64,000 bases of DNA from a virus (taxonomy: Duplodnaviria > Heunggongvirae > Uroviricota > Caudoviricetes). The translations under genes were made by a program, and so were the position numbers. The DNA is taken from positions 6,644 to 70,643 of IMG/VR virus record IMGVR_UViG_3300013102_000003; one strand, given 5' to 3'. The notes beneath the pieces are model-generated. The model searched no databases. It saw only the letters and a list, made by a program, of their open reading frames with translations, and had not been told where the DNA came from. Positions 1-64,000 of the stretch are shown piece after piece; position 1 is the stretch's first letter; each line of letters starts with the position of its first letter.

Positions 1-522
1 GAGTTTGAGTGGTATTTTGAAGTACCGATCTTTGTCTCCCGGCAGATCGTCAAGCACCGCTTGTCCTCCATCAACGAGGAATCTGGCCGCTACCGCGAGA
101 TGCAGGGTGTGTTCTATGTTGTACCTGAAGAGGGCCGTGACATCGTTCAGATCGGCAAGACGGGGAACTATGAGTTCGCTGCTGGCCGACCTGACCAGAT
201 GGAGGCTCTTCGCTGGGTCCAGAAGTCTCAGGCGGAATCCGCATGGGAGAACTACCAGAAGCTGATCGGCTTCGGGATCTCCAAGGAAGTTGCGCGTATG
301 CACCTTCCGGTAAGCCTGTACTCTTCAATGTACTTCAAGGCGAACCTCAGGTCAATGCTCAACTTCGTATCCCTCCGTAAGGACTGGGGTCCGGATGCAG
401 TACATGCCTCCAAGGCACAATACGAGATTGCTTTGCTCACTGAGCAGATCGTTCCCGTCATTCAGGAGAAGCTTCCCAACGTCTGGGATCTCTTCGTGGA
501 GAGCGGCTATCAGGCCGTTTGA
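1..522 (+). CDS. thyX: Flavin-dependent thymidylate synthase ThyX (5' partial; continues upstream of the window)
   Basis: Frame 1 is open from nt 1. The RHRxxSxNEESGRY ThyX signature (…VKHRLSSINEESGRY…) is seen in the translation, and a conserved ThyX-like C-terminal part follows. Confidence 0.8.
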   Translation, partial: EFEWYFEVPIFVSRQIVKHRLSSINEESGRYREMQGVFYVVPEEGRDIVQIGKTGNYEFAAGRPDQMEALRWVQKSQAESAWENYQKLIGFGISKEVARMHLPVSLYSSMYFKANLRSMLNFVSLRKDWGPDAVHASKAQYEIALLTEQIVPVIQEKLPNVWDLFVESGYQAV

Positions 523-545
523 CATTCAAACAAAGTTAGGCTAGA

Positions 546-1517
546 ATGGGATACAACACAGAGCCTTACTTGGGGAGGAATCCGGAGTCGGTGTCCATCA
601 CCAACTCCGAGATTCAGACCTTCAAGGATTGCAAGCGCAAGTGGTGGCTTGGTACTTACCGAGCACTGAAGCCCAAGAGCAAGACCTACGTCGGACCCCT
701 TACACTGGGCATCCGAATCCACAACGCCCTAGAAGCCTTCTACACTACTGGAGAAAATCCGGTAGACGAGTACGAGCGTCTTCAAAGAATCGACAACAAG
801 CTCTTCGCGGAGAGCAACGATTTCAACTTTGAGGACAAGGTCAAGAAGTTCAACTCTGAAGCTGAACTTGGCCGCATCATGCTTGAAGGCTACATGGAGT
901 GGATGGCAGAAGAGAATCCTGACGCGGACCTCGAAGTGATCGGTGCTGAGAAGAAACTATCAACCCGGCTGGAGATGGACCCGCGTGTGGAGCTAATGGG
1001 TAAGACCGACCTCAAGGTAAAGCGTGCCTCCAACGGGAAGCACGCCCTCCTTGACCACAAGACGGCCCAATCATTCAACATGTACTACGAAACTTCCCAC
1101 ATGTCCGAACAGCTTATGCTGTACGTGCTGCTGGAGAAGATGGACACCGTCAACGGTGATCCTTTGGTAGACGGCGGAATCTACAACCTTATCAAGAAGG
1201 TCAAGCGATCCGGAACAGCCAAGCCCCCGTTTTACGAGCGCTTGGACGTGCGGTTCAATGACAAGACTCTCCAGTCTTTCTGGATTAGGACAATGGGTAC
1301 TGTTCGTGATATAATGGAACTACGAGACCGGCTGGACGCTGGCGAGGACCACAAGTTCTACGCTTATCCCAGCCCTACCAAAGATTGCACTTGGAAATGT
1401 CCATTCTTCCAAGTATGTCCAATGTTTGATGATGGTTCGTCTGCGGAAGCAATGCTTGAAGAACTCTACGAGCAGGTTGATCCGAATGCGCGATATGAAG
1501 ATGAAAACGAAACATAA
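546..1517 (+). CDS. PD-(D/E)XK exonuclease, Cas4/RecB-like, with C-terminal Cys cluster
   Basis: 323 aa. A D..E.K-type nuclease core (TDLKVKRAS…DHKT) and a C-terminal CTWKCPFFQVC 4-Cys cluster typical of Cas4/RecB-family phage exonucleases. It is followed by an ATPase and an SSB-like gene, as in phage recombination modules. Confidence 0.6.
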   Translation: MGYNTEPYLGRNPESVSITNSEIQTFKDCKRKWWLGTYRALKPKSKTYVGPLTLGIRIHNALEAFYTTGENPVDEYERLQRIDNKLFAESNDFNFEDKVKKFNSEAELGRIMLEGYMEWMAEENPDADLEVIGAEKKLSTRLEMDPRVELMGKTDLKVKRASNGKHALLDHKTAQSFNMYYETSHMSEQLMLYVLLEKMDTVNGDPLVDGGIYNLIKKVKRSGTAKPPFYERLDVRFNDKTLQSFWIRTMGTVRDIMELRDRLDAGEDHKFYAYPSPTKDCTWKCPFFQVCPMFDDGSSAEAMLEELYEQVDPNARYEDENET

Positions 1518-1532
1518 GAAAGCAGGACTACA

Positions 1533-2339
1533 TTGTCCGATAGAGCACTAACAATCCTAATGCACGGTCTGTCTGGTGCGGGTAAAACTACCCTCGCAAC
1601 CACGGCACCAAAGCCCTTGCTTCTACTTGACGTAGAGATGGCAAGCAGGTTTGTCCGTGGACGTAAGATCAAGTGGAACCCTCTCACTGAGGCCCCGCCT
1701 GTTGCTGATGGAAGTTGGGATATCTGTGTGGTATCCGTCAACGAGTTCCAGAAGGCACAGGTTGCGTACGAGTACCTGAAGAGCGGTAACCACCCGTTCA
1801 AGTCCGTTGTTGTTGACTCCATCTCTGAACTTCAGTCTAAGGCTGTAGAGAAGATCAAGGGTCGCCAGCAGTTCCAGACTCAGGACTGGGGAAAGCTTCT
1901 GTCCGTTATGAGCTTCTTCTGCAAGGATCTTCGTGACCTCGCGGAAGCTGATGACAAGATCGAAGCGATCATCATCACGGCCACGTCGAAAGACTATGAC
2001 GGAATTATCAAGCCGTACCTTCAGGGCCAGATTGCATCTCAGGCTCCGTACTGGTTTGACATCACCGGCTACCTGTACGTCCAGCAGATTGCTGACGCTC
2101 AGGGAACTCTTACTGACCAGCGAAACCTCCTGATCGGCAACCACCCGAACTACGAGGCAAAGTCTCGTGTTCCGGGACTGCCAACCGTGATCGACAACCC
2201 TGACGTAACGGTCATGCTGAACAACATCTTCGGTCCTGAAGACGTTGTACAGGTTCCGGTCGCAGAAATCCAGTCTGCTCCGGTTCAGGAAGCTCAGGTT
2301 GCCGCACCATCGGGCCAGCCAGAACCTCCTAGCCTCTAA
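1533..2339 (+). CDS. RecA-like / AAA_24-type ATPase
   Basis: Walker A MHGLSGAGKTT near the N-terminus and a DSISEL Walker-B-like motif. Sits between the Cas4-like exonuclease and the DUF669-like gene. Confidence 0.55.
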   Translation: MSDRALTILMHGLSGAGKTTLATTAPKPLLLLDVEMASRFVRGRKIKWNPLTEAPPVADGSWDICVVSVNEFQKAQVAYEYLKSGNHPFKSVVVDSISELQSKAVEKIKGRQQFQTQDWGKLLSVMSFFCKDLRDLAEADDKIEAIIITATSKDYDGIIKPYLQGQIASQAPYWFDITGYLYVQQIADAQGTLTDQRNLLIGNHPNYEAKSRVPGLPTVIDNPDVTVMLNNIFGPEDVVQVPVAEIQSAPVQEAQVAAPSGQPEPPSL

Positions 2340-2401
2340 ATCTCCCTCCAATATAACTGAATAGCTAATCAAAAACAATAACCTGATAGGAAAAATACAG
2401 A

Positions 2402-2998
2402 ATGCCAGCTAAGTCTTGGAAAGAACTGATGAACGACGCCGAAGAGGGCGCAAAGGAATTTACTATCCTCGATGAGGGTATGTACTCCTTCGTTGTCAAG
2501 GACGCAGCAAAGGTCGGTACGACCTCAAAGGACAACCCCAAGTTCACGATCAACCCGTCCGTTGAGTCCGGCCCGCGTGCAAACGCCCGCGTTTACCACG
2601 ACTTCATTGTCTCGGACAGCGCTTTCGCCATGAAGAACTTCTTCTTCGGTGACCTTGCTGTTCTGGGTCTTGGTGCTTCGTTCTTCGACACCAACCCGAC
2701 TGACCAGCAGATTGCACAGGCTCTTCAGGGCCGTCGCTTCGTTGCTGAAGTATTCCACGAGCCGGGTCACAGCGATCCGACCAAGAAGTTCGCACGTCTG
2801 CGCAACTTCGCGGCTCCGACCAATGCGGCTCCGTCCGCAGGCGTTCCGGGCGGTCTTCCGTCCGCTGCTCCTGCTCCGGTTGCAGCGGCTGCTCCTGTAG
2901 CTGCTCCGGTCGATGCAGGCTCGCCGTGGGCAACTCCTGCCGCAGCACCGGCACCGGCTTTCAACAACTCGGTTCCGCTCCCGCCGTCCTTCGGCTAA
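2402..2998 (+). CDS. DUF669-like putative ssDNA-binding protein (Ala/Pro-rich C-terminal tail)
   Basis: Its position after the exonuclease+ATPase pair matches the common phage module. The C-terminus is low-complexity Ala/Pro-rich and ends in PPSFG. A rho-independent terminator follows. Confidence 0.4.
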   Translation: MPAKSWKELMNDAEEGAKEFTILDEGMYSFVVKDAAKVGTTSKDNPKFTINPSVESGPRANARVYHDFIVSDSAFAMKNFFFGDLAVLGLGASFFDTNPTDQQIAQALQGRRFVAEVFHEPGHSDPTKKFARLRNFAAPTNAAPSAGVPGGLPSAAPAPVAAAAPVAAPVDAGSPWATPAAAPAPAFNNSVPLPPSFG

Positions 2999-3014
2999 TC
3001 ACCACCCTCTAGAG

Positions 3015-3050
3015 TGTGGCCCTGTGACTTCGGTTGCAGGGCCACACTTT
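3015..3050 (+). terminator. Rho-independent terminator
   Basis: gtgtggccctg…cagggccacac perfect 11-bp stem followed by tttt. Confidence 0.7.
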
Positions 3051-3078
3051 TCCCTATACACTAAGAAAAGGAACAATT

Positions 3079-3660
3079 TTGTCAATCGAACAGGTCCGCG
3101 AATTCAACACTACTTTCGGCGTCCGCATGTCCGAAACCCCCAACGTCCGACTCCCTGAAGCCCCGCTCCGTGTGGAACTGATCCGCGAAGAGCTTGAAGA
3201 GCTTCAGGAAGCCGTAGACAACCTTGATATTGTAGAGATCGCTGACGCTCTCGGTGATATCCAGTATGTCGCCCACGGTGCTGTTCTCGTCTTCGGACTA
3301 GAGAAGCTGGTCTCTGAGACCTCCCACTCCGCTGGCCTGCAAATCGGAAATTCCCAAGAAGATCGGAGTACCATTCAGGATCTCCGCTGGGGTATCCTGT
3401 ATAACAGCCAGTTGATGGTTGCCCGCACACTGAAGGATGTTCTGACGGGGGTAGATCGTCTGGCAGATATGTACAATATCGATCTTGTAGCCGTGGTCGA
3501 TGCAATCCACAAGTCGAACATGTCCAAGCTTGGCGAAGACGGATTGCCGATTTACCGCGCAACTGACCGCAAGGTTCTCAAGGGTCCGAACTACGTGACG
3601 CCGACCAAGGACATCTGGACCATCGTGTTCGGTGACGACATTGCTTACGCTGGCGAATGA
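3079..3660 (+). CDS. MazG-like all-alpha NTP pyrophosphohydrolase
   Basis: EELEELQEAV…EIADALGDIQYV helix pair typical of MazG/HisE-type NTP-PPases. The start is reassigned to TTG 3079 with an aaggaac RBS, because the track start at 3034 lies inside the upstream terminator hairpin. Confidence 0.5.
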   Translation: MSIEQVREFNTTFGVRMSETPNVRLPEAPLRVELIREELEELQEAVDNLDIVEIADALGDIQYVAHGAVLVFGLEKLVSETSHSAGLQIGNSQEDRSTIQDLRWGILYNSQLMVARTLKDVLTGVDRLADMYNIDLVAVVDAIHKSNMSKLGEDGLPIYRATDRKVLKGPNYVTPTKDIWTIVFGDDIAYAGE

Positions 3661-4111
3661 CTTTGAGGGTATCCGGGAAGACCTTGTAGCTCTCGGATAC
3701 ACCGGAGAGCACAGAGACGATGAGAGCGTCATACAGGGCCTCGTAGCAGTGCACCTGACCTTGGAGACCTTGGAGCTATCTAAGGCCGCTAGAGAGGCCA
3801 TTCTGGACCTCCTGAGTGCCACTGGGCGGGAAGACCTCAACAACCTCCCGGACCTTTCGGAAGAGTCGTGGCAGGACTTCGATTACGGCAACGTCCGCCT
3901 CTTCAATCTTGTCCGCATCAAGCATGATGCGTACGATTCAGACACCGGAGTCAAGCACAACGGTTTGGTGGGCGTGCTCACCGACATGCGAGGCGGTCAA
4001 TGTACCGTCAAGTACATTGGATTGGCCTCCAGAAGCAGCCAGCGGCACCCGATGGAGAAACTTGACTCTCTCAAATACGGGTACAATAGAAGACCCTCAC
4101 AAAATAACTAG
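3632..4111 (+). CDS. Hypothetical protein (start uncertain)
   Basis: Long ORF with a GTG start and no clear RBS. It contains the nrdH promoter in its 3' end. Confidence 0.3.
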   Translation: MTTLLTLANDFEGIREDLVALGYTGEHRDDESVIQGLVAVHLTLETLELSKAAREAILDLLSATGREDLNNLPDLSEESWQDFDYGNVRLFNLVRIKHDAYDSDTGVKHNGLVGVLTDMRGGQCTVKYIGLASRSSQRHPMEKLDSLKYGYNRRPSQNN

Positions 4112-4121
4112 GAGTACATAA

Positions 4122-4364
4122 ATGGTGACAGTATACACCAAACCAGCTTGCGTTCAGTGCAACGCGACCTACCGCGCCCTCGACAGGGAGGGAATCGCAT
4201 ACAACACGGTCGATATCTCCACCGATGAGAACGCCCTTGACGAACTCAAGGCCCTCGGATACCAGCAGGCACCTGTTGTATCCGCCCCGATTGGTGACTG
4301 GTCCGGGTTCAATCCGGGCAAGATCAAAGAACTTGCAGAGTTCTACGCCCAGCCTGTAGGATAG
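4122..4364 (+). CDS. nrdH: NrdH glutaredoxin-like redoxin
   Basis: 80 aa with a CVQC redox motif. It immediately precedes nrdI-nrdE-nrdF. A tacaat -10 element lies upstream (~4082-4087). Confidence 0.8.
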   Translation: MVTVYTKPACVQCNATYRALDREGIAYNTVDISTDENALDELKALGYQQAPVVSAPIGDWSGFNPGKIKELAEFYAQPVG

Positions 4365-4366
4365 TC

Positions 4367-4750
4367 GTGCTGGTGTTCTTTAGCTCAACTACCGAGAACA
4401 CCGCCAGATTTGTAGAAAAACTTGACGTACCTGCCGTGCGTATCCCTCTCAAGACCGCCGAAGCTGCTGAGTTCACCGTGGATGAAGATTTTGTCCTCGT
4501 GACCCCAACCTACGCGGATGGACGGGTACCGCCGCAGGTCGTCAAGTTTTTGAATTTGGAGCAAAATAGGGTAAGATGTAAGGGAGTCATCAGTTCCGGC
4601 AACCGGAATTTCTTTGAGGACTTCGCCAAGGCCGGGGATATCATCTCAGCCAAGCTACAGGTGCCACTGCTCTACCAGTTTGAGCTAGCAGGCACCGCAG
4701 AAGACATAACTAAAACACAAGAAGGACTGAATAATTTTTGGCAAAAGTAA
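4367..4750 (+). CDS. nrdI: NrdI flavodoxin-like protein
   Basis: 127 aa with a GTG start, located between nrdH and nrdE. Canonical class Ib RNR operon order. Confidence 0.75.
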
Positions 4751-4753
4751 CAG

Positions 4754-6876
4754 ATGAGTCACCCGTTGAACTCAACGCAGAACTGAACCTCTACGGCCCG
4801 GACGGCAAGATCCAGTTCGGCAAAGACAAGGAAGCTGCCAAGCAGCTATTCCTTCAGGACATCAACCCTACCACCCAGCACTTCTATACACTAGAAGAGA
4901 AGCTAAACTTCCTCTTCGACAACGAGTACTACGAGCGCGAGGTCTTTGAGCAGTACGATTTCGAGGATCTGAAGGCCCTCTACCAGCTTGTCTACAGCTA
5001 CAAGCCGCGCTTTGAGTCCTACTTCTCCGCGTTCAAGTACGACAAGCAGTACGGCATGAAGTCCTTCGACGGTAAGACCCGTCTGGAGCGCTTTGAGGAC
5101 CGCGTTGTCGCCAACGCTGCTCTGCTGGGACGCGGCAACATCGAGCATGCCCGGAAGATTGCCGTGGAGATCGTCACTGGCCGTCTCCAGCCTGCCACGC
5201 CTACGTTCTCCAACGCTGGCAAGGCTCAGCGTGGCGAGTTCGTCTCCTGCTTCCTGCTCCGCATCGAAGACAACATGGAGTCGATTGGCCGGTCCATTAA
5301 CTCTGCCCTCCAGCTTTCCAAGCGCGGTGGAGGTGTGGCGCTGCTCCTGTCCAACATCCGTGAAACAGGCGCGGTTATCAAGCACATTGAGAACGCTTCA
5401 TCCGGTATCATCCCGGTCATGAAGATGCTTGAGGATGCCTTCAGCTACGCGAACCAGCTTGGCACCCGTCAGGGCGCTGGAGCGGTCTACCTGAACGCCC
5501 ACCACCCGGATATCTCCAAGTTCCTTGACACCAAGCGCGAGAACGCGGACGAGAAGATCCGCATCAAGACCCTCTCCCTCGGTGTTGTCGTCCCTGACAT
5601 CACCTACGAGCTTGCCAAAAACAACGAAGATATGTACCTCTTCTCACCGTACGACGTTGAGCGCGTCTATGGCAAGCCTTTCGCGGATATTTCTGTGACG
5701 GAAAAGTACCGAGAGATGGTTGCTGACGCCCGAATCAAGAAGTACAAGTTCGAGGGCGGCGCACGTGGCTTCCTCCAGACAACGGCAGAACTCTTGTTCG
5801 AATCCGGCTACCCGTACATCCTCTTTGAGGACAACGCAAACCGGGCACATGCCAACGGTGAACTTGGACGCATCAACATGTCCAACCTCTGCACGGAAAT
5901 CCTTCAGGCGAACACTCCGTCCGTCTTCAACGCTGACCTGTCCTACGACACCATGGGCCGGGACATCTCCTGTAACCTTGCGTCACTGAACATTGCCAAG
6001 ACGATGGAAGGTGGTAAGCTGGGTGAGACGGTTGCTACAGCCATCCGCGCCCTGTCGGCTGTCTCTGATCTGTCGTCCATCGACTCGGTTCCGTCTGTCC
6101 GTGAGGGCAACGACAAGAGCCGCGCCATCGGTCTGGGCCAGATGAACCTCCACGGATTCTTCATCAAGCACGGATGGAAGTACGGTAGCCCAGAGTCGCT
6201 GGACTTCACCAACGCCTACTTCATGACTGTCGCGTACCACGCGTATCACGCATCCATGGAACTTGCCAAGGAGACCGGAAGTCCGTTTGACGGATTCGAG
6301 AAGTCCAAGTACGCTGATTCTGACTATCTGACAAGAAAGTACAGCGCAGCAGATATGATTGAGTTCACTGATGCAACACATGACCTCTTTGCAGGGTATG
6401 GCATTAAGATCCCAACTGCTTCTGATTGGCTCTACCTCGCGGAAGATATTGCTGAGCACGGCCTCTACAACGCCTACCTTCAGGCGATCCCGCCGACCGG
6501 TTCAATCTCCTACATCAACTACTCCACCAGCAGCATTCACCCGGTGGCACAGGCGATTGAGACCCGCAAGGAAGGCCTCACAGGCCGCGTCTACTTCCCG
6601 CAGCCGTACGTCACCAACGAGAACTTCGCTGACGTGGAGGACGCGTATCAGGTTGGCCCGGAACGCACCATCGATGTTTACGCTGAGGCAACAAAGCACG
6701 TCGATCAGGGTCTGTCGCTGACGCTGTTCTTCCCGGACACCGCCACGACTCGTGATATCAACAAGGCACAGATCTACGCATGGCGCAAGGGCATCAAAAC
6801 TCTTTATTATTCGAGAGTTCGTCAAGGGGATATCGCTGGTACTGAGCTAGAGGGTTGCGTAAGCTGCGCCCTCTAG
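4754..6876 (+). CDS. nrdE: Ribonucleotide reductase class Ib alpha subunit NrdE
   Basis: About 707 aa with conserved RNR large-subunit features (…NLCTEI…, C-terminal CxxC-like GCVSCAL). ATG 4754 is preferred over the track start 4738, to avoid overlap with nrdI. Confidence 0.85.
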
Positions 6877-6948
6877 TGTAGGCTAGAGAGTGGTGGGGTA
6901 CCTGTAGTTGCGGGGTACTTAAATATAGGTAGTAATGCTTTGGACTAG

Positions 6949-7983
<1,035 letters not shown>

Positions 7984-7988
7984 GACTA

Positions 7989-8024
7989 GTCCAGCTATCC
8001 ACTCGGGTAGCTGGACTTTTCTTT
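7989..8024 (+). terminator. Rho-independent terminator after nrdF
   Basis: gtccagcta-tccactcgg-tagctggac followed by ttttctttt. Confidence 0.7.
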
Positions 8025-8046
8025 TGCCCTATGGTAAGCTGTAAGC

Positions 8047-8397
8047 ATGAGTAAAGAACCAGAATTTGAGAAGTGCCCTGACTGTCAGGTGGCTCCGGGT
8101 GAGCGGCATGAGGACGGATGTGACGTAACGCGTTGCCGATTCACCGGCAAACAGCAACTCATGTGTGGATTCGCTTTCAGCTTCGACGCAGCAGGGGCTA
8201 TCGATGTCATCGAGACCAACGACCACGAATGTGAGCCGTGCGTCTGGACCGGTGATTGGCCCGGAGTCAAGGTCTGCCACGACAACGGATGGTATACTAC
8301 AATGGTTGGGTTCGACGGACCCACCGAAGACCTGAACAGTGTGTCTCAGCGAGCCGTCTGGAACACCGAACTTGAAGATTGGGAGGCCCGTAAGTGA
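8047..8397 (+). CDS. Cys-rich hypothetical protein
   Basis: 116 aa with multiple CxxC-like pairs (CPDC, CEPC). Confidence 0.4.
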   Translation: MSKEPEFEKCPDCQVAPGERHEDGCDVTRCRFTGKQQLMCGFAFSFDAAGAIDVIETNDHECEPCVWTGDWPGVKVCHDNGWYTTMVGFDGPTEDLNSVSQRAVWNTELEDWEARK

Positions 8398-8825
8398 AGA
8401 TTGGAATCGACATTGGACGTGTCATCATCGGCGGCGAGGGTGAGGATACCATCTTCAACGAGGAGAACTACCTGCTCTCTCCGGAAGTTCCGGGAGCCTA
8501 CAGAGCGGTGAGCAAGCTCGCCAAGCAGCGGCATGAACTCCACATCATCTCCAAGTGTGGGGAAGTTGTGGAGGAACGGTCCATGGACTGGCTGGATGCT
8601 GAGGGATTCTTCTATCACATCCTCCCGCACCGAGTCCATTTCGTGCGGAAGCGCCATCTGAAGTCTCCGATGGCTCTGGCTCTTGAGCTTGACATCTTCA
8701 TTGATGACCGTCTGGACATCATCGACTCCATGGAGCAGACTGTCAAGAACCGCATCCTGTTCATCGACTGGGAGCACGCCAACAGGGAACTGGAGAAGAT
8801 CTTTGACAAAGCTCCTGAAGGGTGA
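8394..8825 (+). CDS. Hypothetical protein
   Basis: 143 aa, start overlaps the stop of the previous gene (ATGA-type). No confident family assignment. Confidence 0.4.
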   Translation: MKIGIDIGRVIIGGEGEDTIFNEENYLLSPEVPGAYRAVSKLAKQRHELHIISKCGEVVEERSMDWLDAEGFFYHILPHRVHFVRKRHLKSPMALALELDIFIDDRLDIIDSMEQTVKNRILFIDWEHANRELEKIFDKAPEG

Positions 8826-8868
8826 TATAGTTAAGATCGTTGGAGCGCATAAACGACTGACAACCGGA

Positions 8869-9012
8869 GAGATGATCGACAAGCTCGGTTTGATTTCTGA
8901 AGTCGTAGATGATACAATGATACGGGTAGGAAAGAATTGGTACCTTACCGAAGAGTTCGAAATCGAACTGCTTCACAGAGAAGTTGACACAGCCTCTCAG
9001 AGTATGGTATAA
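8869..9012 (+). CDS. Small hypothetical protein (47 aa) whose stop codon lies inside a promoter -10
   Basis: ggagag RBS then ATG 8869. It ends …ASQSMV* with the stop inside tggTATAATag. The C-terminus resembles that of the small ORF ending at 11527. Confidence 0.3.
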   Translation, partial: EMIDKLGLISEVVDDTMIRVGKNWYLTEEFEIELLHREVDTASQSMV

Positions 9013-9013
9013 T
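8984..9013 (+). promoter_or_regulatory. Sigma-70-like promoter (TTGACA-18-TGgTATAAT)
   Basis: ttgaca 8984-8989, 18-nt spacer ending tgg, tataat 9008-9013. Member of a motif repeated across the window. Confidence 0.6.
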
Positions 9014-9089
9014 AGAAGTACACGAAGCGCTGGAGAAGGTTACTTCTTTGGGTGAAAACACACTTTCTCTGTTTTTTCTCGTGTCACTT

Positions 9090-9160
9090 AGGTCTTTGGT
9101 GTAGTGGTAACATGTCGGTCTCCAAAACCGTTGTCAGCAGTTCGAACCTGCTAGGACCTG
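9090..9160 (+). tRNA. tRNA-Trp (CCA)
   Basis: Anticodon loop cuCCAaa, T-arm agcag-ttcgaac-ctgct, and a 7-bp acceptor aggtctt/aggacct. Folded by eye. Confidence 0.7.
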
Positions 9161-9209
9161 CAAGTTTGCACAAACTATAAATGTGTGATAGAATGTAGTA
9201 ACACAGCTT

Positions 9210-9283
9210 CGGGCTGTAGCTCAGCTTGGTAGAGCGCCTGTTTTGGGAACAGGAAGTCGCAGGTTCAAATCCTGTCTGCCCGA
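9210..9283 (+). tRNA. tRNA-Pro (TGG)
   Basis: D-arm tagctcagcttggtagagc, anticodon stem cctgt/acagg with loop ttTGGga, T-arm gcagg-ttcaaat-cctgt. Confidence 0.7.
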
Positions 9284-9469
9284 CGAATGACCGATGCGAT
9301 TGAAAAAGATACTTCATCGAATAGATAATATAGGTATCGGCCAAGAGGAAACTCTTGTCCCTAGCACTGGAACCTTCCAGTTTGTTTTTCAGTTTCACAT
9401 GTAGTACAATAGCTTTACCCGCAGTACAAACCTCTTTTTCTGGTTTTTCTCGGTCATACAATTTTGAAA

Positions 9470-9575
9470 GAAGCGCTAGGACTCTGTTACTTCTCGGATG
9501 AAACCGACCGTAACTGGTTGGTGAGGGTTCAAACCCCTCATTACACAGATTCCGCTTTTACTCTTTCATACAATG
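9470..9575 (+). ncRNA. tRNA-like element (GAAGCG…GTTACTTC motif + anticodon-arm-like + T-arm-like hairpins, no acceptor); candidate Y-RNA-like / tRNA-mimic RNA
   Basis: gaagcg 9470-9475 and gttacttc 9486-9493. Hairpin cgacc-gtaactg-ggttg, then gaggg-ttcaaac-ccctc. No complementary acceptor strands. Confidence 0.35.
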
Positions 9576-9647
9576 CGAAAGTAGCTCAGTTGGTAGAGCG
9601 CCTTCCTTCCAAGTAGGATGTCGCGGGTTCGAGTCCCGTCTTTCGCT
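9575..9647 (+). tRNA. tRNA-Gly (TCC)
   Basis: Acceptor gcgaaag/ctttcgc, D-arm tagctcagttggtagagc, anticodon loop cuTCCaa, T-arm gcggg-ttcgagt-cccgt. Confidence 0.7.
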
Positions 9648-9781
9648 CTAGTACAGATGTGATTAGTCAGGTTACTTCCAACTGTTAATTGAAATCAACA
9701 CTTGACTTACCGTGTTCTCTGTATTAAGCTTTAACTGTTATCAGGAATTCCTGAATTGAAAATGACGAAAGGTAAATAAAC

Positions 9782-11407
9782 ATGTCCAAGTTCAACAACA
9801 CTTCTGCCCGCGCTCGCGCTGGTGCAGGTCCAATCAACTCAACCACTGAAACGACCACCTTCAACGGTGCCAAGGGTTTCAACCGTGACGCCAAGTCCGA
9901 ACTCTTCCTCGCTGCTGTCTCCGACTTCGGTGGAGAGGGTTCGTTCTACGAGTCCGCGTCCAACCGCTCTGACCGTATCACCCGACTGACCCATGAGGTC
10001 GCCGTGGCTGACCCGGAGTGGCTGACCCAGTTCACCAACTGGCTTCGTGAAGAGGCCAACATGCGTACGATCTCCCTGACGATTGCTCTGGAAGGTGCCA
10101 AGGCACTCAACACGGCAAACATTCCGGGCGGACGCAAGGTTGTCTCCGGTGCGATCCGTCGTGCCGATGAGGCCGGTGAGGCTCTGGCCTACTGGTTCGC
10201 TGCCCACGGTCGCAAGATCCCTTCTGCCATCAAGCGTGGTATCGCTGACGGGGCTGTCAAGTCCTTCAACGAGTACTCCCTTGCCAAGTACGACACCTCC
10301 TCGCACGGCTTCCGCTTCGGTGACGTGATCGAACTGACCCACCCTTCCCCGAAGGATGACCGCCAGTCCGACCTCTTCAAGTTTGCGCTTGACCGTCGTC
10401 GTGACGCTTCTGCTGAGCCTGCCGAGTCCCTTGTCATGCTCCAGAAGCGCAAGGAATTCCTCGCTCTGTCCTCGGACAAGCAGAAGGCTCTTGTCAACTC
10501 CGGTGAGGCCATTCAGGTTCTCAAGGACGCTGGCCTGACGTGGGAGGTTCTGTCCTCTGCGTACGGTAAGGGTGGCCTCGACGCCAAGGCGTGGGAAGCT
10601 GTAATCCCGTCCATGGGTTACATGGCTCTGCTCCGCAACCTCCGCAGCTTCGAAGAGAAGGGCGTCTCTGAGGCCGTTCTCGCTCAGGTAGCGGCCCGTA
10701 TCGCTGATCCGGAAGAGGTTGCCAAGAGCCGCCAGCTTCCGTTCCGCTTCCTTGCGGCCTACAAGGCGAACTCCGGTTCGCTGCGTTGGGGCTTCCCGCT
10801 GGAGCAGGCTCTCAAGGCCTCTCTGGAGAACGTCCCGGCCCTGAAGGGTAATACCCTGATCCTTGTGGACCGTTCCGGCTCCATGTTCCAGTCGTTCTCC
10901 AAGAACACTGACCTCACCTTTGCGGACTCCGCTGCGATCTTTGGATCTGCTCTGGCTCTGCGTGCTGAAAATGCCACGCTTGTCCAGTTCGGTTCAAGCT
11001 CCGTTGCGGTACCGTTCAAGAAGAGCGACAGCGTTCTGAAGACCATCGAGAAGTTCTCATCCCTCGGTGGAACGGCAACGTACGACGCCATCAAGAACCA
11101 CTTCGATCCGAAGAAGCACACCCGTGTGGTTCTGATCACGGACGAGCAGGCGAACGGGTTCTACCACCGTCTCAACGGCAACAACGCGAACTACTGGAGC
11201 GGCTATGACCGTGTTCAGGGCAACGTCCTCGATGCGGTCCCGGCCAACGTTCCGACGTTCACGTGGAACCTTGAGGGGTACGCGGCAGGCCACGGCGAGT
11301 CCAAGCCCAACCGCACGTACCTCGGTGGACTGTCCGATCAGGCTTTCAAGCTGATCCCGATCCTCGAATCCGGGCGTGATGCCGGATGGCCTTGGGAAAC
11401 TAAGTGA
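9782..11407 (+). CDS. rsr: Ro60-like (TROVE domain) protein with C-terminal vWA domain (Rsr ortholog)
   Basis: 541 aa. Good RBS gaaagg. The C-terminal LILVDRSGSM MIDAS motif marks a vWA domain, and the N-terminal ~350 aa are helical and TROVE-like. TROVE+vWA is the Ro60/Rsr architecture. Confidence 0.6.
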   Translation: MSKFNNTSARARAGAGPINSTTETTTFNGAKGFNRDAKSELFLAAVSDFGGEGSFYESASNRSDRITRLTHEVAVADPEWLTQFTNWLREEANMRTISLTIALEGAKALNTANIPGGRKVVSGAIRRADEAGEALAYWFAAHGRKIPSAIKRGIADGAVKSFNEYSLAKYDTSSHGFRFGDVIELTHPSPKDDRQSDLFKFALDRRRDASAEPAESLVMLQKRKEFLALSSDKQKALVNSGEAIQVLKDAGLTWEVLSSAYGKGGLDAKAWEAVIPSMGYMALLRNLRSFEEKGVSEAVLAQVAARIADPEEVAKSRQLPFRFLAAYKANSGSLRWGFPLEQALKASLENVPALKGNTLILVDRSGSMFQSFSKNTDLTFADSAAIFGSALALRAENATLVQFGSSSVAVPFKKSDSVLKTIEKFSSLGGTATYDAIKNHFDPKKHTRVVLITDEQANGFYHRLNGNNANYWSGYDRVQGNVLDAVPANVPTFTWNLEGYAAGHGESKPNRTYLGGLSDQAFKLIPILESGRDAGWPWETK

Positions 11408-11497
11408 GTCTCTGGCTCCTGTTTCCTCTTGGTATCGCTCTCCTTGCATTTGCGGGAGAGCGGTACAAGGCCCAGCATGGGTCACCGTACGAAGAAG

Positions 11498-11527
11498 TTG
11501 ACAAGGCTTCTGAAGACGTGGTATAAT
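11498..11527 (+). promoter_or_regulatory. Sigma-70-like promoter (TTGACA-18-TGgTATAAT), embedded in the 3' end of a 41-codon ORF
   Basis: gaagttgacaaggcttctgaagacgtggtataatag is near-identical to the 8984 and 14380 copies. Confidence 0.6.
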
Positions 11528-11547
11528 AGATTTACTGATGCGATAGA

Positions 11548-11610
11548 GAAGCGTTACTTCCTTTCATGAAAAAGTTCTGGGTTCGAGTCCCAGTCACCTC
11601 CGGGTGGTAG
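11548..11610 (+). ncRNA. tRNA-like element: GAAGCGTTACTTC motif + T-arm-like hairpin + closed acceptor-like hairpin
   Basis: gaagcg 11548-11553 overlaps gttacttc 11553-11560. T-arm-like ctggg-ttcgagt-cccag is followed by a cacc-tccg-ggtg hairpin. No 5' acceptor or D-arm. Confidence 0.35.
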
Positions 11611-11657
11611 ATTAATTGGCAAATCAAACACGTTTCTCACCTCTTTCTCAGTATAAT

Positions 11658-11732
11658 GCTTCCTTAGCTCAGCACGGCCAGAGCGGCGCTCTTGTAAAGC
11701 GTAGGTCATCGGTTCGAATCCGATAGGAAGCT
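11658..11732 (+). tRNA. tRNA-Thr (TGT)
   Basis: Acceptor gcttcct/aggaagc perfect. Anticodon stem gcgct/agcgt with loop cuTGTaa. T-arm atcgg-ttcgaat-ccgat. Confidence 0.8.
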
Positions 11733-11741
11733 CGATGTTCA

Positions 11742-11835
11742 GAAGCGATTGAAAGCTGTTACTTCATATTGCACATGACCAGTGCCGGTTCGATTCCGGC
11801 TCACGCCCGTATGGGTGTGATAGTGTAAGGGTTCG
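11742..11835 (+). ncRNA. tRNA-like element: motif + T-arm-like hairpin + 7-bp acceptor-like stem closed by a short loop (permuted-tRNA-like order)
   Basis: gaagcg 11742-11747, gttacttc 11758-11765. T-arm gccgg-ttcgatt-ccggc 11784-11800. tcacgcc (11801-11807) pairs 7/7 with the downstream ggtgtga (11814-11820). Confidence 0.35.
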
Positions 11836-11886
11836 CACGGAAAACACACAGAGTTCGCCTTTTTCTCTGGACACTAAATTTATACC

Positions 11887-12029
11887 GAAGCGACGTGTCA
11901 AGTTACTTCATAGGAAACAGTGGGTCGCAGGTTCAAATCCTGCTCTCCCGACTTCATCGGGAGGTAGCTCAGTCCGGATAGAGCAACCGTATAGCAAATC
12001 ACTTGACCAGCCTTTTCTCGGTATATTAT
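11887..12029 (+). ncRNA. tRNA-like element: motif + T-arm + acceptor 3' strand followed (not preceded) by complementary acceptor 5' strand and D-arm; no anticodon arm
   Basis: gaagcg 11887-11892, gttacttc 11903-11910. T-arm gcagg-ttcaaat-cctgc. tctcccg, then a 7-nt loop acttcat, then cgggagg + tagctcagtccggatagagc (D-arm-like). The sequence then degenerates. Confidence 0.35.
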
Positions 12030-12103
12030 GGCACTGTAGCTCAGTTGGACAGAGTACTGGATTGAAAACCCAGAGGCCACGGGTTCGAATCCCGTTGGTG
12101 CCA
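12030..12103 (+). tRNA. tRNA-Phe (GAA)
   Basis: D-arm tagctcagttggacagagt, loop auuGAAaa, T-arm acggg-ttcgaat-cccgt, acceptor ggcactg/tggtgcc with G-U pairs. Confidence 0.7.
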
Positions 12104-12113
12104 CGTAAGACCT

Positions 12114-12184
12114 TCCCCTGTAGTGTAACGGCAGCACGAGAGCCTTTGGATCTCTTAGCCTAGGTTCGAATCCCAGTGGGGGAT
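12114..12184 (+). tRNA. tRNA, probably Gln (TTG); non-standard D-arm
   Basis: Loop cuTTGga, T-arm ctagg-ttcgaat-cccag (1 mismatch), acceptor tcccctg/tggggga. Isotype assignment is uncertain. Confidence 0.45.
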
Positions 12185-12229
12185 CTATGGTATAATGATA
12201 GAGTTACGTAACACACACTAGGAGTTCAA

Positions 12230-12427
12230 ATGGCTATTCCAGCTAACAGTTCAAAGATGTCGGAAAACCTCCGTCACGTCAATCAGGGTGCTCGCCCTGC
12301 CGAAATTACCGAGAACCAGCGCATTGCGCTGCGCGACGACTCCCCTGCCGGTGACTCCACTGGCGAGTCACACGCGACCGAGAACTCGGAAAACAAGCGT
12401 ATCGGGACCGTAGTCTACCCGGCTTAA
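12230..12427 (+). CDS. Small hypothetical protein (65 aa)
   Basis: Strong RBS aggag. It is preceded by a tggtataat promoter and followed by a terminator. Confidence 0.45.
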   Translation: MAIPANSSKMSENLRHVNQGARPAEITENQRIALRDDSPAGDSTGESHATENSENKRIGTVVYPA

Positions 12428-12440
12428 TCATTACCTGATT

Positions 12441-12480
12441 AAGGGGCTGACTACTACCAAGTAGTCGGCCCCTTTTTCTT
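12441..12480 (+). terminator. Rho-independent terminator
   Basis: aaggggctgactact-acca-agtagtcggcccctt followed by tttctt. Confidence 0.7.
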
Positions 12481-12551
12481 ACCCACATCGTATAACGGCA
12501 ATACAACGGTTTCTGGTACCGTTAATTGAGGTTCGAATCCTTGTGTGGGTG
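12481..12551 (+). tRNA. tRNA-Gln (CTG)
   Basis: Acceptor acccaca/tgtgggt perfect. Anticodon stem acggt/accgt with loop uuCTGgu. Confidence 0.65.
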
Positions 12552-12564
12552 CGCAGCACAATAA

Positions 12565-12637
12565 GGTCGCTTAGCTCAGCAGGTAGAGCGCCACTCTGAT
12601 AAGGTGGATGTCGTGGGTTCAAGTCCCACAGTGGCCA
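12565..12637 (+). tRNA. tRNA-Ile (GAT)
   Basis: D-arm tagctcagcaggtagagcg, stem ccact/ggtgg with loop cuGATaa, T-arm gtggg-ttcaagt-cccac. Confidence 0.7.
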
Positions 12638-12655
12638 CGTAATATAACTGAATAA

Positions 12656-12727
12656 GCCCCCATAGTCTATGGGTTAAGATTCTGGATTTTCACTCCGGGG
12701 TATCGAGTTCGAGTCTCGGTGGGGGTA
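12656..12727 (+). tRNA. tRNA-Glu (TTC)
   Basis: Acceptor gccccca/tgggggt. Stem ctgga/tccgg with loop uuTTCac. T-arm tcgag-ttcgagt-ctcgg. Confidence 0.65.
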
Positions 12728-12728
12728 C

Positions 12729-12864
12729 GGGAAAGTAGCTCAAGGTAGAGTGCTTGGCGTCGTGACGGTTGCAAACGGAACGTGCCCATGTTGGGGTTGA
12801 TCACCTAGCGTGTCGGTTTGTAGCCGAAGCGGATGAGGGTATCGCAGTCCGTCCTTTCCTGTCT
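12729..12864 (+). pseudogene. tRNA fragment/pseudogene (acceptor+D-arm only) plus another GAAGCG motif copy
   Basis: gggaaagtagctcaaggtagagt (tRNA 5' third) with no anticodon or T-arm. ccgaagcgg lies at ~12823. Confidence 0.3.
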
Positions 12865-12938
12865 GGTCCATTAGGCGAATTGGCCAAGCCGTCACCCTCT
12901 CACGGTGAAGATTAGGGGTTCGAGTCCCCTATGGACTA
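12865..12938 (+). tRNA. tRNA-Glu (CTC)
   Basis: Every element checks to the nucleotide. Acceptor ggtccat/atggact, D ggc-gaattggccaa-gcc, perfect stem tcacc/ggtga with loop cuCTCac, T-arm agggg-ttcgagt-cccct. Confidence 0.65.
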
Positions 12939-13141
12939 CGCGGAGCAGTAGAGCAGAATGACTCGCTCTCCGAGAGTTAGCAGGTAGCTTTTAAACTGCC
13001 TGCCAAATTATCGGATAAACGTTGGATTGGTCTCCAGCCTGCAATGCCAATGGAGTCTCCAGCCGATAGATGGCGGCGGCAGCAGTCTTGAAAACTGCCT
13101 GAGGTAAAACTCGTGTGGGTTCGACCCCCACAGGCTCCGCT
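12939..13141 (+). ncRNA. ~200-nt RNA with tRNA-like termini (perfect 7-bp acceptor gcggagc/gctccgc + T-arm) enclosing structured internal region; tmRNA-like or Y-RNA-like candidate
   Basis: 5' gcggagc 12940-12946 is the exact reverse complement of gctccgc 13134-13140, which directly follows the T-arm gtggg-ttcgacc-cccac. An internal perfect hairpin gcagt-cttgaaa-actgc lies at 13082-13098. Confidence 0.35.
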
Positions 13142-13248
13142 GACTCGACACTTGTAGCAAACAGGTGGTCATCAAAATGCTGGTAATGCTTGCGAGTAGC
13201 TAAGGCCAGACTGGTGCCAGTCCAACCGCCAGATGATTGTTGGACATT

Positions 13249-13333
13249 GGAAGAGAACCGAATGGCTAGGGACCGTCTTGGAAAGACGGTGCGGGTGTGA
13301 AAGCCCATGCGGGTTCGAACCCCGCCTCTTCCG
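13249..13333 (+). tRNA. tRNA-Ser (GGA), type II with long variable arm
   Basis: Acceptor ggaagag/ctcttcc perfect. Anticodon stem ccgtc/gacgg perfect with loop uuGGAaa. Variable arm ggg-tgtgaaag-ccc. T-arm gcggg-ttcgaac-cccgc. Confidence 0.7.
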
Positions 13334-13401
13334 CGAGTTGCACACTGGCATAGTCTTCGATAGACTATGACTACGCATCCAATACAAGGAAAAGGATTAC
13401 T

Positions 13402-14379
13402 ATGTTTATTGAACCCATGCTGGCCTCCAGCACTCCCGAGAAGAAGCGTGCTACGCTCTCCGACACAACTGGCTACGTGCTGGAACCCAAGCACGACGGC
13501 ATGCGGGCGGTCATCTCCAAGCGCGACGGAGAGGTCAAGATCTACAGCCGAGTCGGTCTGGAGTATCAGGAACACCTCCCGGCCCTTGTCTCGCAGCTTT
13601 CCCATCTCCCTGACGGAACCACCCTTGACGGTGAACTCATGATCGTCAGACACCGTACCGTCATTGACGGACACACGATTGCTGTGGCTGACTTCAACGC
13701 CACGATGCGTATCATGGGTTCCGGCCCGGAAAAGGCGATCAAGCGTCAGGAAGAGAGCACGATTGAGTTCTGTGTGTTCGACATGCCAAAGCTTGACGGA
13801 GTAAACCTCATGGGTTCATCCTACGACTCTCGGATGTTCGCCCTGAACGACTACCTCACCGGCAAGGAATGGATGATGCCTCACGTCTTCCAGAACGCAC
13901 GACTTACGGAGTGGGACAACGACTTCATCGACAAGCTGATGGCAGCAGGCATTGAGGGCGCGATCCTCAAGAACGTAGACTCGGTCTACATTCCGGGCAA
14001 GCGACGTGCCAACACGTGGTACAAGGTCAAGGCCGAACTCACCGCTGACGTGGTCGTAATGGGCTACACGGACGCCAAGGAAGGCAAGACAGGCAAATGG
14101 CTGGGAAAGGTAGGGGCACTAATTTTCGGTGCCTACAATGACCAGCAGGAGCTTGTGGAGGTCGGCCAGTGTTCCGGCATGACCGATGCAGAGCGTGACC
14201 GCTGGACATCGATCCGTGATTACGATACGGAGAATGCTCTCCGAGTCATCGAAGTGAAGTACAATGATCTGGTCGGTTCCGGCGAGTTCGGAACCCCGCG
14301 CCACCCGCAGTTCAAGATTGAGCGCATCGACAAGAACCCTGATGACTGCCTGATGGAGCAGTTCCGACTCGACAAGTAG
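13402..14379 (+). CDS. ATP-dependent DNA ligase
   Basis: Adenylation motif I LEPKHDGMRAV (KxDG). 325 aa, of minimal phage-ligase size, with downstream OB-like region motifs. Confidence 0.75.
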   Translation: MFIEPMLASSTPEKKRATLSDTTGYVLEPKHDGMRAVISKRDGEVKIYSRVGLEYQEHLPALVSQLSHLPDGTTLDGELMIVRHRTVIDGHTIAVADFNATMRIMGSGPEKAIKRQEESTIEFCVFDMPKLDGVNLMGSSYDSRMFALNDYLTGKEWMMPHVFQNARLTEWDNDFIDKLMAAGIEGAILKNVDSVYIPGKRRANTWYKVKAELTADVVVMGYTDAKEGKTGKWLGKVGALIFGAYNDQQELVEVGQCSGMTDAERDRWTSIRDYDTENALRVIEVKYNDLVGSGEFGTPRHPQFKIERIDKNPDDCLMEQFRLDK

Positions 14380-14409
14380 TTGACACCGCCTCTAAAAGGG
14401 TGGTATAAT
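14380..14409 (+). promoter_or_regulatory. Sigma-70-like promoter (TTGACA-18-TGgTATAAT) driving the next tRNA cluster
   Basis: ttgacaccgcctctaaaagggtggtataatagag lies directly after the ligase stop codon. Confidence 0.65.
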
Positions 14410-14442
14410 AGAGTAACAGTTCGGGATCTGTAAAATCCCAAT

Positions 14443-14515
14443 GGTTCTTTAGCTCAGTTGGTAGAGCGCGACTTTTACACAGTTGATGTCATGGGTTCGA
14501 GTCCCTTAGGAACCA
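14443..14515 (+). tRNA. tRNA-Val (TAC)
   Basis: D-arm tagctcagttggtagagc, stem cgact/agttg with loop uuTACac, acceptor ggttctt/aggaacc. Confidence 0.65.
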
Positions 14516-14588
14516 CGGAGAGCAGTTAACGGCTCTCAAGCAGATTGTGTGGGTTCGATTCCCTGCTGGTTGCAACACATCTGCGCTT
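14516..14588 (+). pseudogene. tRNA-like fragment (D-arm-like + T-arm-like hairpins, no acceptor pairing or anticodon arm)
   Basis: gagc-agttaacg-gctc then tgggttcgattccc. No complement for the ggagagc 5' end. Confidence 0.3.
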
Positions 14589-14669
14589 GCTCTCGTGGCG
14601 GAATGGCAGACGCGCTGGCTTCAAAACCCGGTATCGCAAGGTGTGTGGGTTCGAGTCCCACGGGGAGCA
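14589..14669 (+). tRNA. tRNA-Leu (CAA), type II
   Basis: Leu-type D-arm ggcggaatggcagacgcgc, loop cuuCAAaa, extended variable region, T-arm gtggg-ttcgagt-cccac. The acceptor has one mismatch. Confidence 0.55.
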
Positions 14670-14675
14670 CTGTAC

Positions 14676-14749
14676 GGCCCGGTAACTCAGACGGTAAGAG
14701 TGCCACTCTTATAAGGTGGAAGTCGAGGGATCAATACCCTCTCGGGCTA
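14676..14749 (+). tRNA. tRNA-Ile (TAT) with atypical T-loop
   Basis: Acceptor ggcccgg/tcgggct, D-stem actc/gagt, stem ccact/ggtgg with loop cuTATaa, T-arm gaggg-atcaata-ccctc (non-canonical loop). Confidence 0.5.
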
Positions 14750-14761
14750 CGCAACAAATAT

Positions 14762-14834
14762 GCCTCCATAGCTCAGTGGATAGAGCGCTTCGCTACGGAC
14801 GAAGAGGTCGGGAGTTCGAATCTCTCTGGGGGCA
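14762..14834 (+). tRNA. tRNA-Arg (ACG)
   Basis: D-arm tagctcagtggatagagc, stem cttcg/cgaag with loop cuACGga, T-arm gggag-ttcgaat-ctctc. Confidence 0.75.
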
Positions 14835-15049
14835 CTGATGTGTGAAAGATCGGCATGTTGTCGGAGTCTAAGGTCATAACTTGGATTGGTGGGTTCATCA
14901 CCCATACCGGTTGAATTCCGGATAGCACGTCACTAGGGAGTGTAAAGCAGTCAGGTGACTGTCTCTGTTTGCTAAACAGATGGTGGGTAAAACCATGGGA
15001 CTCGGTCTCTCTGCACTCCGCGTGAATACTCTAAAGAAATACTAGAAGG

Positions 15050-15274
15050 ATGGGTAATATGGATAGCGTAGAATCAATCCTAGTAGAAGAAGTTGAACTT
15101 CTCAAGAAAATCCTCGCATCGGTGGAGAATATCACAGGTATGCGCGAGATCCATGTACGCCTACCAGACGGTTCGGTAGAAATCTTGAAGCTGGAAGCAC
15201 GGGCAGAGGAACACGAGGAACTTCTTAGAAAGGCTGAACAACGGCTTGACACGTACCGCGAAAGTCTGGTATAA
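15050..15274 (+). CDS. Hypothetical protein (74 aa, coiled-coil-like) inside the tRNA array
   Basis: RBS aaggatgg. The ORF's last codons and stop form a tggtataatagag promoter -10. Confidence 0.45.
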   Translation: MGNMDSVESILVEEVELLKKILASVENITGMREIHVRLPDGSVEILKLEARAEEHEELLRKAEQRLDTYRESLV

Positions 15275-15275
15275 T
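15246..15275 (+). promoter_or_regulatory. Sigma-70-like promoter (TTGACA-18-TGgTATAAT)
   Basis: ttgacacgtaccgcgaaagtctggtataat. Drives tRNA-Leu(GAG) onward. Confidence 0.6.
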
Positions 15276-15286
15276 AGAGTAACAAT

Positions 15287-15369
15287 GTGAGTGTGGCGGA
15301 ATGGCAGACGCGCTAGCTTGAGGTGCTAGTGTCCTTATGGACGTGTGGGTTCGACTCCCATCATTCACA
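15287..15369 (+). tRNA. tRNA-Leu (GAG), type II
   Basis: Acceptor gtgagtg/cattcac. Leu D-arm gcggaatggcagacgcgc. Perfect stem ctagc/gctag with loop uuGAGgu. Variable arm gtcc-ttat-ggac. Confidence 0.7.
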
Positions 15370-15374
15370 CTGAG

Positions 15375-15403
15375 TTGACAGGTTCTTCGGAAGCTGGTAG
15401 ACT
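15375..15403 (+). promoter_or_regulatory. Sigma-70-like promoter (TTGACA-17-TAGACT)
   Basis: ttgacaggttcttcggaagctggtagact. Confidence 0.45.
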
Positions 15404-15536
15404 TGAATTATTCAGGAGGGGCGCGGTTCCTCTTTCTGACTAGGTAAGCGAAGCAGGCATGCAGATACCCTAGCTTGACCGTTGTACAGCGATCCACATT
15501 CTGTGATGGACCTCACTGCAACGGAAACCGCAGCAA

Positions 15537-15619
15537 GCCCAATTGGCGGAATGGCAGACGCGCTAGGTTTAGGCCCTAGTGGGGGTAACCCCGTGCGAGT
15601 TCGACTCTCGTGTTGGGCA
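15537..15619 (+). tRNA. tRNA-Leu (TAG), type II
   Basis: Acceptor gcccaat/gttgggc. Leu D-arm. Perfect stem ctagg/cctag with loop uuTAGgc. Variable arm gggg-taa-cccc. Confidence 0.7.
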
Positions 15620-15635
15620 CGAGTTTTTTGGTCTT
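15607..15635 (+). terminator. Terminator hairpin formed by tRNA-Leu(TAG) 3' end + downstream complement, followed by T6
   Basis: ctcgtg-ttggg-cacgag then tttttt. Confidence 0.5.
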
Positions 15636-15736
15636 TCTACTCAATAGAATAGACTAGGTTGACAACCTTCTAGATCATGAGCTAGAGTACAGTTTGGAAC
15701 GTTCGATCCAGAGGGTATACACTCGAAAGCGAACTT

Positions 15737-15809
15737 GCCTCTGTAGCTCAGTGGACAGAGCAGGACCCTTCTAAAGTCTTGGTCGCAGGTTCGAATCCTG
15801 CTAGGGGCG
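15737..15809 (+). tRNA. tRNA-Arg (TCT)
   Basis: D-arm tagctcagtggacagagc, loop cuTCTaa, T-arm gcagg-ttcgaat-cctgc, acceptor gcctctg/taggggc. Confidence 0.6.
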
Positions 15810-15919
15810 CGTTGTATGGACAAGGAGTCGGTAAGACTTTGTGTTCCACAGTTTCACCTATAGACTCTTTGCAGGGTGATATCGTCGTCGCAAAGGACAC
15901 AAGGCACCATCAACAATAT

Positions 15920-15991
15920 GTCTCTGTAGCTCAGCGGTAGAGCAGCGCACTCTTAATGCGCGGGTCGTGGGTTCGAACCCCACCGGGGACA
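15920..15991 (+). tRNA. tRNA-Lys (CTT)
   Basis: Perfect stem gcgca/tgcgc with loop cuCTTaa, T-arm gtggg-ttcgaac-cccac. Confidence 0.7.
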
Positions 15992-16012
15992 CGCAACAAC
16001 TGAATAAACAAT

Positions 16013-16095
16013 GGCAGTGTATCCAAGAGGACAAAGGGTGCTGACTGTAAATCAGATGTCGTAAGACTTCGTGAGTTCGAATCTCACCGCTGCCG
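16013..16095 (+). tRNA. tRNA-Tyr (GTA), type II
   Basis: Acceptor ggcagtg/cgctgcc perfect. Loop cuGTAaa. Long variable arm. T-arm gtgag-ttcgaat-ctcac. Confidence 0.6.
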
Positions 16096-16099
16096 CCAA

Positions 16100-16170
16100 G
16101 GGTCTATCGTTCAAAGGCAGGACCGCTGGCTTTTACCCAGCAGATGCGGTTTCGAGATCCGCTGGACCCA
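16100..16170 (+). tRNA. tRNA-Lys (TTT)
   Basis: Stem gctgg/ccagc with loop cuTTTac, T-arm gcggt-ttcgaga-tccgc, acceptor gggtcta/tggaccc. Confidence 0.65.
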
Positions 16171-16213
16171 CCACTATAGAGTATAATGGAACTACCAACA
16201 AGTAGGAGTTCCA

Positions 16214-16519
16214 GTGCTCGACAACCTCAAGACAAAATTCTACCTCTTCTGGGACAAATTCCAGAATGACCCCGTATTCTCTCGCAAGCTCAACGGATGG
16301 CTGGCGGTCATCTGGCTCGCAGCGTCCCTCCCGATCTGCATCTTCCTCTCAACATCTGTACCGTTCCTAGTGTTCGTCTCCGTGTACGCCATTGTCGCAA
16401 GCCACTGGAGCACGTGGCAGGCCTCACGAGTTGAGGTCAGGCAGGCGGAAGATTCCGTTGCCGAAGACATCCTCAAAGAACTCGATGAGAAGACCGATGT
16501 TGTGGTCACCAGAAAATAA
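16214..16519 (+). CDS. Membrane protein (2 TM helices)
   Basis: 101 aa with hydrophobic segments WLAVIWLAASLPICIFL and VPFLVFVSVYAIVASHW. A tataat promoter precedes it. Confidence 0.45.
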   Translation: MLDNLKTKFYLFWDKFQNDPVFSRKLNGWLAVIWLAASLPICIFLSTSVPFLVFVSVYAIVASHWSTWQASRVEVRQAEDSVAEDILKELDEKTDVVVTRK

Positions 16520-16599
16520 TGGTACAATAGTACTCTAGCGGACCGGCACCGCCTACAATCGAGTAGGCCGTGTCGGTCCCGTCAATTTAGGGGAGATCA

Positions 16600-16770
16600 T
16601 GAACCGCGAAGAGAAGATTTACATGGCCTACAAGGTTGCTCTGGCTGCTGCCAAGAAGGACAACGAAGCCACCGCCTCAATCCTAGCCATGATCCACACC
16701 GCCAAGGCTTTCAAGATCTCCGTGTTCACGATGCTTGACATTGCGAAAAGGCGCGGGAAAAAGAAGTAGC
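16600..16770 (+). CDS. Small basic protein (56 aa), not in ORF track
   Basis: RBS ggggag then ATG 16600. Lys-rich C-terminus. A structured 5' leader lies at 16536-16585. Confidence 0.35.
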
Positions 16771-16820
16771 AGGCTGGGGAGCCGCTTCGGCATCAACCAC
16801 CCACTAAAGATAGATATACT

Positions 16821-17228
16821 ATGTTCGATGAAATACCGTACACCCTTGTTGTCCCTGACTACACATACTACGCCTACGTAAATGATTGGACTGACGGTGA
16901 TACCGTCGATCTCCAGATCGTTGTCAAGCTGGACTTTGGGTTCCACAACTACAGCGCCCACCTCTTCAAGCTCAAGATGCGCCTGAACGGCCTTGACACT
17001 CCCGAGAACGGGCAGGTCAATCACGATGAGGCTACCGCATTCTCAGAGGCTCAGGCACCCGCTGGAACGCTTCTCAGGGCCAAGATCTTCAAGATGCCTA
17101 AGAACTACGCCAACACAGAGAAGTACGGACGCTATTTGGTGGAACTCTTCGAAAATGGTGAGAGCATCAATGAAGCCCTGCTTGCCTCTGGACTGGCGAA
17201 GAAGTACGATGGCGGAAAGAAATCTTGA
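16821..17228 (+). CDS. Staphylococcal-nuclease-like (SNase/thermonuclease) endonuclease
   Basis: DGDT…RLNGLDTPE…KYGRYL recapitulates the SNase catalytic signature. Confidence 0.65.
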   Translation: MFDEIPYTLVVPDYTYYAYVNDWTDGDTVDLQIVVKLDFGFHNYSAHLFKLKMRLNGLDTPENGQVNHDEATAFSEAQAPAGTLLRAKIFKMPKNYANTEKYGRYLVELFENGESINEALLASGLAKKYDGGKKS

Positions 17229-17299
17229 CAAACTGCCGCGCAGTGTGATAGTCGGCTGATGGTACAATAGAGTATAACAAACACTCTAAGGAGCCTTGA

Positions 17300-18082
17300 G
17301 TGACTACCATCAACGAATCCCACACAGCCAAGGGCTACACGCCTGCTGCTTACGTGAAGTCTGTCTTTGGGCAGGCCCGTACAATCGAGTCCATCACAAT
17401 CCACCACTGGGGCGTCTTCGGACAGAAGCACGACGACGTTGTGCGCTTTTTCGAGTCCGGACCCGGAACCACGTCGGCTCACTTTGTCGTCTCTGCTGGC
17501 CGCATTGACTGTCTGGTCAGCCCAGTAGATGCCGCGTGGCATGCAGGGTCGGCCAAGGGCAACGCTACCAGCATCGGAATTGAATGCCATCCAGAGGCAA
17601 CTCCGGAAGACTATGAGACTGTAGCAGAACTGATCCGTTTCCTGAGAACCGCCTACGGAAATTTGCCGCTCATTCCCCACCGCCAATGGCACGCAACAGC
17701 CTGCCCCGGAATCTGGGACCTTGCCAAGCTCGACAAGCTCGCAAAGGTTCAAGCGGCTGTCTCACCCGAATCTTCAACCGTCACACCTAACACACCAACG
17801 CCAACGAAAGAAGGCAAAATGCTCGTCATTACACAGTCCAAGGGAGACCCCGCAATCTGGATCGGTGACGGTGTTAGCCGCCGCCACATCCCAGACCCGA
17901 AGACCCTTGCAGATTACCAGAAGCTCGCCGCTTGGGGCGTCCTAAGCATCTACAAGAACGGCGAGATCCAGAACTTCCCACCGGAAACACTCGGTGCTGA
18001 CGTATCTAGCCAGAAGATTGAAGCCGTACAGGCTGAGGCTATCGCTGCTCGCGCAGCGGCCCTTGTGAAGGCCACTAAGTAA
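17300..18082 (+). CDS. N-acetylmuramoyl-L-alanine amidase (Amidase_2/PGRP-type lysin)
   Basis: HHWG…AHFVVS…AWHAG…IGIECH zinc-amidase motifs, plus a C-terminal putative wall-binding region. Confidence 0.7.
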   Translation: MTTINESHTAKGYTPAAYVKSVFGQARTIESITIHHWGVFGQKHDDVVRFFESGPGTTSAHFVVSAGRIDCLVSPVDAAWHAGSAKGNATSIGIECHPEATPEDYETVAELIRFLRTAYGNLPLIPHRQWHATACPGIWDLAKLDKLAKVQAAVSPESSTVTPNTPTPTKEGKMLVITQSKGDPAIWIGDGVSRRHIPDPKTLADYQKLAAWGVLSIYKNGEIQNFPPETLGADVSSQKIEAVQAEAIAARAAALVKATK

Positions 18083-18101
18083 GACCCACCGCGCTACATT
18101 G

Positions 18102-18140
18102 AAGGGCAGGAGAGGAATTTGACTCTCCTGCCCTTTGTTG
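18102..18140 (+). terminator. Terminator-like hairpin after amidase
   Basis: aagggcaggagag-N9-ctctcctgccctt (13-bp stem) followed by tgttgtt. Confidence 0.55.
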
Positions 18141-18220
18141 TTATACTATTGAGACCTGTCCATGCCGACCCCCCAACAAGAAAGAATAAGGCAGCCTAGC
18201 AACAACGACCCATAGGAATT

Positions 18221-18877
18221 ATGAAAAATCACACGAAGTACCCCGCCCTTGTCTCTACTATCCTGCTGTCCGTAGCCCTCTTCGCTACACCGGCCCACGC
18301 CGACACGGACACCACAATCCAGCGTGAGTCCGCTTCGGCAGACATCCCCGTTGCTGCTCCAGCCACTGCAAAGCTCAGCTATGCACGTACTGAGGTCACC
18401 ACCACAGCAGCTATCGAAGTCGTCCCTGTCTCTGAGCCTGTGTATCAGGACGCCGCACCGGAGAAAGTCGCCAACACACCAACCCAAACGCTTACACCTA
18501 AGGCTACAGCTACGCCCAAGGCCAAGGAAGCTCCAGCAGTTTCTGCCTCCGGTAAGGGAGCGGCCATAGCGTCCGCTGCTTACGCCCAGCTTGGAGTTCC
18601 ACAGGACTGCACGGCCCTTGTGACGAATTCCCTAGCCGCAGTCGGAATCCACTTCCACGACTGGCCCGCTGGCTACCTGACCCTTGGAACGGTCATCCCT
18701 GCTTCACAGGCACAGGCTGGAGACCTTGCCTACTACGCTAACGGTGGCACCGGAATGGCCCACATTGCAGTCTACGTCGGCAACGGCATGGCTGTACATG
18801 GCGGCTGGAACGGTGGAACCACAGCACTCTTCTCTGTGAACGTCGGCTCCGGCCCTGTTTTCATTAGAGTTGCGTAG
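18221..18877 (+). CDS. Secreted NlpC/P60-family peptidase (signal peptide)
   Basis: Signal peptide ending ATPAHA. Catalytic Cys in QDCTALV and His in MAHIAVYVGNGMAVHG. Adjacent to the amidase, so a possible second lysin activity. Confidence 0.6.
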   Translation: MKNHTKYPALVSTILLSVALFATPAHADTDTTIQRESASADIPVAAPATAKLSYARTEVTTTAAIEVVPVSEPVYQDAAPEKVANTPTQTLTPKATATPKAKEAPAVSASGKGAAIASAAYAQLGVPQDCTALVTNSLAAVGIHFHDWPAGYLTLGTVIPASQAQAGDLAYYANGGTGMAHIAVYVGNGMAVHGGWNGGTTALFSVNVGSGPVFIRVA

Positions 18878-19006
18878 CAGATCTAAATCTGGTACAATGG
18901 TATTGCCAGCGCTTCTCGGCAGAGGGATGAAGCTCATATCTTCGTCTGAGCGGGATCGACACCCGCCGTTGGTACTGTAAGATCAAGCAAACGACGAAAG
19001 AGAAAT

Positions 19007-19588
19007 ATGACAAACCCAGATTACACCGCACTTCTGTTCATCATCGACCGTTCCGGCTCCATGCGGACGATCAAGGAAGACATGGAGGGCGGAATCAACG
19101 CCGTTCTGGACGAGCAGAAGAAGATTCCGGGAACAGTTACCGTGGATGTCGCCTACTTTGACGACGAAATCATCTACGACGAGCGCTTCCTGTCCCTCGA
19201 TTCGGCATCCATCAAGATCGAACCTCGCGGCATGACGGCCCTGCACGACGCCATCGTGTCCAGCACCCGCAAGTTCGGTGAATCCCTGTCTCAGCTTGCA
19301 GAAGAGGACCGTCCCGGCACCGTCATGGTTATCATCGTTACTGACGGCCACGAAAACGTCTCCAAAGAGGCAAACATCTCGGATGTCAAGGACATCATCA
19401 CCCTCCAGCAGGACACCTACAACTGGGACTTCCTGTTCCTCGGTGCCAATCAGGACGCCATTCAGACCGGCGCTGACTTCGGCCTCCGTAAGGGCGCATC
19501 CATGACCTACGCAGCAACTCGCGGCGGCACCATGGACGCCTCCAACTTCATCTCCGCGTCAGTCACCAGCGCCCGTACCCGCGTTTAA
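19007..19588 (+). CDS. von Willebrand factor A domain protein
   Basis: MIDAS motif LFIIDRSGSM and a downstream …TDG… motif. 193 aa. Confidence 0.6.
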   Translation: MTNPDYTALLFIIDRSGSMRTIKEDMEGGINAVLDEQKKIPGTVTVDVAYFDDEIIYDERFLSLDSASIKIEPRGMTALHDAIVSSTRKFGESLSQLAEEDRPGTVMVIIVTDGHENVSKEANISDVKDIITLQQDTYNWDFLFLGANQDAIQTGADFGLRKGASMTYAATRGGTMDASNFISASVTSARTRV

Positions 19589-19610
19589 TCGCTGACAAGT
19601 TAGGTATACG

Positions 19611-19850
19611 ATGAAACAAAGAGATTTTGAGAAGATTTCGATCAGCAATGGAAACTTTCAAGGACTGAAGGTAGGGTTCGTATGCCCTCACCGACTATCT
19701 TATGAGGCTACAGAGAAAATCCTCGTACTTCTGCATAAGGTAAACGCACTGGCGTCGGATAAGAGCAACTTCATCACAGATGAGGAAGCCTCCGAACTGG
19801 ATGCCAGTGGTAAGATCCCCACGATAGACGCAGACGATTTCGATGACTGA
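19611..19850 (+). CDS. Hypothetical protein (79 aa)
   Basis: ORF with overlap into the next gene. No family recognised. Confidence 0.35.
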   Translation: MKQRDFEKISISNGNFQGLKVGFVCPHRLSYEATEKILVLLHKVNALASDKSNFITDEEASELDASGKIPTIDADDFDD

Positions 19851-20577
19851 CTACTTTGACGGCCCCCTCTTAGGATTCGACATCGAGAGCACTGGTGTTG
19901 ACCAGTGGGAGGATCGTGTGGTAACGTTCTCTATGGTGTACTCAGCCTACAGGGGAGCCAATCCGGAGATTCTGGAATGGCTCATTGACCCCGGAGTTGA
20001 GATTGCGGAAGGTGCCACAGCAGTACACGGGATCTCAACGGAGTACGCGGCAGAGTTCGGCAAGCAGGCGCACAACGCCATGCCGTACATTGCCCGTCGT
20101 ATGGAGAAGATCGTTGACCATGGAATCCCTTTCGTGATCTACAATGCGCCCTTCGACACGACGATGATCTACAACGAGTTCGAACGCTACAACGTTCCGC
20201 TCCGGTACACTAGGGAACAGATGTTCGCCAAAGTCATCGACCCTCTGGTCATCGACAAGGCGTGCGACAAGTACCGCAAGGGTTCCCGCAAACTGACGGA
20301 CACAGCCAAGCTCTACGGCTTCGACCTGACGAACGCCCACAACTCCACTGCGGACGTTTCGGCAACCCTCTATATCGCCCGCCAGCTTGGGAAGTTCTTC
20401 AAGCCGGAGATGACAATCGAGATGTTGCAGGAATTCCAGAAGGATGCTAAGATGGAGCAAAGCACTTCGTTCCAGCGCTACCTTCGGAAGAAGACGGACG
20501 AAGAGGGCAACCTCGTAGAACCAAACGCGGTCATCTCCACAGAGTGGCCGTTCCAAACGACGAAAGAGACACATTGA
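19843..20577 (+). CDS. DnaQ-like 3'-5' exonuclease (DEDDh)
   Basis: Exo I GFDIESTG, Exo II VIYNAPFD, Exo III HNSTADVSAT. Confidence 0.7.
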   Translation: MTDYFDGPLLGFDIESTGVDQWEDRVVTFSMVYSAYRGANPEILEWLIDPGVEIAEGATAVHGISTEYAAEFGKQAHNAMPYIARRMEKIVDHGIPFVIYNAPFDTTMIYNEFERYNVPLRYTREQMFAKVIDPLVIDKACDKYRKGSRKLTDTAKLYGFDLTNAHNSTADVSATLYIARQLGKFFKPEMTIEMLQEFQKDAKMEQSTSFQRYLRKKTDEEGNLVEPNAVISTEWPFQTTKETH

Positions 20578-20849
20578 CACAGACGACAACGCCTGATAAG
20601 CTAGTATCAGAAGTAATCGATGCATTCCTCAAGGGCTTCAACGCCCCTGAAAAACCTTCACAGGAAGCAGAGCCTAAGGACCCCGGAGAGCCGGTAGCCC
20701 CGAAGGACTTCTCGAATGTAGAGCCGTACACCGAAGCGCTCCGGATTCTCGGGGATCTTGAGGCCAATGCCGGAGATTTTGAAGACGACCTCCGTCTTCA
20801 GATTGCCGACCGGTACATCGAAATCGGACGCCAGCTTCTCAACGGTTGA
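20574..20849 (+). CDS. Acidic hypothetical protein
   Basis: TTG start at 20574 overlapping the upstream stop (ATTGA). The track's longer start at 20544 overlaps the exonuclease. Confidence 0.35.
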   Translation: MTQTTTPDKLVSEVIDAFLKGFNAPEKPSQEAEPKDPGEPVAPKDFSNVEPYTEALRILGDLEANAGDFEDDLRLQIADRYIEIGRQLLNG

Positions 20850-20875
20850 CAAGTAAGTAAATGGTATGGTATAAT
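20846..20875 (+). promoter_or_regulatory. Sigma-70-like promoter (TTGACA-18-TGgTATAAT) for tRNA cluster
   Basis: ttgacaagtaagtaaatggtatggtataat. Confidence 0.6.
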
Positions 20876-20888
20876 TAATGTTATACCT

Positions 20889-20965
20889 TGCGGAGTAGGG
20901 GAGTTCGGTTGTCCCCCGCTGGCCTCATAAGCCAGAGATCAAGAGTTCAAATCTCTTCTCCGCAA
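20889..20965 (+). tRNA. tRNA-Met/fMet/Ile2 (CAT)
   Basis: Perfect stem ctggc/gccag with loop cuCATaa, T-arm aagag-ttcaaat-ctctt, acceptor tgcggag/ctccgca perfect. Unusual 5-bp D-stem gggg…cccc. Confidence 0.6.
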
Positions 20966-20975
20966 CGAGGGCGTA

Positions 20976-21027
20976 TCGATTAGTTACCTTACCGAGAGGA
21001 AGGTATGCGGCAGGAAAGACTAATCAG
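20976..21027 (+). other. Nested stem-loop element between tRNAs
   Basis: Outer stem gattagt/actaatc encloses an inner stem tacctt/aaggta. Confidence 0.3.
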
Positions 21028-21099
21028 ACCCGTATAGCTCAACGGCAGAGCGACGAACTGTTAATTCGTAGGTTCTAGGTTCGAATCCTAGTATGGGTG
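21028..21099 (+). tRNA. tRNA-Asn (GTT)
   Basis: Stem acgaa/ttcgt with loop cuGTTaa, T-arm ctagg-ttcgaat-cctag, acceptor acccgta/tatgggt. Confidence 0.7.
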
Positions 21100-21182
21100 C
21101 GCAATTTAATGCCGCGAGGCCGTTAAACATCCCAAAAGGCGACTGGACCCAAACAGAGGTATGATCTACCACACAGATCAAT

Positions 21183-21255
21183 GGGGGCTTAGCTCAGTTG
21201 GTAGAGCACTTGCTTTGCAAGCAAGATGTCAAGGGTTCGAATCCCTTAGCCTCCA
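21183..21255 (+). tRNA. tRNA-Ala (TGC)
   Basis: gggggct acceptor. Stem cttgc/gcaag with loop uuTGCaa. T-arm aaggg-ttcgaat-ccctt. Confidence 0.8.
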
Positions 21256-21287
21256 CGCACCACCCTACGAGTAACGAAGGAGTTTCT

Positions 21288-21407
21288 ATGGAAGAAACAG
21301 TCGCACAAGAAATTGTGGCAAAAGCCCTTTATGAGCTTCAGATGATGAAGACTCGTGACTGTTTTGATTATGGTAAACTAAAGGCTGTACTTGAAGGTAA
21401 AGCTTGA
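21288..21407 (+). CDS. Small hypothetical protein (39 aa), not in ORF track
   Basis: Strong RBS aaggag 8 nt before ATG 21288. The track ORF 21198..21407 starts inside tRNA-Ala and is rejected. Confidence 0.3.
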   Translation: MEETVAQEIVAKALYELQMMKTRDCFDYGKLKAVLEGKA

Positions 21408-21478
21408 GCGGTTAGGTTTGCGGCTGCAACCTAATCCCCTTGTGCGAGTGCCGGAACGCACGCTCGATTTCCGGCTTT

Positions 21479-21552
21479 GGTATTGTGGAGCAGTTGGAGT
21501 GCTCGCCGTCCTGTCAAGACGGAGGTCGCGGGTTCAAGTCCCGTCAGTACCG
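21479..21552 (+). tRNA. tRNA-Asp (GTC)
   Basis: D-arm tggagcagttggagtgctc, perfect stem ccgtc/gacgg with loop cuGTCaa, T-arm gcggg-ttcaagt-cccgt. Confidence 0.75.
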
Positions 21553-21553
21553 C

Positions 21554-21627
21554 GTTGGCTGTAGCTCAGTTGGTAGAGCGTCTGGTTGTGGTCCAGAATG
21601 TCGCGGGTTCAAGCCCCGTCAGTCACC
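21554..21627 (+). tRNA. tRNA-His (GTG) with 5' G-1
   Basis: Stem tctgg/ccaga with loop uuGTGgu. An extra 5' G pairs with discriminator C, which is a His hallmark. T-arm gcggg-ttcaagc-cccgt. Confidence 0.65.
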
Positions 21628-21672
21628 CCACTTCAGTTAGAAGTACCCGGTAATAATAGAAACTAGGATGAT

Positions 21673-22044
21673 ATGAGAATAATAGCAGGAGCACATGGCT
21701 CGGGAAAGACGTACGAGACCATCCACGCAGCAGCAGCAGATCCCGATGGCTACTACGTATGTGAGGACTATCGGCAGTTGAAATTCCAATCTGAAGAGTA
21801 TGCGGATGTCATCCCGAAGGACAGGATGCTCACATACAAGCAGGTTCCCGATGAGACAAAGGCCCCGCTGAACCTCTACGTTGACGGTATGCGACACGGC
21901 CAAGAGATTCCGTCTCTCTGGTACACCCACCATAACCTTGTAACACTGGCCGTATCATCCAAGTACGCTGAAGAGAATCTACACCTTAGTGATAAATACA
22001 TTCAAACGGTACGTGATCACTTTGCTATGAAACGCAATACGTAA
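21673..22044 (+). CDS. Small P-loop protein
   Basis: Walker A GAHGSGKT at residues 6-13. 123 aa. Confidence 0.4.
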   Translation: MRIIAGAHGSGKTYETIHAAAADPDGYYVCEDYRQLKFQSEEYADVIPKDRMLTYKQVPDETKAPLNLYVDGMRHGQEIPSLWYTHHNLVTLAVSSKYAEENLHLSDKYIQTVRDHFAMKRNT

Positions 22045-22085
22045 CACAAAACAAAACAAAGAAAAGTAAAGTAGAAGGAGTATTT

Positions 22086-23054
22086 TTGCGTCAGCTTGTC
22101 ACGCTCGAAACCATTTCCGAAATCAATCCCATCCCAGATGCTGACCAAATTGAGGTAGCTAAAGTTAAGGGATGGAACGTTGTTGTTAAAAAAGGTGAGT
22201 TCTCCGTTGGTGAAGAAATTCTGTATTTCGAGATCGACTCATTTTTGCCCATCTCAGATCCGCGCTTTGCATTTCTGGAGCCACGTGGCGTCCGTGTACA
22301 GGATGGAGTCACGGGGCATGTCCTCAAGACCGTCCGTCTTCGTGGGCAGTACTCTCAAGGACTTCTCAAACCCGTCTCGGAATTCCCAGAAGGTATCCCT
22401 GATATCGCCAAGTTCGATCCGCCCCTGCCAGCAGGCCTCGACGGCTCGGTGGAGGGTCAATTCCTTTACCAGTTCGCACCAAAAACTGATGCTGAACGCA
22501 TCCAGAATCTCGGTCGAGTCCTCCCTGAAATTCTCTCGCACGAGTGGATTGCAACCGAGAAGATCGACGGCACTTCAACGACAATTGTCAATGACGACGG
22601 AACCATCCGGATCTGCTCCCGAAACTGGGAAATTAGTCGCCCCTCAGCACGTTTCGACCTTGCGGACAAACTCAATCTCGCTGAAATCCTTCCAGTAGAT
22701 CATACACTTCAGGGTGAATACTTCGGTGAGAACATCCAGAGCAACCCTCTCGGCATCAAGGGAACCGACTTCAAGGCCTTCAATCTCTACAAGAAGACCG
22801 AAGACGGCCCCGAAGCCATCCCGTTCAACGAGTGGCCCGACGCATTGCGCTCTCTACAGGTCCCTGTACTGCCTCTAAGGCTCCCGCAGACCATCGATGA
22901 CATCGTGGAGCAGGCTGACGGTTTGAAGTCTCAGATCGCCCCACAGCGCCTCGCAGAGGGTATCGTCTGGCAGGGTCCGAAGGGCTTCCCGTTCCTCGGT
23001 AACCGTCCGGGCTTCAAGGCCATCTCCAACAAGTACCTCGCCAAGCAAAAGTAA
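22086..23054 (+). CDS. ATP-dependent RNA ligase (nucleotidyltransferase superfamily, N-terminal OB-like domain + KxDG NTase domain)
   Basis: Motif I ATEKIDGTS (KxDG), TTG start. The N-terminal about 150 aa OB-like domain precedes the NTase domain, as in Rnl5/DraRnl-type ligases. A dedicated ATP-dependent DNA ligase is already present at 13402. Confidence 0.5.
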   Translation: MRQLVTLETISEINPIPDADQIEVAKVKGWNVVVKKGEFSVGEEILYFEIDSFLPISDPRFAFLEPRGVRVQDGVTGHVLKTVRLRGQYSQGLLKPVSEFPEGIPDIAKFDPPLPAGLDGSVEGQFLYQFAPKTDAERIQNLGRVLPEILSHEWIATEKIDGTSTTIVNDDGTIRICSRNWEISRPSARFDLADKLNLAEILPVDHTLQGEYFGENIQSNPLGIKGTDFKAFNLYKKTEDGPEAIPFNEWPDALRSLQVPVLPLRLPQTIDDIVEQADGLKSQIAPQRLAEGIVWQGPKGFPFLGNRPGFKAISNKYLAKQK

Positions 23055-23063
23055 AGGAGAAAC

Positions 23064-23843
23064 ATGACTGAAGTATTGGTTGGCTCCAAAGCCATGTACC
23101 ACTGGTTCTCGGACGCCCGAGAGCAGAAGGATGTAGACTACTTCTCCGAAAAGCTGGTCTTCGTTGTAGACGGTGCAAGGGTCAGGGTGGAGAACTTCTG
23201 GCACCCGGATCTCGCAAAGTGGAACTGGGGAGAAGTTGCAACTCCGGACGAGCTATACACTATCAAGGTCTCCCACGCTTTCTGGGAACTGAAGAACGGC
23301 TCTTGGGCCAAGCACATGATGGACGTGTTGTTTCTCCAGTCCAAGGGTGCTAAGCTCATCCCGGAGCTTTACAAGATCCTCTACAAGGTCTGGGAAGACA
23401 CCCACGGCAAGAAGAAGGTCAATCTTGAGGCTGACCCGGAGGAATTCTTCAATGACAAGATCGTCAAGCGCATCTATGACCACGACTCCATCCACGAGTC
23501 CGTAGCTTACTACGACCGTCCGCTCTTTGAGCGCATCCTGAGGGATGATTCGGATGTCGCCGTGGACAAGTCAAAGTGGGACGCCATGGATCACGAGGAC
23601 AAGCTGAAGATGGTCCGTGAGGAAATCTACGCCACCGCTCTTGAGCGCAAGCTGATTCCCTCCGACTACACCTCAAGCCCCGGAGCAGCCTACAACTGGA
23701 CGCTCCGTAAGACTATCACGTCCCTCACCAAGGGCTGGTTCGCATTGTTCGTTGTCGAAAACTTCAAAGACCTTACAAAGGCCGATGTCGATTACGTCAA
23801 GCGCCACAAGGACAACGCCCACATGCTAAGACCCTATAAGTAA
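23064..23843 (+). CDS. Hypothetical protein (259 aa)
   Basis: RBS aaggag then ATG. No family recognised. Confidence 0.45.
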   Translation: MTEVLVGSKAMYHWFSDAREQKDVDYFSEKLVFVVDGARVRVENFWHPDLAKWNWGEVATPDELYTIKVSHAFWELKNGSWAKHMMDVLFLQSKGAKLIPELYKILYKVWEDTHGKKKVNLEADPEEFFNDKIVKRIYDHDSIHESVAYYDRPLFERILRDDSDVAVDKSKWDAMDHEDKLKMVREEIYATALERKLIPSDYTSSPGAAYNWTLRKTITSLTKGWFALFVVENFKDLTKADVDYVKRHKDNAHMLRPYK

Positions 23844-23859
23844 AACGAAAGGCAACACA

Positions 23860-24213
23860 ATGTCAATCACACAGGAAATCATTGACTGGCTCAACACAGG
23901 AAATGATTACGATAATCTAGATAGCTACGGCACCTCTGAGTGGATGGAATTCTACGAGGAAATGCCCAACGACCGCTACAACTGGACCTCCAAACGGAAA
24001 CCCGTTATTCTGGCTTCGGGAGAGGCCCGCATCGTGCAGGACTTCGGCGGCGAAGGTCAGGGAGACCAGCGCTACGTCGTGTTCTCCGTAGGTGACAAGT
24101 TCTACCGGGTGGATGGCTACTACGCCTCTTGGGACGGCTCCAACTGGGATGACCCGACCCCGTATGAGGTTACACCCAAGGAAGTCACCGTTATCGAATA
24201 CGAGGCCGTCTAA
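23860..24213 (+). CDS. Paralog family B member 1 (about 115 aa, VVFSVxDxxFxVxGYYxSWxGxxWD motif)
   Basis: N-terminal IIDWLN, central YVVFSVGDKFYRVDGYYASWDGSNWD. Confidence 0.5.
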   Translation: MSITQEIIDWLNTGNDYDNLDSYGTSEWMEFYEEMPNDRYNWTSKRKPVILASGEARIVQDFGGEGQGDQRYVVFSVGDKFYRVDGYYASWDGSNWDDPTPYEVTPKEVTVIEYEAV

Positions 24214-24575
24214 TGTCAGCACTTACAGAGAAGATCGAACAAGAGATCATCGACTGGTACAATGAGGAAAACAAGGAGTACCTAGTCGAGGACGAGCAGG
24301 CTGAGCACCTTGACTCTGCCATTGACGAGTTCACTGACTCCTTGGACCGAAAGACGGGAATCCCTCTCCCGTCAGGACCGGCCAAACTGCTGGACCAGCA
24401 CGGCGGCGAAGATGAGGGTTCCGACTACTGGGTTGTCTTCAGTGTCAACGATGACATCTTCAAGGTCGAGGGCTACTACTCTTCTTGGGAAGGCGTAAAC
24501 TGGGACTCCGTCAAGCTCACCGAAGTTGAGGCAGTTCAGGTTCTCGTGACCAAGTACAAGAAGAAGGGTGTCTAA
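24213..24575 (+). CDS. Paralog family B member 2
   Basis: EIIDWYN…YWVVFSVNDDIFKVEGYYSSWEGVNWD. Start overlaps the previous stop (ATGA-type). Confidence 0.5.
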   Translation: MSALTEKIEQEIIDWYNEENKEYLVEDEQAEHLDSAIDEFTDSLDRKTGIPLPSGPAKLLDQHGGEDEGSDYWVVFSVNDDIFKVEGYYSSWEGVNWDSVKLTEVEAVQVLVTKYKKKGV

Positions 24576-24916
24576 TGGCATTCACCTTCAAGACCATCGG
24601 TCAGGAGATCGCCGTCTGGCACCTCCTGTCTTCCCGGTCCTACGAGGCCAACACGAACAAGGCATTCTATGACGCTGTAACCAGCGGAAAGGTTGTCGAA
24701 CTCAACGACGGCTATGTCCAACTGGTCAAGCACCATTCGGGCGGTTACGAGAACTACGATGACATCTCGTACGTCATCTTCGACTATGACGGCTCCACCT
24801 ACCGCATGGACGTTGACGAGTATGACTCGTGGGACGAAGAGAGCAGTGTCACTGAACCCTACCTTGTCATCCCGGTACCCGTCAATGAAGTACAATACGT
24901 AAGACGAAAGGTCTAA
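24575..24916 (+). CDS. Paralog family B member 3 (divergent)
   Basis: …SYVIFDYDGSTYRMDVDEYDSWDEES. Start overlaps the previous stop. Confidence 0.45.
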   Translation: MAFTFKTIGQEIAVWHLLSSRSYEANTNKAFYDAVTSGKVVELNDGYVQLVKHHSGGYENYDDISYVIFDYDGSTYRMDVDEYDSWDEESSVTEPYLVIPVPVNEVQYVRRKV

Positions 24917-25240
24917 ATGAGCAGCATCGATAAGATCAAGCAGGAAATCCTTGAGTGGGACGCATCCAACAAGGACCAGTACGACAAGTGGAAGGAACCC
25001 AACGCCAACTTCGTTGATCGGTCAGAGAGCCACGGAGACGTAGTCCTCCCGTCAGGCAGGGTCGAGTTCGTTGACATCGAGCGAGACGGAGACACTGCCC
25101 TAGCTGTATTCACCGTCAACGACGAACTGTTCGCTCTCGCGGGCTATTACAGTTCGTGGGGCAGCGAGTGGGACAACGGCCTTTTCCGTGTGGAGAAGCG
25201 CACCGTCACCCTTGAGCGCTACGAACGGGTGGACAGTTGA
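24917..25240 (+). CDS. Paralog family B member 4
   Basis: EILEWDA…LAVFTVNDELFALAGYYSSWGSEWD. Confidence 0.5.
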   Translation: MSSIDKIKQEILEWDASNKDQYDKWKEPNANFVDRSESHGDVVLPSGRVEFVDIERDGDTALAVFTVNDELFALAGYYSSWGSEWDNGLFRVEKRTVTLERYERVDS

Positions 25241-25423
25241 TCTGGCTGGGTGCACTAGGCACCCTAGTCCTGTTCATCCTCCAGATGACCGGCCTGATCG
25301 CCATCTCCGGATGGCTGATCCTTACCCCGCTGCTGATCGGCGTCAGCCTGACCGTCATCTTCTGGGTAATTATCCTGATTATCGGGGTCTTGACCAGCTA
25401 ACAATAATGTAGTAAAATAGAAG

Positions 25424-25452
25424 TACCGCCTCCACGTGGGGCGGTATTTTTA
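25424..25452 (+). terminator. Rho-independent terminator
   Basis: taccgcc-tccacgtgg-ggcggta followed by ttttt. Confidence 0.65.
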
Positions 25453-25453
25453 T

Positions 25454-25527
25454 ACCCCTGTAGCTCAGTTGGATAGAGCGTCCGCCTCCTAAGCGGAAGG
25501 TCACCAGTTCGAATCTGGTCAGGGGTA
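25454..25527 (+). tRNA. tRNA-Arg (CCT)
   Basis: Acceptor acccctg/caggggt perfect. Stem tccgc/gcgga with loop cuCCTaa. T-arm accag-ttcgaat-ctggt. Confidence 0.8.
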
Positions 25528-25547
25528 CTCACAGAAAGGAAAGACAA

Positions 25548-26060
25548 ATGAAAACAATCGTATATTTCGATGTTGACGGCGTCATCAACAGCTTCCACCG
25601 GACCAAGCAGGCCGGATGGAAGGGCGAGTGGGAGCTTGCACAGGTCATCGGCTACAAGATCCACTGGTACACTGACCTCGTTGAGGAAATCAACAAGCTC
25701 TCCAAGATGGAGAACGTCGAGGTCAAGTGGCTCACCACGTGGCAGGACAAGGCCGTAACGGATCTGTGCCCCGCTCTGGGGATCGAGGGCACCTCTTGGG
25801 ACGTTCTCTACGCTGCGGATCAGGAAGACCTGTTCGACCTGTCCAACGGCTGGTGGAAGCTCCGTGCGATCATCAAAGACTACAACATCAGCAAGCCTGA
25901 TAAGATGGTCTGGATTGACGATGACTTCAAGTACGAAGGCAACGCCATGGAGTGGGCCAACTTCCTTGGACCCGAGATTATCCACCCTGTCTCCCCGTTC
26001 ACTGACTGGGGGATGACAAAGGAAGATTTTAATGGTATAATAGAGTTTATCAACAACTAG
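25548..26060 (+). CDS. HAD-superfamily phosphatase
   Basis: Motif I VYFDVDGVIN near the N-terminus and motif IV WIDDD. 170 aa. Confidence 0.55.
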   Translation: MKTIVYFDVDGVINSFHRTKQAGWKGEWELAQVIGYKIHWYTDLVEEINKLSKMENVEVKWLTTWQDKAVTDLCPALGIEGTSWDVLYAADQEDLFDLSNGWWKLRAIIKDYNISKPDKMVWIDDDFKYEGNAMEWANFLGPEIIHPVSPFTDWGMTKEDFNGIIEFINN

Positions 26061-26070
26061 TTGATGAACT

Positions 26071-26142
26071 GCTTCCGTAGCTCAGTGGTAGAGCGCGTTC
26101 TTGGTAAGAACGAGGTCACGGGTTCAATCCCCGTCTGAAGCT
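26071..26142 (+). tRNA. tRNA-Thr (GGT)
   Basis: Perfect stem cgttc/gaacg with loop uuGGTaa, T-arm acggg-ttcaatc-cccgt. The acceptor has one mismatch. Confidence 0.65.
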
Positions 26143-26147
26143 CGGTG

Positions 26148-26251
26148 CTTTCCGTTCCCCATAGTTGGCCTATTGGGTACGTTGATAGGCCTAACCCTAT
26201 AGTGTCAACGCACTGGGGAGGGTCCGTGGGTTCGAATCCCACACGGAAGGC
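26148..26251 (+). ncRNA. Atypical 104-nt tRNA-like RNA with 8-bp acceptor stem, 6-bp internal stem and no canonical 7-nt anticodon loop
   Basis: ctttccgt (26148-26155) pairs 8/8 with acggaagg (26243-26250), which follows the T-arm gtggg-ttcgaat-cccac. D-like stem tcccca/tgggta. Internal 6-bp stem cgttga/tcaacg encloses 19 nt. Confidence 0.35.
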
Positions 26252-26260
26252 ATTCCACTT

Positions 26261-26331
26261 GCGGGTATGGATGAAAGGCAAGTCGTTTGGTTGCAACCCA
26301 AAAGATCTCGGTTCGATTCCGGGTTCCCGCT
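26261..26331 (+). tRNA. tRNA-Cys (GCA)
   Basis: Perfect stem tttgg/ccaaa with loop uuGCAac, T-arm ctcgg-ttcgatt-ccggg. The acceptor has one mismatch. Confidence 0.55.
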
Positions 26332-26878
26332 CCACTTAATCGCACGACCCTACGAAAGGACTGTCATGACAATCGCCACGCTACCAGTAAGAGTGTTCAA
26401 CGCCTCCTACGAAGACCTAGGACCCACCACACTGGATCGCGCCATTGCGCTTGTCGAAGTTCAGGGACGTGCGGAAATCATCATGGTTGATGAGAACACC
26501 ACCATCCGAACAATGGGTGGCCGTGAGTTCTTCCTGCCGAAGATCATTCGCCTGCTCACGATGCGCAAGGTATCCTTCCACTTCGCTCCGGAGACGTGGT
26601 CCAAGCACGGTGTCATCAAGCGTGACAACGCCACCTGTGCGTACTGTGGGAAGCATGGAGACACGGTGGACCACATCCTCGCCAAGGACTTGGGAGGAAG
26701 GGACGAGTGGATGAACACCGTAGCAGCCTGTGTCAAGTGTAACGGCCAGAAGTCCAACCTGACAATGGAGGAATGGGGTAAGCCTGTCCTCTTCGACATG
26801 TCTGAGGACCGTATGATCCCTCGCAAGATGTACTTCAGAGGCGAAAACCCTAGGCGCAAGCGCAAGAAGGACCGATAG
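26267..26878 (+). CDS. HNH endonuclease
   Basis: CAYCGKHGDTVDHILAKDLGGRDEWMNTVAACVKCNGQK HNH/zinc motif. The annotated start overlaps tRNA-Cys, so the true start is probably a downstream ATG (for example the M in …RTVMTIATLP). Confidence 0.6.
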   Translation: MDERQVVWLQPKRSRFDSGFPLHLIARPYERTVMTIATLPVRVFNASYEDLGPTTLDRAIALVEVQGRAEIIMVDENTTIRTMGGREFFLPKIIRLLTMRKVSFHFAPETWSKHGVIKRDNATCAYCGKHGDTVDHILAKDLGGRDEWMNTVAACVKCNGQKSNLTMEEWGKPVLFDMSEDRMIPRKMYFRGENPRRKRKKDR

Positions 26879-26882
26879 AAGC

Positions 26883-26910
26883 AGCCCTCATCTCCGGATG
26901 GGGGCTATTT
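26883..26910 (+). terminator. Terminator hairpin
   Basis: agccctcatc-tccg-gatgggggct followed by attt. Confidence 0.5.
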
Positions 26911-26971
26911 CTATGCCTAAACAGCAACAAGAGATACACTATTGCTGTTTGACCTGTAAAAGAGCAATAAG

Positions 26972-26995
26972 AAAGGCCCTCCGAAGAGGGCCTTT
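26972..26995. terminator. Bidirectional terminator between convergent genes
   Basis: aaaggccctc-cgaa-gagggccttt, symmetric, flanked by A-runs and T-runs. Confidence 0.6.
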
Positions 26996-27005
26996 CGTAT
27001 ATACT

Positions 27006-28403
27006 CTATAGAACTGTGAAGCTTTGGAGATCGAAGCCGATCTCGCTGTCAATGACGAATGCCATCAAGCCGGGATCAGAGTCCGAACCGGACTTGTTGG
27101 CCCACCAGTCGGAGCCGTTGTCGAGCGTCGGAGTGGCGATCCAGTACTTCTGCTTGCCGGTCTTGCGGGAACGGCCTGAAGGCTTGAGTCCCAGCGTGTG
27201 GTAGTGGGCAGTGATGAGAATGTCAGCGTCAGCAATCGGGCTGTTTCCGTGAACCTGCTTGGCCCACCAGTTCTCCATCTGCGCGAGAGACGAGTCCTCA
27301 CCATGTACAAGGCCGATGTCGAGGCCCTGAACGGGGATTGAGAGGCTTTTCTCCCAGTCTCCGGGATAGACGAACTCCACGTGGCCGAAAGCCTGTGGAG
27401 CGAGCTTGTACGCCTTCTGGATCTGCTTCAAGAGGAACAGGCCCCAGTCATCTGACGGACGGCCCAGAATGTCCTTGCCCTTGCGCCATGCAGCGTGATT
27501 GGACGGGACGCCACCGACAATAACCCTGTCGTGGGTCTCAGCCAGAAGCGTGATGAACTCCTGCTCCAGCGTACCGGCTAGGTCAAGCTGCTGCATGATG
27601 GACAGATCGTTGGTGAATCCCTGCTGGGCCACGTTCTCAAAGCTCTCGACAACGTCCCCACCGTCAAGGAATACGGCCTCAGAGCAGTTCTGATCTGCAA
27701 TGTAGTAGGCCAGCTTCTCTTTCTTCTCCATGACACGCTCCATGAGGTCATTGGAGTCTCCACGGGAACCTACTTTGCCTGCCTGAAGGTCAGAAAACGG
27801 GACGACGAGCGTCCGATTTGACTTCTTCTCGGGGATGGCGCTAAAGTAGTAATTGTTCGCGGCCCGGAGATTGGCCGATGCCTTTACCTCAGCGAAGAGG
27901 GTAGGGAGGTCTACGGTCTCGCCGGAGGTCTTCTTCTGGATTTCGAACTTGTAGGAAGTGAGCCATTCTCCGGACATGGACTGCCACTTGGAGATTTTGA
28001 CAGAGCCAACGACTTCAAATTCGTCTGGATCTACGTTGAACTCTTCGAGGATTGCGGAGAAGTCTGAGAGCTTGCCGTCAGTCTGTGGAGTGGAGGTTAC
28101 CGATCCGGTGTCCCCATCGAGTTCAAGCTTTGCTTCCCAGCCCTTGGGCGGTGTAGCAGGAGGCTTGACAACACCGACGAGCGGCTGTACAGTAGTATCA
28201 GGACCGGGAACGGTGATGAGAGCGTGCTTTCGAAGGTGGTTTGAGACGGCATCGGCAGAGATCGGGAATGCGGGGTACACGCTGCTAGCGATATACTCGT
28301 AGGTATCTCCCGCGTTGAACATGTCGAGAATCCGCTGTTGGATCTCGGGGTCCGCGTTGCACGTGCGGCACTGTTGGGAATATCCTGTGGGGTTAGTTGT
28401 CAT
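27006..28403 (-). CDS. Calcineurin-like metallophosphoesterase with N-terminal Cys/HTH-like domain
   Basis: 465 aa on the - strand. The GD(VVE), SNHA, VHGED and AHYHT motifs are arranged as in metallophosphatases. The N-terminal about 60 aa carry CRTC. Confidence 0.55.
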   Translation of the reverse strand: MTTNPTGYSQQCRTCNADPEIQQRILDMFNAGDTYEYIASSVYPAFPISADAVSNHLRKHALITVPGPDTTVQPLVGVVKPPATPPKGWEAKLELDGDTGSVTSTPQTDGKLSDFSAILEEFNVDPDEFEVVGSVKISKWQSMSGEWLTSYKFEIQKKTSGETVDLPTLFAEVKASANLRAANNYYFSAIPEKKSNRTLVVPFSDLQAGKVGSRGDSNDLMERVMEKKEKLAYYIADQNCSEAVFLDGGDVVESFENVAQQGFTNDLSIMQQLDLAGTLEQEFITLLAETHDRVIVGGVPSNHAAWRKGKDILGRPSDDWGLFLLKQIQKAYKLAPQAFGHVEFVYPGDWEKSLSIPVQGLDIGLVHGEDSSLAQMENWWAKQVHGNSPIADADILITAHYHTLGLKPSGRSRKTGKQKYWIATPTLDNGSDWWANKSGSDSDPGLMAFVIDSEIGFDLQSFTVL

Positions 28404-28466
28404 GTACCTATTTTACCACACCGCGCCCATTTTGCGAAAAGCCACGAAAAATGGTATACTAGTTGG

Positions 28467-28844
28467 ATGACAAACACAACCCCTGAAACAGAAGTTTCTA
28501 ACGACCCCGTCAACCACCCGAAGCACTACACGGAACATCCTTCCGGCATCGAAGCGATTCAAATCACTGAGCACATGGGCTTCAACCTCGGGAACGCCAC
28601 CAAGTACATTTGGCGCTGCGACCTGAAGAAGGACGCCATCGAAGACCTGAAAAAGGCCCGCTGGTACATCGACCGCGAAATCGCCAAGCGCGAAGCAGAA
28701 GCCAAGAAGGCATCTGAAGCAAAGTTCACTGCCGGTCTGTGGGCACGAGACATCAAGTCGGGAACCATCACAGGCGCAAAGCTGGATGAGGATGCCATCC
28801 GCAAGGCTGCGATTGATGCTGTTCGGTTCGAGGTACAGCGCTAA
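28467..28844 (+). CDS. DUF3310-family phage protein
   Basis: NHPKHYTEHPSGIEAIQI…GNATKYIWR signature. The start is reassigned to ATG 28467, downstream of the tggtatact promoter. Confidence 0.5.
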   Translation: MTNTTPETEVSNDPVNHPKHYTEHPSGIEAIQITEHMGFNLGNATKYIWRCDLKKDAIEDLKKARWYIDREIAKREAEAKKASEAKFTAGLWARDIKSGTITGAKLDEDAIRKAAIDAVRFEVQR

Positions 28845-29035
28845 TGCTTGGAGCGTACCAGAAATACGAAGTATCTGTCAAGTTCACCTACGAGTCCGAA
28901 GTCTTCCCTGAAGATCCGGATGACGTATTCGAGCTTGCCGCGCTGGAAAAGCTTGCGGTTCTTACTGATCTAAACGTAGCATTCCCCGAACTAGATGTCA
29001 AGGAACTCGAAATCGTTCCTGTTATTGGAGACTAA
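28844..29035 (+). CDS. Hypothetical protein (63 aa, acidic)
   Basis: ATGA-type start overlap on both sides. Confidence 0.4.
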   Translation: MLGAYQKYEVSVKFTYESEVFPEDPDDVFELAALEKLAVLTDLNVAFPELDVKELEIVPVIGD

Positions 29036-30093
29036 TGAAAGTACTAGCCCTCGCGGCTGACTCTGGCGGGTGCGGATTCTACAGAGTCCGCGCTCCCGCT
29101 GAAGAGTTGACACGGCTGGGTGTCGATGTTACCGTTTCTGACGGAATCGACGCTCAAGCCTATAAAGATTCAGACGGAATTGTCACGGTGGCCGAGGTCA
29201 ACACAGACGCAGACCTGATTGTATTCCAGCGTCCGCTGGACAACGCCATGACAGCCGTCATCAAGCAGGCGCAGCGTCAGGGGATCGCCACCGTTGTTGA
29301 ACTCGATGACGATTTCTCCAGTGTCCACCAGAAAAACATTGCCCATGACATCATCAAGGGCGACAAAGCCACCGGAAACCACTGGCTCACTGAAGCGGCC
29401 AACATTGCTGACCTTGTTACAGTATCTACGCCACAGCTATCCAAGTATGCACGTCACGGACGGTTCGAAATCCTGAGGAACTGTGTCCCGAACTCCATCT
29501 TCACCACTCCGGTCCACAAGTCGGAGCAGCAATGGCCTAGGGTTGGATGGACTGGTACGGTACAGACCCACCCCAATGACCTACAGGAGACGAAGAAGGC
29601 GCTGGGCACCGTCCTGAAGGACAATGACCTGCCCTTCAACGTCATTGGTGACGGCAAATACGTGGCCGCACACCTAGGACTGCACAAAGACACGGAAGTC
29701 TACGCCACCGGCTGGGTTGATCTGAGCCTCTACTACCAGTTCATTGCACGGTATCTGGACATTGGCATCGTTCCGTTGGAACTGTCCCCGTTCAATCAGG
29801 CGAAGTCTGCCCTGAAGGGTCTGGAATATGCAGCACTGGGCATCCCGTTCGTGGCTTCCCCGACAAGGGAATATGAGCGTCTGGAAGCCTACGGCATCGG
29901 AAAGACGGCCAAGACTCCCGGAGAATGGCGCAAGCACCTCCAGCGAATGATCGACCGTCCGGAAGAAACCGAACGTATCGCCCGTGAGGCCCGTGATAGA
30001 ATTGAAGCAGAGTTTACGTATCGTGTAAACGCCCCCAAGTGGATCGACGCTTGGGAGAAAGCTATAGACTATCGAAAGACCCACCATGAATAA
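29035..30093 (+). CDS. Glycosyltransferase (GT-B fold, GT4-like)
   Basis: 352 aa with a C-terminal EYAALGIPFVASP…E motif typical of GT-B retaining glycosyltransferases. Confidence 0.55.
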   Translation: MKVLALAADSGGCGFYRVRAPAEELTRLGVDVTVSDGIDAQAYKDSDGIVTVAEVNTDADLIVFQRPLDNAMTAVIKQAQRQGIATVVELDDDFSSVHQKNIAHDIIKGDKATGNHWLTEAANIADLVTVSTPQLSKYARHGRFEILRNCVPNSIFTTPVHKSEQQWPRVGWTGTVQTHPNDLQETKKALGTVLKDNDLPFNVIGDGKYVAAHLGLHKDTEVYATGWVDLSLYYQFIARYLDIGIVPLELSPFNQAKSALKGLEYAALGIPFVASPTREYERLEAYGIGKTAKTPGEWRKHLQRMIDRPEETERIAREARDRIEAEFTYRVNAPKWIDAWEKAIDYRKTHHE

Positions 30094-30328
30094 ATCGCAA
30101 CTGATCGAAGAGATCAATAAGCTGCCTGACAACATCGAGTTCCTGTCCTCCAAGGACGACGAAGGGAACGGGTACCGATGGATATCCGGAATCTCAGTGG
30201 ATTACATCCGTAAAGAAGAGTCCGAATCGTGGGAGATTGAAAGTCTACTCTCAGAAGATGACGTTCAGGAAGATTACTCACCGGAGGAAATCGAGCGGGA
30301 TCTCACGAAGGTTGCGGTCATCTGGTAG
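30086..30328 (+). CDS. Acidic hypothetical protein (80 aa)
   Basis: Translationally coupled to the GT gene. Confidence 0.4.
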   Translation: MNKSQLIEEINKLPDNIEFLSSKDDEGNGYRWISGISVDYIRKEESESWEIESLLSEDDVQEDYSPEEIERDLTKVAVIW

Positions 30329-30333
30329 ACAGC

Positions 30334-30402
30334 TTGACACTATGAAGGCTCTCCTGTAGAGTATCGTCCATAAGCAAGACGGTGCACTACAGGAGAGCTT
30401 TT
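30334..30402 (+). promoter_or_regulatory. Promoter (TTGACA-17-TAGAGT) overlapped by a 12-bp inverted repeat separated by 27 nt; candidate operator/terminator
   Basis: ttgaca 30334-30339 and tagagt 30357-30362. The inverted repeat gctctcctgtag (30347-30359) … ctacaggagagc (30387-30398) is followed by tttt. Confidence 0.45.
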
Positions 30403-30515
30403 CAGGTTCAAATGCCGGGCATCGGAATCCACCAATCATAGTGTTGACAAGCTAGCCTCTCTAGACTATAGTTGAGACATAAGCAGTCAACCACTCAAAG
30501 AAAAGGATTAAGATC

Positions 30516-31487
30516 ATGGCACATGAAATTGAGATGAAAAACGGCAAGGGTCAGATGTTCTCCGGAGAGGGAATCACCCCGTGGCACAACCTCGGGACCG
30601 TCATCCCCGGACTGGCCACCTCTGAGGAAGCCCTGAAGCTCGCCGGTCTCGACTGGGAAGTTGAGATGATTCAGGCCACGAAGCTGTGGAACGGTGAGGT
30701 TGTTCCGATCAAGGACCGCTTCTCCACTACCCGCATGACGGACGGCAAGGATCTTGGCATCGTCTCCAAGGACTACCACGTGTACAACAACCTTGAGGCC
30801 TTCCAGTTCCTCAACAAGCTCACGGATACGGCCTCCGGTGACGCGGTATTCACCTCGGCTGGCTCTCTCTTCGGCGGCTCCCGGACCTTCATGGTCCTGA
30901 AGCTCACCAACGGCTTCACCGTAGGCGACAACGACGCCCATGACCTCTACCTCATGGCCACCAACAGCCACGACGGTTCTCAGGCCTTCAGTGTCACGGT
31001 CACCCCGATCCGCGCCGTCTGCAACAACACGGTCACCATGGGTCTCGCGGCAGCAAAGGCCAAGTGGAGCATCCGTCACAAGATCTCCCTTGAGCAGCAG
31101 ACCCAGAAGGCCCGTGACATCCTCGAACTCGGATTCAGCTACGAGGATGCCTTCCAGAAGGAAGTCGAGAAGCTGATGGCCATTCCGGTCTCCAAGGACC
31201 AGATGTACGCAGTGGCCGACAAGATCGTCCCGGCCTCCACTGTCCAGCACGCCCTCACGGTCGATGAGATCATGAACATCTGGGAGTTCGAAGACACCTG
31301 CAAGATGGGCGGCGGCGAAGACAACGCATGGGGCGCATTCAACGCCATGACGTTCTTCATCGATCACAAGGAATACAAGACTCCCGAATCCAAGTTCAAC
31401 TCCGTCATCGGAACCGGAACGGGTCAGGGTTTCGGGGAAGCACTTCGCCCCAAGGCCCACAAAGCACTTCTCGCACTTGCAAAGTAA
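30516..31487 (+). CDS. DUF932-family protein
   Basis: N-terminus MAHEIEMKNG…GITPWHNLG is typical of the DUF932 (phage/plasmid) family. RBS aaaaggattaag. Confidence 0.55.
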   Translation: MAHEIEMKNGKGQMFSGEGITPWHNLGTVIPGLATSEEALKLAGLDWEVEMIQATKLWNGEVVPIKDRFSTTRMTDGKDLGIVSKDYHVYNNLEAFQFLNKLTDTASGDAVFTSAGSLFGGSRTFMVLKLTNGFTVGDNDAHDLYLMATNSHDGSQAFSVTVTPIRAVCNNTVTMGLAAAKAKWSIRHKISLEQQTQKARDILELGFSYEDAFQKEVEKLMAIPVSKDQMYAVADKIVPASTVQHALTVDEIMNIWEFEDTCKMGGGEDNAWGAFNAMTFFIDHKEYKTPESKFNSVIGTGTGQGFGEALRPKAHKALLALAK

Positions 31488-31577
31488 GTGAGAGGATGGT
31501 AGGCTAGTCTCAACGGAGGCTAGCCTACCGAAAGATTTACCAAGACAAATGACAGAACGACGAAGGGTATTTATTAC

Positions 31578-32480
31578 ATGGCATGGTTGATTATCGCGGC
31601 AATTGTTATCGCCGCAAGCTGGGTAGCAGCACGGATTACAACGCACCTGTTCATCGGTGTTATCGGAACGATTGTCGGCATTGGTTTGCTGTTCTTCTCG
31701 TCCGTATACACACAGGACGTCGGAGAGGCACTGGTCATCAAGAACTCCGATGGCACGGTAGCAAGCGTTGACATGGAAGCCGGATTGGGCTTCAAGGCCC
31801 CGTGGCAGGACACCATCTCTTGGGACATCACCGGTCAGCAGATCGTGTACAAGGGCAACGGACAGGCAACCCAGCAGAATGAAGTCGTAGACGGCCCGGA
31901 GATCACGGTCTCCGGCAGCGACAAGCTCTCGTCCAACGTTGACGCGGCAGTCCGGTACTCGCTGGACGCACGGAAGATCGAAGAGATCTACACGGCCTAC
32001 AAGACTCAGGAAAACTTTGAGAACCGGGTCATCAGCAAGGACAGCCAGACGGTCATCCGAGATTCAGCCAACAAGTTCCTCACCGAAGACCTTCCGGTCA
32101 AGCGTGCTGACTACTCCAAGGCCATCGAAGACAACCTCCGGGCACGCTGGGAACCGCTGGGCATCAAGGTAGACTCGATTGCTCTCCAGAACATCCGCAT
32201 CCCTGCATCTGTTCAGGACAAGTTCACCAAGACTCAGGAAGCCAACGCTCAGATCATTGCTGAACAGGCTCAGACGAAGGTCATTGAAGAACAGGCCAAG
32301 CAGAAGGTCATCGAGGCCAAGGGCGAAGCCGATGCCAACCGCATCAAGAGCGATTCCCTCACTGACAAGATCCTTCAGAACAACTACATCGACGCTCTGA
32401 AGAACTCGAAGTACCTGATCGCTGGCGGCGGAAACGGTTCGGGCACCATGCTCCAGCTTCCTGCCCCTGACGGCAAGTAA
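31578..32480 (+). CDS. SPFH/band-7 (prohibitin-like) membrane protein
   Basis: N-terminal TM helix, an SPFH core (…KAPWQDTISWDITGQ…), and an Ala/Gln-rich coiled-coil C-terminus. Confidence 0.6.
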   Translation: MAWLIIAAIVIAASWVAARITTHLFIGVIGTIVGIGLLFFSSVYTQDVGEALVIKNSDGTVASVDMEAGLGFKAPWQDTISWDITGQQIVYKGNGQATQQNEVVDGPEITVSGSDKLSSNVDAAVRYSLDARKIEEIYTAYKTQENFENRVISKDSQTVIRDSANKFLTEDLPVKRADYSKAIEDNLRARWEPLGIKVDSIALQNIRIPASVQDKFTKTQEANAQIIAEQAQTKVIEEQAKQKVIEAKGEADANRIKSDSLTDKILQNNYIDALKNSKYLIAGGGNGSGTMLQLPAPDGK

Positions 32481-32503
32481 CTTGCAAAACTAAGTGAATA
32501 ATG

Positions 32504-32543
32504 GTAGGATGGTTCTAGAAATAGAACCATCCTACTGTTGTTT
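32504..32543 (+). terminator. Rho-independent terminator (perfect 14-bp stem)
   Basis: gtaggatggttcta-gaaa-tagaaccatcctac followed by tgttgttt. Confidence 0.7.
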
Positions 32544-32556
32544 AAGGAACAAATAC

Positions 32557-33666
32557 ATGCCATGGAGCGCCGACGAAAACCGTGATTGGGTACTCTCCCA
32601 CGTTACCAAGGCCGACAGGGTGCTGGATGTAGGGGCAGGAGCCGGAATATGGTCAGACCTCCTACGATCCCGCGTTGAGACTATCTCCGCTGTGGAGATT
32701 TTCGAACCCTACATCGAGCGCTTCGGCCTCAAGGGCAAGTACGACAGCATCTATCTCGGTGACTTCAGGGAACTGGTGATCCCGTACGGACACTTCACCA
32801 CAGTGATCCTTGGGGACGTTCTGGAACACTTTGAGATGGAAGACGCGCTCAAGGTCTGGGTGAAGGCACGTCTGATTGCCGGTCCCACCGGACAAGTCCT
32901 GCTCTCCACCCCGATTGTGGACTGGCCACAGGGAGAGGAAGAAGGAAACATCCACGAGGCACACCTCTCCTTCTTCGACTACGAGGCCCTGTGTGCCCTC
33001 TCAGGCGTCGAGGAAGGCGTGGAGGGGCAACTTATCGGGTCGGTCCGTGCGAGGGGCGCAGCGGCCCCCACAGCGCCTGTCACAGTGGTTATTCCGACCA
33101 TTGCCACACGCCAAGAACAACTCAACCGGGCTGTGGCCAGTGTTTACACCCAGACACTCCGTCCTCAGGCCTTGATTATCTCCGAAGACACTGCTAGACT
33201 AGGCGCACCGGGCAACCGTGATGCAGGACTAGCAAGGGTTTCCACGGAGTGGGTCGCCATGCTGGACGATGACGACTACTTCTACCCTGACCACTTGGAA
33301 ACTCTCTACACGGCAGCGGTTGACACAGGCGCAGACATCGTGTATTCTTGGTTCGACGTTGAAGGCGGGGAAGATCCATTCCCCGAAAACTTCGGCAAGC
33401 CATGGAACCCGGACAAGCCTGTCCAGACGACCGTCACCATCCTTGCCAAGGCTGATGTCATCCGTCAGGCAGGAGGATATTCCGTCAAGGAAGGTATGAC
33501 TGAGGAAGATCTTAGCGAGTTCGCTCAAGGCAACACTGCCGGTGAAGACTTCCGGATGATCTACACTGCCAACAAGCAGGGAGCCAAGATCGTCCACGTG
33601 GCAAAGAAAACTTGGGCATACTGCCATTGGGTAGGGAACACGTCAGGTCGCCCGGACCGTTGGTAA
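32557..33666 (+). CDS. Fusion protein: class I SAM-methyltransferase + GT2 glycosyltransferase
   Basis: N-terminal VLDVGAGAGIW (MTase motif I). C-terminal VTVVIPTIATR…DDDD (GT-A DxD). The start is reassigned to ATG 32557 because the track start lies inside the terminator. Confidence 0.55.
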   Translation: MPWSADENRDWVLSHVTKADRVLDVGAGAGIWSDLLRSRVETISAVEIFEPYIERFGLKGKYDSIYLGDFRELVIPYGHFTTVILGDVLEHFEMEDALKVWVKARLIAGPTGQVLLSTPIVDWPQGEEEGNIHEAHLSFFDYEALCALSGVEEGVEGQLIGSVRARGAAAPTAPVTVVIPTIATRQEQLNRAVASVYTQTLRPQALIISEDTARLGAPGNRDAGLARVSTEWVAMLDDDDYFYPDHLETLYTAAVDTGADIVYSWFDVEGGEDPFPENFGKPWNPDKPVQTTVTILAKADVIRQAGGYSVKEGMTEEDLSEFAQGNTAGEDFRMIYTANKQGAKIVHVAKKTWAYCHWVGNTSGRPDRW

Positions 33667-33719
33667 GTTACTCTATGGTAAACTGGTAATGGAGGCCCCT
33701 GACTACAGGGGAATAATCA

Positions 33720-34000
33720 TGACTAAAAAGCCAGATTACGAACTAGAGTACGTCTACACCAAAAGCCGATTCAAGAAAACCCTGTGGTGGTGCCTAGGAA
33801 TTTACATTGTCCTAAGGATTCTTCGCGCCATTCTGTACCTGACCATTGGAATCGCATTCCTTAGCTCAATCCCTGCTGCATTCATTTTCTTCTTCACTGG
33901 ATTCATCTGGGGGATTGCTGCGCTAGCCATCTACCGCTACCGCAAGTCTGTCCGCGTTGTTGATATAGAGCGCGAGAAGGACAGACTACTCAACAAATAA
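33720..34000 (+). CDS. Small membrane protein (2 TM)
   Basis: RBS agggga then ATG 33720. Two long hydrophobic helices. Confidence 0.45.
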
Positions 34001-34020
34001 CATATCAAAAGAAAGACGAA

Positions 34021-35229
34021 ATGACAACACTTTTTGACTTGCTTGATCCTGAAGAACTCTCCCAGATGATTTCTGAGAAGAGGATCGCCAAGCAGGTCCA
34101 TCCTTCCCTGCCCATCTCCATCTACAACTACACAAACCGCGCCCAATTCATGAACAAATGGACCCAGTCGGAGCGTGTCTGCCGTGGTCTCATTGTCGAA
34201 GACGGCACCAACAAGGTCATTGCCCGTGGTCCGGAGAAGTTCTTCAACTACGGCCAGCCCGGAGCACCGGAGATCGATCTGGATTCTCCCGTGATGATTA
34301 CCCAGAAGGAGGACGGCTCTCTCGGTATCGGATGGTACTATGACGGATTCTCCGGTGTCGCCACTCGCGGAAGCTTCGCCTCAGATCAGGCCAAACACGC
34401 CTCGGCCATGCTTCCCGACTTCCGGAGAGAGTCTTTCAAGTGGCACATGGACCACGACAAGACGAGCATCTTTGAGATAGTCTATCCCGAAAACCGGATT
34501 GTGCTTGATTACGGCGACCGTGACGAGCTTATCGAACTCGGCACTGTGGATAACAAGTCCGGCCTGATTGTCAACAGGCGTCGTGACGCTATTAGGGGCC
34601 GGTGGTACATGCCCCTCTCAGAGGCGCTTGTCTTCCCTATCCCTGCCGACGAGGAAGGGTACGTTCTCGACATCTTCTCGAAAGATTTTGACGAGTGGGG
34701 TACCGGAACCGTGACGGGCCACATTAAGCTCAAGGGCGAAGAGTACAAGATTCTCCACGGCCTGCTGACGAACACCAACGCACGCCGGATCTGGGTCCAG
34801 CTTGCAGCACGTGCATGCCATCAGCTTGTCGAGCAGACCGCCGCCAACAACGGCAAGGAGGTCGAGAAGGTCTGGGCTACGTACGTCGGAGGTGATCCGG
34901 AGGACTTCAAGCGCGTCAAGATCGAAAAGGACATTGTCGATACCCTCTTGACAAATGTACCCGATGAGTTCTATGATTGGGTTACCAAGAAGATCGACGG
35001 CATCAACGACACTGTATCAGACCTGATTTCTCAGGCTATAGCGTTGAGCGGCCAAGCTGCTCTTGTCACTGACAAGCGTAAGCGCCACGAACTCGTGAAG
35101 GATCACCCTCTTTGCAAGGAGATCCTGAACTACGTTGACGACCGAGATCTGTCCCGAATCACACTCAAGGCATGGAAATTTGCAAAGCCGGAAGGTGATG
35201 ACACCCCATTTAGAACAGAAGAGGATTAA
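34021..35229 (+). CDS. Rnl1-family (T4 RnlA-like) RNA ligase
   Basis: Motif I ITQKEDGSLG (KEDG, the Rnl1 hallmark). 402 aa. A Pnkp gene follows two genes downstream, as in the T4 tRNA-repair pair. Confidence 0.6.
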   Translation: MTTLFDLLDPEELSQMISEKRIAKQVHPSLPISIYNYTNRAQFMNKWTQSERVCRGLIVEDGTNKVIARGPEKFFNYGQPGAPEIDLDSPVMITQKEDGSLGIGWYYDGFSGVATRGSFASDQAKHASAMLPDFRRESFKWHMDHDKTSIFEIVYPENRIVLDYGDRDELIELGTVDNKSGLIVNRRRDAIRGRWYMPLSEALVFPIPADEEGYVLDIFSKDFDEWGTGTVTGHIKLKGEEYKILHGLLTNTNARRIWVQLAARACHQLVEQTAANNGKEVEKVWATYVGGDPEDFKRVKIEKDIVDTLLTNVPDEFYDWVTKKIDGINDTVSDLISQAIALSGQAALVTDKRKRHELVKDHPLCKEILNYVDDRDLSRITLKAWKFAKPEGDDTPFRTEED

Positions 35230-35673
35230 TTGAAGAAGCTTGCAGTGGCCGGTATCGTACTGGCATCCGCCCTTACCCTGACAGCCTGTGGAAGTTCCGG
35301 ATACAACTCCGGTTTCGACGGGTTCAACGACGGATACTCCAACAATGGAGGTTGGAATTCCTCCGACTGGGACATGAACAACCCGTCAGTTTGGAACAAC
35401 AACTCCTACTGCCACGGCGGAACGTACCAGCCACTTGCAGGCAATCAGTACTCTTGCGTCAACAATGGAGTGACCTCGCGCCCATCGGCACGGCCCAAAG
35501 CCCCCATTGTCCCGCCGAAGACCCAGCAGGCACCGCCCAAGGAGATTCAGCAGAAGCGCCAGCAGGCTACACAGCAGCGCCAGCAGCAACAGCAAAAGCA
35601 GAACAGTGCCCCGAAGCAGAACAGCTACAAGGCACCGTCAGCACCACGTCCCGCAACGAAGTCGGGTAAATAG
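35230..35673 (+). CDS. Lipoprotein with Gln-rich C-terminus
   Basis: Lipobox LTLTAC. Low-complexity Q/P-rich tail. Confidence 0.5.
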   Translation: MKKLAVAGIVLASALTLTACGSSGYNSGFDGFNDGYSNNGGWNSSDWDMNNPSVWNNNSYCHGGTYQPLAGNQYSCVNNGVTSRPSARPKAPIVPPKTQQAPPKEIQQKRQQATQQRQQQQQKQNSAPKQNSYKAPSAPRPATKSGK

Positions 35674-35682
35674 AAAGGCAAC

Positions 35683-36624
35683 ATGCAGAACAAGAACCAA
35701 GAACTGGTAGTGCTTAGAGGCCTTCAGGGTTCAGGCAAGACCACGTTTGCCCACCAGTGGGTAGCAGAAAACCCGGACTGGCGTTTCCGCCTCAACCGTG
35801 ACGATACCCGCAAGGCAGCTTACAACAAGCTGCACGGACTCTCCCACCACATGGAAGAGAACGTCACACTCTCCGAAACGGCACAGGCAGAAGTCTTGCT
35901 CGCTGCCGGAATCTCCGTCATCGTTGACGCCACCAACCTGAGGGCCAAGGCCGTCAAGGACTGGTACGGTGTAGCGAACAAGGCCGGAGTCCCCGTTCGA
36001 GTCCACGACATTGACACTCCGCTGGAAGAGTGTATTGTTAATGATCAGAACCGAGAAAAGAAGGTAGGTGAGGACGTTATCAGACACTACAATGACCGCT
36101 TTTTCAACAAGGGCAAGCTCCCGCCTGTCCCTCCTAACGTTCTCGCTGAGCCTCTGGGCAGGGCGTGGACACCCAATCCTGACCTGCCTAAGGCTATCTG
36201 GGTTGACATCGACGGCACTCTAGCTGAGCGCGTCCACGATCTGGCTCCCCAGCCCGTCCGTGGCCCGTTTGACGAGGCACGAGTCTACGAGGACGCCGTG
36301 ATCGAGCACATTGCTGAACTGGTCCGACTGCTTCACGCTGCCGGGTACAAGATCATCATCATGTCCGGACGAACGGACTCCTGCCAGCCTGAGACTGAGC
36401 GCTGGCTTCGGGACAACAACATCCCGTACGACGAGATCTTCATGCGCCGTACGGAGCTTGACAAGGGCCGAAAGGACAACCTTGTCAAGCACGATCTCTT
36501 CTGGGATAACGTTGCCCCGAAGTACAACGTGGAGTTCTGCCTTGACGACCGCCAGCAGGTAGTGGACTTCACTCGTGATGTCCTGAAGATCCCGGTACTG
36601 CAAGTACAGCCGGGTAACTTCTGA
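35683..36624 (+). CDS. pnkP: Polynucleotide 5'-kinase/3'-phosphatase (T4 Pnkp-like)
   Basis: N-terminal P-loop kinase LRGLQGSGKTT. C-terminal HAD phosphatase WVDIDGTLAE plus IIMSGR. 313 aa, matching the T4 Pnkp layout. Confidence 0.7.
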   Translation: MQNKNQELVVLRGLQGSGKTTFAHQWVAENPDWRFRLNRDDTRKAAYNKLHGLSHHMEENVTLSETAQAEVLLAAGISVIVDATNLRAKAVKDWYGVANKAGVPVRVHDIDTPLEECIVNDQNREKKVGEDVIRHYNDRFFNKGKLPPVPPNVLAEPLGRAWTPNPDLPKAIWVDIDGTLAERVHDLAPQPVRGPFDEARVYEDAVIEHIAELVRLLHAAGYKIIIMSGRTDSCQPETERWLRDNNIPYDEIFMRRTELDKGRKDNLVKHDLFWDNVAPKYNVEFCLDDRQQVVDFTRDVLKIPVLQVQPGNF

Positions 36625-36809
36625 TGGGCCGGATACCACCAGACCCGCTCACCATCCTCACCTTTGAGGAAAGAAATTCATGGCTTGAGCGGGACGAGGA
36701 AGAGTATTACAACTGGGTACGACGGATTCAGAAGGTTGATTCCGAGCTTCTTGTGAACAACAAGAAGGTCCCGCGTCACCGCTACAATAAGAACCCGCTT
36801 ATCCCGTAG
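36624..36809 (+). CDS. Hypothetical protein (61 aa)
   Basis: Coupled start (ATGA-type). Confidence 0.35.
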   Translation: MGRIPPDPLTILTFEERNSWLERDEEEYYNWVRRIQKVDSELLVNNKKVPRHRYNKNPLIP

Positions 36810-36819
36810 CTTGACCAAG

Positions 36820-36861
36820 AGCAGGCTGTCGTGTAGACTCATACATGACAGCCTGCTTTTG
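36820..36861 (+). terminator. Rho-independent terminator (11-bp perfect stem)
   Basis: agcaggctgtc-N16-gacagcctgct followed by tttt. A tataat at 36865-36870 follows, for the next gene. Confidence 0.7.
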
Positions 36862-36896
36862 CAGTATAATTGAACTACAACAACGAAGGAGTCACC

Positions 36897-37238
36897 ATGT
36901 CTGCTACAACGAAGACCGCCGATCCGATTGTCGAGAGCATCGAGCCGGAGTGCGAGATCATCAAACTCCCGGAGGACAGCGAGGACTACGAGCTTGACGC
37001 CCGAATCCGTTGTGACCACAGTGCCACAGTCGGCAACGAATACACCGCTGGCGGGAAGACAGGCATCACCTGTGGCTCCCAGTCCTACGTCAAGGTGACG
37101 CTGAAGTCGGGCGGAAGCCTGTTCTTCTGCAAGCACCACGCCGACAAGGAGGAAGCGGCCCTCAAGCCCATCTCCAAGCAGTGGTACACCGAAGAAGCAC
37201 GACTCATCGAAAACCGAAAGACAGGATCAGAAAACTAG
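36897..37238 (+). CDS. Hypothetical Cys-containing protein
   Basis: Strong RBS aaggag then ATG 36897. CDH…CGSQ…CKHH motifs. Confidence 0.45.
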   Translation: MSATTKTADPIVESIEPECEIIKLPEDSEDYELDARIRCDHSATVGNEYTAGGKTGITCGSQSYVKVTLKSGGSLFFCKHHADKEEAALKPISKQWYTEEARLIENRKTGSEN

Positions 37239-37239
37239 A

Positions 37240-38067
37240 ATGACAACCATCATCCGAGGGCCGGAGTCAGGCCCTCCAAGCCCAAGCGAAATGACCTTCG
37301 AAGAAGAACTCATGGAAGCCCTGTCCAAGCCGGTCAGTGATCCACTGGACAATGTATCCATCTACCTCGTAGGTGGCGCTGTCCGTGAGATCGTTCGCGG
37401 GTTCCCGGAGAAGGTCAAGGACTGGGACTTCGCTGTAGCGGCACGTTCGTTTGATGAGATGCGTGACTACCTGATCGAGAACGGTTTCGAGATCTTCCTC
37501 GAAACCCCGCAGTACTTCACCATCCGTGCCCGTGCGCCCAAGGACACGTTCACGTTCGCTGGGCTGGACATGACGGGGAAGACGTTCGACTTCACGCTGT
37601 GCCGCTCTGAGGGCGATTACACCGATGGCCGTCACCCGGACTCGGTTGAGGTCGGCACCATCCGGGAGGATCTGGCGCGTCGTGACTTCACGATGAACGC
37701 AATCGCTCTGGACGCCGCTGGAGGCCTCATTGACCCCTTCGGTGGGGCTGAGGACATCAAGGTCGGTTTGATCCGCTGTGTGGGCGGTACAGAGCGTCTG
37801 AGGGAGGATTCCCTGAGGATGCTCCGGGCCATCAGGTTCGCGGTTCAACTTGACTTCAACCTGTCCAACGAAATCGTTGGATTCCTGTATGATGTCAACA
37901 ACGTACCGCTACTGGATAACGTCTCGTCGGAGCGCATCCGCGAAGAGTTGACCAAGGCGTTCAAGGCTGATACTCTGGAGACGTTGTATTACCTCCAGTC
38001 CTACCACGCTCTGACGGCTTCGATCTTCTCCGGAGACATGTGGCTGCTGCCTACGGTCAAAGGATAG
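37240..38067 (+). CDS. tRNA nucleotidyltransferase / poly(A) polymerase head-domain protein (CCA-adding-like, truncated form)
   Basis: YLVGGAVRE…DWDF (GG…D.D) head motif and RRDFTMNAIAL (RRD motif). 275 aa. Confidence 0.6.
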   Translation: MTTIIRGPESGPPSPSEMTFEEELMEALSKPVSDPLDNVSIYLVGGAVREIVRGFPEKVKDWDFAVAARSFDEMRDYLIENGFEIFLETPQYFTIRARAPKDTFTFAGLDMTGKTFDFTLCRSEGDYTDGRHPDSVEVGTIREDLARRDFTMNAIALDAAGGLIDPFGGAEDIKVGLIRCVGGTERLREDSLRMLRAIRFAVQLDFNLSNEIVGFLYDVNNVPLLDNVSSERIREELTKAFKADTLETLYYLQSYHALTASIFSGDMWLLPTVKG

Positions 38068-38096
38068 TTGTATGTCCTTGGAATTCGTGGTAGAAT
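38068..38096 (+). promoter_or_regulatory. Promoter (TTGTAT-17-TAGAAT)
   Basis: ttgtatgtccttggaattcgtggtagaatagag. Confidence 0.4.
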
Positions 38097-38146
38097 AGAG
38101 TGGTAAGTCCCCGTAATGGGGTAACTACCACCGTAAGTGAATACAA

Positions 38147-39442
38147 ATGGCTAATACCGTTGTTCTAGACACGTCCGTACTCCTATCCGCTGGAAGGACG
38201 GCGTTGTATTCCTTTGGTGAACAAAACGTAGTCCTCCCCCTTGTAGTTGTAAGTGAGCTTGAGACGAAACGCAATGACCCCGATCTTGGTCTTGCTGCTC
38301 GCTCCGTCCTACGAGCCTTGGATACCCTCATCTCTCAGGGTGACATCCGGGAAGGCGTCTCCCTTGGGGAGGGCTATGGCACCATCCGCATCGAAACCAA
38401 CCATGTGACCGACGTTCCGGCTGCTCTGAAGAGTAGCCAGTCCAACGACACGAAGATCATCACGGTTGCCCTCATGCTCAGCAATGAGCTAGATGGGGAT
38501 GTGTTCCTTGTTACTAAGGACATCCCTCTCAGGGTAAAGGCTTCCATCGTGAATGTCAAGACCCAGAATTTTACTCCGGCGAACATCTCCGGAGACTACA
38601 TCGACAACACGGAAATCCACTGGGTTACCGCTGATCAGATCGCTGAAGTCCACGCTGCCGGATTCATCCGCCTTGATCTGGACATCCCGCGTAACGTTGG
38701 TGTCATTCTCCGCAGTGAAGAGAATCCCAAGAACACCGCCATGGTGATCTCCGGAAAGCAGTACGAGTTTGACCTCATCGAACAGCACAACGTTGCTGGG
38801 CTGGCTTCCCGGTCTGCCGAGCAGGCTTTCGCGGTCAACTACCTCATGGATGACTCAATCAAGATTGTCTCCCTTGGCGGGCGTGCAGGTACCGGTAAGA
38901 CTACCCTAGCACTTGCTGCCGGTGTTGAACAGCTAAACATCAACAATGGCACGTACAAGAAGATCATCGTCTTCCGCTCCATGCAGTCCGTTGGCGGCGA
39001 AGAGCTTGGCTTCCTTCCGGGAACCGAGTCCGAGAAGATGGACCCTTGGACCGCAGCCGTCTATGATAGTCTAAACTCCTTCCTCACACCGAAGCAGATT
39101 GGTGATCTGAAGGTTCGTCAGGCTATCGAGGTTCTTCCGCTGACACACATCCGTGGACGTACGTTCAACAACGCATTCATCATCATTGATGAGTCCCAGA
39201 ACCTTGAGCGTGCAACCCTCCTGACCGCGCTCTCCCGCCTTGGAAAGAACTCTAAGGCTGTCATGACGTGGGACGTGTCCCAGCGTGACAACTTCCGCGT
39301 AGGCCGTCACGATGGCGTTTACGAGGTTGCCAGCAGGCTTCTTGGTGAGAAGCTGTTCGCCCACACTAGCCTCAAAAAGTCCGAACGTTCCGACGTTGCA
39401 GAGCTTGTTTCCCGTGTTCTAGATGACTTTGACATGAAGTAA
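38147..39442 (+). CDS. PhoH2-like protein (N-terminal PIN RNase domain + PhoH ATPase)
   Basis: The N-terminus MANTVVLDTSVLL is a PIN motif. Walker A GRAGTGKTT and IIIDESQNL Walker B mark the PhoH domain. Confidence 0.7.
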   Translation: MANTVVLDTSVLLSAGRTALYSFGEQNVVLPLVVVSELETKRNDPDLGLAARSVLRALDTLISQGDIREGVSLGEGYGTIRIETNHVTDVPAALKSSQSNDTKIITVALMLSNELDGDVFLVTKDIPLRVKASIVNVKTQNFTPANISGDYIDNTEIHWVTADQIAEVHAAGFIRLDLDIPRNVGVILRSEENPKNTAMVISGKQYEFDLIEQHNVAGLASRSAEQAFAVNYLMDDSIKIVSLGGRAGTGKTTLALAAGVEQLNINNGTYKKIIVFRSMQSVGGEELGFLPGTESEKMDPWTAAVYDSLNSFLTPKQIGDLKVRQAIEVLPLTHIRGRTFNNAFIIIDESQNLERATLLTALSRLGKNSKAVMTWDVSQRDNFRVGRHDGVYEVASRLLGEKLFAHTSLKKSERSDVAELVSRVLDDFDMK

Positions 39443-39459
39443 CCTCTACACTATAAGTT

Positions 39460-39495
39460 GAGACCCGTATCCCTGTGATGCGGGTCTCTTCTTTC
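39460..39495 (+). terminator. Rho-independent terminator
   Basis: gagacccg-N13-cgggtctc followed by ttctttc. Confidence 0.6.
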
Positions 39496-39536
39496 ATGGT
39501 ATCATAGAGTAATACCACTTCAATACGGGGGACATT

Positions 39537-39959
39537 ATGTCCATTGAACTTCCATGGGGCGACAGGAAAGTTGCCGAACTTCTAATTTCCGACAGTGAAA
39601 CTGCATCGGCACTTCGCACTGCATTGGAACCCATCATCCAAGCAGCCGGTGACGGCGGCACGGTAGGCCTCATCGGGCCAGCAGGACCGGCAGGACCTCA
39701 AGGACCCGCTGGACCGGCAGGGGCTGACGGTCAGGACGGAGCAGACGGCGCTACCGGACCGGCAGGAGCTACAGGGGCCACAGGCGCTACGGGACCAGCA
39801 GGGCCTACAGGTCCGGCAGGAGCTACAGGAGCTACAGGAGCTACAGGAGCTACAGGAGCTACAGGTCCAACGGGACCGGCAATGACTCTCGTGCTTGGAC
39901 CCAACGATCCGATCCCGCCGAACACTCCAGCAGGTACAGTTATTTATAGGACTGCGTAA
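39537..39959 (+). CDS. Collagen-like repeat protein (GXY x about 30)
   Basis: [37 protein letters not shown]… uninterrupted Gly-X-Y triplets. Confidence 0.65.
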
Positions 39960-41482
39960 TGGCTGTCGAACGTATAGGGTACACCACAGTAGTCAATACT
40001 GGTGGGTCACAGGACGTAACCATAGGCCCTACTGGAGGAACAATCCAAGAGGGCGACTGGATGGTTATGGTCGTTGCGGCGAATCAGTCGCAGGTGCTAA
40101 CTGTACCTACCGGTTGGACATCCATCAAGAACATGCAAGTGTCTGGTACACTGTCCACGGCCATCTTCACAAAAAAGCGCACCAGCACAGATAGCACCTA
40201 CGCACTCCATGTCACTGCTGGCACCCTTGTGACTGTCTCCCTGATGTGGTTCAGAGGCGTTGCAGACACCGGCTGGGTCATCGGAACCGGGATGAACCGC
40301 AGCGCCACTGGCAGCACGTTCAACAACATTGCCCCATCCATTGCTACGACTGGTAGCATGATGGCGCTCACCATCTCCACAGAGCGCACCAGCGCCACGG
40401 AAGTGTCATACACATCCATCTCTGGCGCTACCCCGTGGTTCTACTATGGGCAGACTGCGTCCTACATCGAGACCATCCTCATTGCCTACAAGGACATGCC
40501 TTCGGCTGGCACCACCGGTGACGTAACCGTAGTCTACCCCAACACACAGGCATCTAATGGCTACGGAATCCAGATCGGACTCCCGGCAGCAGCGGCTCCT
40601 GCTGCCCCTATGGGGCCTCTGCGTATCTACACAGGCGGTCAGGAGCATGCTGTCACGGCTACTCACTGGAACGGCACCTCGGAGATCCCTACACCCGTCG
40701 TGGAGCCGTACAACGGCAACTGGCACATTGCCGATCTTCTCTCCACCACTCCGTTCTACATTGCACACCGTGGCAGTGGAGGGAACTGGCCGGAACACAC
40801 CTACCGAAGCTACACCTCTGCGGCCAACTGGGGTATGAAGGCGATTGAAATCTCCTGCCATATAACCTCTGATGGGCTGATCGTCTGCCACCATGACGCC
40901 AGTACGCTCCGGATGACCGGTGTGGATATGAATATCGGTTCCTCCACGAAAGCCCAGCTTGATACGCTATCCAACACAGCGGCTTTCACGGACTATACCA
41001 GCCAACCTAGCCAGCCAATACCACTTCTCACCGACGTGCTTGACAAGTTGGGTAACTCTCACGTACTCTTTATAGAGCCGAAGGTTGGCGGATCATGGCA
41101 GCTAAACACTCTGATGCCTTTGATCCAGTCCAAGGTCTCTGACCCTACCCGTGTCGTCTGGAAGCAACCCATCAACTCCGGTCAATGGGGCAACGCCAAG
41201 GCTCGCGGCTGGACAACATGGGGCTATGTGCTGTCACAGGACACCAACCACACCAGCAGCCTCGACACGTTGATCCCTCAGGCCAACGTTGATATGATCG
41301 GCGTGGAGCGCATTGCCTCTGACGCGTTCGTATCAGACATCGTGGCCCGTGCCAATGCTGTCGGCAAGAAGGTCATTATGTGGGAGATTCGCTCTATTGC
41401 AGACCGTGACCGCGCTCTCGCACTTGGGTGCGTCGGACTGATGACATCCAACATCCGTGTGGTGCTCCCGAAGTTCGGGTAG
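39959..41482 (+). CDS. Beta-rich fibre-like protein with C-terminal glycerophosphodiester phosphodiesterase (GDPD) domain
   Basis: C-terminal FYIAHRGSGGNWPEHT…AIEISCHITSDG…HHD GDPD catalytic motifs. The N-terminal about 230 aa are Thr/Ser/Gly-rich and beta-like. Confidence 0.55.
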   Translation: MAVERIGYTTVVNTGGSQDVTIGPTGGTIQEGDWMVMVVAANQSQVLTVPTGWTSIKNMQVSGTLSTAIFTKKRTSTDSTYALHVTAGTLVTVSLMWFRGVADTGWVIGTGMNRSATGSTFNNIAPSIATTGSMMALTISTERTSATEVSYTSISGATPWFYYGQTASYIETILIAYKDMPSAGTTGDVTVVYPNTQASNGYGIQIGLPAAAAPAAPMGPLRIYTGGQEHAVTATHWNGTSEIPTPVVEPYNGNWHIADLLSTTPFYIAHRGSGGNWPEHTYRSYTSAANWGMKAIEISCHITSDGLIVCHHDASTLRMTGVDMNIGSSTKAQLDTLSNTAAFTDYTSQPSQPIPLLTDVLDKLGNSHVLFIEPKVGGSWQLNTLMPLIQSKVSDPTRVVWKQPINSGQWGNAKARGWTTWGYVLSQDTNHTSSLDTLIPQANVDMIGVERIASDAFVSDIVARANAVGKKVIMWEIRSIADRDRALALGCVGLMTSNIRVVLPKFG

Positions 41483-41518
41483 TTTACTTTTCGAGTAGCC
41501 TGTGGTAGACTCTAGTCA

Positions 41519-42166
41519 ATGGAAAACATTGTATTAGAGGCTATCACAGGCTCTCGCGCTTATGGCCTACATCACGAAAAATCAGACACCGACAAAATGG
41601 GCATCTTTGTTGCCCCGACCGTGGAAGTGGCCGGTCTCGACTGGAACTCCAGCAAGGAATCATGGTCCGATGCAGGACCCGAAGGTGACGACACCACTTA
41701 CCACGAGATTGGGAAGTTCCTCAAGCTCGCGCTGAAGTCCAACCCAACCCTCATCGAACTCTTCTTCATGAACGAGTACGAAATCCTGACACCGGAAGGT
41801 GCAGGTCTGGTTGACATCAGGGACGCCGTCCTGTACACTGATGGTATCAGAAACGCGTACTACGGTTACGCAGTCGCCCAGCACTCCAGAGTGCTTCGGG
41901 AATACCCTGACCACAAGATCAAAATGGCACGACACTGCCTGAGAATCACGGATCAGGCCATTGATCTCCTGACCACAGGAACATGCAGCCCGAAAGTGGC
42001 TGACCCTCAGAGGTATTTCGCCCTAGATGAGATGAATTTCACAGACCTTAGCCTAATGCTAGGACAATCCGTGGCACTTATCAACACTTCTGAGTCCGTT
42101 TTACCAGACAAGCCTGACCGTGATACAGTAAGAGATTTCCTTCGGGAGATTAGACGTAACAATTAG
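41519..42166 (+). CDS. Pol-beta-superfamily nucleotidyltransferase (GS…DxD)
   Basis: GSRAYGLHHEKSDTDKMG minimal NTase signature. 215 aa. Confidence 0.5.
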   Translation: MENIVLEAITGSRAYGLHHEKSDTDKMGIFVAPTVEVAGLDWNSSKESWSDAGPEGDDTTYHEIGKFLKLALKSNPTLIELFFMNEYEILTPEGAGLVDIRDAVLYTDGIRNAYYGYAVAQHSRVLREYPDHKIKMARHCLRITDQAIDLLTTGTCSPKVADPQRYFALDEMNFTDLSLMLGQSVALINTSESVLPDKPDRDTVRDFLREIRRNN

Positions 42167-42176
42167 AGAGAAGGAT

Positions 42177-43619
42177 ATGGAAAAGAACAATAAGCTAGAT
42201 CGTCTGAAGTCTTTCATTGCGGAAGACAAGGACGCAAAGGGTGAGGCAATTGACATCTCACGCGATATCCTTTATCTGGTCAACAATGCACTGGAAGGTT
42301 CGTCAAACCCACGGCTCTCCAAGGCCGTAGCCATCGGGTCCGCAGTCTACACCCTGTGTGTGGCCGGTAAGAAGCTCTGGGGGATCTACAAGAAGAGCAA
42401 CGTTGAAGACACCTACACCATCAAGATCACCGAAGATGATGCAATCTTCGACATCGTGGAAGACTGGCTCATGGAGGCCCTTCCCGAAGAGGACCAGCGC
42501 TCCATTTACGCCCACTCGACCATCGTCAAAGGTACGGATACCAAACGCAACCGCTACGATGACATGGACATCCTCTCCCGCATCGAGGAAGACCGGTTGG
42601 ACGATGAGAAGAGCCGGGTTGTCATCGAACATTCCTTCGACGGTACGGTGGTACAGACCATCAACATCGGAGGATACGATGTGGAGGTCTACTCAACCAT
42701 CCCTGAGCACCGCGTAGGGGCCGGTGAGGGCGGTCAGAAAGCCGGTTGGAACTCTCGGTCCATCAACATCGTTTGCAAGACCGTAGAGGCCCGTACAGCG
42801 GTCCTGACGGAGATCCAGAACCAGTCCCAGTTCCTCGTGGAATCCCAGCCGCGCATGTACGTGACCTCACGGTGGGGCGACTGGCGCAAGCGGGCTGAAA
42901 TCCAGCCCCGCTCCCGCGACTCGGTCATCCTGAAGGACGGCCAGATGGACCGTATCATGGACTACCTGAACAACTTCCTGTCCAACCGTGAGGCGTACCG
43001 CAAGGCGGACATCCCGTTCCGCACCGGCATCCTGCTTTACGGCGATCCGGGATCAGGCAAGTCGTCCACAGCGCTGGCCATTGCCAACGAACTGAAGATG
43101 AACGTCTACATCATTGCCCTGTCCTCATTGCTCAACGACGAATCCCTGAATGACTGCTTCAGCGCCATTCCGGCCAACTCAATTGTCATCCTTGAGGACA
43201 TCGACATTGCGTCTGCTGTGAAGGATCGTGACGGTGACGACGATAAGGGCGTGACCATGTCTGGTATGCTGAACGTGCTGGACGGCTTCCAGTCCCCTCC
43301 CGGAGTGATCACCATCATGACCACCAACCGCAAGGACGTACTCGACCCTGCAATCATCCGTCCGGGCCGTGTGGATCTTGAGGAAGAGCTTGACTGCCTT
43401 GACGATTCGCAGCTTCGCGGTCTATGCTCCTACTTCATGGGCCACGTTCCCGAGGATCTTCCGGTCATCACACCGGCAGACGGTATCACTTCCGCTGAGG
43501 TCATGGGTGTCGTCCGCAAGCACCTCCCGGACTTCGAAAACGCAGGTCCGGACATGGTTGCATTCATCCAGAAGAAGACGAAAAAGAGGGCCAAAAAGGC
43601 CTTGACAAAGGTCGCCTAG
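42177..43619 (+). CDS. AAA+ ATPase (BCS1-like N-terminal domain + classic AAA module)
   Basis: Walker A ILLYGDPGSGKSS, Walker B IVILEDID, sensor/arginine finger IIRPGRVD. Confidence 0.6.
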   Translation: MEKNNKLDRLKSFIAEDKDAKGEAIDISRDILYLVNNALEGSSNPRLSKAVAIGSAVYTLCVAGKKLWGIYKKSNVEDTYTIKITEDDAIFDIVEDWLMEALPEEDQRSIYAHSTIVKGTDTKRNRYDDMDILSRIEEDRLDDEKSRVVIEHSFDGTVVQTINIGGYDVEVYSTIPEHRVGAGEGGQKAGWNSRSINIVCKTVEARTAVLTEIQNQSQFLVESQPRMYVTSRWGDWRKRAEIQPRSRDSVILKDGQMDRIMDYLNNFLSNREAYRKADIPFRTGILLYGDPGSGKSSTALAIANELKMNVYIIALSSLLNDESLNDCFSAIPANSIVILEDIDIASAVKDRDGDDDKGVTMSGMLNVLDGFQSPPGVITIMTTNRKDVLDPAIIRPGRVDLEEELDCLDDSQLRGLCSYFMGHVPEDLPVITPADGITSAEVMGVVRKHLPDFENAGPDMVAFIQKKTKKRAKKALTKVA

Positions 43620-43629
43620 TAGGGTAAAC

Positions 43630-43658
43630 TTTACAAAAGTGCGTCTATAGTGTAGAAT
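43630..43658 (+). promoter_or_regulatory. Promoter (TTTACA-17-TAGAAT)
   Basis: tttacaaaagtgcgtctatagtgtagaatagaag. Confidence 0.45.
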
Positions 43659-43689
43659 AGAAGACATAAGTTTCTACCAAAGGACATCT

Positions 43690-43950
43690 ATGTCGCACAA
43701 TTTTCTAGTACACTACCAGTTTGCATTCCCCAAGAGTGATCTCCGACCGGAAGATCAGCGCTGGGGCAGCGGGTCCATCCCTATCAACACGGATAAGGAA
43801 CCGAAGACTGAAGAAGAGTTCTTGGAGATCGCAAGGACCATCGGCCATCAGGGAGGCTACGAGCGCGTAGCCATCACCAAGATCGACCCGACTGATCACT
43901 TCATTGAAGATACCGGAGAAATCCTCGAAGGTCTCATCGTCAATGACTAA
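43690..43950 (+). CDS. Hypothetical protein (86 aa)
   Basis: RBS aaaggacatctATG. Confidence 0.4.
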   Translation: MSHNFLVHYQFAFPKSDLRPEDQRWGSGSIPINTDKEPKTEEEFLEIARTIGHQGGYERVAITKIDPTDHFIEDTGEILEGLIVND

Positions 43951-44371
43951 TGCTAACTGGATAGCTGACGCGCCTTGCGCCCTGCCTCAGACGACGAATG
44001 ATGCTGAAGAACCTCGAATGCTCGACTTCTACAGCAACGATTCGGAAGAAAAGGTCAGGGCCAAGGCCGTCTGCGGTGAATGCCCCTTTAAACTACAATG
44101 CCTGCAACTGGCCCTCAACAACCACGAACGCTGGGGCATCCACGGAGGTGCCGACGAGACCGAGCTACGCCGCGTACAAGCCATCAACTCACTTGGTGAG
44201 GCTCACGTGTCCAAGCTGGGTCCGATCCGCTGCCCAAACTGTGGCCCCTACTCCACCAAAAATCTAGACATCATCGAACGTAAGCGAACCCGTACGCACA
44301 TCAAGTGCACCGTCTGCGGGATCGACTGGGTTGCCCGGAAATCGATCAACAACAAGCGTAGTAACTGGTAG
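43944..44371 (+). CDS. WhiB-family Fe-S transcription regulator with C-terminal zinc-ribbon extension
   Basis: Four Cys (APC…VCGEC…LQC) and a GIHGG turn (the WhiB G[VI]WGG equivalent). An extra CPNCGP…CTVCG ribbon is present. Start is ATG 43944 (ATGA overlap). Confidence 0.6.
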
Positions 44372-44376
44372 GACGT

Positions 44377-44404
44377 TGACTTAACTCATATCCTGCCGTA
44401 CAAT
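44377..44404 (+). promoter_or_regulatory. Promoter (TTGACT-16-TACAAT)
   Basis: ttgacttaactcatatcctgccgtacaat. Confidence 0.45.
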
Positions 44405-44434
44405 GTAACATACAAGTACAAGAAAAGGCAGCAT

Positions 44435-46531
44435 ATGAGCACAACTAAATGGAATGACATCTTCGCGCCAGTCATGGCGCTGGGGAGAGAGACGCGTGAA
44501 GGACAGACCCAGCTTGGGCAGGCCGTCATCAACGCCGTTGAAACCAAATCAAACCTCGTGGCTGAGGCGAGCACTGGCACGGGAAAATCATTCGCGTCAC
44601 TGATTCCTCTCATCCACCAGATCCAGACGGCCAAGAAACACAAGAAGCCCTACCGAGCCATCGTCTCCACTGAGACCCTGATCCTCCAGAAGCAGCTTAT
44701 CGAGAAGGATCTTCCCTTCCTCTCTACACTATACAAGGGATTCACTTACCGCAAGCTTATGGGCCGGAGCAATTACCTGTGCTTCGAAGTAGCCAAGAGC
44801 GCCGCCGTGGGTGACATTCAGATGAACCACATTGTGGAGAAGCTGAAGACACGCCAGTCCAGCATTGAGCACGGTGAAAAGGGAGAGATTGAGCGCATCA
44901 TTGGACGCGCCCTGACCCCCGACCAGTGGAGCAAGATTGCCTCATCGTCCAGCTTTTGCCCGGACAACCAGTGCAGCACCGAGAAGTGCTACAGCACTCT
45001 GGCCCGTGAGCGTGCCAAGGCCGCTGACCTTGTGGTAGTGAACCATGCCATCCTCGCCACCGACCTTGAAATGAAGGCCGGTGACCCGCTGGCAGATGGT
45101 ATGCTGGGGCAGTTCGAAGCCCTCGTGGTCGATGAAGGCCACCAGCTAGAGCCGGTACTGGTCAGCCAATGGACCAAGGAGTTCTCCGAGTGGGAACTGA
45201 CCACCAAGGCAGCTTCCGTACAGCAGGGCGTCGAGGACGCCAAGGGCATCGTTGCCAACCACGAAATCGGCAAGATCGCCAACGACTCCATGGAGGAACT
45301 TCGGGCCTTGCTGGCGAACGTCAAGAGCTTCTACATGCTTTTGGGCGAAAAGGCAAATCAGGAGTGGCAGAACTCGTCAACGTCCTTGTCCCTGAAGACC
45401 GTACGCGGCGCTGTAACGGGTCCGTTGCTCTACGCCATGAATGAGTTCGAGAACGAGAATCCGGGCCGTCTGGTACGTGCTGAGAAGTCTCTGGAGGCCA
45501 TCTCCGCGTACCTGTCCAAGGTGGTCATCAAGGCCATTGATGAGAAGATCAAGGGTGTCCGTAAAATCCGCAAGGGTTACACCGCCGCTAGGGAAATGCT
45601 GGAAATCGTCCAGATCATCTCTAAGGCTCTCGAAACCAATGACGGCATCATTCAGGCCTACGGCACCTACGGGGCGCTTGTGGACGGCTGGGAGAAGCGT
45701 GACGGTACCTCAGGCATGACAATCCGTCTGGTCCCGCTGGATGTCTCCACACGTGCCAAGGCGCTCTGGGGTAAAGAAGGCGGGCAGACCAACATCCTGC
45801 TCTCTGCCACCCTGACTGACCTGACTGACGGCTCTTTCCGCTACGCACGTGAGTGTGTCGGATTCCCCGCTGGCCCGGAACTTCGGGTAGGCTCAGCATT
45901 TGATATGGCCCAGCAGCAGCTTGTGTACATCACACCGGCCAACCGGAAGAGGGAGGAAGGGGCGCAGTACAGTTTCTCGGAACTGCTGGATCTGATCATG
46001 GCCGCACGCGGTCGCTCACTGGTCCTCTTCACGTCGCGTAAGGAACTTGATCATGCCACCGAGCAGCTTCAGTTCATGCGCAACATGGGAAGCTTCCCGT
46101 ACCAGCTTCTGGTACAGACCAAGGACGCTGACAAGCAGATGCTCATGGATCAGTTCAAGTCCGACACGGCGTCGGTACTTCTGGCAACCAAGTCATTCTT
46201 CGTGGGCATCGACGTTCCCGGCGAAGCCCTGTCCCATCTCGCCCTTGCCAAGTGGCCCAATGCCCGCTATGATGCTCTGTGCAAACAGCAGATCGTCCAC
46301 TGGCGTGCCCGTGGCTTCCCACGGTGGTACGAACGCGAGTCGCTGACCCTCTTCGGGCAGGCGTCTGGCCGTCTCATCCGTTCCTCAGGTTGCAAAGGCG
46401 TCGTTTCTCTGCTAGACTTTAGGGCAAACGACGCGGATAGCAACGTCTTCAAGACGGCAAAGCTGGGCGTCACGACGCTTGGCTCTCCGATCACACAGGA
46501 CATTGCCGCAGTCAAAGCATTTCTATCCTAA
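44435..46531 (+). CDS. DinG/Rad3-family ATP-dependent helicase
   Basis: Motif I EASTGTGKSFASLIP, DEGH box VVDEGHQL, C-terminal helicase motifs. 698 aa. Confidence 0.7.
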   Translation: MSTTKWNDIFAPVMALGRETREGQTQLGQAVINAVETKSNLVAEASTGTGKSFASLIPLIHQIQTAKKHKKPYRAIVSTETLILQKQLIEKDLPFLSTLYKGFTYRKLMGRSNYLCFEVAKSAAVGDIQMNHIVEKLKTRQSSIEHGEKGEIERIIGRALTPDQWSKIASSSSFCPDNQCSTEKCYSTLARERAKAADLVVVNHAILATDLEMKAGDPLADGMLGQFEALVVDEGHQLEPVLVSQWTKEFSEWELTTKAASVQQGVEDAKGIVANHEIGKIANDSMEELRALLANVKSFYMLLGEKANQEWQNSSTSLSLKTVRGAVTGPLLYAMNEFENENPGRLVRAEKSLEAISAYLSKVVIKAIDEKIKGVRKIRKGYTAAREMLEIVQIISKALETNDGIIQAYGTYGALVDGWEKRDGTSGMTIRLVPLDVSTRAKALWGKEGGQTNILLSATLTDLTDGSFRYARECVGFPAGPELRVGSAFDMAQQQLVYITPANRKREEGAQYSFSELLDLIMAARGRSLVLFTSRKELDHATEQLQFMRNMGSFPYQLLVQTKDADKQMLMDQFKSDTASVLLATKSFFVGIDVPGEALSHLALAKWPNARYDALCKQQIVHWRARGFPRWYERESLTLFGQASGRLIRSSGCKGVVSLLDFRANDADSNVFKTAKLGVTTLGSPITQDIAAVKAFLS

Positions 46532-46543
46532 GGACAAAATCAA

Positions 46544-47698
46544 TTGAAGCTATCAGATCTGACCGGACAGGTCAAGATCTCTGCTCACCACGCCAGAACA
46601 TTCGTCTCCACGTGGTTCGCACCTGAGGACAAATTTGTCATTGTCGGGCGTAGGACAGAGAAAACCGGCAAGCACGATACACTATCACAGTCGATGTTGG
46701 CAAAGGATTTTGCTGGCATGGACGACGAGACCCTTGAAAGCATGATCTTCGATGAGGACGGCGGCAAGTGGAACCTCTACTTCGGCGTCTGTCCAATTCT
46801 GGAGGACGTGGACTACAACAAGCGCGGCACCGAGGACAACATTGACTATGTCACGGGGGTCTGGGCCGATATTGACATCAAGCCCAAGGGATTCGAGACA
46901 CAGGAAGACATCATCCAATACCTGTTCGGACTGACCCTGCACCCTACGATGGTGGTAGGGTCAGGTTCGGGAGGTGTCCACGCCTACTGGAAGCTCTCAG
47001 AGGGCGAACGCGGAACCAAGGAACTGGTGGACCGCTGGTGGTGCTACCTTGATGAAGCTGCCGGTGAGCGCAAGATCGACAAGCTGGTGGACCTCACTCG
47101 TATCCTCCGTATGCCCGGATCGGTGTACTTCCCCAAGGCTGACACGGCTTCCAAGGTGGGCAAGGTGGAGATCCTGTACAAGATCGACAACACCTACACC
47201 ATTGAGGAAATCCATTCCATCTCCGCAGAGGCCTTCACGGTCAAACATAACCGGCGCAAGGCCGTCATCACCAAGGACGCCAACGCACGTCTGGAGATGG
47301 ACGGGTTCGCCCGCAACGCCCTCAAGGAACGCAGCGACAACTACTGGAGGCTGCTCCGTGCCATCTCCGAACTGGAGGACTACGTCAACAAGCAGATGTC
47401 GTGGGCCGAGATTCTGGAACCCTACGGGTGGACGTGGCAGCGGACTCTTCGGGATGGCTCCAACGAGTGGGCCAGACCGGGACGCAACGAACGCAGCGCC
47501 GTCGTGGATTACGAGGACTCCCCTGTGATGTCCCTGCTGTCTATGGCGGATGAGACAGGTCTGAGCGACCTGAAGGACGCGGGAATCCCGCTGACCAAGT
47601 TCCGAGTGCTCAGGCGACTGAGGTTCGATGACAACGACGACCCTATGCCCATGCTCAACTGGGTCATCCAGCGCATGGAAGCGGACGGATTTTTCTAA
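46544..47698 (+). CDS. Archaeo-eukaryotic-type primase-polymerase (Prim-Pol) domain protein
   Basis: VWADIDIK (DxD), GSGSGGVHAYW, LRMPGSVYFPK are the three Prim-Pol catalytic motifs in order. Confidence 0.6.
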   Translation: MKLSDLTGQVKISAHHARTFVSTWFAPEDKFVIVGRRTEKTGKHDTLSQSMLAKDFAGMDDETLESMIFDEDGGKWNLYFGVCPILEDVDYNKRGTEDNIDYVTGVWADIDIKPKGFETQEDIIQYLFGLTLHPTMVVGSGSGGVHAYWKLSEGERGTKELVDRWWCYLDEAAGERKIDKLVDLTRILRMPGSVYFPKADTASKVGKVEILYKIDNTYTIEEIHSISAEAFTVKHNRRKAVITKDANARLEMDGFARNALKERSDNYWRLLRAISELEDYVNKQMSWAEILEPYGWTWQRTLRDGSNEWARPGRNERSAVVDYEDSPVMSLLSMADETGLSDLKDAGIPLTKFRVLRRLRFDDNDDPMPMLNWVIQRMEADGFF

Positions 47699-47989
47699 GA
47701 GAGAGGAAACAACATCAGCAAACTGTACGACCTAGCCCTGTACGTCTACCTGTATACGTGGATCGTCATCGACCACAAAGTGGATGAGTACATGGACTAC
47801 CGACGTAACGTGAAGTTCTTCCGGGAACAGAAGCGCACCTTCCGATGACGAACGCCCTCCTGCCTTGTGCGGGAGGGTTTCGTCGTTTCAACCCAACTAT
47901 GATAGGCTATACCCATTTACAAAACAAGAGGCCACGGCGGACCAGATCTCCGTGGAAACAGCAAAGACCGCAAAGCCCGCAAGCTCTGG

Positions 47990-48229
47990 ATGCTGGAGCA
48001 CTTCGGGGACGGGGAAACAGTTCCCTGCTCCTTCGAGGACTGTGACGCAATTCTCACCTATGAGACCGTCACGGCAGACCGCTACCCGTTATCCGGCAAA
48101 GAGGGTGGACGGTACATTCGATCCAACATCCGGCCCGCTTGCAGCTTCTGCAACTCATCCGATGGTCAGCGAGTCAAGGATCTGGATCTTCCGCCGCTTG
48201 AGGCTGGGCCTACGGGACTCACATGGTAA
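47990..48229 (+). CDS. Small HNH-like endonuclease
   Basis: CSFEDC…GGRYIRSNIRPACSFCN Cys-pair/Asn architecture. 79 aa. Confidence 0.4.
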   Translation: MLEHFGDGETVPCSFEDCDAILTYETVTADRYPLSGKEGGRYIRSNIRPACSFCNSSDGQRVKDLDLPPLEAGPTGLTW

Positions 48230-48264
48230 GCCCCAGCTAGATTTCTCCTCAAAAGTATGGTATC

Positions 48265-48663
48265 ATGGAGAGTCACCAAAGACAAGAACTAACCAAAGAA
48301 ATTTTAGGAACTACAATGAACGACTTCAAACCCAAAGCAGATTACGCCCCCAACGAGAAGAAGGTGTGGCGACCGGAAGAGGTCGAGTTCGTCCCGACTC
48401 CCGTTGGTAAGCCTGAAGGTGTATACTTTATTGCCATCGAAGAGCTTCAGGGCGCTTGGATCGACAATGAGTGGGAAGAGGCTGACGGCGACGAGACGTG
48501 GACCGAGACCTACACCGACAAAGAAGGCAACTTCATCACCCGAGTCATCGAGAAGCGCATTCCCCGCTCCCGCAGATATGTCCTGAAGAAGTTCAACGAA
48601 AACGGAAAAGCAGAGAACGCATTCTCATCCGGTTACGCTGGACCTCGTCAGTACCAAAAGTAA
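48265..48663 (+). CDS. Hypothetical protein (132 aa)
   Basis: Preceded by a tggtatcat promoter-like element. Confidence 0.4.
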   Translation: MESHQRQELTKEILGTTMNDFKPKADYAPNEKKVWRPEEVEFVPTPVGKPEGVYFIAIEELQGAWIDNEWEEADGDETWTETYTDKEGNFITRVIEKRIPRSRRYVLKKFNENGKAENAFSSGYAGPRQYQK

Positions 48664-48710
48664 AACGTCGAACGACAGGTAAATATGAGTACAAATACAA
48701 AAGGTAGACT

Positions 48711-50378
48711 ATGGGAGAAAAAGAAATTCTGGACAAGCTCTATCAGGAGCTTCGCCTAGACCTGTGGTGGCAGGAACTCCTTGCCCAGAAGGACCCTCGA
48801 TTCGAGACGTTCGATCTGGACAAGGCCATCGATTCGCTTCCGCGAACGGAAGTGAAGGCAGCTAAGGCTGTCAGCAATAAATTCAGGCACATCCTCTCCT
48901 TCAATGAGGGGTCCAAGCAGTGGTACATCTGGAACGGAACCATCCACGTTCCGTGCACGGGTGACGGCATCTCCATCAAGATCGCAAAGTTCTACTTTGA
49001 GGCCATGGCGGACGCACTGGACTTCTGCAAGGAGTACCTTGAATCCGAAGCCAAGAAGGTGGAAGCGTCCAACGCAACCGGTGCCAAGGATGAAGCCAAG
49101 AAGATCCGTGCCCAGTACGACAAGGGAGAGCTAGCCAAGCACAAGCGTTTCCGTGACCGTGTGTCCGGTGAGGCCGGTCTGACTGCCCTCTCGCGCATCA
49201 TGCGTACGGAGTGCGACGTGGACCCGAAGTACTTTGACAATGACCAGCAGTGGTTTGTCATGCGCAACATGGTCCTTGACCTCTTCGCCCTCAAGGAAGG
49301 CCGCTGGGAGATCCATGAGCACGACCCTAACCGGCCCGTGACCAAGTTCTTCGACGCTGACTACAAGCACGAGCACGAGCGCCTGAACCTTGGGCACTGG
49401 GACAACTTCCTGTTGTACTCCATCCCGGATGAGGAAGCCCGTAACTACCTCCAGAAGGTGGTTGGGGCGGCGTTCATGGGTGAGTCCAAGCTGCGTGCCA
49501 TCATGAACCTGCACGGCCCTCCGGGGTCCGGCAAGTCCGTGTTCATCAACACCTTCTTCAAGCTTGGTAAGGAGGGAGCAGGATACGTCTGCATGCCTGA
49601 CTCCAAGTCCATTATCAAGGTGTCCGGACAGAACTTTGAGCAGGACTCATTCAAGGGCCGCAGATTCTACGGTATCTCGGAACCTCCGATGCATGACCCC
49701 ATCGACAACGAGTTCCTGAAGAAGCTGACCGGTGACGAATGGGTGGAGACCCGTACCCTGAACGTCCAGTCCGCTGGCTGGATTCCTCAGGGTGTGCCGT
49801 TCGTGGCGACCAACAAGCCCATGAAGATCAACACCCGTGATAAGGCCATTGTCGAACGCGTCCAGATGATTGAGTTCCCCGTGGAGTTCGAGTATGATCA
49901 TCCGGACCCTGCCCGACGCAAGATCAAGGGCCTTGAGGAACTGATTATGGCTGACAGTGAACGTGTGCTAGAGTGGGTAATTCAAGGCATGCGACGTTAC
50001 GTCACACTAGACAACCGTCAGCTAACACCGCCACAGTCCGTAGTGGATCTCCAGACAAGCGTCGTCATGGAGGCGTCAACAGCCCTTCGTTGGGTTGACG
50101 AGTTCCAAGAAGACGGACTTCTTATGGTAGACTTTGAGTCTCCCGAAGAGTACTTCCTTCCAGTGAAGGACGCCTACCAGCGTTACCAGAACTGGATCGT
50201 AATGTCCGGAGAGAAGCACCCGCTGACTATGAAGTTCTTCAAGCAGGATATTGAAAACCGCTTTGATGGATCTGTAAGAGTTGGTGGAGTGCACCGTTTC
50301 AAGGGTTTGACTGTCACACCCGAGTTCCGGAGAATCCACGGCGGAAATGGAATCAACGCCATCATCAGCGGATTCTAA
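48711..50378 (+). CDS. SF3-type helicase / primase C-terminal domain (D5/P4-alpha-like) protein
   Basis: Walker A NLHGPPGSGKSVF and Walker B-like motifs about 40 aa downstream. 555 aa with an N-terminal D5_N-like region. Confidence 0.55.
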   Translation: MGEKEILDKLYQELRLDLWWQELLAQKDPRFETFDLDKAIDSLPRTEVKAAKAVSNKFRHILSFNEGSKQWYIWNGTIHVPCTGDGISIKIAKFYFEAMADALDFCKEYLESEAKKVEASNATGAKDEAKKIRAQYDKGELAKHKRFRDRVSGEAGLTALSRIMRTECDVDPKYFDNDQQWFVMRNMVLDLFALKEGRWEIHEHDPNRPVTKFFDADYKHEHERLNLGHWDNFLLYSIPDEEARNYLQKVVGAAFMGESKLRAIMNLHGPPGSGKSVFINTFFKLGKEGAGYVCMPDSKSIIKVSGQNFEQDSFKGRRFYGISEPPMHDPIDNEFLKKLTGDEWVETRTLNVQSAGWIPQGVPFVATNKPMKINTRDKAIVERVQMIEFPVEFEYDHPDPARRKIKGLEELIMADSERVLEWVIQGMRRYVTLDNRQLTPPQSVVDLQTSVVMEASTALRWVDEFQEDGLLMVDFESPEEYFLPVKDAYQRYQNWIVMSGEKHPLTMKFFKQDIENRFDGSVRVGGVHRFKGLTVTPEFRRIHGGNGINAIISGF

Positions 50379-50462
50379 GGTAATGCCCTGCTTGTCGGGG
50401 CATTTCCTGTATGCAAAACAAAAACCCCTACTAAAGCACTAAACTGAAAGAGAGCACTATTA

Positions 50463-50750
50463 ATGTCTGAACTGTCTGGCGAAAAGATCGAGGAACTTCT
50501 GTGGGAAGCTGGCTGCGAAGTCGAGCACGACGGAGGGCTGGAAGAGATCAGTCCGATCAAGGTGACGGTAGGGGACACCGTTGTACTGATCTCTGAAGCA
50601 TGGTTCGAAGAGGGCGACTGGTTCGCTGACACCGAAACCCTTGTGCTGGAGAAACTGGAGTATGGCGAGAAGGTTGACGAAGACCTCGCAGTATGCAATA
50701 CTGAAGAGGAACTTGTAGAACACATTCTCAAACTCGGAGGCGAAGATTAA
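50463..50750 (+). CDS. Acidic hypothetical protein (95 aa)
   Basis: ORF with a plausible start. No family recognised. Confidence 0.35.
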   Translation: MSELSGEKIEELLWEAGCEVEHDGGLEEISPIKVTVGDTVVLISEAWFEEGDWFADTETLVLEKLEYGEKVDEDLAVCNTEEELVEHILKLGGED

Positions 50751-51012
50751 AGGAAACACAGTACGCATCAGTCCTAAGTTCCCACTGCCTAGCGGCTATG
50801 ACCGCATCGGCACGGTGCTGGCGGAAACTGAACTCGTCGTGGCCGTGAAGTTCGAAGGTCAGGATGTACCAGTCCTGATCCGCAAACCCTATGCCGCAAC
50901 GGTGGCAACACCGATAGCCGAAACCCGGCCTTAGACTAGGGTTGACACAGGAACCAACCTCCTGTAGTCTTTATACATCAAGACAAACCAACCACTTGAA
51001 AGGACAAAGACA

Positions 51013-51393
51013 ATGGCAGCAAAGACCAAGACCGAGAAGTCAGTCTCCCTCGCTGAAGAAGCGGCGGCAGTAAAGGCGGAACAGAAGCGGCCCACCGCAC
51101 CGATTTCGGCCTCCGGACTGAAGAAGGTCCAGCGGGTTCACCACCTCAAGGAGCAGATGGCACCGCTTCTGGCCGAGATCGAAATGATCAAGGGCGACAT
51201 CTACAGCGAGATGGACAAGCGCGGCGTCGATGTCCTGACCCGCAAGGGCGTGGAGATCGTCTCCCGTGACCGGGTGGAGGGCGAAGAGTGGAACAAGAAG
51301 GCCATCAAGGACATGTTCCCCGAAGTCGTCGTCCAGTTCGTGGTCGAGAAGATCTCGTACCGGATCAACTGGAAGAACCCCTTCAACCTCTAA
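51013..51393 (+). CDS. Hypothetical protein (126 aa)
   Basis: RBS aaaggacaaagacaATG. Confidence 0.4.
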   Translation: MAAKTKTEKSVSLAEEAAAVKAEQKRPTAPISASGLKKVQRVHHLKEQMAPLLAEIEMIKGDIYSEMDKRGVDVLTRKGVEIVSRDRVEGEEWNKKAIKDMFPEVVVQFVVEKISYRINWKNPFNL

Positions 51394-51450
51394 CCACGAG
51401 GGAGGTAGTCACCCGGCTACCTCCCTCAACCATGCAAAGAAAAGGACCAC

Positions 51451-51669
51451 GTGTACAAAGCACTAAAGGATCAGATTGACCTGACCCTCAGCAACATCGA
51501 CCACGGCACCATCGGGCGAGAGGACCGTGTCTTCCTGACCCATCTGCTGGAAGAGATTCACAGTTCCCTGTCCACCGTGGAGACAAACAAGCAGATCGAC
51601 GTGGCGGATGCCTACTTTGATGTGCTAGGCTCCACTCAGGAACTCATCGAAGACGGGTTGGGAGACTGA
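51451..51669 (+). CDS. Hypothetical protein (72 aa)
   Basis: RBS aaaggaccacgtgt. Confidence 0.35.
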   Translation: MYKALKDQIDLTLSNIDHGTIGREDRVFLTHLLEEIHSSLSTVETNKQIDVADAYFDVLGSTQELIEDGLGD

Positions 51670-51974
51670 TGACCGCACCAGTAGCCCCGCTACCACCACC
51701 GCCCGCCGCCTACATGACACATGTACCGGGCAGGGCCAAGATCTTCAAGCCCCACACCAACATCGGACACGTCAAGAACGCGATTCGGAGCAGCCTGAGT
51801 AGCCGATCTGATAAGATCATGTATGCCTACGAACTCAAAGACGGTGAATACGAAGTCATGTGGGTAGTCCCCATGAACAGCAGGCTTGAAGACCTCCCAT
51901 GGGACACCTACATCAGACCACCGTACGTACCTAACCCCAAGTGCTCGCATCCCGGATGTACCTGCAACAACTAG
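51669..51974 (+). CDS. Hypothetical protein (101 aa)
   Basis: ATGA-coupled. Confidence 0.35.
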   Translation: MTAPVAPLPPPPAAYMTHVPGRAKIFKPHTNIGHVKNAIRSSLSSRSDKIMYAYELKDGEYEVMWVVPMNSRLEDLPWDTYIRPPYVPNPKCSHPGCTCNN

Positions 51975-52078
51975 CTTGACACCAACACTCCCAGCGTGTT
52001 ATACTTAGTACGTTGGTAGCCGGTGAGGGAACTTCCTCCTAATCCTCATTGGCACAGATCCGGTTTGGTACCCGGATC

Positions 52079-52137
52079 GGGAGTCCCGCAGTCGAGCGAA
52101 AATGGGTTTCGACCCTAGCTCCTGCGGGACTCTTCTT
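52079..52137 (+). other. Large hairpin (11-bp stem, about 30-nt loop containing a T-arm-like gggtttcgaccc) followed by T-run
   Basis: gagtcccgcag…ctgcgggactc followed by ttcttttc. Confidence 0.4.
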
Positions 52138-52175
52138 TTCAGATCAATCACAATACACTATGCAAAGGAAATCAT

Positions 52176-52397
52176 TTGACCAAGCAGGACCTGACCCTTC
52201 ACCGCACCTCCGTCAAGCTGGTAGCAAACACCAGCAACTGGCGCAAAGTAGTCAAGGATCTCATCGGTGATGAGCCTGTCGGCTACGAGGAACGGTCCAA
52301 GAAGGACACACTCCGGAAGTTCCCCATCGTGGACATCTTCTCGGAGAGCAAAGATGCACTCGACCGCGTTTTGACCAAGGCAGCAGAAGTAGAGTAG
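52176..52397 (+). CDS. Hypothetical protein (73 aa)
   Basis: ORF directly upstream of the HslV-like gene. Confidence 0.35.
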   Translation: MTKQDLTLHRTSVKLVANTSNWRKVVKDLIGDEPVGYEERSKKDTLRKFPIVDIFSESKDALDRVLTKAAEVE

Positions 52398-52406
52398 GAT
52401 ACAGAC

Positions 52407-52940
52407 ATGACAACCATTATCGCTAAAGAGACCAACAAGGGTGTAGAGATCGCCTTTGACTCCCTGTGCACCGGATACGATTCCTTCGACCTCGACCAGA
52501 ACAAGGTCTTCGTCAACGCTGGCATGATCTTCGGTGTTGCCGGTCGCCTGCTGATCGCCACCGAACTCAAGCACGCTGACCTCCCCGCACCGCCCGCAGC
52601 CGGTATCGAGAAGTGGCTCACGTCACGGCTCATCCCGAAGATCCGCCAGATCCTCAACGAGATCGCACCGCGCCGCGACAGTGACGGCTTCGGCATGTCC
52701 ATTCTCGTGGTCATCCACGGCAAGGTCTACGAGATCTCCGGTGACACCGGCTGGCACCGCCGCAAGGACGGCCTGTACACTGTCGGCTCCGGAAGCCCCT
52801 ACGCCTTCGGCGTGATCGCAAACGGTGGCTCTGTCGGTGACGCGCTCCGTGTCGCGGCATCCGTCGATCCGGGAACCGGTGGACGGCTGACTGTCACCAC
52901 GGACAAGGAACTGCTTGACAACGCTGCACGAGTGCGCTAG
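52407..52940 (+). CDS. HslV/proteasome-beta-like Ntn-hydrolase peptidase
   Basis: N-terminus MTTIIAK (Thr right after Met, as in HslV TTIV). GSGSPYAFG matches HslV GSGGPYA. 177 aa. Confidence 0.55.
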   Translation: MTTIIAKETNKGVEIAFDSLCTGYDSFDLDQNKVFVNAGMIFGVAGRLLIATELKHADLPAPPAAGIEKWLTSRLIPKIRQILNEIAPRRDSDGFGMSILVVIHGKVYEISGDTGWHRRKDGLYTVGSGSPYAFGVIANGGSVGDALRVAASVDPGTGGRLTVTTDKELLDNAARVR

Positions 52941-52943
52941 GCT

Positions 52944-53159
52944 ATGAAGAAAGCAATCGCACTTGCGGGAGTAACCATCCTCTCGCTCCTTGCACTGACA
53001 GGGTGCCGGATTGACTCCGGGCAGACCTATGACGTGACACAGGGCGGAATGACAGAATTCAGGTACAAGTACGGCAGTGGAGAAATGCTGGACTGCTTGA
53101 AATTCTCAGACAAAATTACCTGCTGGATCTCCCCAGACCAAACTACGAGAGGCAAATAA
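52944..53159 (+). CDS. Small lipoprotein
   Basis: Signal peptide plus lipobox LALTGC. Confidence 0.45.
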   Translation: MKKAIALAGVTILSLLALTGCRIDSGQTYDVTQGGMTEFRYKYGSGEMLDCLKFSDKITCWISPDQTTRGK

Positions 53160-53162
53160 CAT

Positions 53163-53585
53163 ATGGGTTACAAGACAGACGCAGCAAAGGGCATCGGAGC
53201 AGGCTGGATTCTCCTGATCGTGCTGCTGGTGATCGGCGGACTCACGTCGGCTGGCATTTGGGGTTTCAATGTGCTAACCTCGAATGCGAAGGGTGCCGGT
53301 GACACGGTCATCAAGAACAACAGTGTGGCGAACCGCACCGAGAAGCAGGAAAAGTTCGAGAAGCTGTTCGCACAGGTCCAGACCAACAAGGATCTGGTTG
53401 CCCAGCACACCAAGACCGTTGAGGCCAACCCGACTGACAAGACCGCACAGCAGACCCTCTCCGGCGTCCAGAGCGCGTGTGCCGCCTCGGTCAACACGTA
53501 CAACGCTGAAGCCCGCAAGGTACTCTCGATGGACTGGAAGGCAGCAGACCTGCCCGACAGCCTCACCACTGCTGGCTGCAACTAA
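53163..53585 (+). CDS. Membrane protein (1 TM) with extracellular domain
   Basis: Hydrophobic GAGWILLIVLLVIGGLTSAGIWGF segment. Confidence 0.45.
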   Translation: MGYKTDAAKGIGAGWILLIVLLVIGGLTSAGIWGFNVLTSNAKGAGDTVIKNNSVANRTEKQEKFEKLFAQVQTNKDLVAQHTKTVEANPTDKTAQQTLSGVQSACAASVNTYNAEARKVLSMDWKAADLPDSLTTAGCN

Positions 53586-53615
53586 CACATAACAACTACA
53601 GGAAGAAGATAACTT

Positions 53616-54119
53616 TTGAAGAACTTTGGTAAGAAGATTGCATCGGTCGCCCTCCTTGGTGCGCTGACTGTCGGCGGACTCTCCGCTTGCTCGACCGTCA
53701 CGGACGAGTATCAGGACCGCAAGGCAGCACAGTCCACCAGCCAGATCACGAACTCGCTGGAGAAGCAGAACCTTGAGAAGAAGCGGGACAAGGAAGAAGA
53801 CTCCAACGCCATCCGCTACGTCTACCTGATGAACTACGGCAACATCACCGGTTTCTACGTCATCAAGGGAAAGGTCTCATCCAGCGGCTCGCAGATCGGC
53901 CCGGAGCAGGAAATCATCAAGCGCTGGAGCGACGGCTACGTGCTGGACTCCGCACAGGATGACGGAACCTACGGTGACGGCGATCCCGGTGTGTTCTTCT
54001 TCACCACGGACGGCATGATGGTTGAGACTTCCCTCGACTACGTGATCTCCGACCGGCCCATGACCCTCGACGTTCCGCGTCTCGGTGGGGCCGCACCGAC
54101 TGATAAAAAGAAGCCATGA
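53616..54119 (+). CDS. Lipoprotein
   Basis: Lipobox GGLSAC. TTG start. Confidence 0.45.
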   Translation: MKNFGKKIASVALLGALTVGGLSACSTVTDEYQDRKAAQSTSQITNSLEKQNLEKKRDKEEDSNAIRYVYLMNYGNITGFYVIKGKVSSSGSQIGPEQEIIKRWSDGYVLDSAQDDGTYGDGDPGVFFFTTDGMMVETSLDYVISDRPMTLDVPRLGGAAPTDKKKP

Positions 54120-54403
54120 AGCGCCTCGTAGCAGGACTTCTCCTGTTGGCTGTCATCTGCTCCATGGCGCTGCTTCTGACCTCATGCTCATCAGAGCCTG
54201 AAGGTAAGAAGTCAAATTACCAAGAGCCTGCACCGGCACCCAAACCTGCACCTGAGTTCTTCCAAGAGAAGTACCAGAAGCTCAAGGACGGGCGCACGGT
54301 TCTCTGCCTCTACCGTGAAGTAGACATCAACGGGTACTCCAATGGAGCCTCACCCACCATGTCATGCGACTGGGACGGCGCAATCATCCATCCCGCCAAA
54401 TAA
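54116..54403 (+). CDS. Lipoprotein/secreted protein
   Basis: Lipobox LLTSCS. ATGA-coupled to the previous gene. Confidence 0.45.
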   Translation: MKRLVAGLLLLAVICSMALLLTSCSSEPEGKKSNYQEPAPAPKPAPEFFQEKYQKLKDGRTVLCLYREVDINGYSNGASPTMSCDWDGAIIHPAK

Positions 54404-54405
54404 GA

Positions 54406-54446
54406 AAAGACCCGATACTCTATACCCAGAGTATCGGGTCTTTCTT
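54406..54446. terminator. Bidirectional terminator between convergent transcription units
   Basis: aagacccgatactct-atacc-cagagtatcgggtctt (15-bp stem), flanked by A-runs and T-runs. Confidence 0.65.
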
Positions 54447-54447
54447 G

Positions 54448-55893
54448 TTAGAAGCGCCTTTGTTGTCGGACAGGGCCGACGTTGCGCGTACGACCGCTTC
54501 CCAAGCCCGTAGGAAGCTTTCTGCCAGCCGCAGACTGTGCAGAGTACCTGCCAGCCCTCAGGCCCGGTGGAGGGCTTAGAATGGCCGCGTAGACGCCCCA
54601 GACCATGGCATCCATTCGGTCAGGTGAGAAGCGAGATGTCTCGGGATCGAAGTACAGACACTGCTCCATGAGTTCCGCCATCATTCCGTTGAACCTCACA
54701 CGCTCCTGCTGCATGGCCACGACGACCGGCTCAGCACGAGTCTGCTTGCCCTTGGTCGCCACGACGGGGAACGTCTTCAGGGACTCGTCAAGGGCTGTCA
54801 GGGCCATTGACACCAGAGCGCCGCCTTGGTTCTTCTCATAGACTACGAACTTGGTGTTCCAGCGTGCCGCTGCATCAACAACGACCTTGGACCACACGTC
54901 AGGACCGGCCTTGACAGAACAGTCCTCAAGGACGTAGACTGTTCTCTTAGTTAGATCACGCTCCTGCGTGACACCCATGACCATGATGCCGCATTCGTCA
55001 GTTGGAGTCTCCGACACGGACGGGTCAACGGCTACGAAACGGAGAGGCATGTATGGAGTTTCCCCGGATTCATCCAAAGCCTTGTCCAGCATCTCAGTGG
55101 TGAAGACAAGGCCTTCCTGATCTTCAAGCATCTGACCGTCAAGCTCCTGCTTGGCAAGATCGGAGTTACCGTACTGGCCCACAAGGTTGTCGATGTAGTT
55201 CTTGGAGAGGGAGGTGTTGTCGAACGTGGAACCGGTGATGATCTTGATACGTCGCTGGGGATCTTTCGCATCCTCCATCAGGTTCTTCATGACCTTCGTA
55301 CGCTTAGGCGTGGTCGCAAGAAGAAGCTGAGGGTTGTCACCCAGACGGGTGGCGGCTACGAGGTTGGAGAACAGGGTGGCTCCAGATGAGTCCACCGTGG
55401 TCTTCCACGCCGCAAACTCGTCACCTACACCATAATGGAACTGGGGTCCACGGGCACCGTCAGGGCTTTCGGAGGACAGCAGCAGGGCTGTTGACTGCTT
55501 GCCATCCACTTCAGGCCAAATGAGGGACGTGGTGGAGGGCTTGTATTCCGGCCTCTCGTGCGGGGCATGTACTGCCAGCACTCCGGACTCACCCATAATC
55601 ATGGTGTTACGAACGTCAGCCACGGTACGGGCGGCAATGGCGATACGACAGCCCGGATGTTCCAGCGCCTTGCGCCTGATCCACTGGGATGCTGTCAGAG
55701 TCTTACCAAAACCACGGCCAGCGACAAGGGCCGTGATGAACCAGTCGCCGTCCGGAATCTTCTGCTCAGGTCGAAGCCAGAAGTTGGCATCGTAGTTGAG
55801 CTTTTCGTAGTCTGCTGGGGTATAATCTTTGAAGATTTCGGCCTGCTCTTCAGGAGACAGGCTCGCAATTTCTTCAGCTAGGGATTTTGCCAT
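54448..55893 (-). CDS. terL: Terminase large subunit
   Basis: Walker A FITALVAGRGFGKT near the N-terminus, with a downstream nuclease-like acidic region. 481 aa on the - strand. Confidence 0.65.
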   Translation of the reverse strand: MAKSLAEEIASLSPEEQAEIFKDYTPADYEKLNYDANFWLRPEQKIPDGDWFITALVAGRGFGKTLTASQWIRRKALEHPGCRIAIAARTVADVRNTMIMGESGVLAVHAPHERPEYKPSTTSLIWPEVDGKQSTALLLSSESPDGARGPQFHYGVGDEFAAWKTTVDSSGATLFSNLVAATRLGDNPQLLLATTPKRTKVMKNLMEDAKDPQRRIKIITGSTFDNTSLSKNYIDNLVGQYGNSDLAKQELDGQMLEDQEGLVFTTEMLDKALDESGETPYMPLRFVAVDPSVSETPTDECGIMVMGVTQERDLTKRTVYVLEDCSVKAGPDVWSKVVVDAAARWNTKFVVYEKNQGGALVSMALTALDESLKTFPVVATKGKQTRAEPVVVAMQQERVRFNGMMAELMEQCLYFDPETSRFSPDRMDAMVWGVYAAILSPPPGLRAGRYSAQSAAGRKLPTGLGSGRTRNVGPVRQQRRF

Positions 55894-56161
55894 TCAGTGG
55901 CCTCTCGGGTAGTTTGCTTTCGGCCAACGCCCAAGGGTATACTGTCAGGACTTCGGTTTTCACACCGAGATCTCGTTGATGTGCGTCAGTCTGGTCCCGT
56001 AGATCCACGGGAATGTTGGTAGGAGTTGACTCAGTGACCGTAAAGTGGTATTCTGAATCAGGAAAGTAACCGGCAGCTACGCGTGCTGCGATTTCTTCAG
56101 CGCGTGTGGAGTCGGTCAGCACCAGTACGGCACCGGCAAAGTCATTTGTTAGAGTTGTCAT
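55874..56161 (-). CDS. Hypothetical protein upstream of terminase (possible small terminase subunit)
   Basis: 95 aa, translationally coupled to terL. No motif. Confidence 0.35.
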   Translation of the reverse strand: MTTLTNDFAGAVLVLTDSTRAEEIAARVAAGYFPDSEYHFTVTESTPTNIPVDLRDQTDAHQRDLGVKTEVLTVYPWALAESKLPERPLNGKIPS

Positions 56162-56166
56162 ACTCT

Positions 56167-56175
56167 ATTATACCA
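56167..56175 (-). promoter_or_regulatory. -10 element (TGgTATAAT on minus strand) for terminase operon
   Basis: Reverse complement of 56161-56186 reads …ttatggtataatagagta, the same consensus as the + strand promoters. Confidence 0.5.
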
Positions 56176-56211
56176 TAATTAGCACGTTTTACCAATCAAA
56201 AGGAGAAATAC

Positions 56212-56643
56212 TTGGAGAACAAAGAAGCACACCTCAGTAATGTCAAGCGAATCATCGAAAACGCACAGGGCTGGATGGGTGTCCAGCCTGCGCTTGCTGA
56301 CATCGACAGGAGCTACCTGTTGATCCCCAAGGCCATTCTCCCCGTCATTGGCACCAACGGCACCACCTCTCTGATCTACGTCAACGAAACTTCCGGCAAT
56401 GGCGACCCGGCTGTGATGCGGAAAATGGCCTATGAGTATCTTGCCTTGGCCGAACACGTGGACCGGAAGAAGGAAATCGAGGCAGCAGCCAAGCTCAAGG
56501 AACGGCAGTACGAAGCATTCAAGATGCTCTACCCGACCTCCGCGCTCTCGGTCCGTGACTTCACCTACGGAGCACTGATCGAGGCCGAGAAGCGAGCCAT
56601 TGACGTTATTTCGAACCTGCTGCACAAGATTGACAACCAGTAA
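56212..56643 (+). CDS. Hypothetical protein (143 aa)
   Basis: RBS aaaggagaaatacTTG. Divergent from the terminase unit. Confidence 0.4.
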   Translation: MENKEAHLSNVKRIIENAQGWMGVQPALADIDRSYLLIPKAILPVIGTNGTTSLIYVNETSGNGDPAVMRKMAYEYLALAEHVDRKKEIEAAAKLKERQYEAFKMLYPTSALSVRDFTYGALIEAEKRAIDVISNLLHKIDNQ

Positions 56644-56696
56644 CGGTTGACGTAAGCTTGTTCCAACAGCCAAACAAGATATACCAAAAGGAGAAT

Positions 56697-56903
56697 ATGA
56701 AGGTCATCACGAAGAGCGAAGCAATGGAAGCTCTTAAGAAGGTCAGTCGGGGTGACGAGCGGTACTCCATCGTTGGAGAGCCGGAGCACTTGGTAAATCA
56801 GGTCAGCGTTTTCTTTGTCCGCGTCTGGGACGGCGAGGAAGTCAACTGGGATTACGTCATGTTCAACAAGAAGGATGGAAAGGTAAACGTTTATGAAGGG
56901 TAA
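56697..56903 (+). CDS. Hypothetical protein (68 aa)
   Basis: Strong RBS aaaaggagaat then ATG 56697. The track start at 56658 is too long. Confidence 0.4.
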   Translation: MKVITKSEAMEALKKVSRGDERYSIVGEPEHLVNQVSVFFVRVWDGEEVNWDYVMFNKKDGKVNVYEG

Positions 56904-56974
56904 GCACCGCGAGACAGGGCTGGATGTGCTGGAAGAAATTTTGGATTTGTTTTTCGACAACGGAGAGGTAGACT

Positions 56975-57346
56975 GTGGCGCGTAGCTTTACAGATGAACT
57001 GACAATTGACCCGGAGACTGGGCTTCCTGCCCTGCCGGATGGTCTTGCTTGGAGGGTCCGGTCAATCGGATCAAGCACACTCACAGTCGAGTTGGTGGTA
57101 CGGCGTGAACACCAGACCTTCTGGAAGAAGCTCTTCGGGGTAGAGCCACGGGTTACATGGGAAGATGTCACGTGGGAAGAGACAAAGGGCGCGGACTCAT
57201 ACACCTACATCTACAGTGATGAACCTACCAAGCAGGACGTTCTCGACGCTGCCACCAAGATCTACGGGTTCGTCTACTCAAGGCATCAGAGCAATCAGGT
57301 CATGGAAGACCTCGTTGGCCTCTACCCGCCGAAATCAGTCCTGTGA
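56975..57346 (+). CDS. Paralog family A member (ETGLPxLPxGLxWRV … LYPPKSVL)
   Basis: N-terminal DPETGLPALPDGLAWRV and C-terminal LVGLYPPKSVL. Confidence 0.5.
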   Translation: MARSFTDELTIDPETGLPALPDGLAWRVRSIGSSTLTVELVVRREHQTFWKKLFGVEPRVTWEDVTWEETKGADSYTYIYSDEPTKQDVLDAATKIYGFVYSRHQSNQVMEDLVGLYPPKSVL

Positions 57347-57894
57347 GCGCGAGTGAAGAGATCGTCATCGATCCGGCTACGGGCCTGCCGGAACTCCCTG
57401 AAGGGTTGTTCTGGCGGGTAGGGGACTTCGCCCGTTCGTACGCGTCGGGCGGCTGGTCAAGGGGCAGCGGGGGTCTCCTTCCCGGAATCGGCATCATGAG
57501 GTGGGAGTATGTCAAGAAGGCAGTCACGACCCCCATCTATGGTACGCGCTGGTACAATAAGAAGACCGTCGTGGAGTACGATATTGACTACACGACCGAA
57601 AAGGAGGCCCAGACTGTCCGGGCCGCACTCTTCACCGGCCACACGGCCTACTCGAAGACGGAGATACCCTCCATCGGATACGAGACCGGCTCCATGAGCA
57701 TGCACGGCAAGACCACCGAGTGGAACTACGAGATTCCGGTGACCCGAGAGGGTACACTCTGGCTTGCAGAAAAACTCCTGAAGGCTTACACGGCAAGCGA
57801 ACTGTATTGGAAGAAGTACAACGAAGGCGAAGAGGCAAAGAAAAAGATGCGTGACGAAATCTACGGGGACTACCCGCCCAAGACGATTTTGTAA
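57343..57894 (+). CDS. Paralog family A member
   Basis: DPATGLPELPEGLFWRV … IYGDYPPKTIL. Overlapping start. Confidence 0.5.
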   Translation: MSASEEIVIDPATGLPELPEGLFWRVGDFARSYASGGWSRGSGGLLPGIGIMRWEYVKKAVTTPIYGTRWYNKKTVVEYDIDYTTEKEAQTVRAALFTGHTAYSKTEIPSIGYETGSMSMHGKTTEWNYEIPVTREGTLWLAEKLLKAYTASELYWKKYNEGEEAKKKMRDEIYGDYPPKTIL

Positions 57895-57942
57895 GCACCC
57901 TTACAGTATGGTACAATAGAGGTTCACCGATTGGAGAATCAT

Positions 57943-58107
57943 ATGACTACCACTGGCGCAATTATTGCACTAATTCTAGGCATCCTGATCCTGTCCTTCT
58001 GGGCTGTCCACATTCTTCTCACCATCCTCGGATGGGTTTTGATTGTGGTGGGCGCGGTATGGCTGGTTCGAATCCTACTAGGTAACCGTAAACGAAGCGA
58101 CCTATAA
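57943..58107 (+). CDS. Small hydrophobic membrane peptide (54 aa), not in track
   Basis: Promoter tatggtacaatagagg, RBS ggaga, two TM segments, own terminator at 58118-58159. Confidence 0.4.
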   Translation: MTTTGAIIALILGILILSFWAVHILLTILGWVLIVVGAVWLVRILLGNRKRSDL

Positions 58108-58117
58108 GTGAACGAAG

Positions 58118-58159
58118 GTGGCCCTGTCTCAGTATATGAGGCGGGGCCACTTGCTTTTG
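58118..58159 (+). terminator. Rho-independent terminator
   Basis: gtggccc-N19-gggccac followed by ttgcttttg. Confidence 0.5.
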
Positions 58160-58214
58160 TCGGTACGGAGTGCTATACTGTATCTGATAACCAACCAATA
58201 GAAAGACAACACAC

Positions 58215-58391
58215 TTGAACGCTACGACCGTTTTCTCCATCCTGCTCAACATCTCCGCAACCATCTGCATCCTCTTCGCCGTCCCCATCGTCATGCCCGT
58301 CGTATCACTTCTGGGAACCCTGCTGCTCATCTTTGGCATCCTGTTCGCCCTCGGAACACTGGCACAGATCTGGACCGCATACAGTACCTAA
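58215..58391 (+). CDS. Small hydrophobic membrane peptide (58 aa), not in track
   Basis: TTG start, two TM segments, followed by a terminator at 58395-58419. Confidence 0.35.
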   Translation: MNATTVFSILLNISATICILFAVPIVMPVVSLLGTLLLIFGILFALGTLAQIWTAYST

Positions 58392-58394
58392 GAA

Positions 58395-58419
58395 AAAGGC
58401 CTTCTCTGAGGGCCTTTTC
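58395..58419 (+). terminator. Rho-independent terminator
   Basis: aaaggcc-ttctctga-ggccttt followed by tcg. Confidence 0.5.
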
Positions 58420-58498
58420 GCGTTGACAGGGGGAACTACATTCGTGTAAGTTAGAGACATCAACCAAGCACCATCAACGGAAGGTCTCAAACAATTTC

Positions 58499-59185
58499 AT
58501 GCTTTCAGCAGTAAAAGGGTTCCTGAAGCGAATCTTCGGAGCCGACAAAACCACGACCATTGCAGTTCCACCACCGGAGAATACAGGATTCTCCATCGGC
58601 CATCCGTGGCCCTTTCCCTCACCTGAACCGCCCAACCCGGAGTACCTTGTAGGAGAACTGATCAAGGGAGTCGAGAAGGAGGGTGACCACGTTTTCTTCT
58701 TCTGGGGAGATCAGAAACGTCGCCACCTCCGCACCACTCGGGGCACCGAAACAGTGCTGGCCCGACACATCGTCTGGTGGATGGAAGGCCGGAAGGTCCC
58801 TGCCATGGCGAACGGCCTCACGACGAACTGCGGGGAGCAGAAATGCATCAAGCTCTCCCACCTGATCCTGAAGATGCCACAGACCGTCTACGGCCCGGAG
58901 AAGCCACTTCCCAAGGCAACCCACGTCGCCAAGAAGAAGCAGCCCCCGCTTCCGCCCAAGCTGGAGAAGTTCGCCAGTGAGAACCGGCAAAAATGTATTA
59001 CCCGCAAGGCATACTTTGAAACGGAGAGTCAGGCCGCAGCGTTTGCCCGACAGTTGAACAAGCCTGAGGTTCGAGGCAAGGGACGGCGGCAATACACTTA
59101 CCCTTGCACTCAGGGTTGTGGTGGTTTCCACCTGACCAAGCACAACCCGAAGAAGTTCAACGAGAAGAGAGTAGGCTCTTGGTGA
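58499..59185 (+). CDS. HNH endonuclease (HNH_3-like)
   Basis: …ARHIVWWMEGRKVPAMANGLTTNCGEQKCIKLSHL… matches the H-N-H beta-beta-alpha core. The C-terminal half is basic. Confidence 0.5.
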   Translation: MLSAVKGFLKRIFGADKTTTIAVPPPENTGFSIGHPWPFPSPEPPNPEYLVGELIKGVEKEGDHVFFFWGDQKRRHLRTTRGTETVLARHIVWWMEGRKVPAMANGLTTNCGEQKCIKLSHLILKMPQTVYGPEKPLPKATHVAKKKQPPLPPKLEKFASENRQKCITRKAYFETESQAAAFARQLNKPEVRGKGRRQYTYPCTQGCGGFHLTKHNPKKFNEKRVGSW

Positions 59186-59397
59186 GCAAGAAGAAAACCA
59201 TCATCCGTACCCTCAGATGGCACACGGATACCGGATCGTACCTCAATGGTGAATGGTACACGGCCATGGCAACCTGTGGCTGTGGCTGGGAGAAGGAATG
59301 TTCCGACAAGGACACAGCCTCCGAGTTGTATGCCAAGCATGTATACGCTATGATTAAGAAAGCGCTGAAGCAGCGAAAGCTTATTCGCAGCCTCTAA
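59182..59397 (+). CDS. Hypothetical Cys-containing protein (71 aa)
   Basis: GTG start overlapping the upstream stop. CGCGWEKEC. Confidence 0.3.
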   Translation: MSKKKTIIRTLRWHTDTGSYLNGEWYTAMATCGCGWEKECSDKDTASELYAKHVYAMIKKALKQRKLIRSL

Positions 59398-59434
59398 CGG
59401 CTGATTAGATAAAATCAAACGAAAAGGACTTAGT

Positions 59435-59707
59435 ATGGAAATCGACAAGACACAGCTTACGCACGACGTAGCCGCCAAGATCTGGGAGGCTGAGGACCCG
59501 TTCGGGTTCAAGGGTCCGCTGGAGGCTCAGGAAAAGATCGTGCAGTTCAACCTCAAGATGCGGGTCCTTCCGGTCCTTGTACAGGTTCTGCCTGTCGCGG
59601 AAACCCACGTCAAGGACAAGATCCGCTCAATCATCTCGCGGGGCCACAGCCTTGGGCTGAGCGCCGATATGATCCTGCTGGATCTGAGCACGGAGTTGGG
59701 AGAATGA
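59435..59707 (+). CDS. Hypothetical protein (90 aa)
   Basis: RBS aaaggacttagtATG. Confidence 0.4.
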   Translation: MEIDKTQLTHDVAAKIWEAEDPFGFKGPLEAQEKIVQFNLKMRVLPVLVQVLPVAETHVKDKIRSIISRGHSLGLSADMILLDLSTELGE

Positions 59708-59788
59708 TGACTCGGATTGCTTTCCTTCTTCTCGACTTTGTGGTAGCGTTGGGGCTATCAGCATAGAAAACTAACAGAAAGGTTCGTC

Positions 59789-60031
59789 ATGGCAAAGATG
59801 TACGGCAAGTTCGTTGCAGCCCACCAGAACTCCAAAGGCTGGACCAAGGCGGCAATGCGCCATGACGAAGAGCGTCAGATCGCCAAGGACGTAGAGGCTG
59901 AGGGAGAGTGGAAACAGGACTGCCCTCACGGACTGTCCACCGCTGACCAGATAGCTGGACGCAACGCCTGCCACGAGTGCTGGCACCTTGCACGCGGACT
60001 CGACCCCTACACGGAGGATTACGATGGCTAG
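59789..60031 (+). CDS. Cys/His-rich small protein
   Basis: CPHG…ACHECWH motifs. RBS aaaggttcgtcATG. Confidence 0.4.
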   Translation: MAKMYGKFVAAHQNSKGWTKAAMRHDEERQIAKDVEAEGEWKQDCPHGLSTADQIAGRNACHECWHLARGLDPYTEDYDG

Positions 60032-60317
60032 AATGATTGGGAAGTCCCAGTGGCACCCGCAGTGCCCGTATGGATGCTGTCGTGGATGGAAAGATAAGAC
60101 CACCACCAAGCAGCAGGAGAAAACCCAGTGGACTGCTGAGGCAGCAGATGAACTCTACGACGAGCGCGACGAGCGTCACGCCCGAGGTATCTGCTTCGAC
60201 CCGAAGACCAAGATGTACGGGTGTGACTACTGCTACGACAGCACAGACTACTTCGACGCCTCAGAGCTTGATGGCATCAAGGGAGTCTGGACGGACACGG
60301 CTAGGCTGATCTACTGA
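60024..60317 (+). CDS. Cys-rich small protein, MARMIG paralog 1
   Basis: MARMIGKSQWHPQCPYGCC…GICFDP…GCDYCYD. Start is taken from alignment with paralog 2. Confidence 0.45.
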   Translation: MARMIGKSQWHPQCPYGCCRGWKDKTTTKQQEKTQWTAEAADELYDERDERHARGICFDPKTKMYGCDYCYDSTDYFDASELDGIKGVWTDTARLIY

Positions 60318-60583
60318 TGGCTAGGATGATCGGAATGTCCGGTGGACGACGATTCACCTGTGGATGCTGTGACTGGTCCAAAGGAAAACGTGGTGTCAAG
60401 GCTGATGAAGACCGGATATGGCGTACCGAGGCCGACGAGGAAATCAACTTTACCGATGTAGAGCGACACATCGGTGCCGGTGGTTACTGCTGCATGGCAT
60501 GTCGGGACGAATACACTGGTGCCCTTGGCACACCTGAAGACCTAGAAGGGATCGAGGGAGTCACGTATGGCGGCAGCGCCTAA
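60317..60583 (+). CDS. Cys-rich small protein, MARMIG paralog 2
   Basis: MARMIGMSGGRRFTCGCCDW…GGYCCMACRDEY. Confidence 0.45.
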   Translation: MARMIGMSGGRRFTCGCCDWSKGKRGVKADEDRIWRTEADEEINFTDVERHIGAGGYCCMACRDEYTGALGTPEDLEGIEGVTYGGSA

Positions 60584-60806
60584 GATCGACCTCACAGCAC
60601 ACTCTGGCTGGTGCATGAAGTGGCCTCTAAGCGCCTATAATACGGCAGAACATGACGGGTGCCCCGAGCACTTCGCCACGCGCTCCTGTGCCTGCACATG
60701 CGGGCACAAGGGTAGCCGTACACTGGAGAGCCGTGATATAGTACGGTATGAAGTAGCAAAGCCCAAGACAAAGAAAGAGGAAAAGACAGATGACGAAGAA
60801 ACTTGA
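60567..60806 (+). CDS. Cys/His-rich small protein
   Basis: GCPEHFATRSCACTCGHKG. Confidence 0.4.
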   Translation: MAAAPKIDLTAHSGWCMKWPLSAYNTAEHDGCPEHFATRSCACTCGHKGSRTLESRDIVRYEVAKPKTKKEEKTDDEET

Positions 60807-61149
60807 TCCACACGGAAAAGCGCTGGACCTGCTGCTGGAAGAGCGGGACGATCTGGAGGATGCGCTCAAGGATGTCAAGCCCAAGATCAACGAACTGCAA
60901 CGGTGCTACCAGACAGGAGACATGCCCGGATACAACCTCAGGGTGGCACTCTGGGGCGGCAACATCTCCCAGTTGACCAAGATCCGCAACGACCTGCAAC
61001 AACAGTTCAGCAGCGTCGAGGCGACCCGCAGACTCCTGAAGGAGGACCGAGCCGAGCAGCTACAGGACGCGTGGGATGAAGAGCAGTACATCCTCGAAGC
61101 CACTTCCGGCCCGTGCAGCAAGACCGTCCTGCCGTGCGGGTGCTGGTAG
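60790..61149 (+). CDS. Hypothetical protein (119 aa)
   Basis: Coupled start. The C-terminus ends CSKTVLPCGCW. Confidence 0.4.
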   Translation: MTKKLDPHGKALDLLLEERDDLEDALKDVKPKINELQRCYQTGDMPGYNLRVALWGGNISQLTKIRNDLQQQFSSVEATRRLLKEDRAEQLQDAWDEEQYILEATSGPCSKTVLPCGCW

Positions 61150-61215
61150 CTTGACATCCCTAGTGGAGTGGGCTAGTCTTAGACTATCGGAACAACCACT
61201 TCATAAGGAGGAACC

Positions 61216-61635
61216 ATGGAAATCGCAATCGGAATCATCCTGCTCATCTCCAATCTGGTGATGGCGCACCGGCTGGGGCAACTCAAGCCGCCCAGACAAT
61301 ACAGGGATGCCTACGAACTGGAGGCCCCCAAGGCGCACCGGCTGGTCCGGACGTGGATCGAACCCGACCCGATAGACGGAGGCCTACCCGGCTGGCGCTT
61401 CCTTTGCACCTGCGGCACCCAAGGCATGGCGACCAACATCAAGGACAGGGTTCTCGGGAGTGAAGAGAACGTTGTCAAGCAGTTCAGCGGACACGCCGCG
61501 CTGTTCGCCTCAGTCAACGAGGACGGCTGGAAGCAGCGCTACGACAAGCTCAAGGCCATGTTTGATTGGTACGTCGAAACGTGCTACTGTAAGGACACAA
61601 ACAACGACCTCATCGAATGGAGGAACAAGCAATGA
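61216..61635 (+). CDS. Hypothetical protein (139 aa)
   Basis: Strong RBS aaggaggaaccATG. Confidence 0.45.
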   Translation: MEIAIGIILLISNLVMAHRLGQLKPPRQYRDAYELEAPKAHRLVRTWIEPDPIDGGLPGWRFLCTCGTQGMATNIKDRVLGSEENVVKQFSGHAALFASVNEDGWKQRYDKLKAMFDWYVETCYCKDTNNDLIEWRNKQ

Positions 61636-61751
61636 TCGGACTCTGGTTCATCATTATCGCGCAGTTCGCGGTGATCGTCTGGCTGGTCTACGACAAGCTC
61701 AAGAAAAGCCCGCCCAGCCGTGGACACGGAGTAAGCAGTGAGGGCGACTGA
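61632..61751 (+). CDS. Small membrane peptide (39 aa), not in track
   Basis: ATGA-coupled. Single TM segment LWFIIIAQFAVIVWLV. Confidence 0.3.
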   Translation: MIGLWFIIIAQFAVIVWLVYDKLKKSPPSRGHGVSSEGD

Positions 61752-61894
61752 TGCTGAAGAACGGGAAGAACGCGCCCAACAAACTCCACAACAACGGCTG
61801 CTCCTGCTGCAACACCAAACAGGAGCGCCGTGTCGTACGAAAGATTGCACGACTCAAGGAAAAACTACGATGGAAGAGAGACCAACAGCTTGAC

Positions 61895-62447
61895 AAAGAT
61901 TGACGAAACAACAGGCCTGCCAGCACTCCCGCATGACATGTTTTGGCGGGTCACCGAAGTGAAGCTCAGTACCCGATACGGCGAAGCGAAGAGTGTCGGG
62001 GCGGTGGAGATCTCGCTGATGCAGAAATACACCACGGTCACCAAGGCCTACGAAGACTACCGCTTCCGTAGAAACGGCTTCTGGAAGCGTATGTGGACCG
62101 GAGAGACAAATACGAAGGAAAACTACACTGTCCCGGAGAAGACCGAGGACAACGTGAGGCGGGTAAGCTACTACAACATGCTCTCGGACACGTCACAAGA
62201 GCCTAAAGACATGTCAGGATGGGCCGAGCACACTTACACCGGCTACAGCAGCGGCAACACCCACAAGCGCTACTACAAGGTGACCCCGGCAACCCCGGAA
62301 AATCTTCTGGAAGCTGCCATCGACACACTGAAGCACTACCTCGACCTCCAGCACGCAGAGGCCCTGAATGAGGACCGCCAGCGTGAGCTTGACCGGATTC
62401 TCGGAGACTACCCACCCAAGTCGCTCAAGGATCTGGTGGACGCGTGA
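61895..62447 (+). CDS. Paralog family A member
   Basis: TTG 61895 gives MTKIDETTGLPALPHDMFWRV…ILGDYPPKSL, aligned with the other family members. The track start at 61830 is too long. Confidence 0.45.
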
Positions 62448-62749
62448 GCATGGAAATTGACGAGCGCACCGGCCTTCCCAAGCTTCCCGATTGGCACTTC
62501 TGGCATGTAGGCCGACGTGACAGGGCTGGAGATTACCGGTTCTCCCTGAGAGTCGGCTGGACGCGGTGGTTCAGCAGTGAACTGAGCCATGCATGGATCT
62601 ACGACAGGCTGACCGAAGACAAGATCAGGTCAAAGGCCGAATCCCTTTACGTTGACTGGGAAAAGAAAACAGCCCATGCCAAGGAAGCCGCACGTCTCGT
62701 CGGCAGCTACCCTCCCAAGACACTCAACAAGAAGAAGGATACAGTATGA
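62444..62749 (+). CDS. Paralog family A member (short form)
   Basis: MSMEIDERTGLPKLPDWHFWHV…LVGSYPPKTL. Confidence 0.45.
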   Translation: MSMEIDERTGLPKLPDWHFWHVGRRDRAGDYRFSLRVGWTRWFSSELSHAWIYDRLTEDKIRSKAESLYVDWEKKTAHAKEAARLVGSYPPKTLNKKKDTV

Positions 62750-62970
62750 CAACAGAACAGCAAGACTGGGCCGACACCAACCGTCGCATCCAGTTGCAAT
62801 CCAAGCCCGAGTACTTCGAAGTCGTGAAGCGTGAAGTGGCGTACTCCGACCAGCGCGAAGGCACCACGTACAAGGAAACCCTGATTAGTGTACACACCTC
62901 GCGTGCCGCCGCCTTGGAGTCCGTGATGCCCAAGGGGATAATCATCCGACCTCTGACGGTGAAAAGCTGA
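62746..62970 (+). CDS. Hypothetical protein (74 aa)
   Basis: ATGA-coupled. Confidence 0.35.
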   Translation: MTTEQQDWADTNRRIQLQSKPEYFEVVKREVAYSDQREGTTYKETLISVHTSRAAALESVMPKGIIIRPLTVKS

Positions 62971-63146
62971 TGGCGGAACGCAAGAAGCGCACCAGCCACA
63001 CACTCGCGGCACTGGAGAAGCAGATCGCATCCGACAAGGCCCGAGATGAAGCCGAACCGCTGGAGGCTCTGATCGGAGTCATCCAGCCCCTGATTGCCAA
63101 GGAGGAAGCGAAGAATGACGAAGCCGACAAGCCAACAGAGGGATGA
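62970..63146 (+). CDS. Small hypothetical protein (58 aa), not in track
   Basis: ATG coupled to the upstream stop. Charged, helical. Confidence 0.3.
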   Translation: MAERKKRTSHTLAALEKQIASDKARDEAEPLEALIGVIQPLIAKEEAKNDEADKPTEG

Positions 63147-63288
63147 CGCTGGGAAGGCCCTGTACGACCGCTGGCGGTCCACTGACGCCGAACTGAAGAC
63201 CGAGTGGGCAGATGCCCCAGACACGCTGCGCGGGGTCTTCCTGAGGCACGTGGACACCGTTACGGCGGTGTTCTTCCCGGATGAATAA
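63115..63288 (+). CDS. Small hypothetical protein
   Basis: ATG 63115 (MTKPTSQQ…) in the frame of track ORF 63094..63288. Confidence 0.3.
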   Translation: MTKPTSQQRDDAGKALYDRWRSTDAELKTEWADAPDTLRGVFLRHVDTVTAVFFPDE

Positions 63289-63456
63289 GCACGGACTGGC
63301 CATCTCGGTACTGGAGAACAAGGCTGACTACTATCGGCGCATTGCCAACGACGGCGAGTACCGCTACGGCGACCCGAAGGATGAGATCGATACGTGGAGG
63401 TCCATGGCCGTCAAGTGCGACGAGGCCGCTGAAGCACTGAAGGCCTTGAGTTGACT
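63283..63456 (+). CDS. Small hypothetical protein (57 aa), not in track
   Basis: ATGA-coupled. MNKHGLAISVLENKADYYRRIAN…. Confidence 0.3.
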
Positions 63457-63478
63457 TGCGGGCCGGTCTAGTCTAGAC
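63450..63478 (+). promoter_or_regulatory. Promoter (TTGACT-17-TAGACT)
   Basis: ttgacttgcgggccggtctagtctagact. RBS aaggag follows. Confidence 0.5.
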
Positions 63479-63518
63479 TGATATCAACGAGTCAACCACA
63501 CTACTTAAGGAGAATACA

Positions 63519-64000
63519 TTGAGCATTACAGAAAGCACCCACGCTCTCGGGGATCGGGTCAAGATCACGAACGAGATGCACGAGTACCACAACCAGATCG
63601 GTGAGGTTGCATTTACAACGGCCACCCACGTCTGGGTGAGGTTCCCATCGTCCCCGCTGGCGGCATGCAGCTTCAAGAACGAGTCGGTGACCAAGCTGAA
63701 GAACCCCGAGAAGGGTGACCGCGTGCGGGTGCTCCAGCCCGGACGCTGGCAGGCCCATGAGGGAACCGTCTCGTCGGTCTACGACAAGGTGGTCAACGTC
63801 CTGCTGGACGAGGACCAGACCTCTCCGGCACGCCTTCACGTCAAGGAGGTCGAGGTCTTCGACGCTGCCCCCATTGAGCGCCGTGTCGAAGGTGAAGCCA
63901 TCCTCTTCGAGCACGTGAAGAAGGGCGACCTGATCGAGACGCTGAGCTTCCGGGAGAAGAGCGGCGTCAAGCAGAAGACCTACACCGAAGGTGTCGTGGA
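63519..64000 (+). CDS. Hypothetical protein, 3' partial (runs off window end), not in track
   Basis: Strong RBS ttaaggagaataca then TTG 63519. Open frame to nt 64000 with no stop. Confidence 0.45.
   Translation, partial: MSITESTHALGDRVKITNEMHEYHNQIGEVAFTTATHVWVRFPSSPLAACSFKNESVTKLKNPEKGDRVRVLQPGRWQAHEGTVSSVYDKVVNVLLDEDQTSPARLHVKEVEVFDAAPIERRVEGEAILFEHVKKGDLIETLSFREKSGVKQKTYTEGVV

What the first reader, a model, noticed from the sequence alone, without database searches (positions are those of the whole stretch)
9024..12830. Repeated bipartite motif GAAGCG-N(0-11)-GTTACTTC at six to seven sites, all inside the tRNA/Ro region
Seen in sequence: GTTACTTC occurs at 9039, 9486, 9679, 11553, 11758 and 11903, with a degenerate copy near 9310 (…gatacttcat). 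Five of them are preceded by GAAGCG at a variable distance of 0 to 11 nt. GAAG/CTTC can form the base of a small stem. An 8-mer is expected about once per strand in 64 kb. In five cases a T-arm-like hairpin lies 15-35 nt downstream. Two copies sit about 10 nt after promoter -10 elements (9008, 11522), so the motif begins the transcript. Possible roles include a Ro-binding helix, an RNase processing signal for the polycistronic tRNA precursors, or a leader element.
Basis: seen in the sequence. Interest (0 to 1): 0.7.

Follow-up and report, generated by a model that had tools for sequence, protein, structure and literature searches.

The report
Seven phage Y RNA genes flanking Ro
The repeated motif is real and marks seven unannotated small RNA genes of the known "Y RNA" class (partners of the Ro60 RNA-binding protein) packed between tRNA genes on both sides of the phage's Ro gene; this is an expanded example of a known system, not a new kind of element.

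Summary
GTTACTTC occurs six times on the + strand between 9039 and 11909 (1.3 expected), plus one GATACTTC at 9308. The motif is more regular than reported: all seven copies have a box G-A-(A/T)-G-(C/T)-G exactly 9-10 nt upstream (0.025 such hits expected per window).

Each pair of boxes lies on the 5' strand of a two-helix stem that closes a 69-171 nt RNA. The seven RNAs (Y1-Y7) abut tRNA genes within 1-5 nt and flank a Ro60 (TROVE+vWA) gene.

Across 107 other Ro loci the bipartite motif occurs 135 times, always on the Ro strand, 125 times within 800 nt upstream of Ro. Three sister Arthrobacter phages without Ro have none.

A covariance model built only from chromosomal Streptomyces-type rsr-linked RNAs recovers Y5, Y6 and Y7 full length (E 2e-5 to 9e-9).

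The boxes correspond to published YrlA features: box 1 to the proposed Ro60-binding motif GNCGAAN0-1G, and box 2 to the conserved YUAY hinge.

The GAAG/CTTC stem and the 0-11 nt variable spacing are not supported.

Verdict: new members of a known kind, moderately interesting for copy number (seven) and module diversity.

The parts
8984..9013 (+). Promoter P1 (TTGACA-18-TATAAT, TG-extended); the predicted start lies at about 9020, the first pair of Y1's outer helix
   Evidence: 12/12 match; sequence
9018..9086 (+). Y1: short hairpin-type Y RNA (69 nt). Box 1 GAAGCG 9024-9029; box 2 GTTACTTC 9039-9046; inner helix GAGAAGGT/ACTTTCTC; outer helix ACACGA/TCGTGT. Ends 4-5 nt before tRNA-Trp (9090).
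   Evidence: joint helix score 11.5 against a non-cognate 95th percentile of 9.5; the Atuin ortholog has AAGAACGT/ACGTTCTT
9287..9457 (+). Y2: 171-nt Y RNA with a non-tRNA-like internal module. Box 1 GATGCG 9293-9298; box 2 GATACTTC 9308-9315; inner helix GAAAAAGA/TCTTTTTC; outer helix ATGACCGA/TCGGTCAT. Starts 2 nt after tRNA-Pro.
   Evidence: score 16 of 16; five orthologs; two internal hairpins with compensatory changes
9464..9569 (+). Y3: 106-nt Y RNA with a T-arm-like hairpin only. Box 1 GAAGCG 9470-9475; box 2 9486-9493; inner helix GACTCTGT/ACAGATTC; outer helix TGAAAGA/TCTTTCA. Ends 5 nt before tRNA-Gly.
   Evidence: orthologs have GATTCCGT/ACGGATTC (L008) and AAAACTGA/TCAGTTTT (L007)
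9650..9725 (+). Y4: short hairpin-type Y RNA (76 nt). Box 1 GATGTG 9656-9661; box 2 9671-9678; inner helix AGTCAGGT/ACTTGACT; outer helix GTACAGA/TCTGTAT. Starts 1 nt after tRNA-Gly and lies 56 nt upstream of the Ro start codon.
   Evidence: score 15
9782..11407 (+). Ro60/Rsr ortholog (541 aa; TROVE plus vWA domains)
   Evidence: ORF; TROVE 63.6 bits, VWA_2; Thermus phage phiLo Ro60, PDB 9KOP, E 2.5e-31; annotated 'Ro-like RNA binding protein' in Atuin, 70.9% identity
11498..11527 (+). Promoter P2 (TTGACA-18-TATAAT, TG-extended); the predicted start lies at about 11534, the first pair of Y5's outer helix
11531..11655 (+). Y5: tRNA-like (YrlA-type) Y RNA. Box 1 GATGCG 11537-11542; box 2 11553-11560; inner helix AGAAGCGT/ACGTTTCT; outer helix TACTGA/TCAGTA; T arm, short acceptor-like hairpin and D-arm-like hairpin. 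Ends 2 nt before tRNA-Thr.
   Evidence: model R1, 37 bits, E 2.5e-6, full length; Rfam YrlA partial, 26.4 bits
11736..11873 (+). Y6: tRNA-like (YrlA-type) Y RNA. Box 1 GAAGCG 11742-11747; box 2 11758-11765; T arm, 8-bp acceptor-like stem and D-arm-like hairpin. Starts 2 nt after tRNA-Thr.
   Evidence: R1, 32.9 bits, E 2e-5, full length
11881..12025 (+). Y7: tRNA-like (YrlA-type) Y RNA. Box 1 GAAGCG 11887-11892; box 2 11902-11909; inner helix GTCAAGT/ACTTGAC; outer helix TATACCGA/TCGGTATA; T arm, 7-8-bp acceptor-like stem and canonical D arm. Ends 4 nt before tRNA-Phe.
   Evidence: R1, 48 bits, E 9e-9, full length; Rfam YrlA 29.4 bits, full length, below the gathering score of 69
9090..9648 (+). 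Interleaved tRNA genes of the upstream cluster: Trp 9090-9161, Pro 9210-9284 and Gly 9575-9648. Their ends define the Y RNA ends.
11658..12185 (+). Interleaved tRNA genes of the downstream cluster: Thr 11658-11733, Phe 12030-12104 and Gln 12114-12185

Best explanation
The bipartite motif is the conserved 5'-strand signature of a family of Y RNAs, the small non-coding RNAs that bind Ro60/Rsr. The window encodes seven of them (Y1-Y7), four upstream and three downstream of the phage's Ro60 gene.

All seven share one module:
- an outer helix of 6-8 bp formed by the RNA's two ends
- an internal loop whose 5' side is box 1 (GAWGYG plus 3-4 nt) and whose 3' side is a 9-10 nt T-rich strand ending in TC
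- an inner helix of about 8 bp
- box 2, whose G and T/A close the inner helix and whose invariant TACTTC is an unpaired hinge

Beyond the hinge the RNAs differ: a small loop in Y1 and Y4, a T-arm only in Y3, a permuted tRNA-like domain (T arm, acceptor-like hairpin, D arm) in Y5-Y7, and an unrelated structured module in Y2.

Shown: the sequences, the helices, their covariation, homology of Y5-Y7 to chromosomal rsr-linked RNAs, and strict co-occurrence with Ro.

Inferred:
- The shared module is the Ro-binding module. Box 1 corresponds to the published GNCGAAN0-1G / CGAA determinant, and box 2 to the YUAY hinge that kinks the RNA.
- The variable modules tether different partners to the phage Ro60, for example host PNPase or tRNA-binding enzymes.
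- The RNAs are made from two strong promoters as Y RNA-tRNA polycistrons. RNase P and the tRNA 3' processing enzymes, by cutting out the tRNAs, would also release the Y RNAs.
For: - Motif enrichment and fixed spacing.
- Helices specific to each copy: an element's own 5' strands give a joint helix score of 12.0, against 6.9 for 5' strands borrowed from other elements. 87% of 150 elements exceed the borrowed-strand 95th percentile, and all seven window copies score 11.5-16.
- Per-pair counts on 31 distinct elements of the window and its five closest relatives: 92.9% of cells paired versus 35-53% when slid; covariation 0.83 versus 0.12-0.17; 13 of 16 pairs with double changes.
- Independent homology: model R1, built from 41 chromosomal Streptomyces-type RNAs only, finds Y7, Y5 and Y6 full length at exactly the hand-delimited coordinates. 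Its structure holds in the phage copies: 91% paired versus about 40% slid, and 34 of 38 pairs with double changes.
- Link to YrlA: the Rfam YrlA model matches Y7 full length at 29.4 bits and chromosomal relatives at 42-45 bits, E about 1e-8. It aligns GUGCGCAGG to the GNCGAAN0-1G region.
- Co-occurrence with Ro: 135 + strand and 0 - strand hits in 107 Ro loci, 125 of them within 800 nt upstream of Ro. There are none, and no R1 hit, in the Ro-less sister phages Racecar, Mimi and Talia1610, which have the same tRNAs tightly packed. 78 of 100 stringent-motif hits in IMG/VR have Ro just downstream.
- Ro gene identity.
- Promoters at the 5' ends of Y1 and Y5. Y RNA ends lie 1-5 nt from tRNA ends.
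- Literature: PMC4201824 (YrlA motifs; YrlA+YrlB from one precursor; Yrn2-tRNA-Yrn1 polycistron; YrlAs in 22 phages). bioRxiv 10.1101/312249 (the UA of YUAY kinks the RNA). PMC12135203 (a phage Ro60 binds phage Y-like RNAs through CGAA in an internal bulge and recruits host PNPase).
Against: - No expression or binding data exist for this phage.
- No element reaches Rfam's YrlA gathering score (best 29.4 bits against 69).
- The match of box 1 to GNCGAAN0-1G is approximate (for example UGCGAUUG, AGCGCUGG) and its register is uncertain.
- Y1-Y4 lack the tRNA-like domain and are assigned only by the shared module and context.
- In the core alignment the 3' strands were located by complementarity, and the R1 alignment is fitted to the model, so both pair counts are inflated. 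The non-cognate control and the slid controls mitigate this.
- The boxes are nearly invariant, so covariation cannot say whether they pair, and nothing here shows which protein reads them.
Confidence: 0.85

Rival explanations
1. The motif is a processing signal, for example an RNase E, RNase III or RNase P guide site, for maturation of the polycistronic tRNA precursors. On this view the surrounding hairpins are spacer structures without a function of their own.
For: The elements abut tRNA genes within 1-5 nt, and the 3' strand carries a T-rich single-stranded stretch that could be an RNase E site.
Against: - The window has 29 tRNAs, but the motif occurs only in the 3 kb around Ro. None lies in the tRNA spacers from 12.1 to 26.3 kb.
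- Sister phages have the same tRNA order but no Ro, no motif, and spacers of only 4-74 nt.
- The motif sits next to chromosomal rsr genes; the four chromosomal loci scanned by Rfam showed no tRNA hits.
Confidence: 0.04
2. The elements are cis-regulatory leaders of the Ro mRNA, for example sites of autoregulation by Ro or of attenuation, rather than separate RNA genes.
For: Y4 lies 56 nt upstream of the Ro start codon. In most chromosomal loci the motif lies about 170 nt upstream of rsr on the same strand. Two copies start transcripts.
Against: - Three copies (Y5-Y7) lie downstream of Ro behind their own promoter and are followed by tRNAs.
- Copies are separated from Ro by tRNA genes, which are excised.
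- In M. smegmatis, YrlA and YrlB, likewise encoded upstream of rsr (not compared by sequence with the elements here), are stable, Rsr-bound RNAs processed from a precursor (PMC4201824).
Confidence: 0.05
3. The elements are decayed or rearranged tRNA genes (pseudogenes, or remnants of tRNA-dimer recombination) that share sequence only through common descent and have no present function.
For: Y3 and Y5-Y7 contain T-arm-like hairpins, and Y5-Y7 also D-arm-like hairpins. Y7's T arm resembles tRNA-Pro and tRNA-Arg(tct) (20 of 29 positions). Tandem tRNAs give false YrlA hits (21500-21612).
Against: - Compensatory changes maintain the helices between orthologs and paralogs.
- The boxes are invariant from Streptomyces chromosomes to phages with 39-88% Ro identity.
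- Y1, Y2 and Y4 have no tRNA-like part at all.
- Loss of Ro goes with loss of all copies.
Confidence: 0.03

Closest known systems
YrlA and YrlB of Mycobacterium smegmatis and other Actinobacteria (Chen et al. 2014, PMC4201824; Rfam RF02553)
   Same: - Encoded next to rsr/Ro60 on the same strand.
- The 5' and 3' ends pair into a stem carrying a conserved 5'-strand motif, followed by YUAY.
- The tRNA-like module runs in the order T arm, acceptor-like hairpin, D arm.
- A second, shorter Y RNA lies alongside.
- Y6 and Y7 have 7-8-bp acceptor-like stems, like the RNase P-cleaved M. smegmatis YrlA.
- Chromosomal Streptomyces-type relatives share both boxes and recognise Y5-Y7 by covariance model.
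   Different: - Seven genes instead of two.
- They lie on both sides of Ro and are interleaved with tRNA genes.
- Box 1 is GA(A/T)G(C/T)G rather than GGTGCG.
- The sequence is AT-richer, with a T-rich 3' loop strand.
- Scores are below Rfam's gathering threshold.
- One member (Y2) has a module with no tRNA resemblance.
Yrl1/Yrl2 and phiRo60 of Thermus phage phiLo (PMC12135203)
   Same: A phage-encoded Ro60 with phage-encoded Y-like RNAs beside it, built as stem, internal bulge, stem, with a CGAA-type motif needed for binding. The window's Ro is the closest sequence match to that solved protein.
   Different: Two RNAs there, seven here. tRNA-like modules are not described for phiLo. The window's boxes are of the actinobacterial type. 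PNPase recruitment was shown there and is only inferred here.
YrlA-like RNAs of mycobacteriophages such as ET08 (22 phages in PMC4201824)
   Same: Phage Ro60 ortholog with an adjacent tRNA-like Y RNA in a tRNA-rich actinophage genome.
   Different: I could not retrieve those sequences, so identity of the boxes and copy number was not compared. The Arthrobacter-phage lineage was not among the genomes available in 2014 (from my own knowledge of when these phages were sequenced).
Deinococcus radiodurans Yrn1/Yrn2 (PMC4201824)
   Same: Several Y RNAs lie upstream of rsr and are transcribed as one precursor together with a tRNA (Yrn2-tRNA-Asp-Yrn1).
   Different: The Ro-binding helix is of the metazoan type, and the T and D arms run in a different orientation. 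It is a separate lineage.

Membership tests
YrlA-type bacterial Y RNA (PMC4201824; Rfam RF02553) | Encoded within 4 kb of a Ro60/Rsr (TROVE) gene, on the same strand | tested here: met
   All seven lie within 770 nt of ORF 9782-11407, on the + strand. The same holds in 107 other Ro loci.
YrlA-type bacterial Y RNA (PMC4201824; Rfam RF02553) | The 5' and 3' ends pair into a long stem | tested here: met
   Outer and inner helices are specific to each copy, with compensatory changes.
YrlA-type bacterial Y RNA (PMC4201824; Rfam RF02553) | GNCGAAN0-1G motif near the 5' end (proposed Ro60 contact) | tested here: inconclusive
   Box 1 plus the next bases read AGCGCUGG, UGCGAUUG, AGCGCUAG, UGUGAUUAG, UGCGAUAG, AGCGAUUG and AGCGACGU, which are approximate matches only. 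Rfam aligns the chromosomal GUGCGCAGG to this motif. The register in the phage copies is uncertain.
YrlA-type bacterial Y RNA (PMC4201824; Rfam RF02553) | Conserved YUAY after the stem, at the start of the variable-loop region | tested here: met
   UUAC in six copies and AUAC in one, immediately after the inner helix. TACTTC is invariant in 41 chromosomal relatives.
YrlA-type bacterial Y RNA (PMC4201824; Rfam RF02553) | tRNA-like domain in the order T arm, acceptor-like stem-loop, D arm | tested here: met
   Met for Y5, Y6 and Y7. Not met for Y1, Y2 and Y4 (no such domain) or Y3 (T arm only).
YrlA-type bacterial Y RNA (PMC4201824; Rfam RF02553) | Score at or above Rfam's gathering threshold (69 bits) | tested here: not met
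   The best is 29.4 bits for Y7. Chromosomal Streptomyces-type relatives also fail at 42-45 bits, though with E about 1e-8, so the threshold excludes this whole actinobacterial branch.
YrlA-type bacterial Y RNA (PMC4201824; Rfam RF02553) | Bound by the Ro60/Rsr protein in vivo | not testable with these tools
   Needs RIP/CLIP or EMSA.
Short hairpin Y RNAs (YrlB / Yrn2 type, PMC4201824) | Long hairpin formed by the two ends, carrying the Ro-binding motif, with only a small loop; encoded beside a tRNA-like Y RNA and rsr | tested here: inconclusive
   Y1 (69 nt) and Y4 (76 nt) fit the description and share both boxes and both helices with Y5-Y7. Similar short forms sit beside tRNA-like forms in chromosomal loci such as L058 and L048. 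No curated model of this type exists to score against.
Metazoan-type Y RNA (Rfam RF00019) | Match to the family model | tested here: not met
   No hit at E <= 1 to 10 in 8500-27000.
tRNA | Cloverleaf in canonical order with an anticodon arm | tested here: not met
   ARAGORN calls none of the seven. Rfam tRNA gives only 26.5 bits, below its threshold of 29, on part of Y5. The T arm precedes the D arm.

The most novel reading that the evidence does not exclude
This Arthrobacter-phage lineage may have expanded the Y RNA repertoire to 5-7 genes that share one Ro-binding module but carry at least four different outer modules. One of these (Y2, about 120 nt) is conserved, structured and unlike tRNA. 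A single phage Ro60 would then be programmed by interchangeable RNA adaptors to act on several host targets, such as PNPase, tRNA-processing or tRNA-cleaving defence enzymes. The invariant UACUUC hinge would be an actinobacterial-lineage Ro60 recognition determinant that has not been described. A few viral contigs appear to carry such RNAs without Ro (L187, L191, L132). This hints that some phages may supply only the adaptor and use the host's Ro60.
Probability: 0.25. Interest if true: 0.6.

Novelty: new member of a known kind. Interest (0 to 1): 0.35.

Why it matters
**Annotation.** It assigns about 830 nt of "intergenic spacer" in a tRNA-rich jumbo-phage region to seven specific RNA genes. 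The same applies to Arthrobacter phage Atuin, where the record annotates only tRNAs and the Ro protein.

**A gap in Rfam.** The curated YrlA model misses the entire actinobacterial and actinophage branch at its threshold. A simple bipartite pattern, G[AG][AT]G[CT]G-N9-10-G[TA]TACTTC, finds that branch with almost no false positives.

**A possible experimental system.** One Ro60 with seven Y RNAs carrying four module types is the richest prokaryotic or viral Y RNA set I am aware of (my own knowledge, not tested). Naturally Ro-less sister phages could serve as controls. This could make the open question of what bacterial and phage Y RNA modules recruit more tractable.

Tried and rejected
- **Rfam at gathering thresholds on 17 Ro loci:** only tRNAs and Scr4115, no YrlA. 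This reflects the model's narrowness and is not evidence of absence.
- **First heuristic for finding 3' partners** (best inner strand, then outer): it failed for chromosomal copies because of a conserved A.C mismatch. I replaced it with an outer-strand search and then a joint search.
- **MAFFT alignment of 13 short-form elements (A2):** it misaligned the variable 3' strand, so I built no core covariance model from it.
zero covariation and uncompensated breaks.
- **A V-arm formed by UUC of box 2 with a downstream GAA:** seen by eye in several phage copies but not conserved in chromosomal relatives; not pursued.
- **Origin of the Y modules from particular phage tRNAs:** only Y7 shows modest similarity, to tRNA-Pro and tRNA-Arg; inconclusive.
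- **An eighth element at the GAAGCG near 12825:** rejected, since there is no box 2 and no matching helices. The alignment with relatives (A6) was uninformative because my L007 coordinates were arbitrary.
- **Supplementary tables of PMC4201824** (list of phage YrlAs): not held, so no direct comparison with mycobacteriophage copies.

Full report
**1. The observation**

GTTACTTC occurs seven times in the 64-kb window against 1.3 expected. Six copies are on the + strand, between 9039 and 11909. The "degenerate" copy is GATACTTC at 9308.

The region holds a 541-aa ORF (9782-11407) with TROVE and vWA domains. Its closest solved relative is the Ro60 of Thermus phage phiLo. The ORF is flanked by tRNA genes. 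The nearest database relative is Arthrobacter phage Atuin, with about 81% DNA identity and 71% Ro identity.

**2. The motif is more regular than described**

I wrote the upstream box as G[AG][ATG]G[CT]G. On that definition, 150 of 161 + strand G[TA]TACTTC hits in the window plus 115 fetched loci have the box exactly 9 nt (127) or 10 nt (23) upstream. This includes all seven window copies.

At 11553 the GAAGCG that abuts the second box belongs to the inner helix. The homologous box there is GATGCG at 11537. The bipartite pattern is expected 0.025 times per shuffled window; seven are seen, all on the + strand.

**3. Anatomy**

In every copy, the 6-8 nt before box 1 plus its first two bases (GA) pair with a strand that begins TC, 60-160 nt downstream. 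This is the outer helix. The 6 nt before box 2 plus its first two bases pair with a strand that ends 9-10 nt before the outer partner. This is the inner helix.

The resulting elements are:

| Element | Coordinates |
|---|---|
| Y1 | 9018-9086 |
| Y2 | 9287-9457 |
| Y3 | 9464-9569 |
| Y4 | 9650-9725 |
| Y5 | 11531-11655 |
| Y6 | 11736-11873 |
| Y7 | 11881-12025 |

The helix sequences differ from copy to copy and between orthologs, yet they stay complementary. Y7 has GTCAAGT/ACTTGAC where Atuin has ATCAAG/CTTGAT. Y1 has GAGAAGGT/ACTTTCTC where Atuin has AAGAACGT/ACGTTCTT.

As a control, I compared each element's own 5' strands with 5' strands borrowed from other elements, on the same downstream sequence:

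| Measure | Own strands | Borrowed strands |
|---|---|---|
| Mean joint helix score (of 16) | 12.0 | 6.9 |
| 95th percentile | n/a | 9.5 |

Of the 150 elements, 87% exceed the borrowed-strand 95th percentile. The seven window copies score 11.5-16.

On a collapsed core alignment of 31 distinct elements from the window, Atuin and four IMG/VR relatives:
- 92.9% of cells pair, against 35-53% when the partner is slid.
- The covariation score is 0.83, against 0.12-0.17.
- 13 of 16 pairs show double changes.
- The T/A of box 2 covaries with its partner (UA 16, AU 5).

Caveat: the 3' strands in this alignment were located by complementarity.

TACTTC itself is unpaired in the consensus and invariant. 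Box 1's (G)YG may form a 2-3 bp helix with the bases that directly follow the inner 3' strand: 85% and 70% paired at offset 0, against 29-63% at other offsets. These positions hardly vary, so I only flag this.

**4. What lies inside the stems**

- Y5, Y6 and Y7 contain a T arm, an acceptor-like hairpin and a D arm, in that order.
- Y3 has only a T arm.
- Y1 and Y4 are short hairpins.
- Y2 has a roughly 120-nt module with two hairpins that show compensatory changes in five orthologs.

**5. Relatives**

Atuin, which has Ro, carries six such elements. Its sister phages Racecar, Mimi and Talia1610 have the same tRNAs in the same order but no Ro. They have spacers of 4-74 nt, no bipartite motif and no model hit.

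The motif is not specific to phages. In 107 Ro loci, both viral contigs and Streptomyces, Kitasatospora and Nonomuraea chromosomes, it occurs 135 times on the Ro strand and never on the other strand. Of these, 125 lie within 800 nt upstream of Ro. Chromosomal loci mostly have one copy, with a maximum of three. The window's lineage has 5-7.

A stringent 17-base version of the motif found 100 hits in the 80 IMG/VR loci listed, out of 95 matching stretches:
- 78 have Ro just downstream.
- 8 lie at the ends of stored sequence.
- 10 are one unrelated coding sequence that recurs in related contigs.
- 3 look like genuine elements without Ro in the stored stretch.

**6. Independent homology test**

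I aligned 41 chromosomal RNAs of about 140 nt, with no phage sequence. The consensus structure has an outer helix, an inner helix, a third helix and T, AS and D arms, and 18 of 38 pairs carry compensatory changes.

The covariance model built from this alignment (R1) finds three full-length matches in the 64-kb window, at exactly the coordinates I had delimited by hand:

| Element | Bits | E-value |
|---|---|---|
| Y7 | 48 | 9e-9 |
| Y5 | 37 | 2.5e-6 |
| Y6 | 32.9 | 2e-5 |

The only other strong hit, 21521-21582, is partial and spans the tRNA-Asp/His junction. This is the false-positive type that Chen et al. warn about.

On the phage matches the model's structure is 91% paired, against about 40% when slid, and 34 of 38 pairs show double changes. 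That alignment is fitted to the model.

**7. Comparison with what is known**

Chen et al. 2014 (PMC4201824) describe YrlA RNAs as follows:
- They are encoded beside Ro60/Rsr.
- Their ends form a stem.
- A 5' motif GNCGAAN0-1G is the proposed Ro60 contact.
- A conserved YUAY begins the variable-loop region.
- A tRNA-like T-AS-D module follows.

They also report that a second, shorter Y RNA accompanies YrlA, that M. smegmatis YrlA and YrlB come from one precursor, that D. radiodurans Yrn2, tRNA-Asp and Yrn1 are co-transcribed, and that 22 phages carry YrlAs.

Wang et al. 2018 (bioRxiv 10.1101/312249) show that the UA of YUAY kinks the RNA between the Ro-binding and tRNA-like modules.

PMC12135203 shows that a phage Ro60 binds two phage Y-like RNAs through CGAA in an internal bulge. 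It also recruits host PNPase and attenuates its activity.

Rfam's YrlA model matches Y7 full length at 29.4 bits and chromosomal relatives at 42-45 bits (E about 1e-8). It aligns their GUGCGCAGG to the GNCGAAN0-1G region. All of these scores are below the curated 69-bit cut-off.

On this evidence, box 1 corresponds to the proposed Ro60-binding motif, although its register is uncertain in the phage copies. Box 2 corresponds to the last pair(s) of the stem plus the YUAY hinge.

**8. Mechanism**

Shown: seven structured RNA genes share one module and are strictly linked to Ro.

Inferred:
- The only parts common to Y1-Y7 are the two helices, box 1, the T-rich 3' loop strand and box 2. Together these most likely form the Ro60-binding module, and the variable parts are effector modules.
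- Two perfect TG-extended promoters, at 8984-9013 and 11498-11527, put transcription starts on the first pairs of Y1 and Y5.
- The Y RNA ends lie 1-5 nt from tRNA ends. Excision of the tRNAs would therefore release the Y RNAs. The Y2/Y3 and Y6/Y7 junctions (6-7 nt) would need another nuclease.

**9.

The "Ro-binding" option is partly right. The GAAG/CTTC stem has no support. The processing-signal and leader readings do not fit the motif's distribution (section 5).

**10. Verdict**

The feature is real and explained: unannotated Y RNA genes, which are new members of a known kind. What is mildly notable is the copy number (seven), the module diversity including Y2, the clean natural presence/absence contrast with Ro-less sister phages, and the fact that the curated Rfam model misses this whole branch.

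Noticed in passing
L002, L003, L004 (Arthrobacter phages Racecar, Mimi, Talia1610) versus L001 (Atuin) and window 9018-12025: Ro and all its Y RNAs are present or absent together as a cassette within an otherwise collinear tRNA array. The Ro-less phages have the same tRNA order (Trp, Pro, Gly, Thr, Phe, Gln) with spacers of 4-74 nt.
   Followed up: yes
window 9316-9440 (inside Y2): The Y2 module is unlike tRNA. It has two hairpins (about 9339-9360 and 9366-9381) with compensatory changes in five orthologs, and a repeated GTAGTAC...GCAGTAC. Box 2 (GATACTT) can also pair locally with AGGTATC at 9332-9338. No Rfam match.
   Followed up: partly
L187 2130-2280, L191 1463-1610, L132 6939-7010: Three IMG/VR contigs carry elements with both boxes and good helices (tRNA-like in L187 and L191) but no TROVE gene in the stored 8-12 kb. 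L187's element directly follows a tRNA-Arg. L191 has a vWA-only ORF 2.5 kb downstream. These are possible 'orphan' phage Y RNAs; the full contigs were not checked.
   Followed up: partly
window 12729-12864: This 136-nt spacer lies between tRNA-Glu(ttc) and tRNA-Glu(ctc). It starts like a tRNA (GGGAAAG + GTAGCTCAAGGTAGAG) and closes with CCUUUCC, but no tRNA is called (MFE -50.8 kcal/mol, z -2.2). It contains the lone GAAGCG at 12825 and is not alignable to Atuin's spacer.
   Followed up: partly
window 13249-13333: Rfam's tRNA model scores 38.8 bits here (above its threshold), but ARAGORN calls nothing. Atuin annotates tRNA-Ser(gga) right after tRNA-Ser(tga), the same relative position.
   Followed up: no
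window 21500-21612: tRNA-Asp and tRNA-His are separated by 1 nt. Together they score as YrlA (35.6 bits, Rfam) and partially with my model R1 (33.6 bits). This is the known dimeric-tRNA false positive, and it fits the proposal that YrlA arose from tRNA dimers.
   Followed up: yes
window 12187-12474: A 65-aa ORF (12230-12427) sits inside the tRNA array, with a TATAAT-like -10 sequence (ggtataat, about 12189-12196) upstream and the strongest terminator-like hairpin of the region (12441-12474). An ORF at the same position is annotated as a hypothetical protein in Atuin, Racecar, Mimi and Talia1610.
   Followed up: no
window 11919-11948 versus 9255-9284: Y7's T arm plus 3' acceptor-like strand (gtcgcaggttcaaatcctgctctcccga) is nearly identical to that of the phage's own tRNA-Pro (gtcgcaggttcaaatcctgtctgcccga). 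This could reflect recent exchange or a shared origin. The other Y modules show no such match.
   Followed up: partly
L088 1111-1222, L111 1118-1227, L113 1119-1230 (- strand): Rfam Scr4115 (a Streptomyces sRNA) matches above threshold about 2.3 kb upstream of rsr, on the opposite strand, in three chromosomal loci.
   Followed up: no
window 26167-26243: A weak, fragmentary Rfam tmRNA match (17.9 bits, E 0.001) lies between tRNA-Thr(ggt) and tRNA-Cys.
   Followed up: no

What the first reader, a model, noticed from the sequence alone, without database searches (positions are those of the whole stretch)
22086..39442. Extended RNA-repair / tRNA-maintenance gene set co-resident with about 30 tRNA genes
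Seen in sequence: an Rnl1-type ligase (KEDG) at 34021, a T4-type Pnkp (P-loop kinase + DxDGT phosphatase) at 35683, a CCA-adding-type nucleotidyltransferase at 37240, PhoH2 (PIN + PhoH) at 38147, a second KxDG RNA ligase at 22086, and a HAD phosphatase at 25548. Established knowledge: in T4, Rnl1 + Pnkp repair host anticodon-nuclease (PrrC) cuts in tRNA. Inference: this phage carries a larger kit (end-healing, sealing, CCA re-addition, plus its own tRNA supply) to resist tRNA-targeting host defences such as anticodon nucleases, or retron or CCA-trimming toxin systems.
Basis: partly seen in the sequence, partly recalled or inferred. Interest (0 to 1): 0.7.

Follow-up and report, generated by a model that had tools for sequence, protein, structure and literature searches.

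The report
Phage tRNA set with RNA-repair kit
A large soil phage related to known Arthrobacter phages carries 30 tRNA genes plus enzymes that heal, seal and re-tail broken RNA; every gene call holds up, but this kind of kit is already described for large phages, so it is a well-equipped new example and not a new kind of system.

Summary
They are an Rnl1-family RNA ligase, a T4-type Pnkp, a class II CCA-type nucleotidyltransferase, PhoH2 (PIN+PhoH), an Rnl5/NgrRnl-type nick-sealing RNA ligase, and a 'Swiss-army-knife' HAD phosphatase. There are 30 tRNA genes covering all 20 amino acids.

The 17-kb range is not one island. The parts lie in three places, separated by DNA-repair, glycosyltransferase and membrane-protein genes.

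The window belongs to the Arthrobacter phage Atuin/Mimi group (about 190 kb). GenBank already annotates the same genes there.

In 80 viral contigs with a related ligase, Pnkp lies within 10 kb in 58 and tRNA genes in 50. CCA and PhoH2 adjacency is seen only in the closest relatives.

The counter-defence reading is plausible but untested here, and it is already published for jumbo phages (Iyer et al. 2021). The CCA enzyme also has a plain housekeeping role, because 26 of 30 phage tRNA genes lack an encoded CCA.

The one unusual point is that this CCA enzyme has only the head and neck domains (275 aa). It belongs to a large, apparently uncharacterised short family.

The parts
9090..26334 (+). 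Array of 30 tRNA genes covering all 20 amino acids, interrupted by protein genes. Only 4 (Tyr, Lys-UUU, His, Cys) encode a full 3' CCA.
   Evidence: ARAGORN finds 29. Rfam finds 28 at gathering score plus tRNA-Ser(GGA) at 13249-13333. The 3' ends were read directly from the sequence.
9782..11407 (+). Ro60/Rsr orthologue (TROVE plus vWA domains) inside the tRNA array.
   Evidence: Pfam TROVE 63.6 bits plus a sub-cut-off VWA_2 match (26.2 bits, cut-off 27). PHROG 850 'RNA-binding protein' E 2e-51. 71% identical to Atuin gp111, 'Ro-like RNA binding protein'.
11877..12025 (+). Candidate Y RNA (YrlA-like): a permuted tRNA-like module (T arm, acceptor-like hairpin, D arm) closed by two long-range stems, about 470 nt downstream of Ro60.
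   Evidence: Rfam YrlA 29.4 bits, below its gathering score of 69. On a 4-genome alignment, 92.7% of cells pair and 9 of 32 pairs have compensatory changes; 0 of 500 shuffles reach this, and slid controls give 37-44%. Mimi lacks Ro in the region read and also lacks the spacer that holds the element.
22086..23054 (+). Rnl5-type (NgrRnl/DraRnl-like) RNA ligase: N-terminal OB domain plus C-terminal nucleotidyltransferase domain, lysine K159 in KIDG.
   Evidence: Full-length match to Naegleria RNA ligase 5cot, E 1e-46. Pfam PHA02142 OB plus RNA_ligase. NCBIfam RNA_lig_DRB0094 142.6 bits against a cut-off of 151.
25548..26060 (+). Stand-alone HAD phosphatase of the 'Swiss-army-knife' RNA-repair type, lying between tRNA-Arg(CCU) and tRNA-Thr(GGU).
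   Evidence: Pfam HAD_SAK_2 31.7 bits against a cut-off of 27.5. DVDG and DDD motifs are present. Atuin gp157 'phosphatase' is 48% identical at the same position.
34021..35229 (+). Rnl1-family RNA ligase: nucleotidyltransferase domain plus an all-helical C-terminal domain.
   Evidence: A profile of 39 homologues aligns with T4 Rnl1 residues 38-252, E 3e-17, covering KEDGSL, FEIV, EGYV and HIKLK. AF2 model pLDDT 91. The best fold matches are T4 Rnl1, E about 1e-15, then the fungal Trl1 ligase domain.
35230..35673 (+). Small predicted lipoprotein (signal peptide, LTAC lipobox, low-complexity tail) between ligase and Pnkp. It is conserved in position but is probably not part of the RNA chemistry.
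   Evidence: Translation. No Pfam or PHROG hit. Homologues at the same place in Atuin and Mimi.
35683..36624 (+). T4-type polynucleotide kinase-phosphatase (Pnkp): N-terminal P-loop 5'-kinase and C-terminal DxDxT 3'-phosphatase.
   Evidence: Pfam AAA_33 plus HAD_PNKP, E 5e-41. Full-length matches to Capnocytophaga Pnkp1 4xrp (1e-38) and T4 Pnk 1ltq (2e-26). GSGKT, RDD, DIDGT, SGR and DDR motifs are present.
36897..37238 (+). DUF7455 small Cys/His-rich protein, ending 1 nt before the CCA-enzyme gene. Function unknown.
   Evidence: Pfam DUF7455 49 bits. In the viral loci it appears only where the CCA gene is also present (6 of 7 CCA loci), all from the close clade. Only close homologues were retrieved.
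37240..38067 (+). Short (275 aa) class II CCA-type tRNA nucleotidyltransferase with head and neck domains only; the body and tail domains are missing.
   Evidence: Aligns to residues 22-202 of the 404-aa Bacillus CCA enzyme 1miv. NCBIfam PRK13299 positions 24-210 of 396. AF2 pLDDT 91. Foldseek gives about 230-245 aligned columns, TM 0.65 by query length and 0.47-0.5 by target length. Motifs A-E are invariant in 52 short homologues.
38147..39442 (+). PhoH2: N-terminal PIN nuclease domain fused to a PhoH ATPase/RNA helicase domain.
   Evidence: Pfam PIN_4 (8e-21) plus PhoH (2e-51). NCBIfam 'RNA 5'-3' helicase PhoH2' aligned 2-426 of 427, 424 bits. Walker A GTGKTT and Walker B DESQ are present. 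Labelled 'RecA-like DNA recombinase' in GenBank relatives.
39460..39488 (+). Terminator-like hairpin (12-bp stem, then a T-rich tail) directly after PhoH2. It may mark the end of a ligase-to-PhoH2 transcription unit.
   Evidence: Consensus scan only. Gene spacing within 34021-39442 is -1 to 87 nt.
41519..42166 (+). RlaP (RNA-ligase-associated Pol-beta) nucleotidyltransferase.
   Evidence: Pfam RlaP 69.9 bits against a cut-off of 23. GS...DTD active-site motif is present. Conserved in Atuin and Mimi. The family adds 1-2 nucleotides to damaged RNA 3' ends (PMC12776372).
42177..43619 (+). Classical AAA ATPase directly downstream of RlaP. Any link to RNA repair is unproven.
   Evidence: Pfam AAA 84 bits. 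The pair is conserved in Atuin but not found in the Mimi region read.

Best explanation
The window is part of the early/replication region of a large (about 170-190 kb) actinobacteriophage of the Arthrobacter phage Atuin/Mimi group. The phage brings its own translation-support module: 30 tRNAs for all 20 amino acids, plus enzymes that make and keep tRNAs usable.

Proposed mechanism:
(a) Most phage tRNAs are transcribed without CCA. The short phage CCA enzyme completes their 3' ends, and it can also rebuild trimmed or corrupted ends.
[quoted passage not shown] The Rnl1-type ligase then reseals the loop, as in T4.
(c) RlaP can add back one or two nucleotides lost at the break. The SAK-type HAD phosphatase may help clear phosphates.
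(d) The Rnl5-type ligase seals nicks in duplex regions.
(e) Ro60 with its Y-RNA-like partner handles misfolded or damaged RNAs.
(f) PhoH2's role is open; it may degrade or remodel RNA.

The net effect is to keep translation running during infection, both as housekeeping for the phage tRNA pool and as insurance against tRNA-targeting host nucleases and toxins.

Shown here: family membership, intact active sites, gene linkage, CCA-less tRNA genes. Inferred: the substrates, and the counter-defence purpose.
For: - Families and catalytic residues.
- The ligase is Rnl1-like over its whole length by fold.
- Genes in the 34021-39442 block are tightly spaced, and a terminator-like hairpin follows.
- The same block (ligase, lipoprotein, Pnkp, DUF7455, CCA, PhoH2, then RlaP) is conserved in Atuin and Mimi at 55-78% protein identity.
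- In 80 IMG/VR loci with a ligase relative at 29-87% identity, Pnkp lies within 10 kb in 58, at least one tRNA in 50 (often 15-32 tRNAs), and RlaP in 14.
- 25 of 29 ARAGORN tRNA genes lack CCA, as does the 30th. Relatives are similar: 3 of 31 and 0 of 32 encode CCA.
- Literature: T4 Rnl1 plus Pnkp reverse PrrC damage, and jumbo-phage repair kits are described (PMC7824862, PMC10264068). RlaP biochemistry is in PMC12776372. The CCA enzyme counteracts MenT3 (PMC11541572). Cas12a3 cuts tRNA tails (PMC12851939).
Against: - No expression, activity or infection data exist for this phage.
- No host is known, and no host nuclease has been identified.
- CCA, PhoH2 and DUF7455 sit next to the ligase only in close relatives, where shared ancestry alone explains the gene order.
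- The parts are spread over 34 kb among unrelated genes.
- Several parts are dispensable within the clade. Ro60, HAD_SAK and the AAA ATPase were not found in the Mimi region read, and the Rnl5-type ligase was not found in Atuin.
- The HAD_SAK match is weak.
- All proteins fall below NCBIfam equivalog cut-offs.
- The rate at which tRNA genes lie near any random gene of a large phage was not measured, so the tRNA linkage has no baseline.
Confidence: 0.6

Rival explanations
1. Housekeeping only. The enzymes exist to produce and quality-control the phage's own large tRNA pool: CCA addition to CCA-less transcripts, trimming or repair of processing intermediates, and Ro60/Y RNA surveillance. Host defence plays no part.
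For: - 26 of 30 phage tRNA genes lack CCA, and relatives are similar.
- CCA-less tRNA genes are the rule in Actinobacteria, where the CCA enzyme is essential for maturation (PMC5143459, PMC11541572).
- Ro60/Y RNA is a quality-control system in bacteria (PMC4201824).
- The kit lies inside or beside the tRNA array.
Against: - Ordinary tRNA maturation needs no 5'-kinase/3'-phosphatase plus ligase. No tRNA here has an intron or is split.
- In every studied case, Rnl1 plus Pnkp act on nuclease-inflicted breaks (T4/PrrC, as summarised in PMC10264068 and PMC7824862).
- The host already has a CCA enzyme.
Confidence: 0.25
2. The ligases and Pnkp serve nucleic-acid transactions unrelated to tRNA. Examples are sealing RNA-DNA junctions during replication or repair, processing phage mRNAs, or a moonlighting role like tail-fibre attachment by T4 gp63. 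Their nearness to tRNA genes would then reflect only the layout of a non-structural gene region.
For: - The Rnl5-type enzyme family seals nicks in duplexes whose 3'-OH strand is RNA (my recall of the NgrRnl/DraRnl biochemistry; the homology is shown).
- The region also holds a DNA ligase, a gene annotated as Mre11 nuclease in the relatives, an exonuclease, a helicase and a primase.
- T4 Rnl1 homologues are annotated 'RNA ligase and tail fiber protein attachment catalyst'.
Against: - The Rnl1-Pnkp pair keeps company with tRNA arrays in many unrelated viral contigs.
- A dedicated DNA ligase is present separately.
- RlaP, Ro60 and the CCA enzyme are RNA-specific families (PMC12776372, PMC4201824).
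Confidence: 0.1
3. PhoH2, and possibly the whole 34-39 kb block, is offensive and not protective. The PIN-PhoH helicase-nuclease would degrade host RNA to free nucleotides and ribosomes, while the repair enzymes protect phage RNAs from this self-inflicted activity.
For: [quoted passage not shown]
- PhoH2 is the most conserved protein of the block, 75-78% identical to the relatives against 55-66% for its neighbours.
- It may share a transcription unit with the repair genes.
Against: No evidence on targets. The ligase-Pnkp pair occurs without PhoH2 in most related loci; only 5 of 80 have it.
Confidence: 0.05

Closest known systems
Bacteriophage T4 tRNA restriction-repair pathway (Rnl1/gp63 plus Pnkp/PseT against the PrrC anticodon nuclease)
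   Same: - An Rnl1-family ligase with the same catalytic motifs and an all-helical C-terminal domain.
- A Pnkp with the same kinase-N/phosphatase-C architecture.
- Co-residence with phage tRNA genes.
- An RlaP homologue, as in T4 (NrdC.11, PMC12776372).
   Different: - Only about 20-30% identity to the T4 proteins, and far below the T4 RnlA equivalog cut-off (51 against 242 bits).
- An actinobacterial host, with no known PrrC-type trigger.
- The kit also includes Ro60/Y RNA, a CCA enzyme, PhoH2, an Rnl5-type ligase and a SAK-type HAD.
- 30 tRNAs against 8 in T4 (the T4 number is from my own knowledge).
RNA-repair and tRNA-provisioning systems of jumbo phages (Iyer, Anantharaman, Krishnan, Burroughs, Aravind 2021, PMC7824862, section 3.4.9)
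   Same: Essentially the same parts list and the same interpretation. The list is many tRNAs, Rnl1/Rnl2-type ligases, PNK-HAD, SAK-HAD, RlaP, CCA-adding enzyme, ROT/TROVE protein and PIN-PhoH.
   Different: - This genome is just under the usual 200-kb jumbo threshold and infects Actinobacteria.
- It combines nearly all the listed parts in one genome.
- It lacks RtcB, 2H and cRec phosphoesterases, KptA and Thg1, at least in this window.
Arthrobacter phages Atuin, Mimi, Racecar, Talia1610 (GenBank OK040794, MN234211, MN234206, PQ559666)
   Same: - Same gene order and the same tRNA order.
- Genes already annotated as RNA ligase, polynucleotide kinase, tRNA nucleotidyltransferase, Ro-like RNA binding protein, phosphatase and nucleotidyl transferase.
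   Different: - Only 55-90% protein identity.
- The window combines parts that are split among the relatives: Ro60, HAD_SAK and AAA as in Atuin, and the Rnl5-type ligase as in Mimi, Racecar and Talia1610.
- It adds a DNA ligase inside the tRNA array.
- PhoH2 is mislabelled 'RecA-like DNA recombinase' in the relatives.
Bacterial Pnkp1-Rnl-Hen1 RNA repair complex (Capnocytophaga gingivalis, PDB 4xrp)
   Same: The Pnkp here is most similar to Pnkp1 of that system (E 1e-38, full length). It is likewise encoded separately from its ligase.
   Different: - No Hen1 methyltransferase. The nearby methyltransferase-glycosyltransferase fusion at 32494-33666 shows no Hen1 similarity.
- The ligase is Rnl1-type.
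Bacterial and phage Ro60 (Rsr) with YrlA-type Y RNAs (Chen et al. 2014, PMC4201824)
   Same: - A TROVE/vWA protein with an adjacent RNA that carries a permuted tRNA-like module.
- Previously reported in mycobacteriophages.
   Different: - The RNA scores well below the Rfam YrlA threshold (29 against 69 bits).
- It lies within a tRNA array, separated from Ro60 by a tRNA-Thr gene.

Membership tests
Rnl1 (T4 RnlA-type) RNA ligase | Covalent nucleotidyltransferase motifs with a lysine nucleophile (motif I KxDG, and motifs III, IV, V) | tested here: met
   K96-E-D-G, E152 (FEIV), E212-G213 (EGYV) and K236/K238 (HIKLK) align with T4 Rnl1 K99, E159, E227/G228 and K240/K242. They are invariant in 39 homologues. 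The T4 residue numbering is from my recall of published mutagenesis.
Rnl1 (T4 RnlA-type) RNA ligase | Rnl1-specific N-terminal elements (T4 R54, K75, F77) | tested here: met
   CRG (R55) and EKFFN (K73, F74) align with the T4 sequence and are invariant.
Rnl1 (T4 RnlA-type) RNA ligase | All-helical C-terminal domain in place of an OB domain | tested here: met
   The AF2 model has helices only from residue 240 to 387. Whole-length Foldseek matches go to T4 Rnl1 and fungal Trl1-LIG. No separate superposition of this domain alone was possible.
Rnl1 (T4 RnlA-type) RNA ligase | Seals 3'-OH/5'-phosphate breaks in tRNA anticodon loops | not testable with these tools
   Needs enzyme assays.
Rnl1 (T4 RnlA-type) RNA ligase | Score above NCBIfam TIGR02308 equivalog cut-off | tested here: not met
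   51.5 bits against a cut-off of 242. It is a family member by Pfam (44 bits against 28.3) but not a close equivalent of T4 RnlA.
T4-type polynucleotide kinase-phosphatase (Pnkp) | N-terminal P-loop 5'-kinase with catalytic Asp and Arg residues | tested here: met
   GLQGSGKTT and LNRDDTR align with T4 Pnk and Pnkp1.
T4-type polynucleotide kinase-phosphatase (Pnkp) | C-terminal DxDxT acyl-phosphatase domain, with domain order kinase then phosphatase | tested here: met
   DIDGT, SGR, K274 and DDR are present. HAD_PNKP matches positions 1-143 of 143, E 5e-41.
Class II CCA-adding enzyme | Catalytic motifs A-E (GGxVRD...DxD, RRDF, EDxxR and the rest) | tested here: met
   G45, G46, R49, D61, D63, R147-R148-D149, E189-D190-xx-R193, R232 and E236 are invariant or nearly so in 52 short homologues.
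Class II CCA-adding enzyme | Full four-domain architecture (head, neck, body, tail), about 370-420 aa | tested here: not met
   The protein is 275 aa. It aligns only to residues 22-202 of the 404-aa 1miv. The TM-score is 0.65 by query length but 0.47-0.5 by target length. The body and tail domains, which hold the tRNA, are absent.
Class II CCA-adding enzyme | Adds C, C, A to tRNA 3' ends | not testable with these tools
   Sequence alone cannot tell CCA-, CC- or A-adding enzymes from poly(A) polymerase. The best NCBIfam match is a CCA enzyme model.
PhoH2 | N-terminal PIN domain fused to a C-terminal PhoH ATPase, both with intact motifs | tested here: met
   PIN_4 at 5-142 and PhoH at 221-419. 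End-to-end alignment to the NCBIfam PhoH2 model. D8, D125, Walker A and Walker B are present.
Rnl5 (DraRnl/NgrRnl) nick-sealing RNA ligase | N-terminal OB domain followed by a C-terminal nucleotidyltransferase domain with KxDG | tested here: met
   Residues 2-322 align to NgrRnl 5-338, E 1e-46. TEKIDGTS aligns with TVKLDGSS.
RlaP nucleotidyltransferase (PF10127) | Pol-beta fold with GS...DxD, and linkage to RNA ligase genes | tested here: met
   69.9 bits against a cut-off of 23. GSRAYG...DTD is present. RlaP lies within 10 kb of the ligase in 14 of 80 related loci; in this window it is 6.3 kb downstream.
Ro60/Rsr with YrlA Y RNA | TROVE plus vWA protein | tested here: met
   The vWA match is just under Pfam's cut-off (26.2 bits against 27).
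Ro60/Rsr with YrlA Y RNA | Adjacent RNA matching the YrlA model at the curated threshold | tested here: not met
   29.4 bits against a gathering score of 69. A YrlA-like structure is nevertheless supported by covariation.
SAK ('Swiss-army-knife') HAD phosphatase | HAD fold with the DxD nucleophile motif and a family profile match | tested here: inconclusive
   Just over the Pfam cut-off (31.7 against 27.5 bits). The motif is present. No PHROG or NCBIfam support.

The most novel reading that the evidence does not exclude
The 275-aa CCA-type enzyme represents a large, uncharacterised family of 'mini' class II tRNA nucleotidyltransferases, about 225-260 aa, with head and neck domains only.

There are at least 297 clusters at 50% identity with E <= 1e-30, and nearly all of the 150 best-scoring ones are this short. 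One member is in Cellulophaga phage phi4:1.

The reading is that these enzymes work without the body and tail domains that normally hold and measure the tRNA. They might instead use a partner such as the gene-adjacent, possibly translationally coupled, DUF7455 protein. This would give phages a private 3'-end completion and repair activity, independent of the host enzyme and able to offset acceptor-end attacks by MenT/AbiE-type toxins or Cas12a3.
Probability: 0.2. Interest if true: 0.5.

Novelty: new member of a known kind. Interest (0 to 1): 0.3.

Why it matters
The window holds, in one actinophage, most of the RNA-repair and tRNA-maintenance parts catalogued so far for large phages. Close cultured relatives (Arthrobacter phages Atuin and Mimi) differ by natural presence or absence of several parts.

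That makes the group a practical system for asking which parts protect against which tRNA-targeting defences in Actinobacteria, where tRNA-cutting toxins (VapC, MazF) and tRNA-tail-extending toxins (MenT) are common.

It does not change current understanding, because the concept and the gene families are already published. The short CCA enzyme family and the phage Y-RNA-like element are the two leads most worth bench work.

Tried and rejected
1. The conserved 147-aa ORF between ligase and Pnkp (35230-35673) might have been a cRec-type cyclic phosphodiesterase, since such genes are linked to RNA ligases (PMC7824862). Rejected: it has a signal peptide, a lipobox and a low-complexity tail, and no family hit.

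2. The methyltransferase upstream of the ligase (32494-33666) might have been Hen1, as in Pnkp1-Rnl-Hen1 systems. Rejected: it is a generic SAM methyltransferase fused to a GT2 glycosyltransferase, with no Hen1 match.

3. The 'RNase_T' Pfam hit at 19843-20577 might have been a tRNA 3'-trimming RNase T. Not supported: PHROG and the relatives' annotation point to a DnaQ-like DNA polymerase exonuclease.

4. The C74-only 3' ends of the tRNA genes (C after the discriminator base, but no CCA) looked like a phage-specific signal: 29 of 29 here and 447 of 458 in 25 related viral loci. Rejected as special: in a control of random bacterial loci, 66 of 83 CCA-less tRNA genes (80%) also have C74.

5. I looked for YrlA at Rfam's gathering score in 27 Ro60-encoding or related viral loci. 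None was found. The Rfam model is too strict for these phage RNAs, so I used covariation on 4 genomes instead.

6. I tried to test DUF7455-CCA linkage in distant genomes. The homologue search returned only close relatives at 56% identity or more, so the linkage is not independent of shared ancestry.

7. A PADLOC scan of the kit proteins gave only generic AAA and P-loop similarities.

Full report
**What is there**

The window is 54% G+C, and its genes lie almost all on the + strand. ARAGORN finds 29 tRNA genes between 9090 and 26334. Rfam confirms 28 of them at its gathering score. With looser filters it adds a 30th at 13249-13333, which folds as a class II tRNA with anticodon GGA, that is tRNA-Ser. 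Together the 30 genes cover all 20 amino acids.

Each matches the named family above Pfam's curated cut-off.

**The enzymes one by one**

*Rnl1-type ligase, 34021-35229 (402 aa).* It matches T4 Rnl1 in the solved-structure library (E 2e-11). A profile of 39 homologues extends the alignment to T4 residues 38-252 (E 3e-17). That stretch covers the lysine motif KEDGSL, FEIV, EGYV and HIKLK, all invariant in the family.
- An AlphaFold model (pLDDT 91) has a nucleotidyltransferase domain followed by an all-helical C-terminal domain.
- Its best fold matches are the three T4 Rnl1 structures (E about 1e-15), then the fungal tRNA ligase Trl1.
- So it is an RNA ligase of the Rnl1 lineage, not a DNA ligase.
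- A separate ATP-dependent DNA ligase sits at 13402-14379.

*Pnkp, 35683-36624.* It is a full-length homologue of Capnocytophaga Pnkp1 (1e-38) and T4 Pnk (2e-26), with the kinase P-loop and the DxDxT phosphatase motifs intact.

*Rnl5-type ligase, 22086-23054.* It is a full-length homologue of the Naegleria nick-sealing RNA ligase (1e-46). This is the Rnl5 type, with an N-terminal OB domain.

*PhoH2, 38147-39442.* It aligns end to end with the PhoH2 model.

*HAD protein, 25548-26060.* It only just passes the HAD_SAK_2 threshold.

None of these proteins reaches NCBIfam's equivalog cut-offs. They are divergent members of their families, not close copies of the studied enzymes.

- Ro60/Rsr orthologue (TROVE plus vWA) at 9782-11407, inside the tRNA array.
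- RlaP nucleotidyltransferase at 41519-42166. A recent preprint shows that this family adds one or two nucleotides to damaged RNA 3' ends and restores aminoacylation of over-damaged tRNA (PMC12776372).
- A classical AAA ATPase at 42177-43619, next to RlaP.
- A Y-RNA-like element at 11877-12025, downstream of Ro60 between tRNA-Thr and tRNA-Phe. It has sub-threshold similarity to the Rfam YrlA model (29.4 bits against 69).

The same element is present in Atuin and in two viral contigs. On that 4-sequence alignment, a YrlA-like structure (two closing stems around a T arm, an acceptor-like hairpin and a D arm) pairs in 92.7% of cells. Nine of its 32 pairs show compensatory changes. Controls with the partners slid by 1-3 columns give 37-44% pairing and at most 3 such pairs. 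Mimi has no Ro60 gene in the region read, and there tRNA-Thr and tRNA-Phe are 4 nt apart, so the element is absent. Ro60 with tRNA-like Y RNAs in phages is already known (PMC4201824).

**Layout**

The parts sit in three places:
- inside the tRNA array: Ro60, the Y-RNA-like element, the Rnl5-type ligase and the HAD protein;
- a tight block at 34021-39442: ligase, a small lipoprotein, Pnkp, a 61-aa ORF, DUF7455, the CCA enzyme and PhoH2. Gaps between genes run from -1 to 87 nt, and a terminator-like hairpin follows at 39460-39488;
- RlaP and the AAA ATPase at 41.5-43.6 kb.

Between them lie genes for a protein annotated as Mre11 nuclease in the relatives, glycosyltransferases, DUF932, an SPFH protein and a GDPD-domain protein.

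**Relatives and linkage**

The nearest GenBank genomes are Arthrobacter phages Atuin, Mimi, Racecar and Talia1610, each about 192-194 kb. The ligase protein itself is recorded on metagenome contigs of up to 168.6 kb, and I read a 114.7-kb one carrying the same genes. Gene order and tRNA order are shared, and GenBank already labels the genes RNA ligase, polynucleotide kinase, tRNA nucleotidyltransferase, Ro-like RNA binding protein, phosphatase and nucleotidyl transferase. PhoH2 is mislabelled 'RecA-like DNA recombinase'.

A local comparison separates core from variable parts:

| Part | Window | Atuin | Mimi |
|---|---|---|---|
| Rnl1 ligase, lipoprotein, Pnkp, DUF7455, CCA, PhoH2, RlaP | yes | yes | yes |
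| Ro60, HAD_SAK, AAA ATPase | yes | yes | not found in the region read |
| Rnl5-type ligase | yes | not found | yes (89% identical) |
| DNA ligase in the tRNA array | yes | not found | not found |

The Rnl5-type ligase is also present in Racecar and Talia1610 at 90-91% identity.

Beyond the clade, I scanned 80 IMG/VR loci that encode a ligase relative at 29-87% identity, looking 10 kb to either side:

| Gene within 10 kb | Loci (of 80) |
|---|---|
| Pnkp | 58 |
| at least one tRNA (often 15-32) | 50 |
| RlaP | 14 |
| Ro60 | 7 |
| CCA enzyme | 7 |
| PhoH2 | 5 |

So the ligase-Pnkp-tRNA association is deep and recurrent. CCA and PhoH2 adjacency is seen only in close relatives and may be no more than inherited gene order. 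I did not measure how often tRNAs lie near a random gene of a large phage.

**The CCA enzyme**

Read directly from the sequence, 25 of the 29 ARAGORN tRNA genes lack an encoded CCA, as does the 30th. In the relatives only 3 of 31 (Atuin) and 0 of 32 (Mimi) encode it. In Actinobacteria most tRNA genes lack CCA and the host CCA enzyme is essential (PMC5143459, PMC11541572). The phage enzyme therefore has an obvious maturation role, whether or not it also counters defence.

The counter-defence idea has experimental backing elsewhere. Over-expressed CCA enzyme rescues Mycobacterium smegmatis from the tRNA-tail-extending toxin MenT3 (PMC11541572). A CRISPR effector, Cas12a3, blocks phage by cutting tRNA 3' tails (PMC12851939).

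The enzyme here is unusually short, at 275 aa.
- It aligns only with the head and neck of the roughly 400-aa enzymes.
- A confident model (pLDDT 91) superposes on class II CCA enzymes over about 230-245 columns. The TM-score is 0.65 by its own length but only 0.47-0.5 by theirs.
- An exhaustive profile-free search finds 297 clusters with E <= 1e-30. Nearly all of the best 150 are 225-260 aa and align end to end.
- Motifs A-E are invariant in 52 of these homologues.
- Cellulophaga phage phi4:1 has a 244-aa member. Mycobacteriophage Wildcat and Caulobacter phage BL47 carry full-length forms.
- I found no paper on this short form.

**How it most likely works**

The best reading is a translation-support module.
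- The phage supplies its own tRNAs and completes them with its own CCA enzyme.
- It can reverse nuclease damage. [quoted passage not shown]
- The Rnl5-type ligase deals with nicks in duplex regions.
- Ro60 and its Y RNA deal with defective RNAs.
- PhoH2 remains unexplained.

The steps shown here are family membership, intact active sites, linkage and CCA-less tRNA genes. The substrates and the purpose are inferred from T4 and from the comparative literature.

The main rival is that the kit is pure housekeeping for the phage tRNA pool. Against this, ordinary maturation needs no kinase-phosphatase plus ligase, and none of the tRNA genes is split or carries an intron.

**Comparison with what is known, and verdict**

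The parts list and the interpretation match section 3.4.9 of Iyer et al. 2021 on jumbo phages (PMC7824862, read) almost item for item. The tRNA-supply side matches van den Berg et al. 2023 (PMC10264068). Close relatives are already annotated.

This is a new and rather complete member of a known kind of system.

Interest is modest. The short CCA enzyme family and the phage Y-RNA-like element are the two points worth following up.

Noticed in passing
window 11877-12025 (+); also Atuin L004:24072-24217, L092:4616-4761, L093:4558-4696: A conserved structured RNA about 150 nt long lies downstream of the Ro60 gene. It has a permuted tRNA-like module (YrlA-type Y RNA candidate). Covariation supports the structure: 9 of 32 pairs are compensatory in 4 genomes. 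It scores far below Rfam's YrlA threshold. It is absent from Mimi, which also has no Ro60 gene in the region read.
   Followed up: partly
window 11537-11625 (+): A second, weaker tRNA-like/YrlA-like fragment lies between Ro60 and tRNA-Thr (Rfam tRNA 26.5 bits with the anticodon loop missing; YrlA partial 26.4 bits). It could be a second Y-like RNA or a decayed tRNA gene.
   Followed up: no
window 13249-13333 (+): A 30th tRNA gene, tRNA-Ser(GGA), is missed by ARAGORN but found by Rfam with loose filters (38.8 bits). It matches the position of tRNA-Ser(gga) in Atuin and Mimi.
   Followed up: yes
window 37240-38067 (+): The CCA-type enzyme has head and neck domains only (275 aa). It belongs to a large family of 225-260-aa homologues (297 clusters at E <= 1e-30), with all class II catalytic motifs conserved. 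No paper on this short form was found.
   Followed up: partly
all tRNA 3' ends, window 9090-26334; viral loci L019-L087; control loci L122-L241: All 29 ARAGORN-called tRNA genes, and the 30th, encode a C right after the discriminator base, yet only 4 of the 30 continue to a full CCA. The same holds in 447 of 458 tRNA genes of related viral loci. A bacterial control shows that 80% of CCA-less tRNA genes also keep this C, so the pattern is general and not phage-specific.
   Followed up: yes
window 38147-39442; Atuin gp179, Mimi gp185, Racecar gp186: The PhoH2 gene (PIN plus PhoH) is annotated 'RecA-like DNA recombinase' or 'ASCE ATPase' in the GenBank relatives. This looks like a mis-annotation.
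   Followed up: partly
window 22086-23054 against 34021-39442: The Rnl5-type ligase is 89-91% identical to that of Mimi, Racecar and Talia1610, while neighbouring kit proteins are only 55-78% identical, and the gene is absent from Atuin. This suggests recent exchange of the gene or unusually strong constraint. The DEDD exonuclease is similarly uneven: 82% to Mimi and 46% to Atuin.
   Followed up: no
window 13402-14379 (+): An ATP-dependent DNA ligase gene is inserted in the middle of the tRNA array. It was not found at this place in Atuin or Mimi.
   Followed up: no
window 36897-37238 (+): A small Cys/His-rich DUF7455 protein ends 1 nt before the CCA-enzyme gene, and in related viral loci it is seen only together with that gene. 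It could be a partner protein or simply a conserved neighbour. Only close homologues could be retrieved.
   Followed up: partly
window 26366-26878 (+): An HNH endonuclease gene lies directly after tRNA-Cys. It is conserved at this spot in Atuin and Mimi, and a similar HNH gene sits beside tRNA-Cys in Streptomyces phage Patelgo.
   Followed up: no
loci L019, L025, L051, L053, L058; Streptomyces phage Patelgo L006:4672-4939: Several related large actinophage-like contigs carry a short tmRNA-like gene within their tRNA arrays, next to the ligase. This window shows only a weak sub-threshold tmRNA hit at 26167-26243.
   Followed up: no
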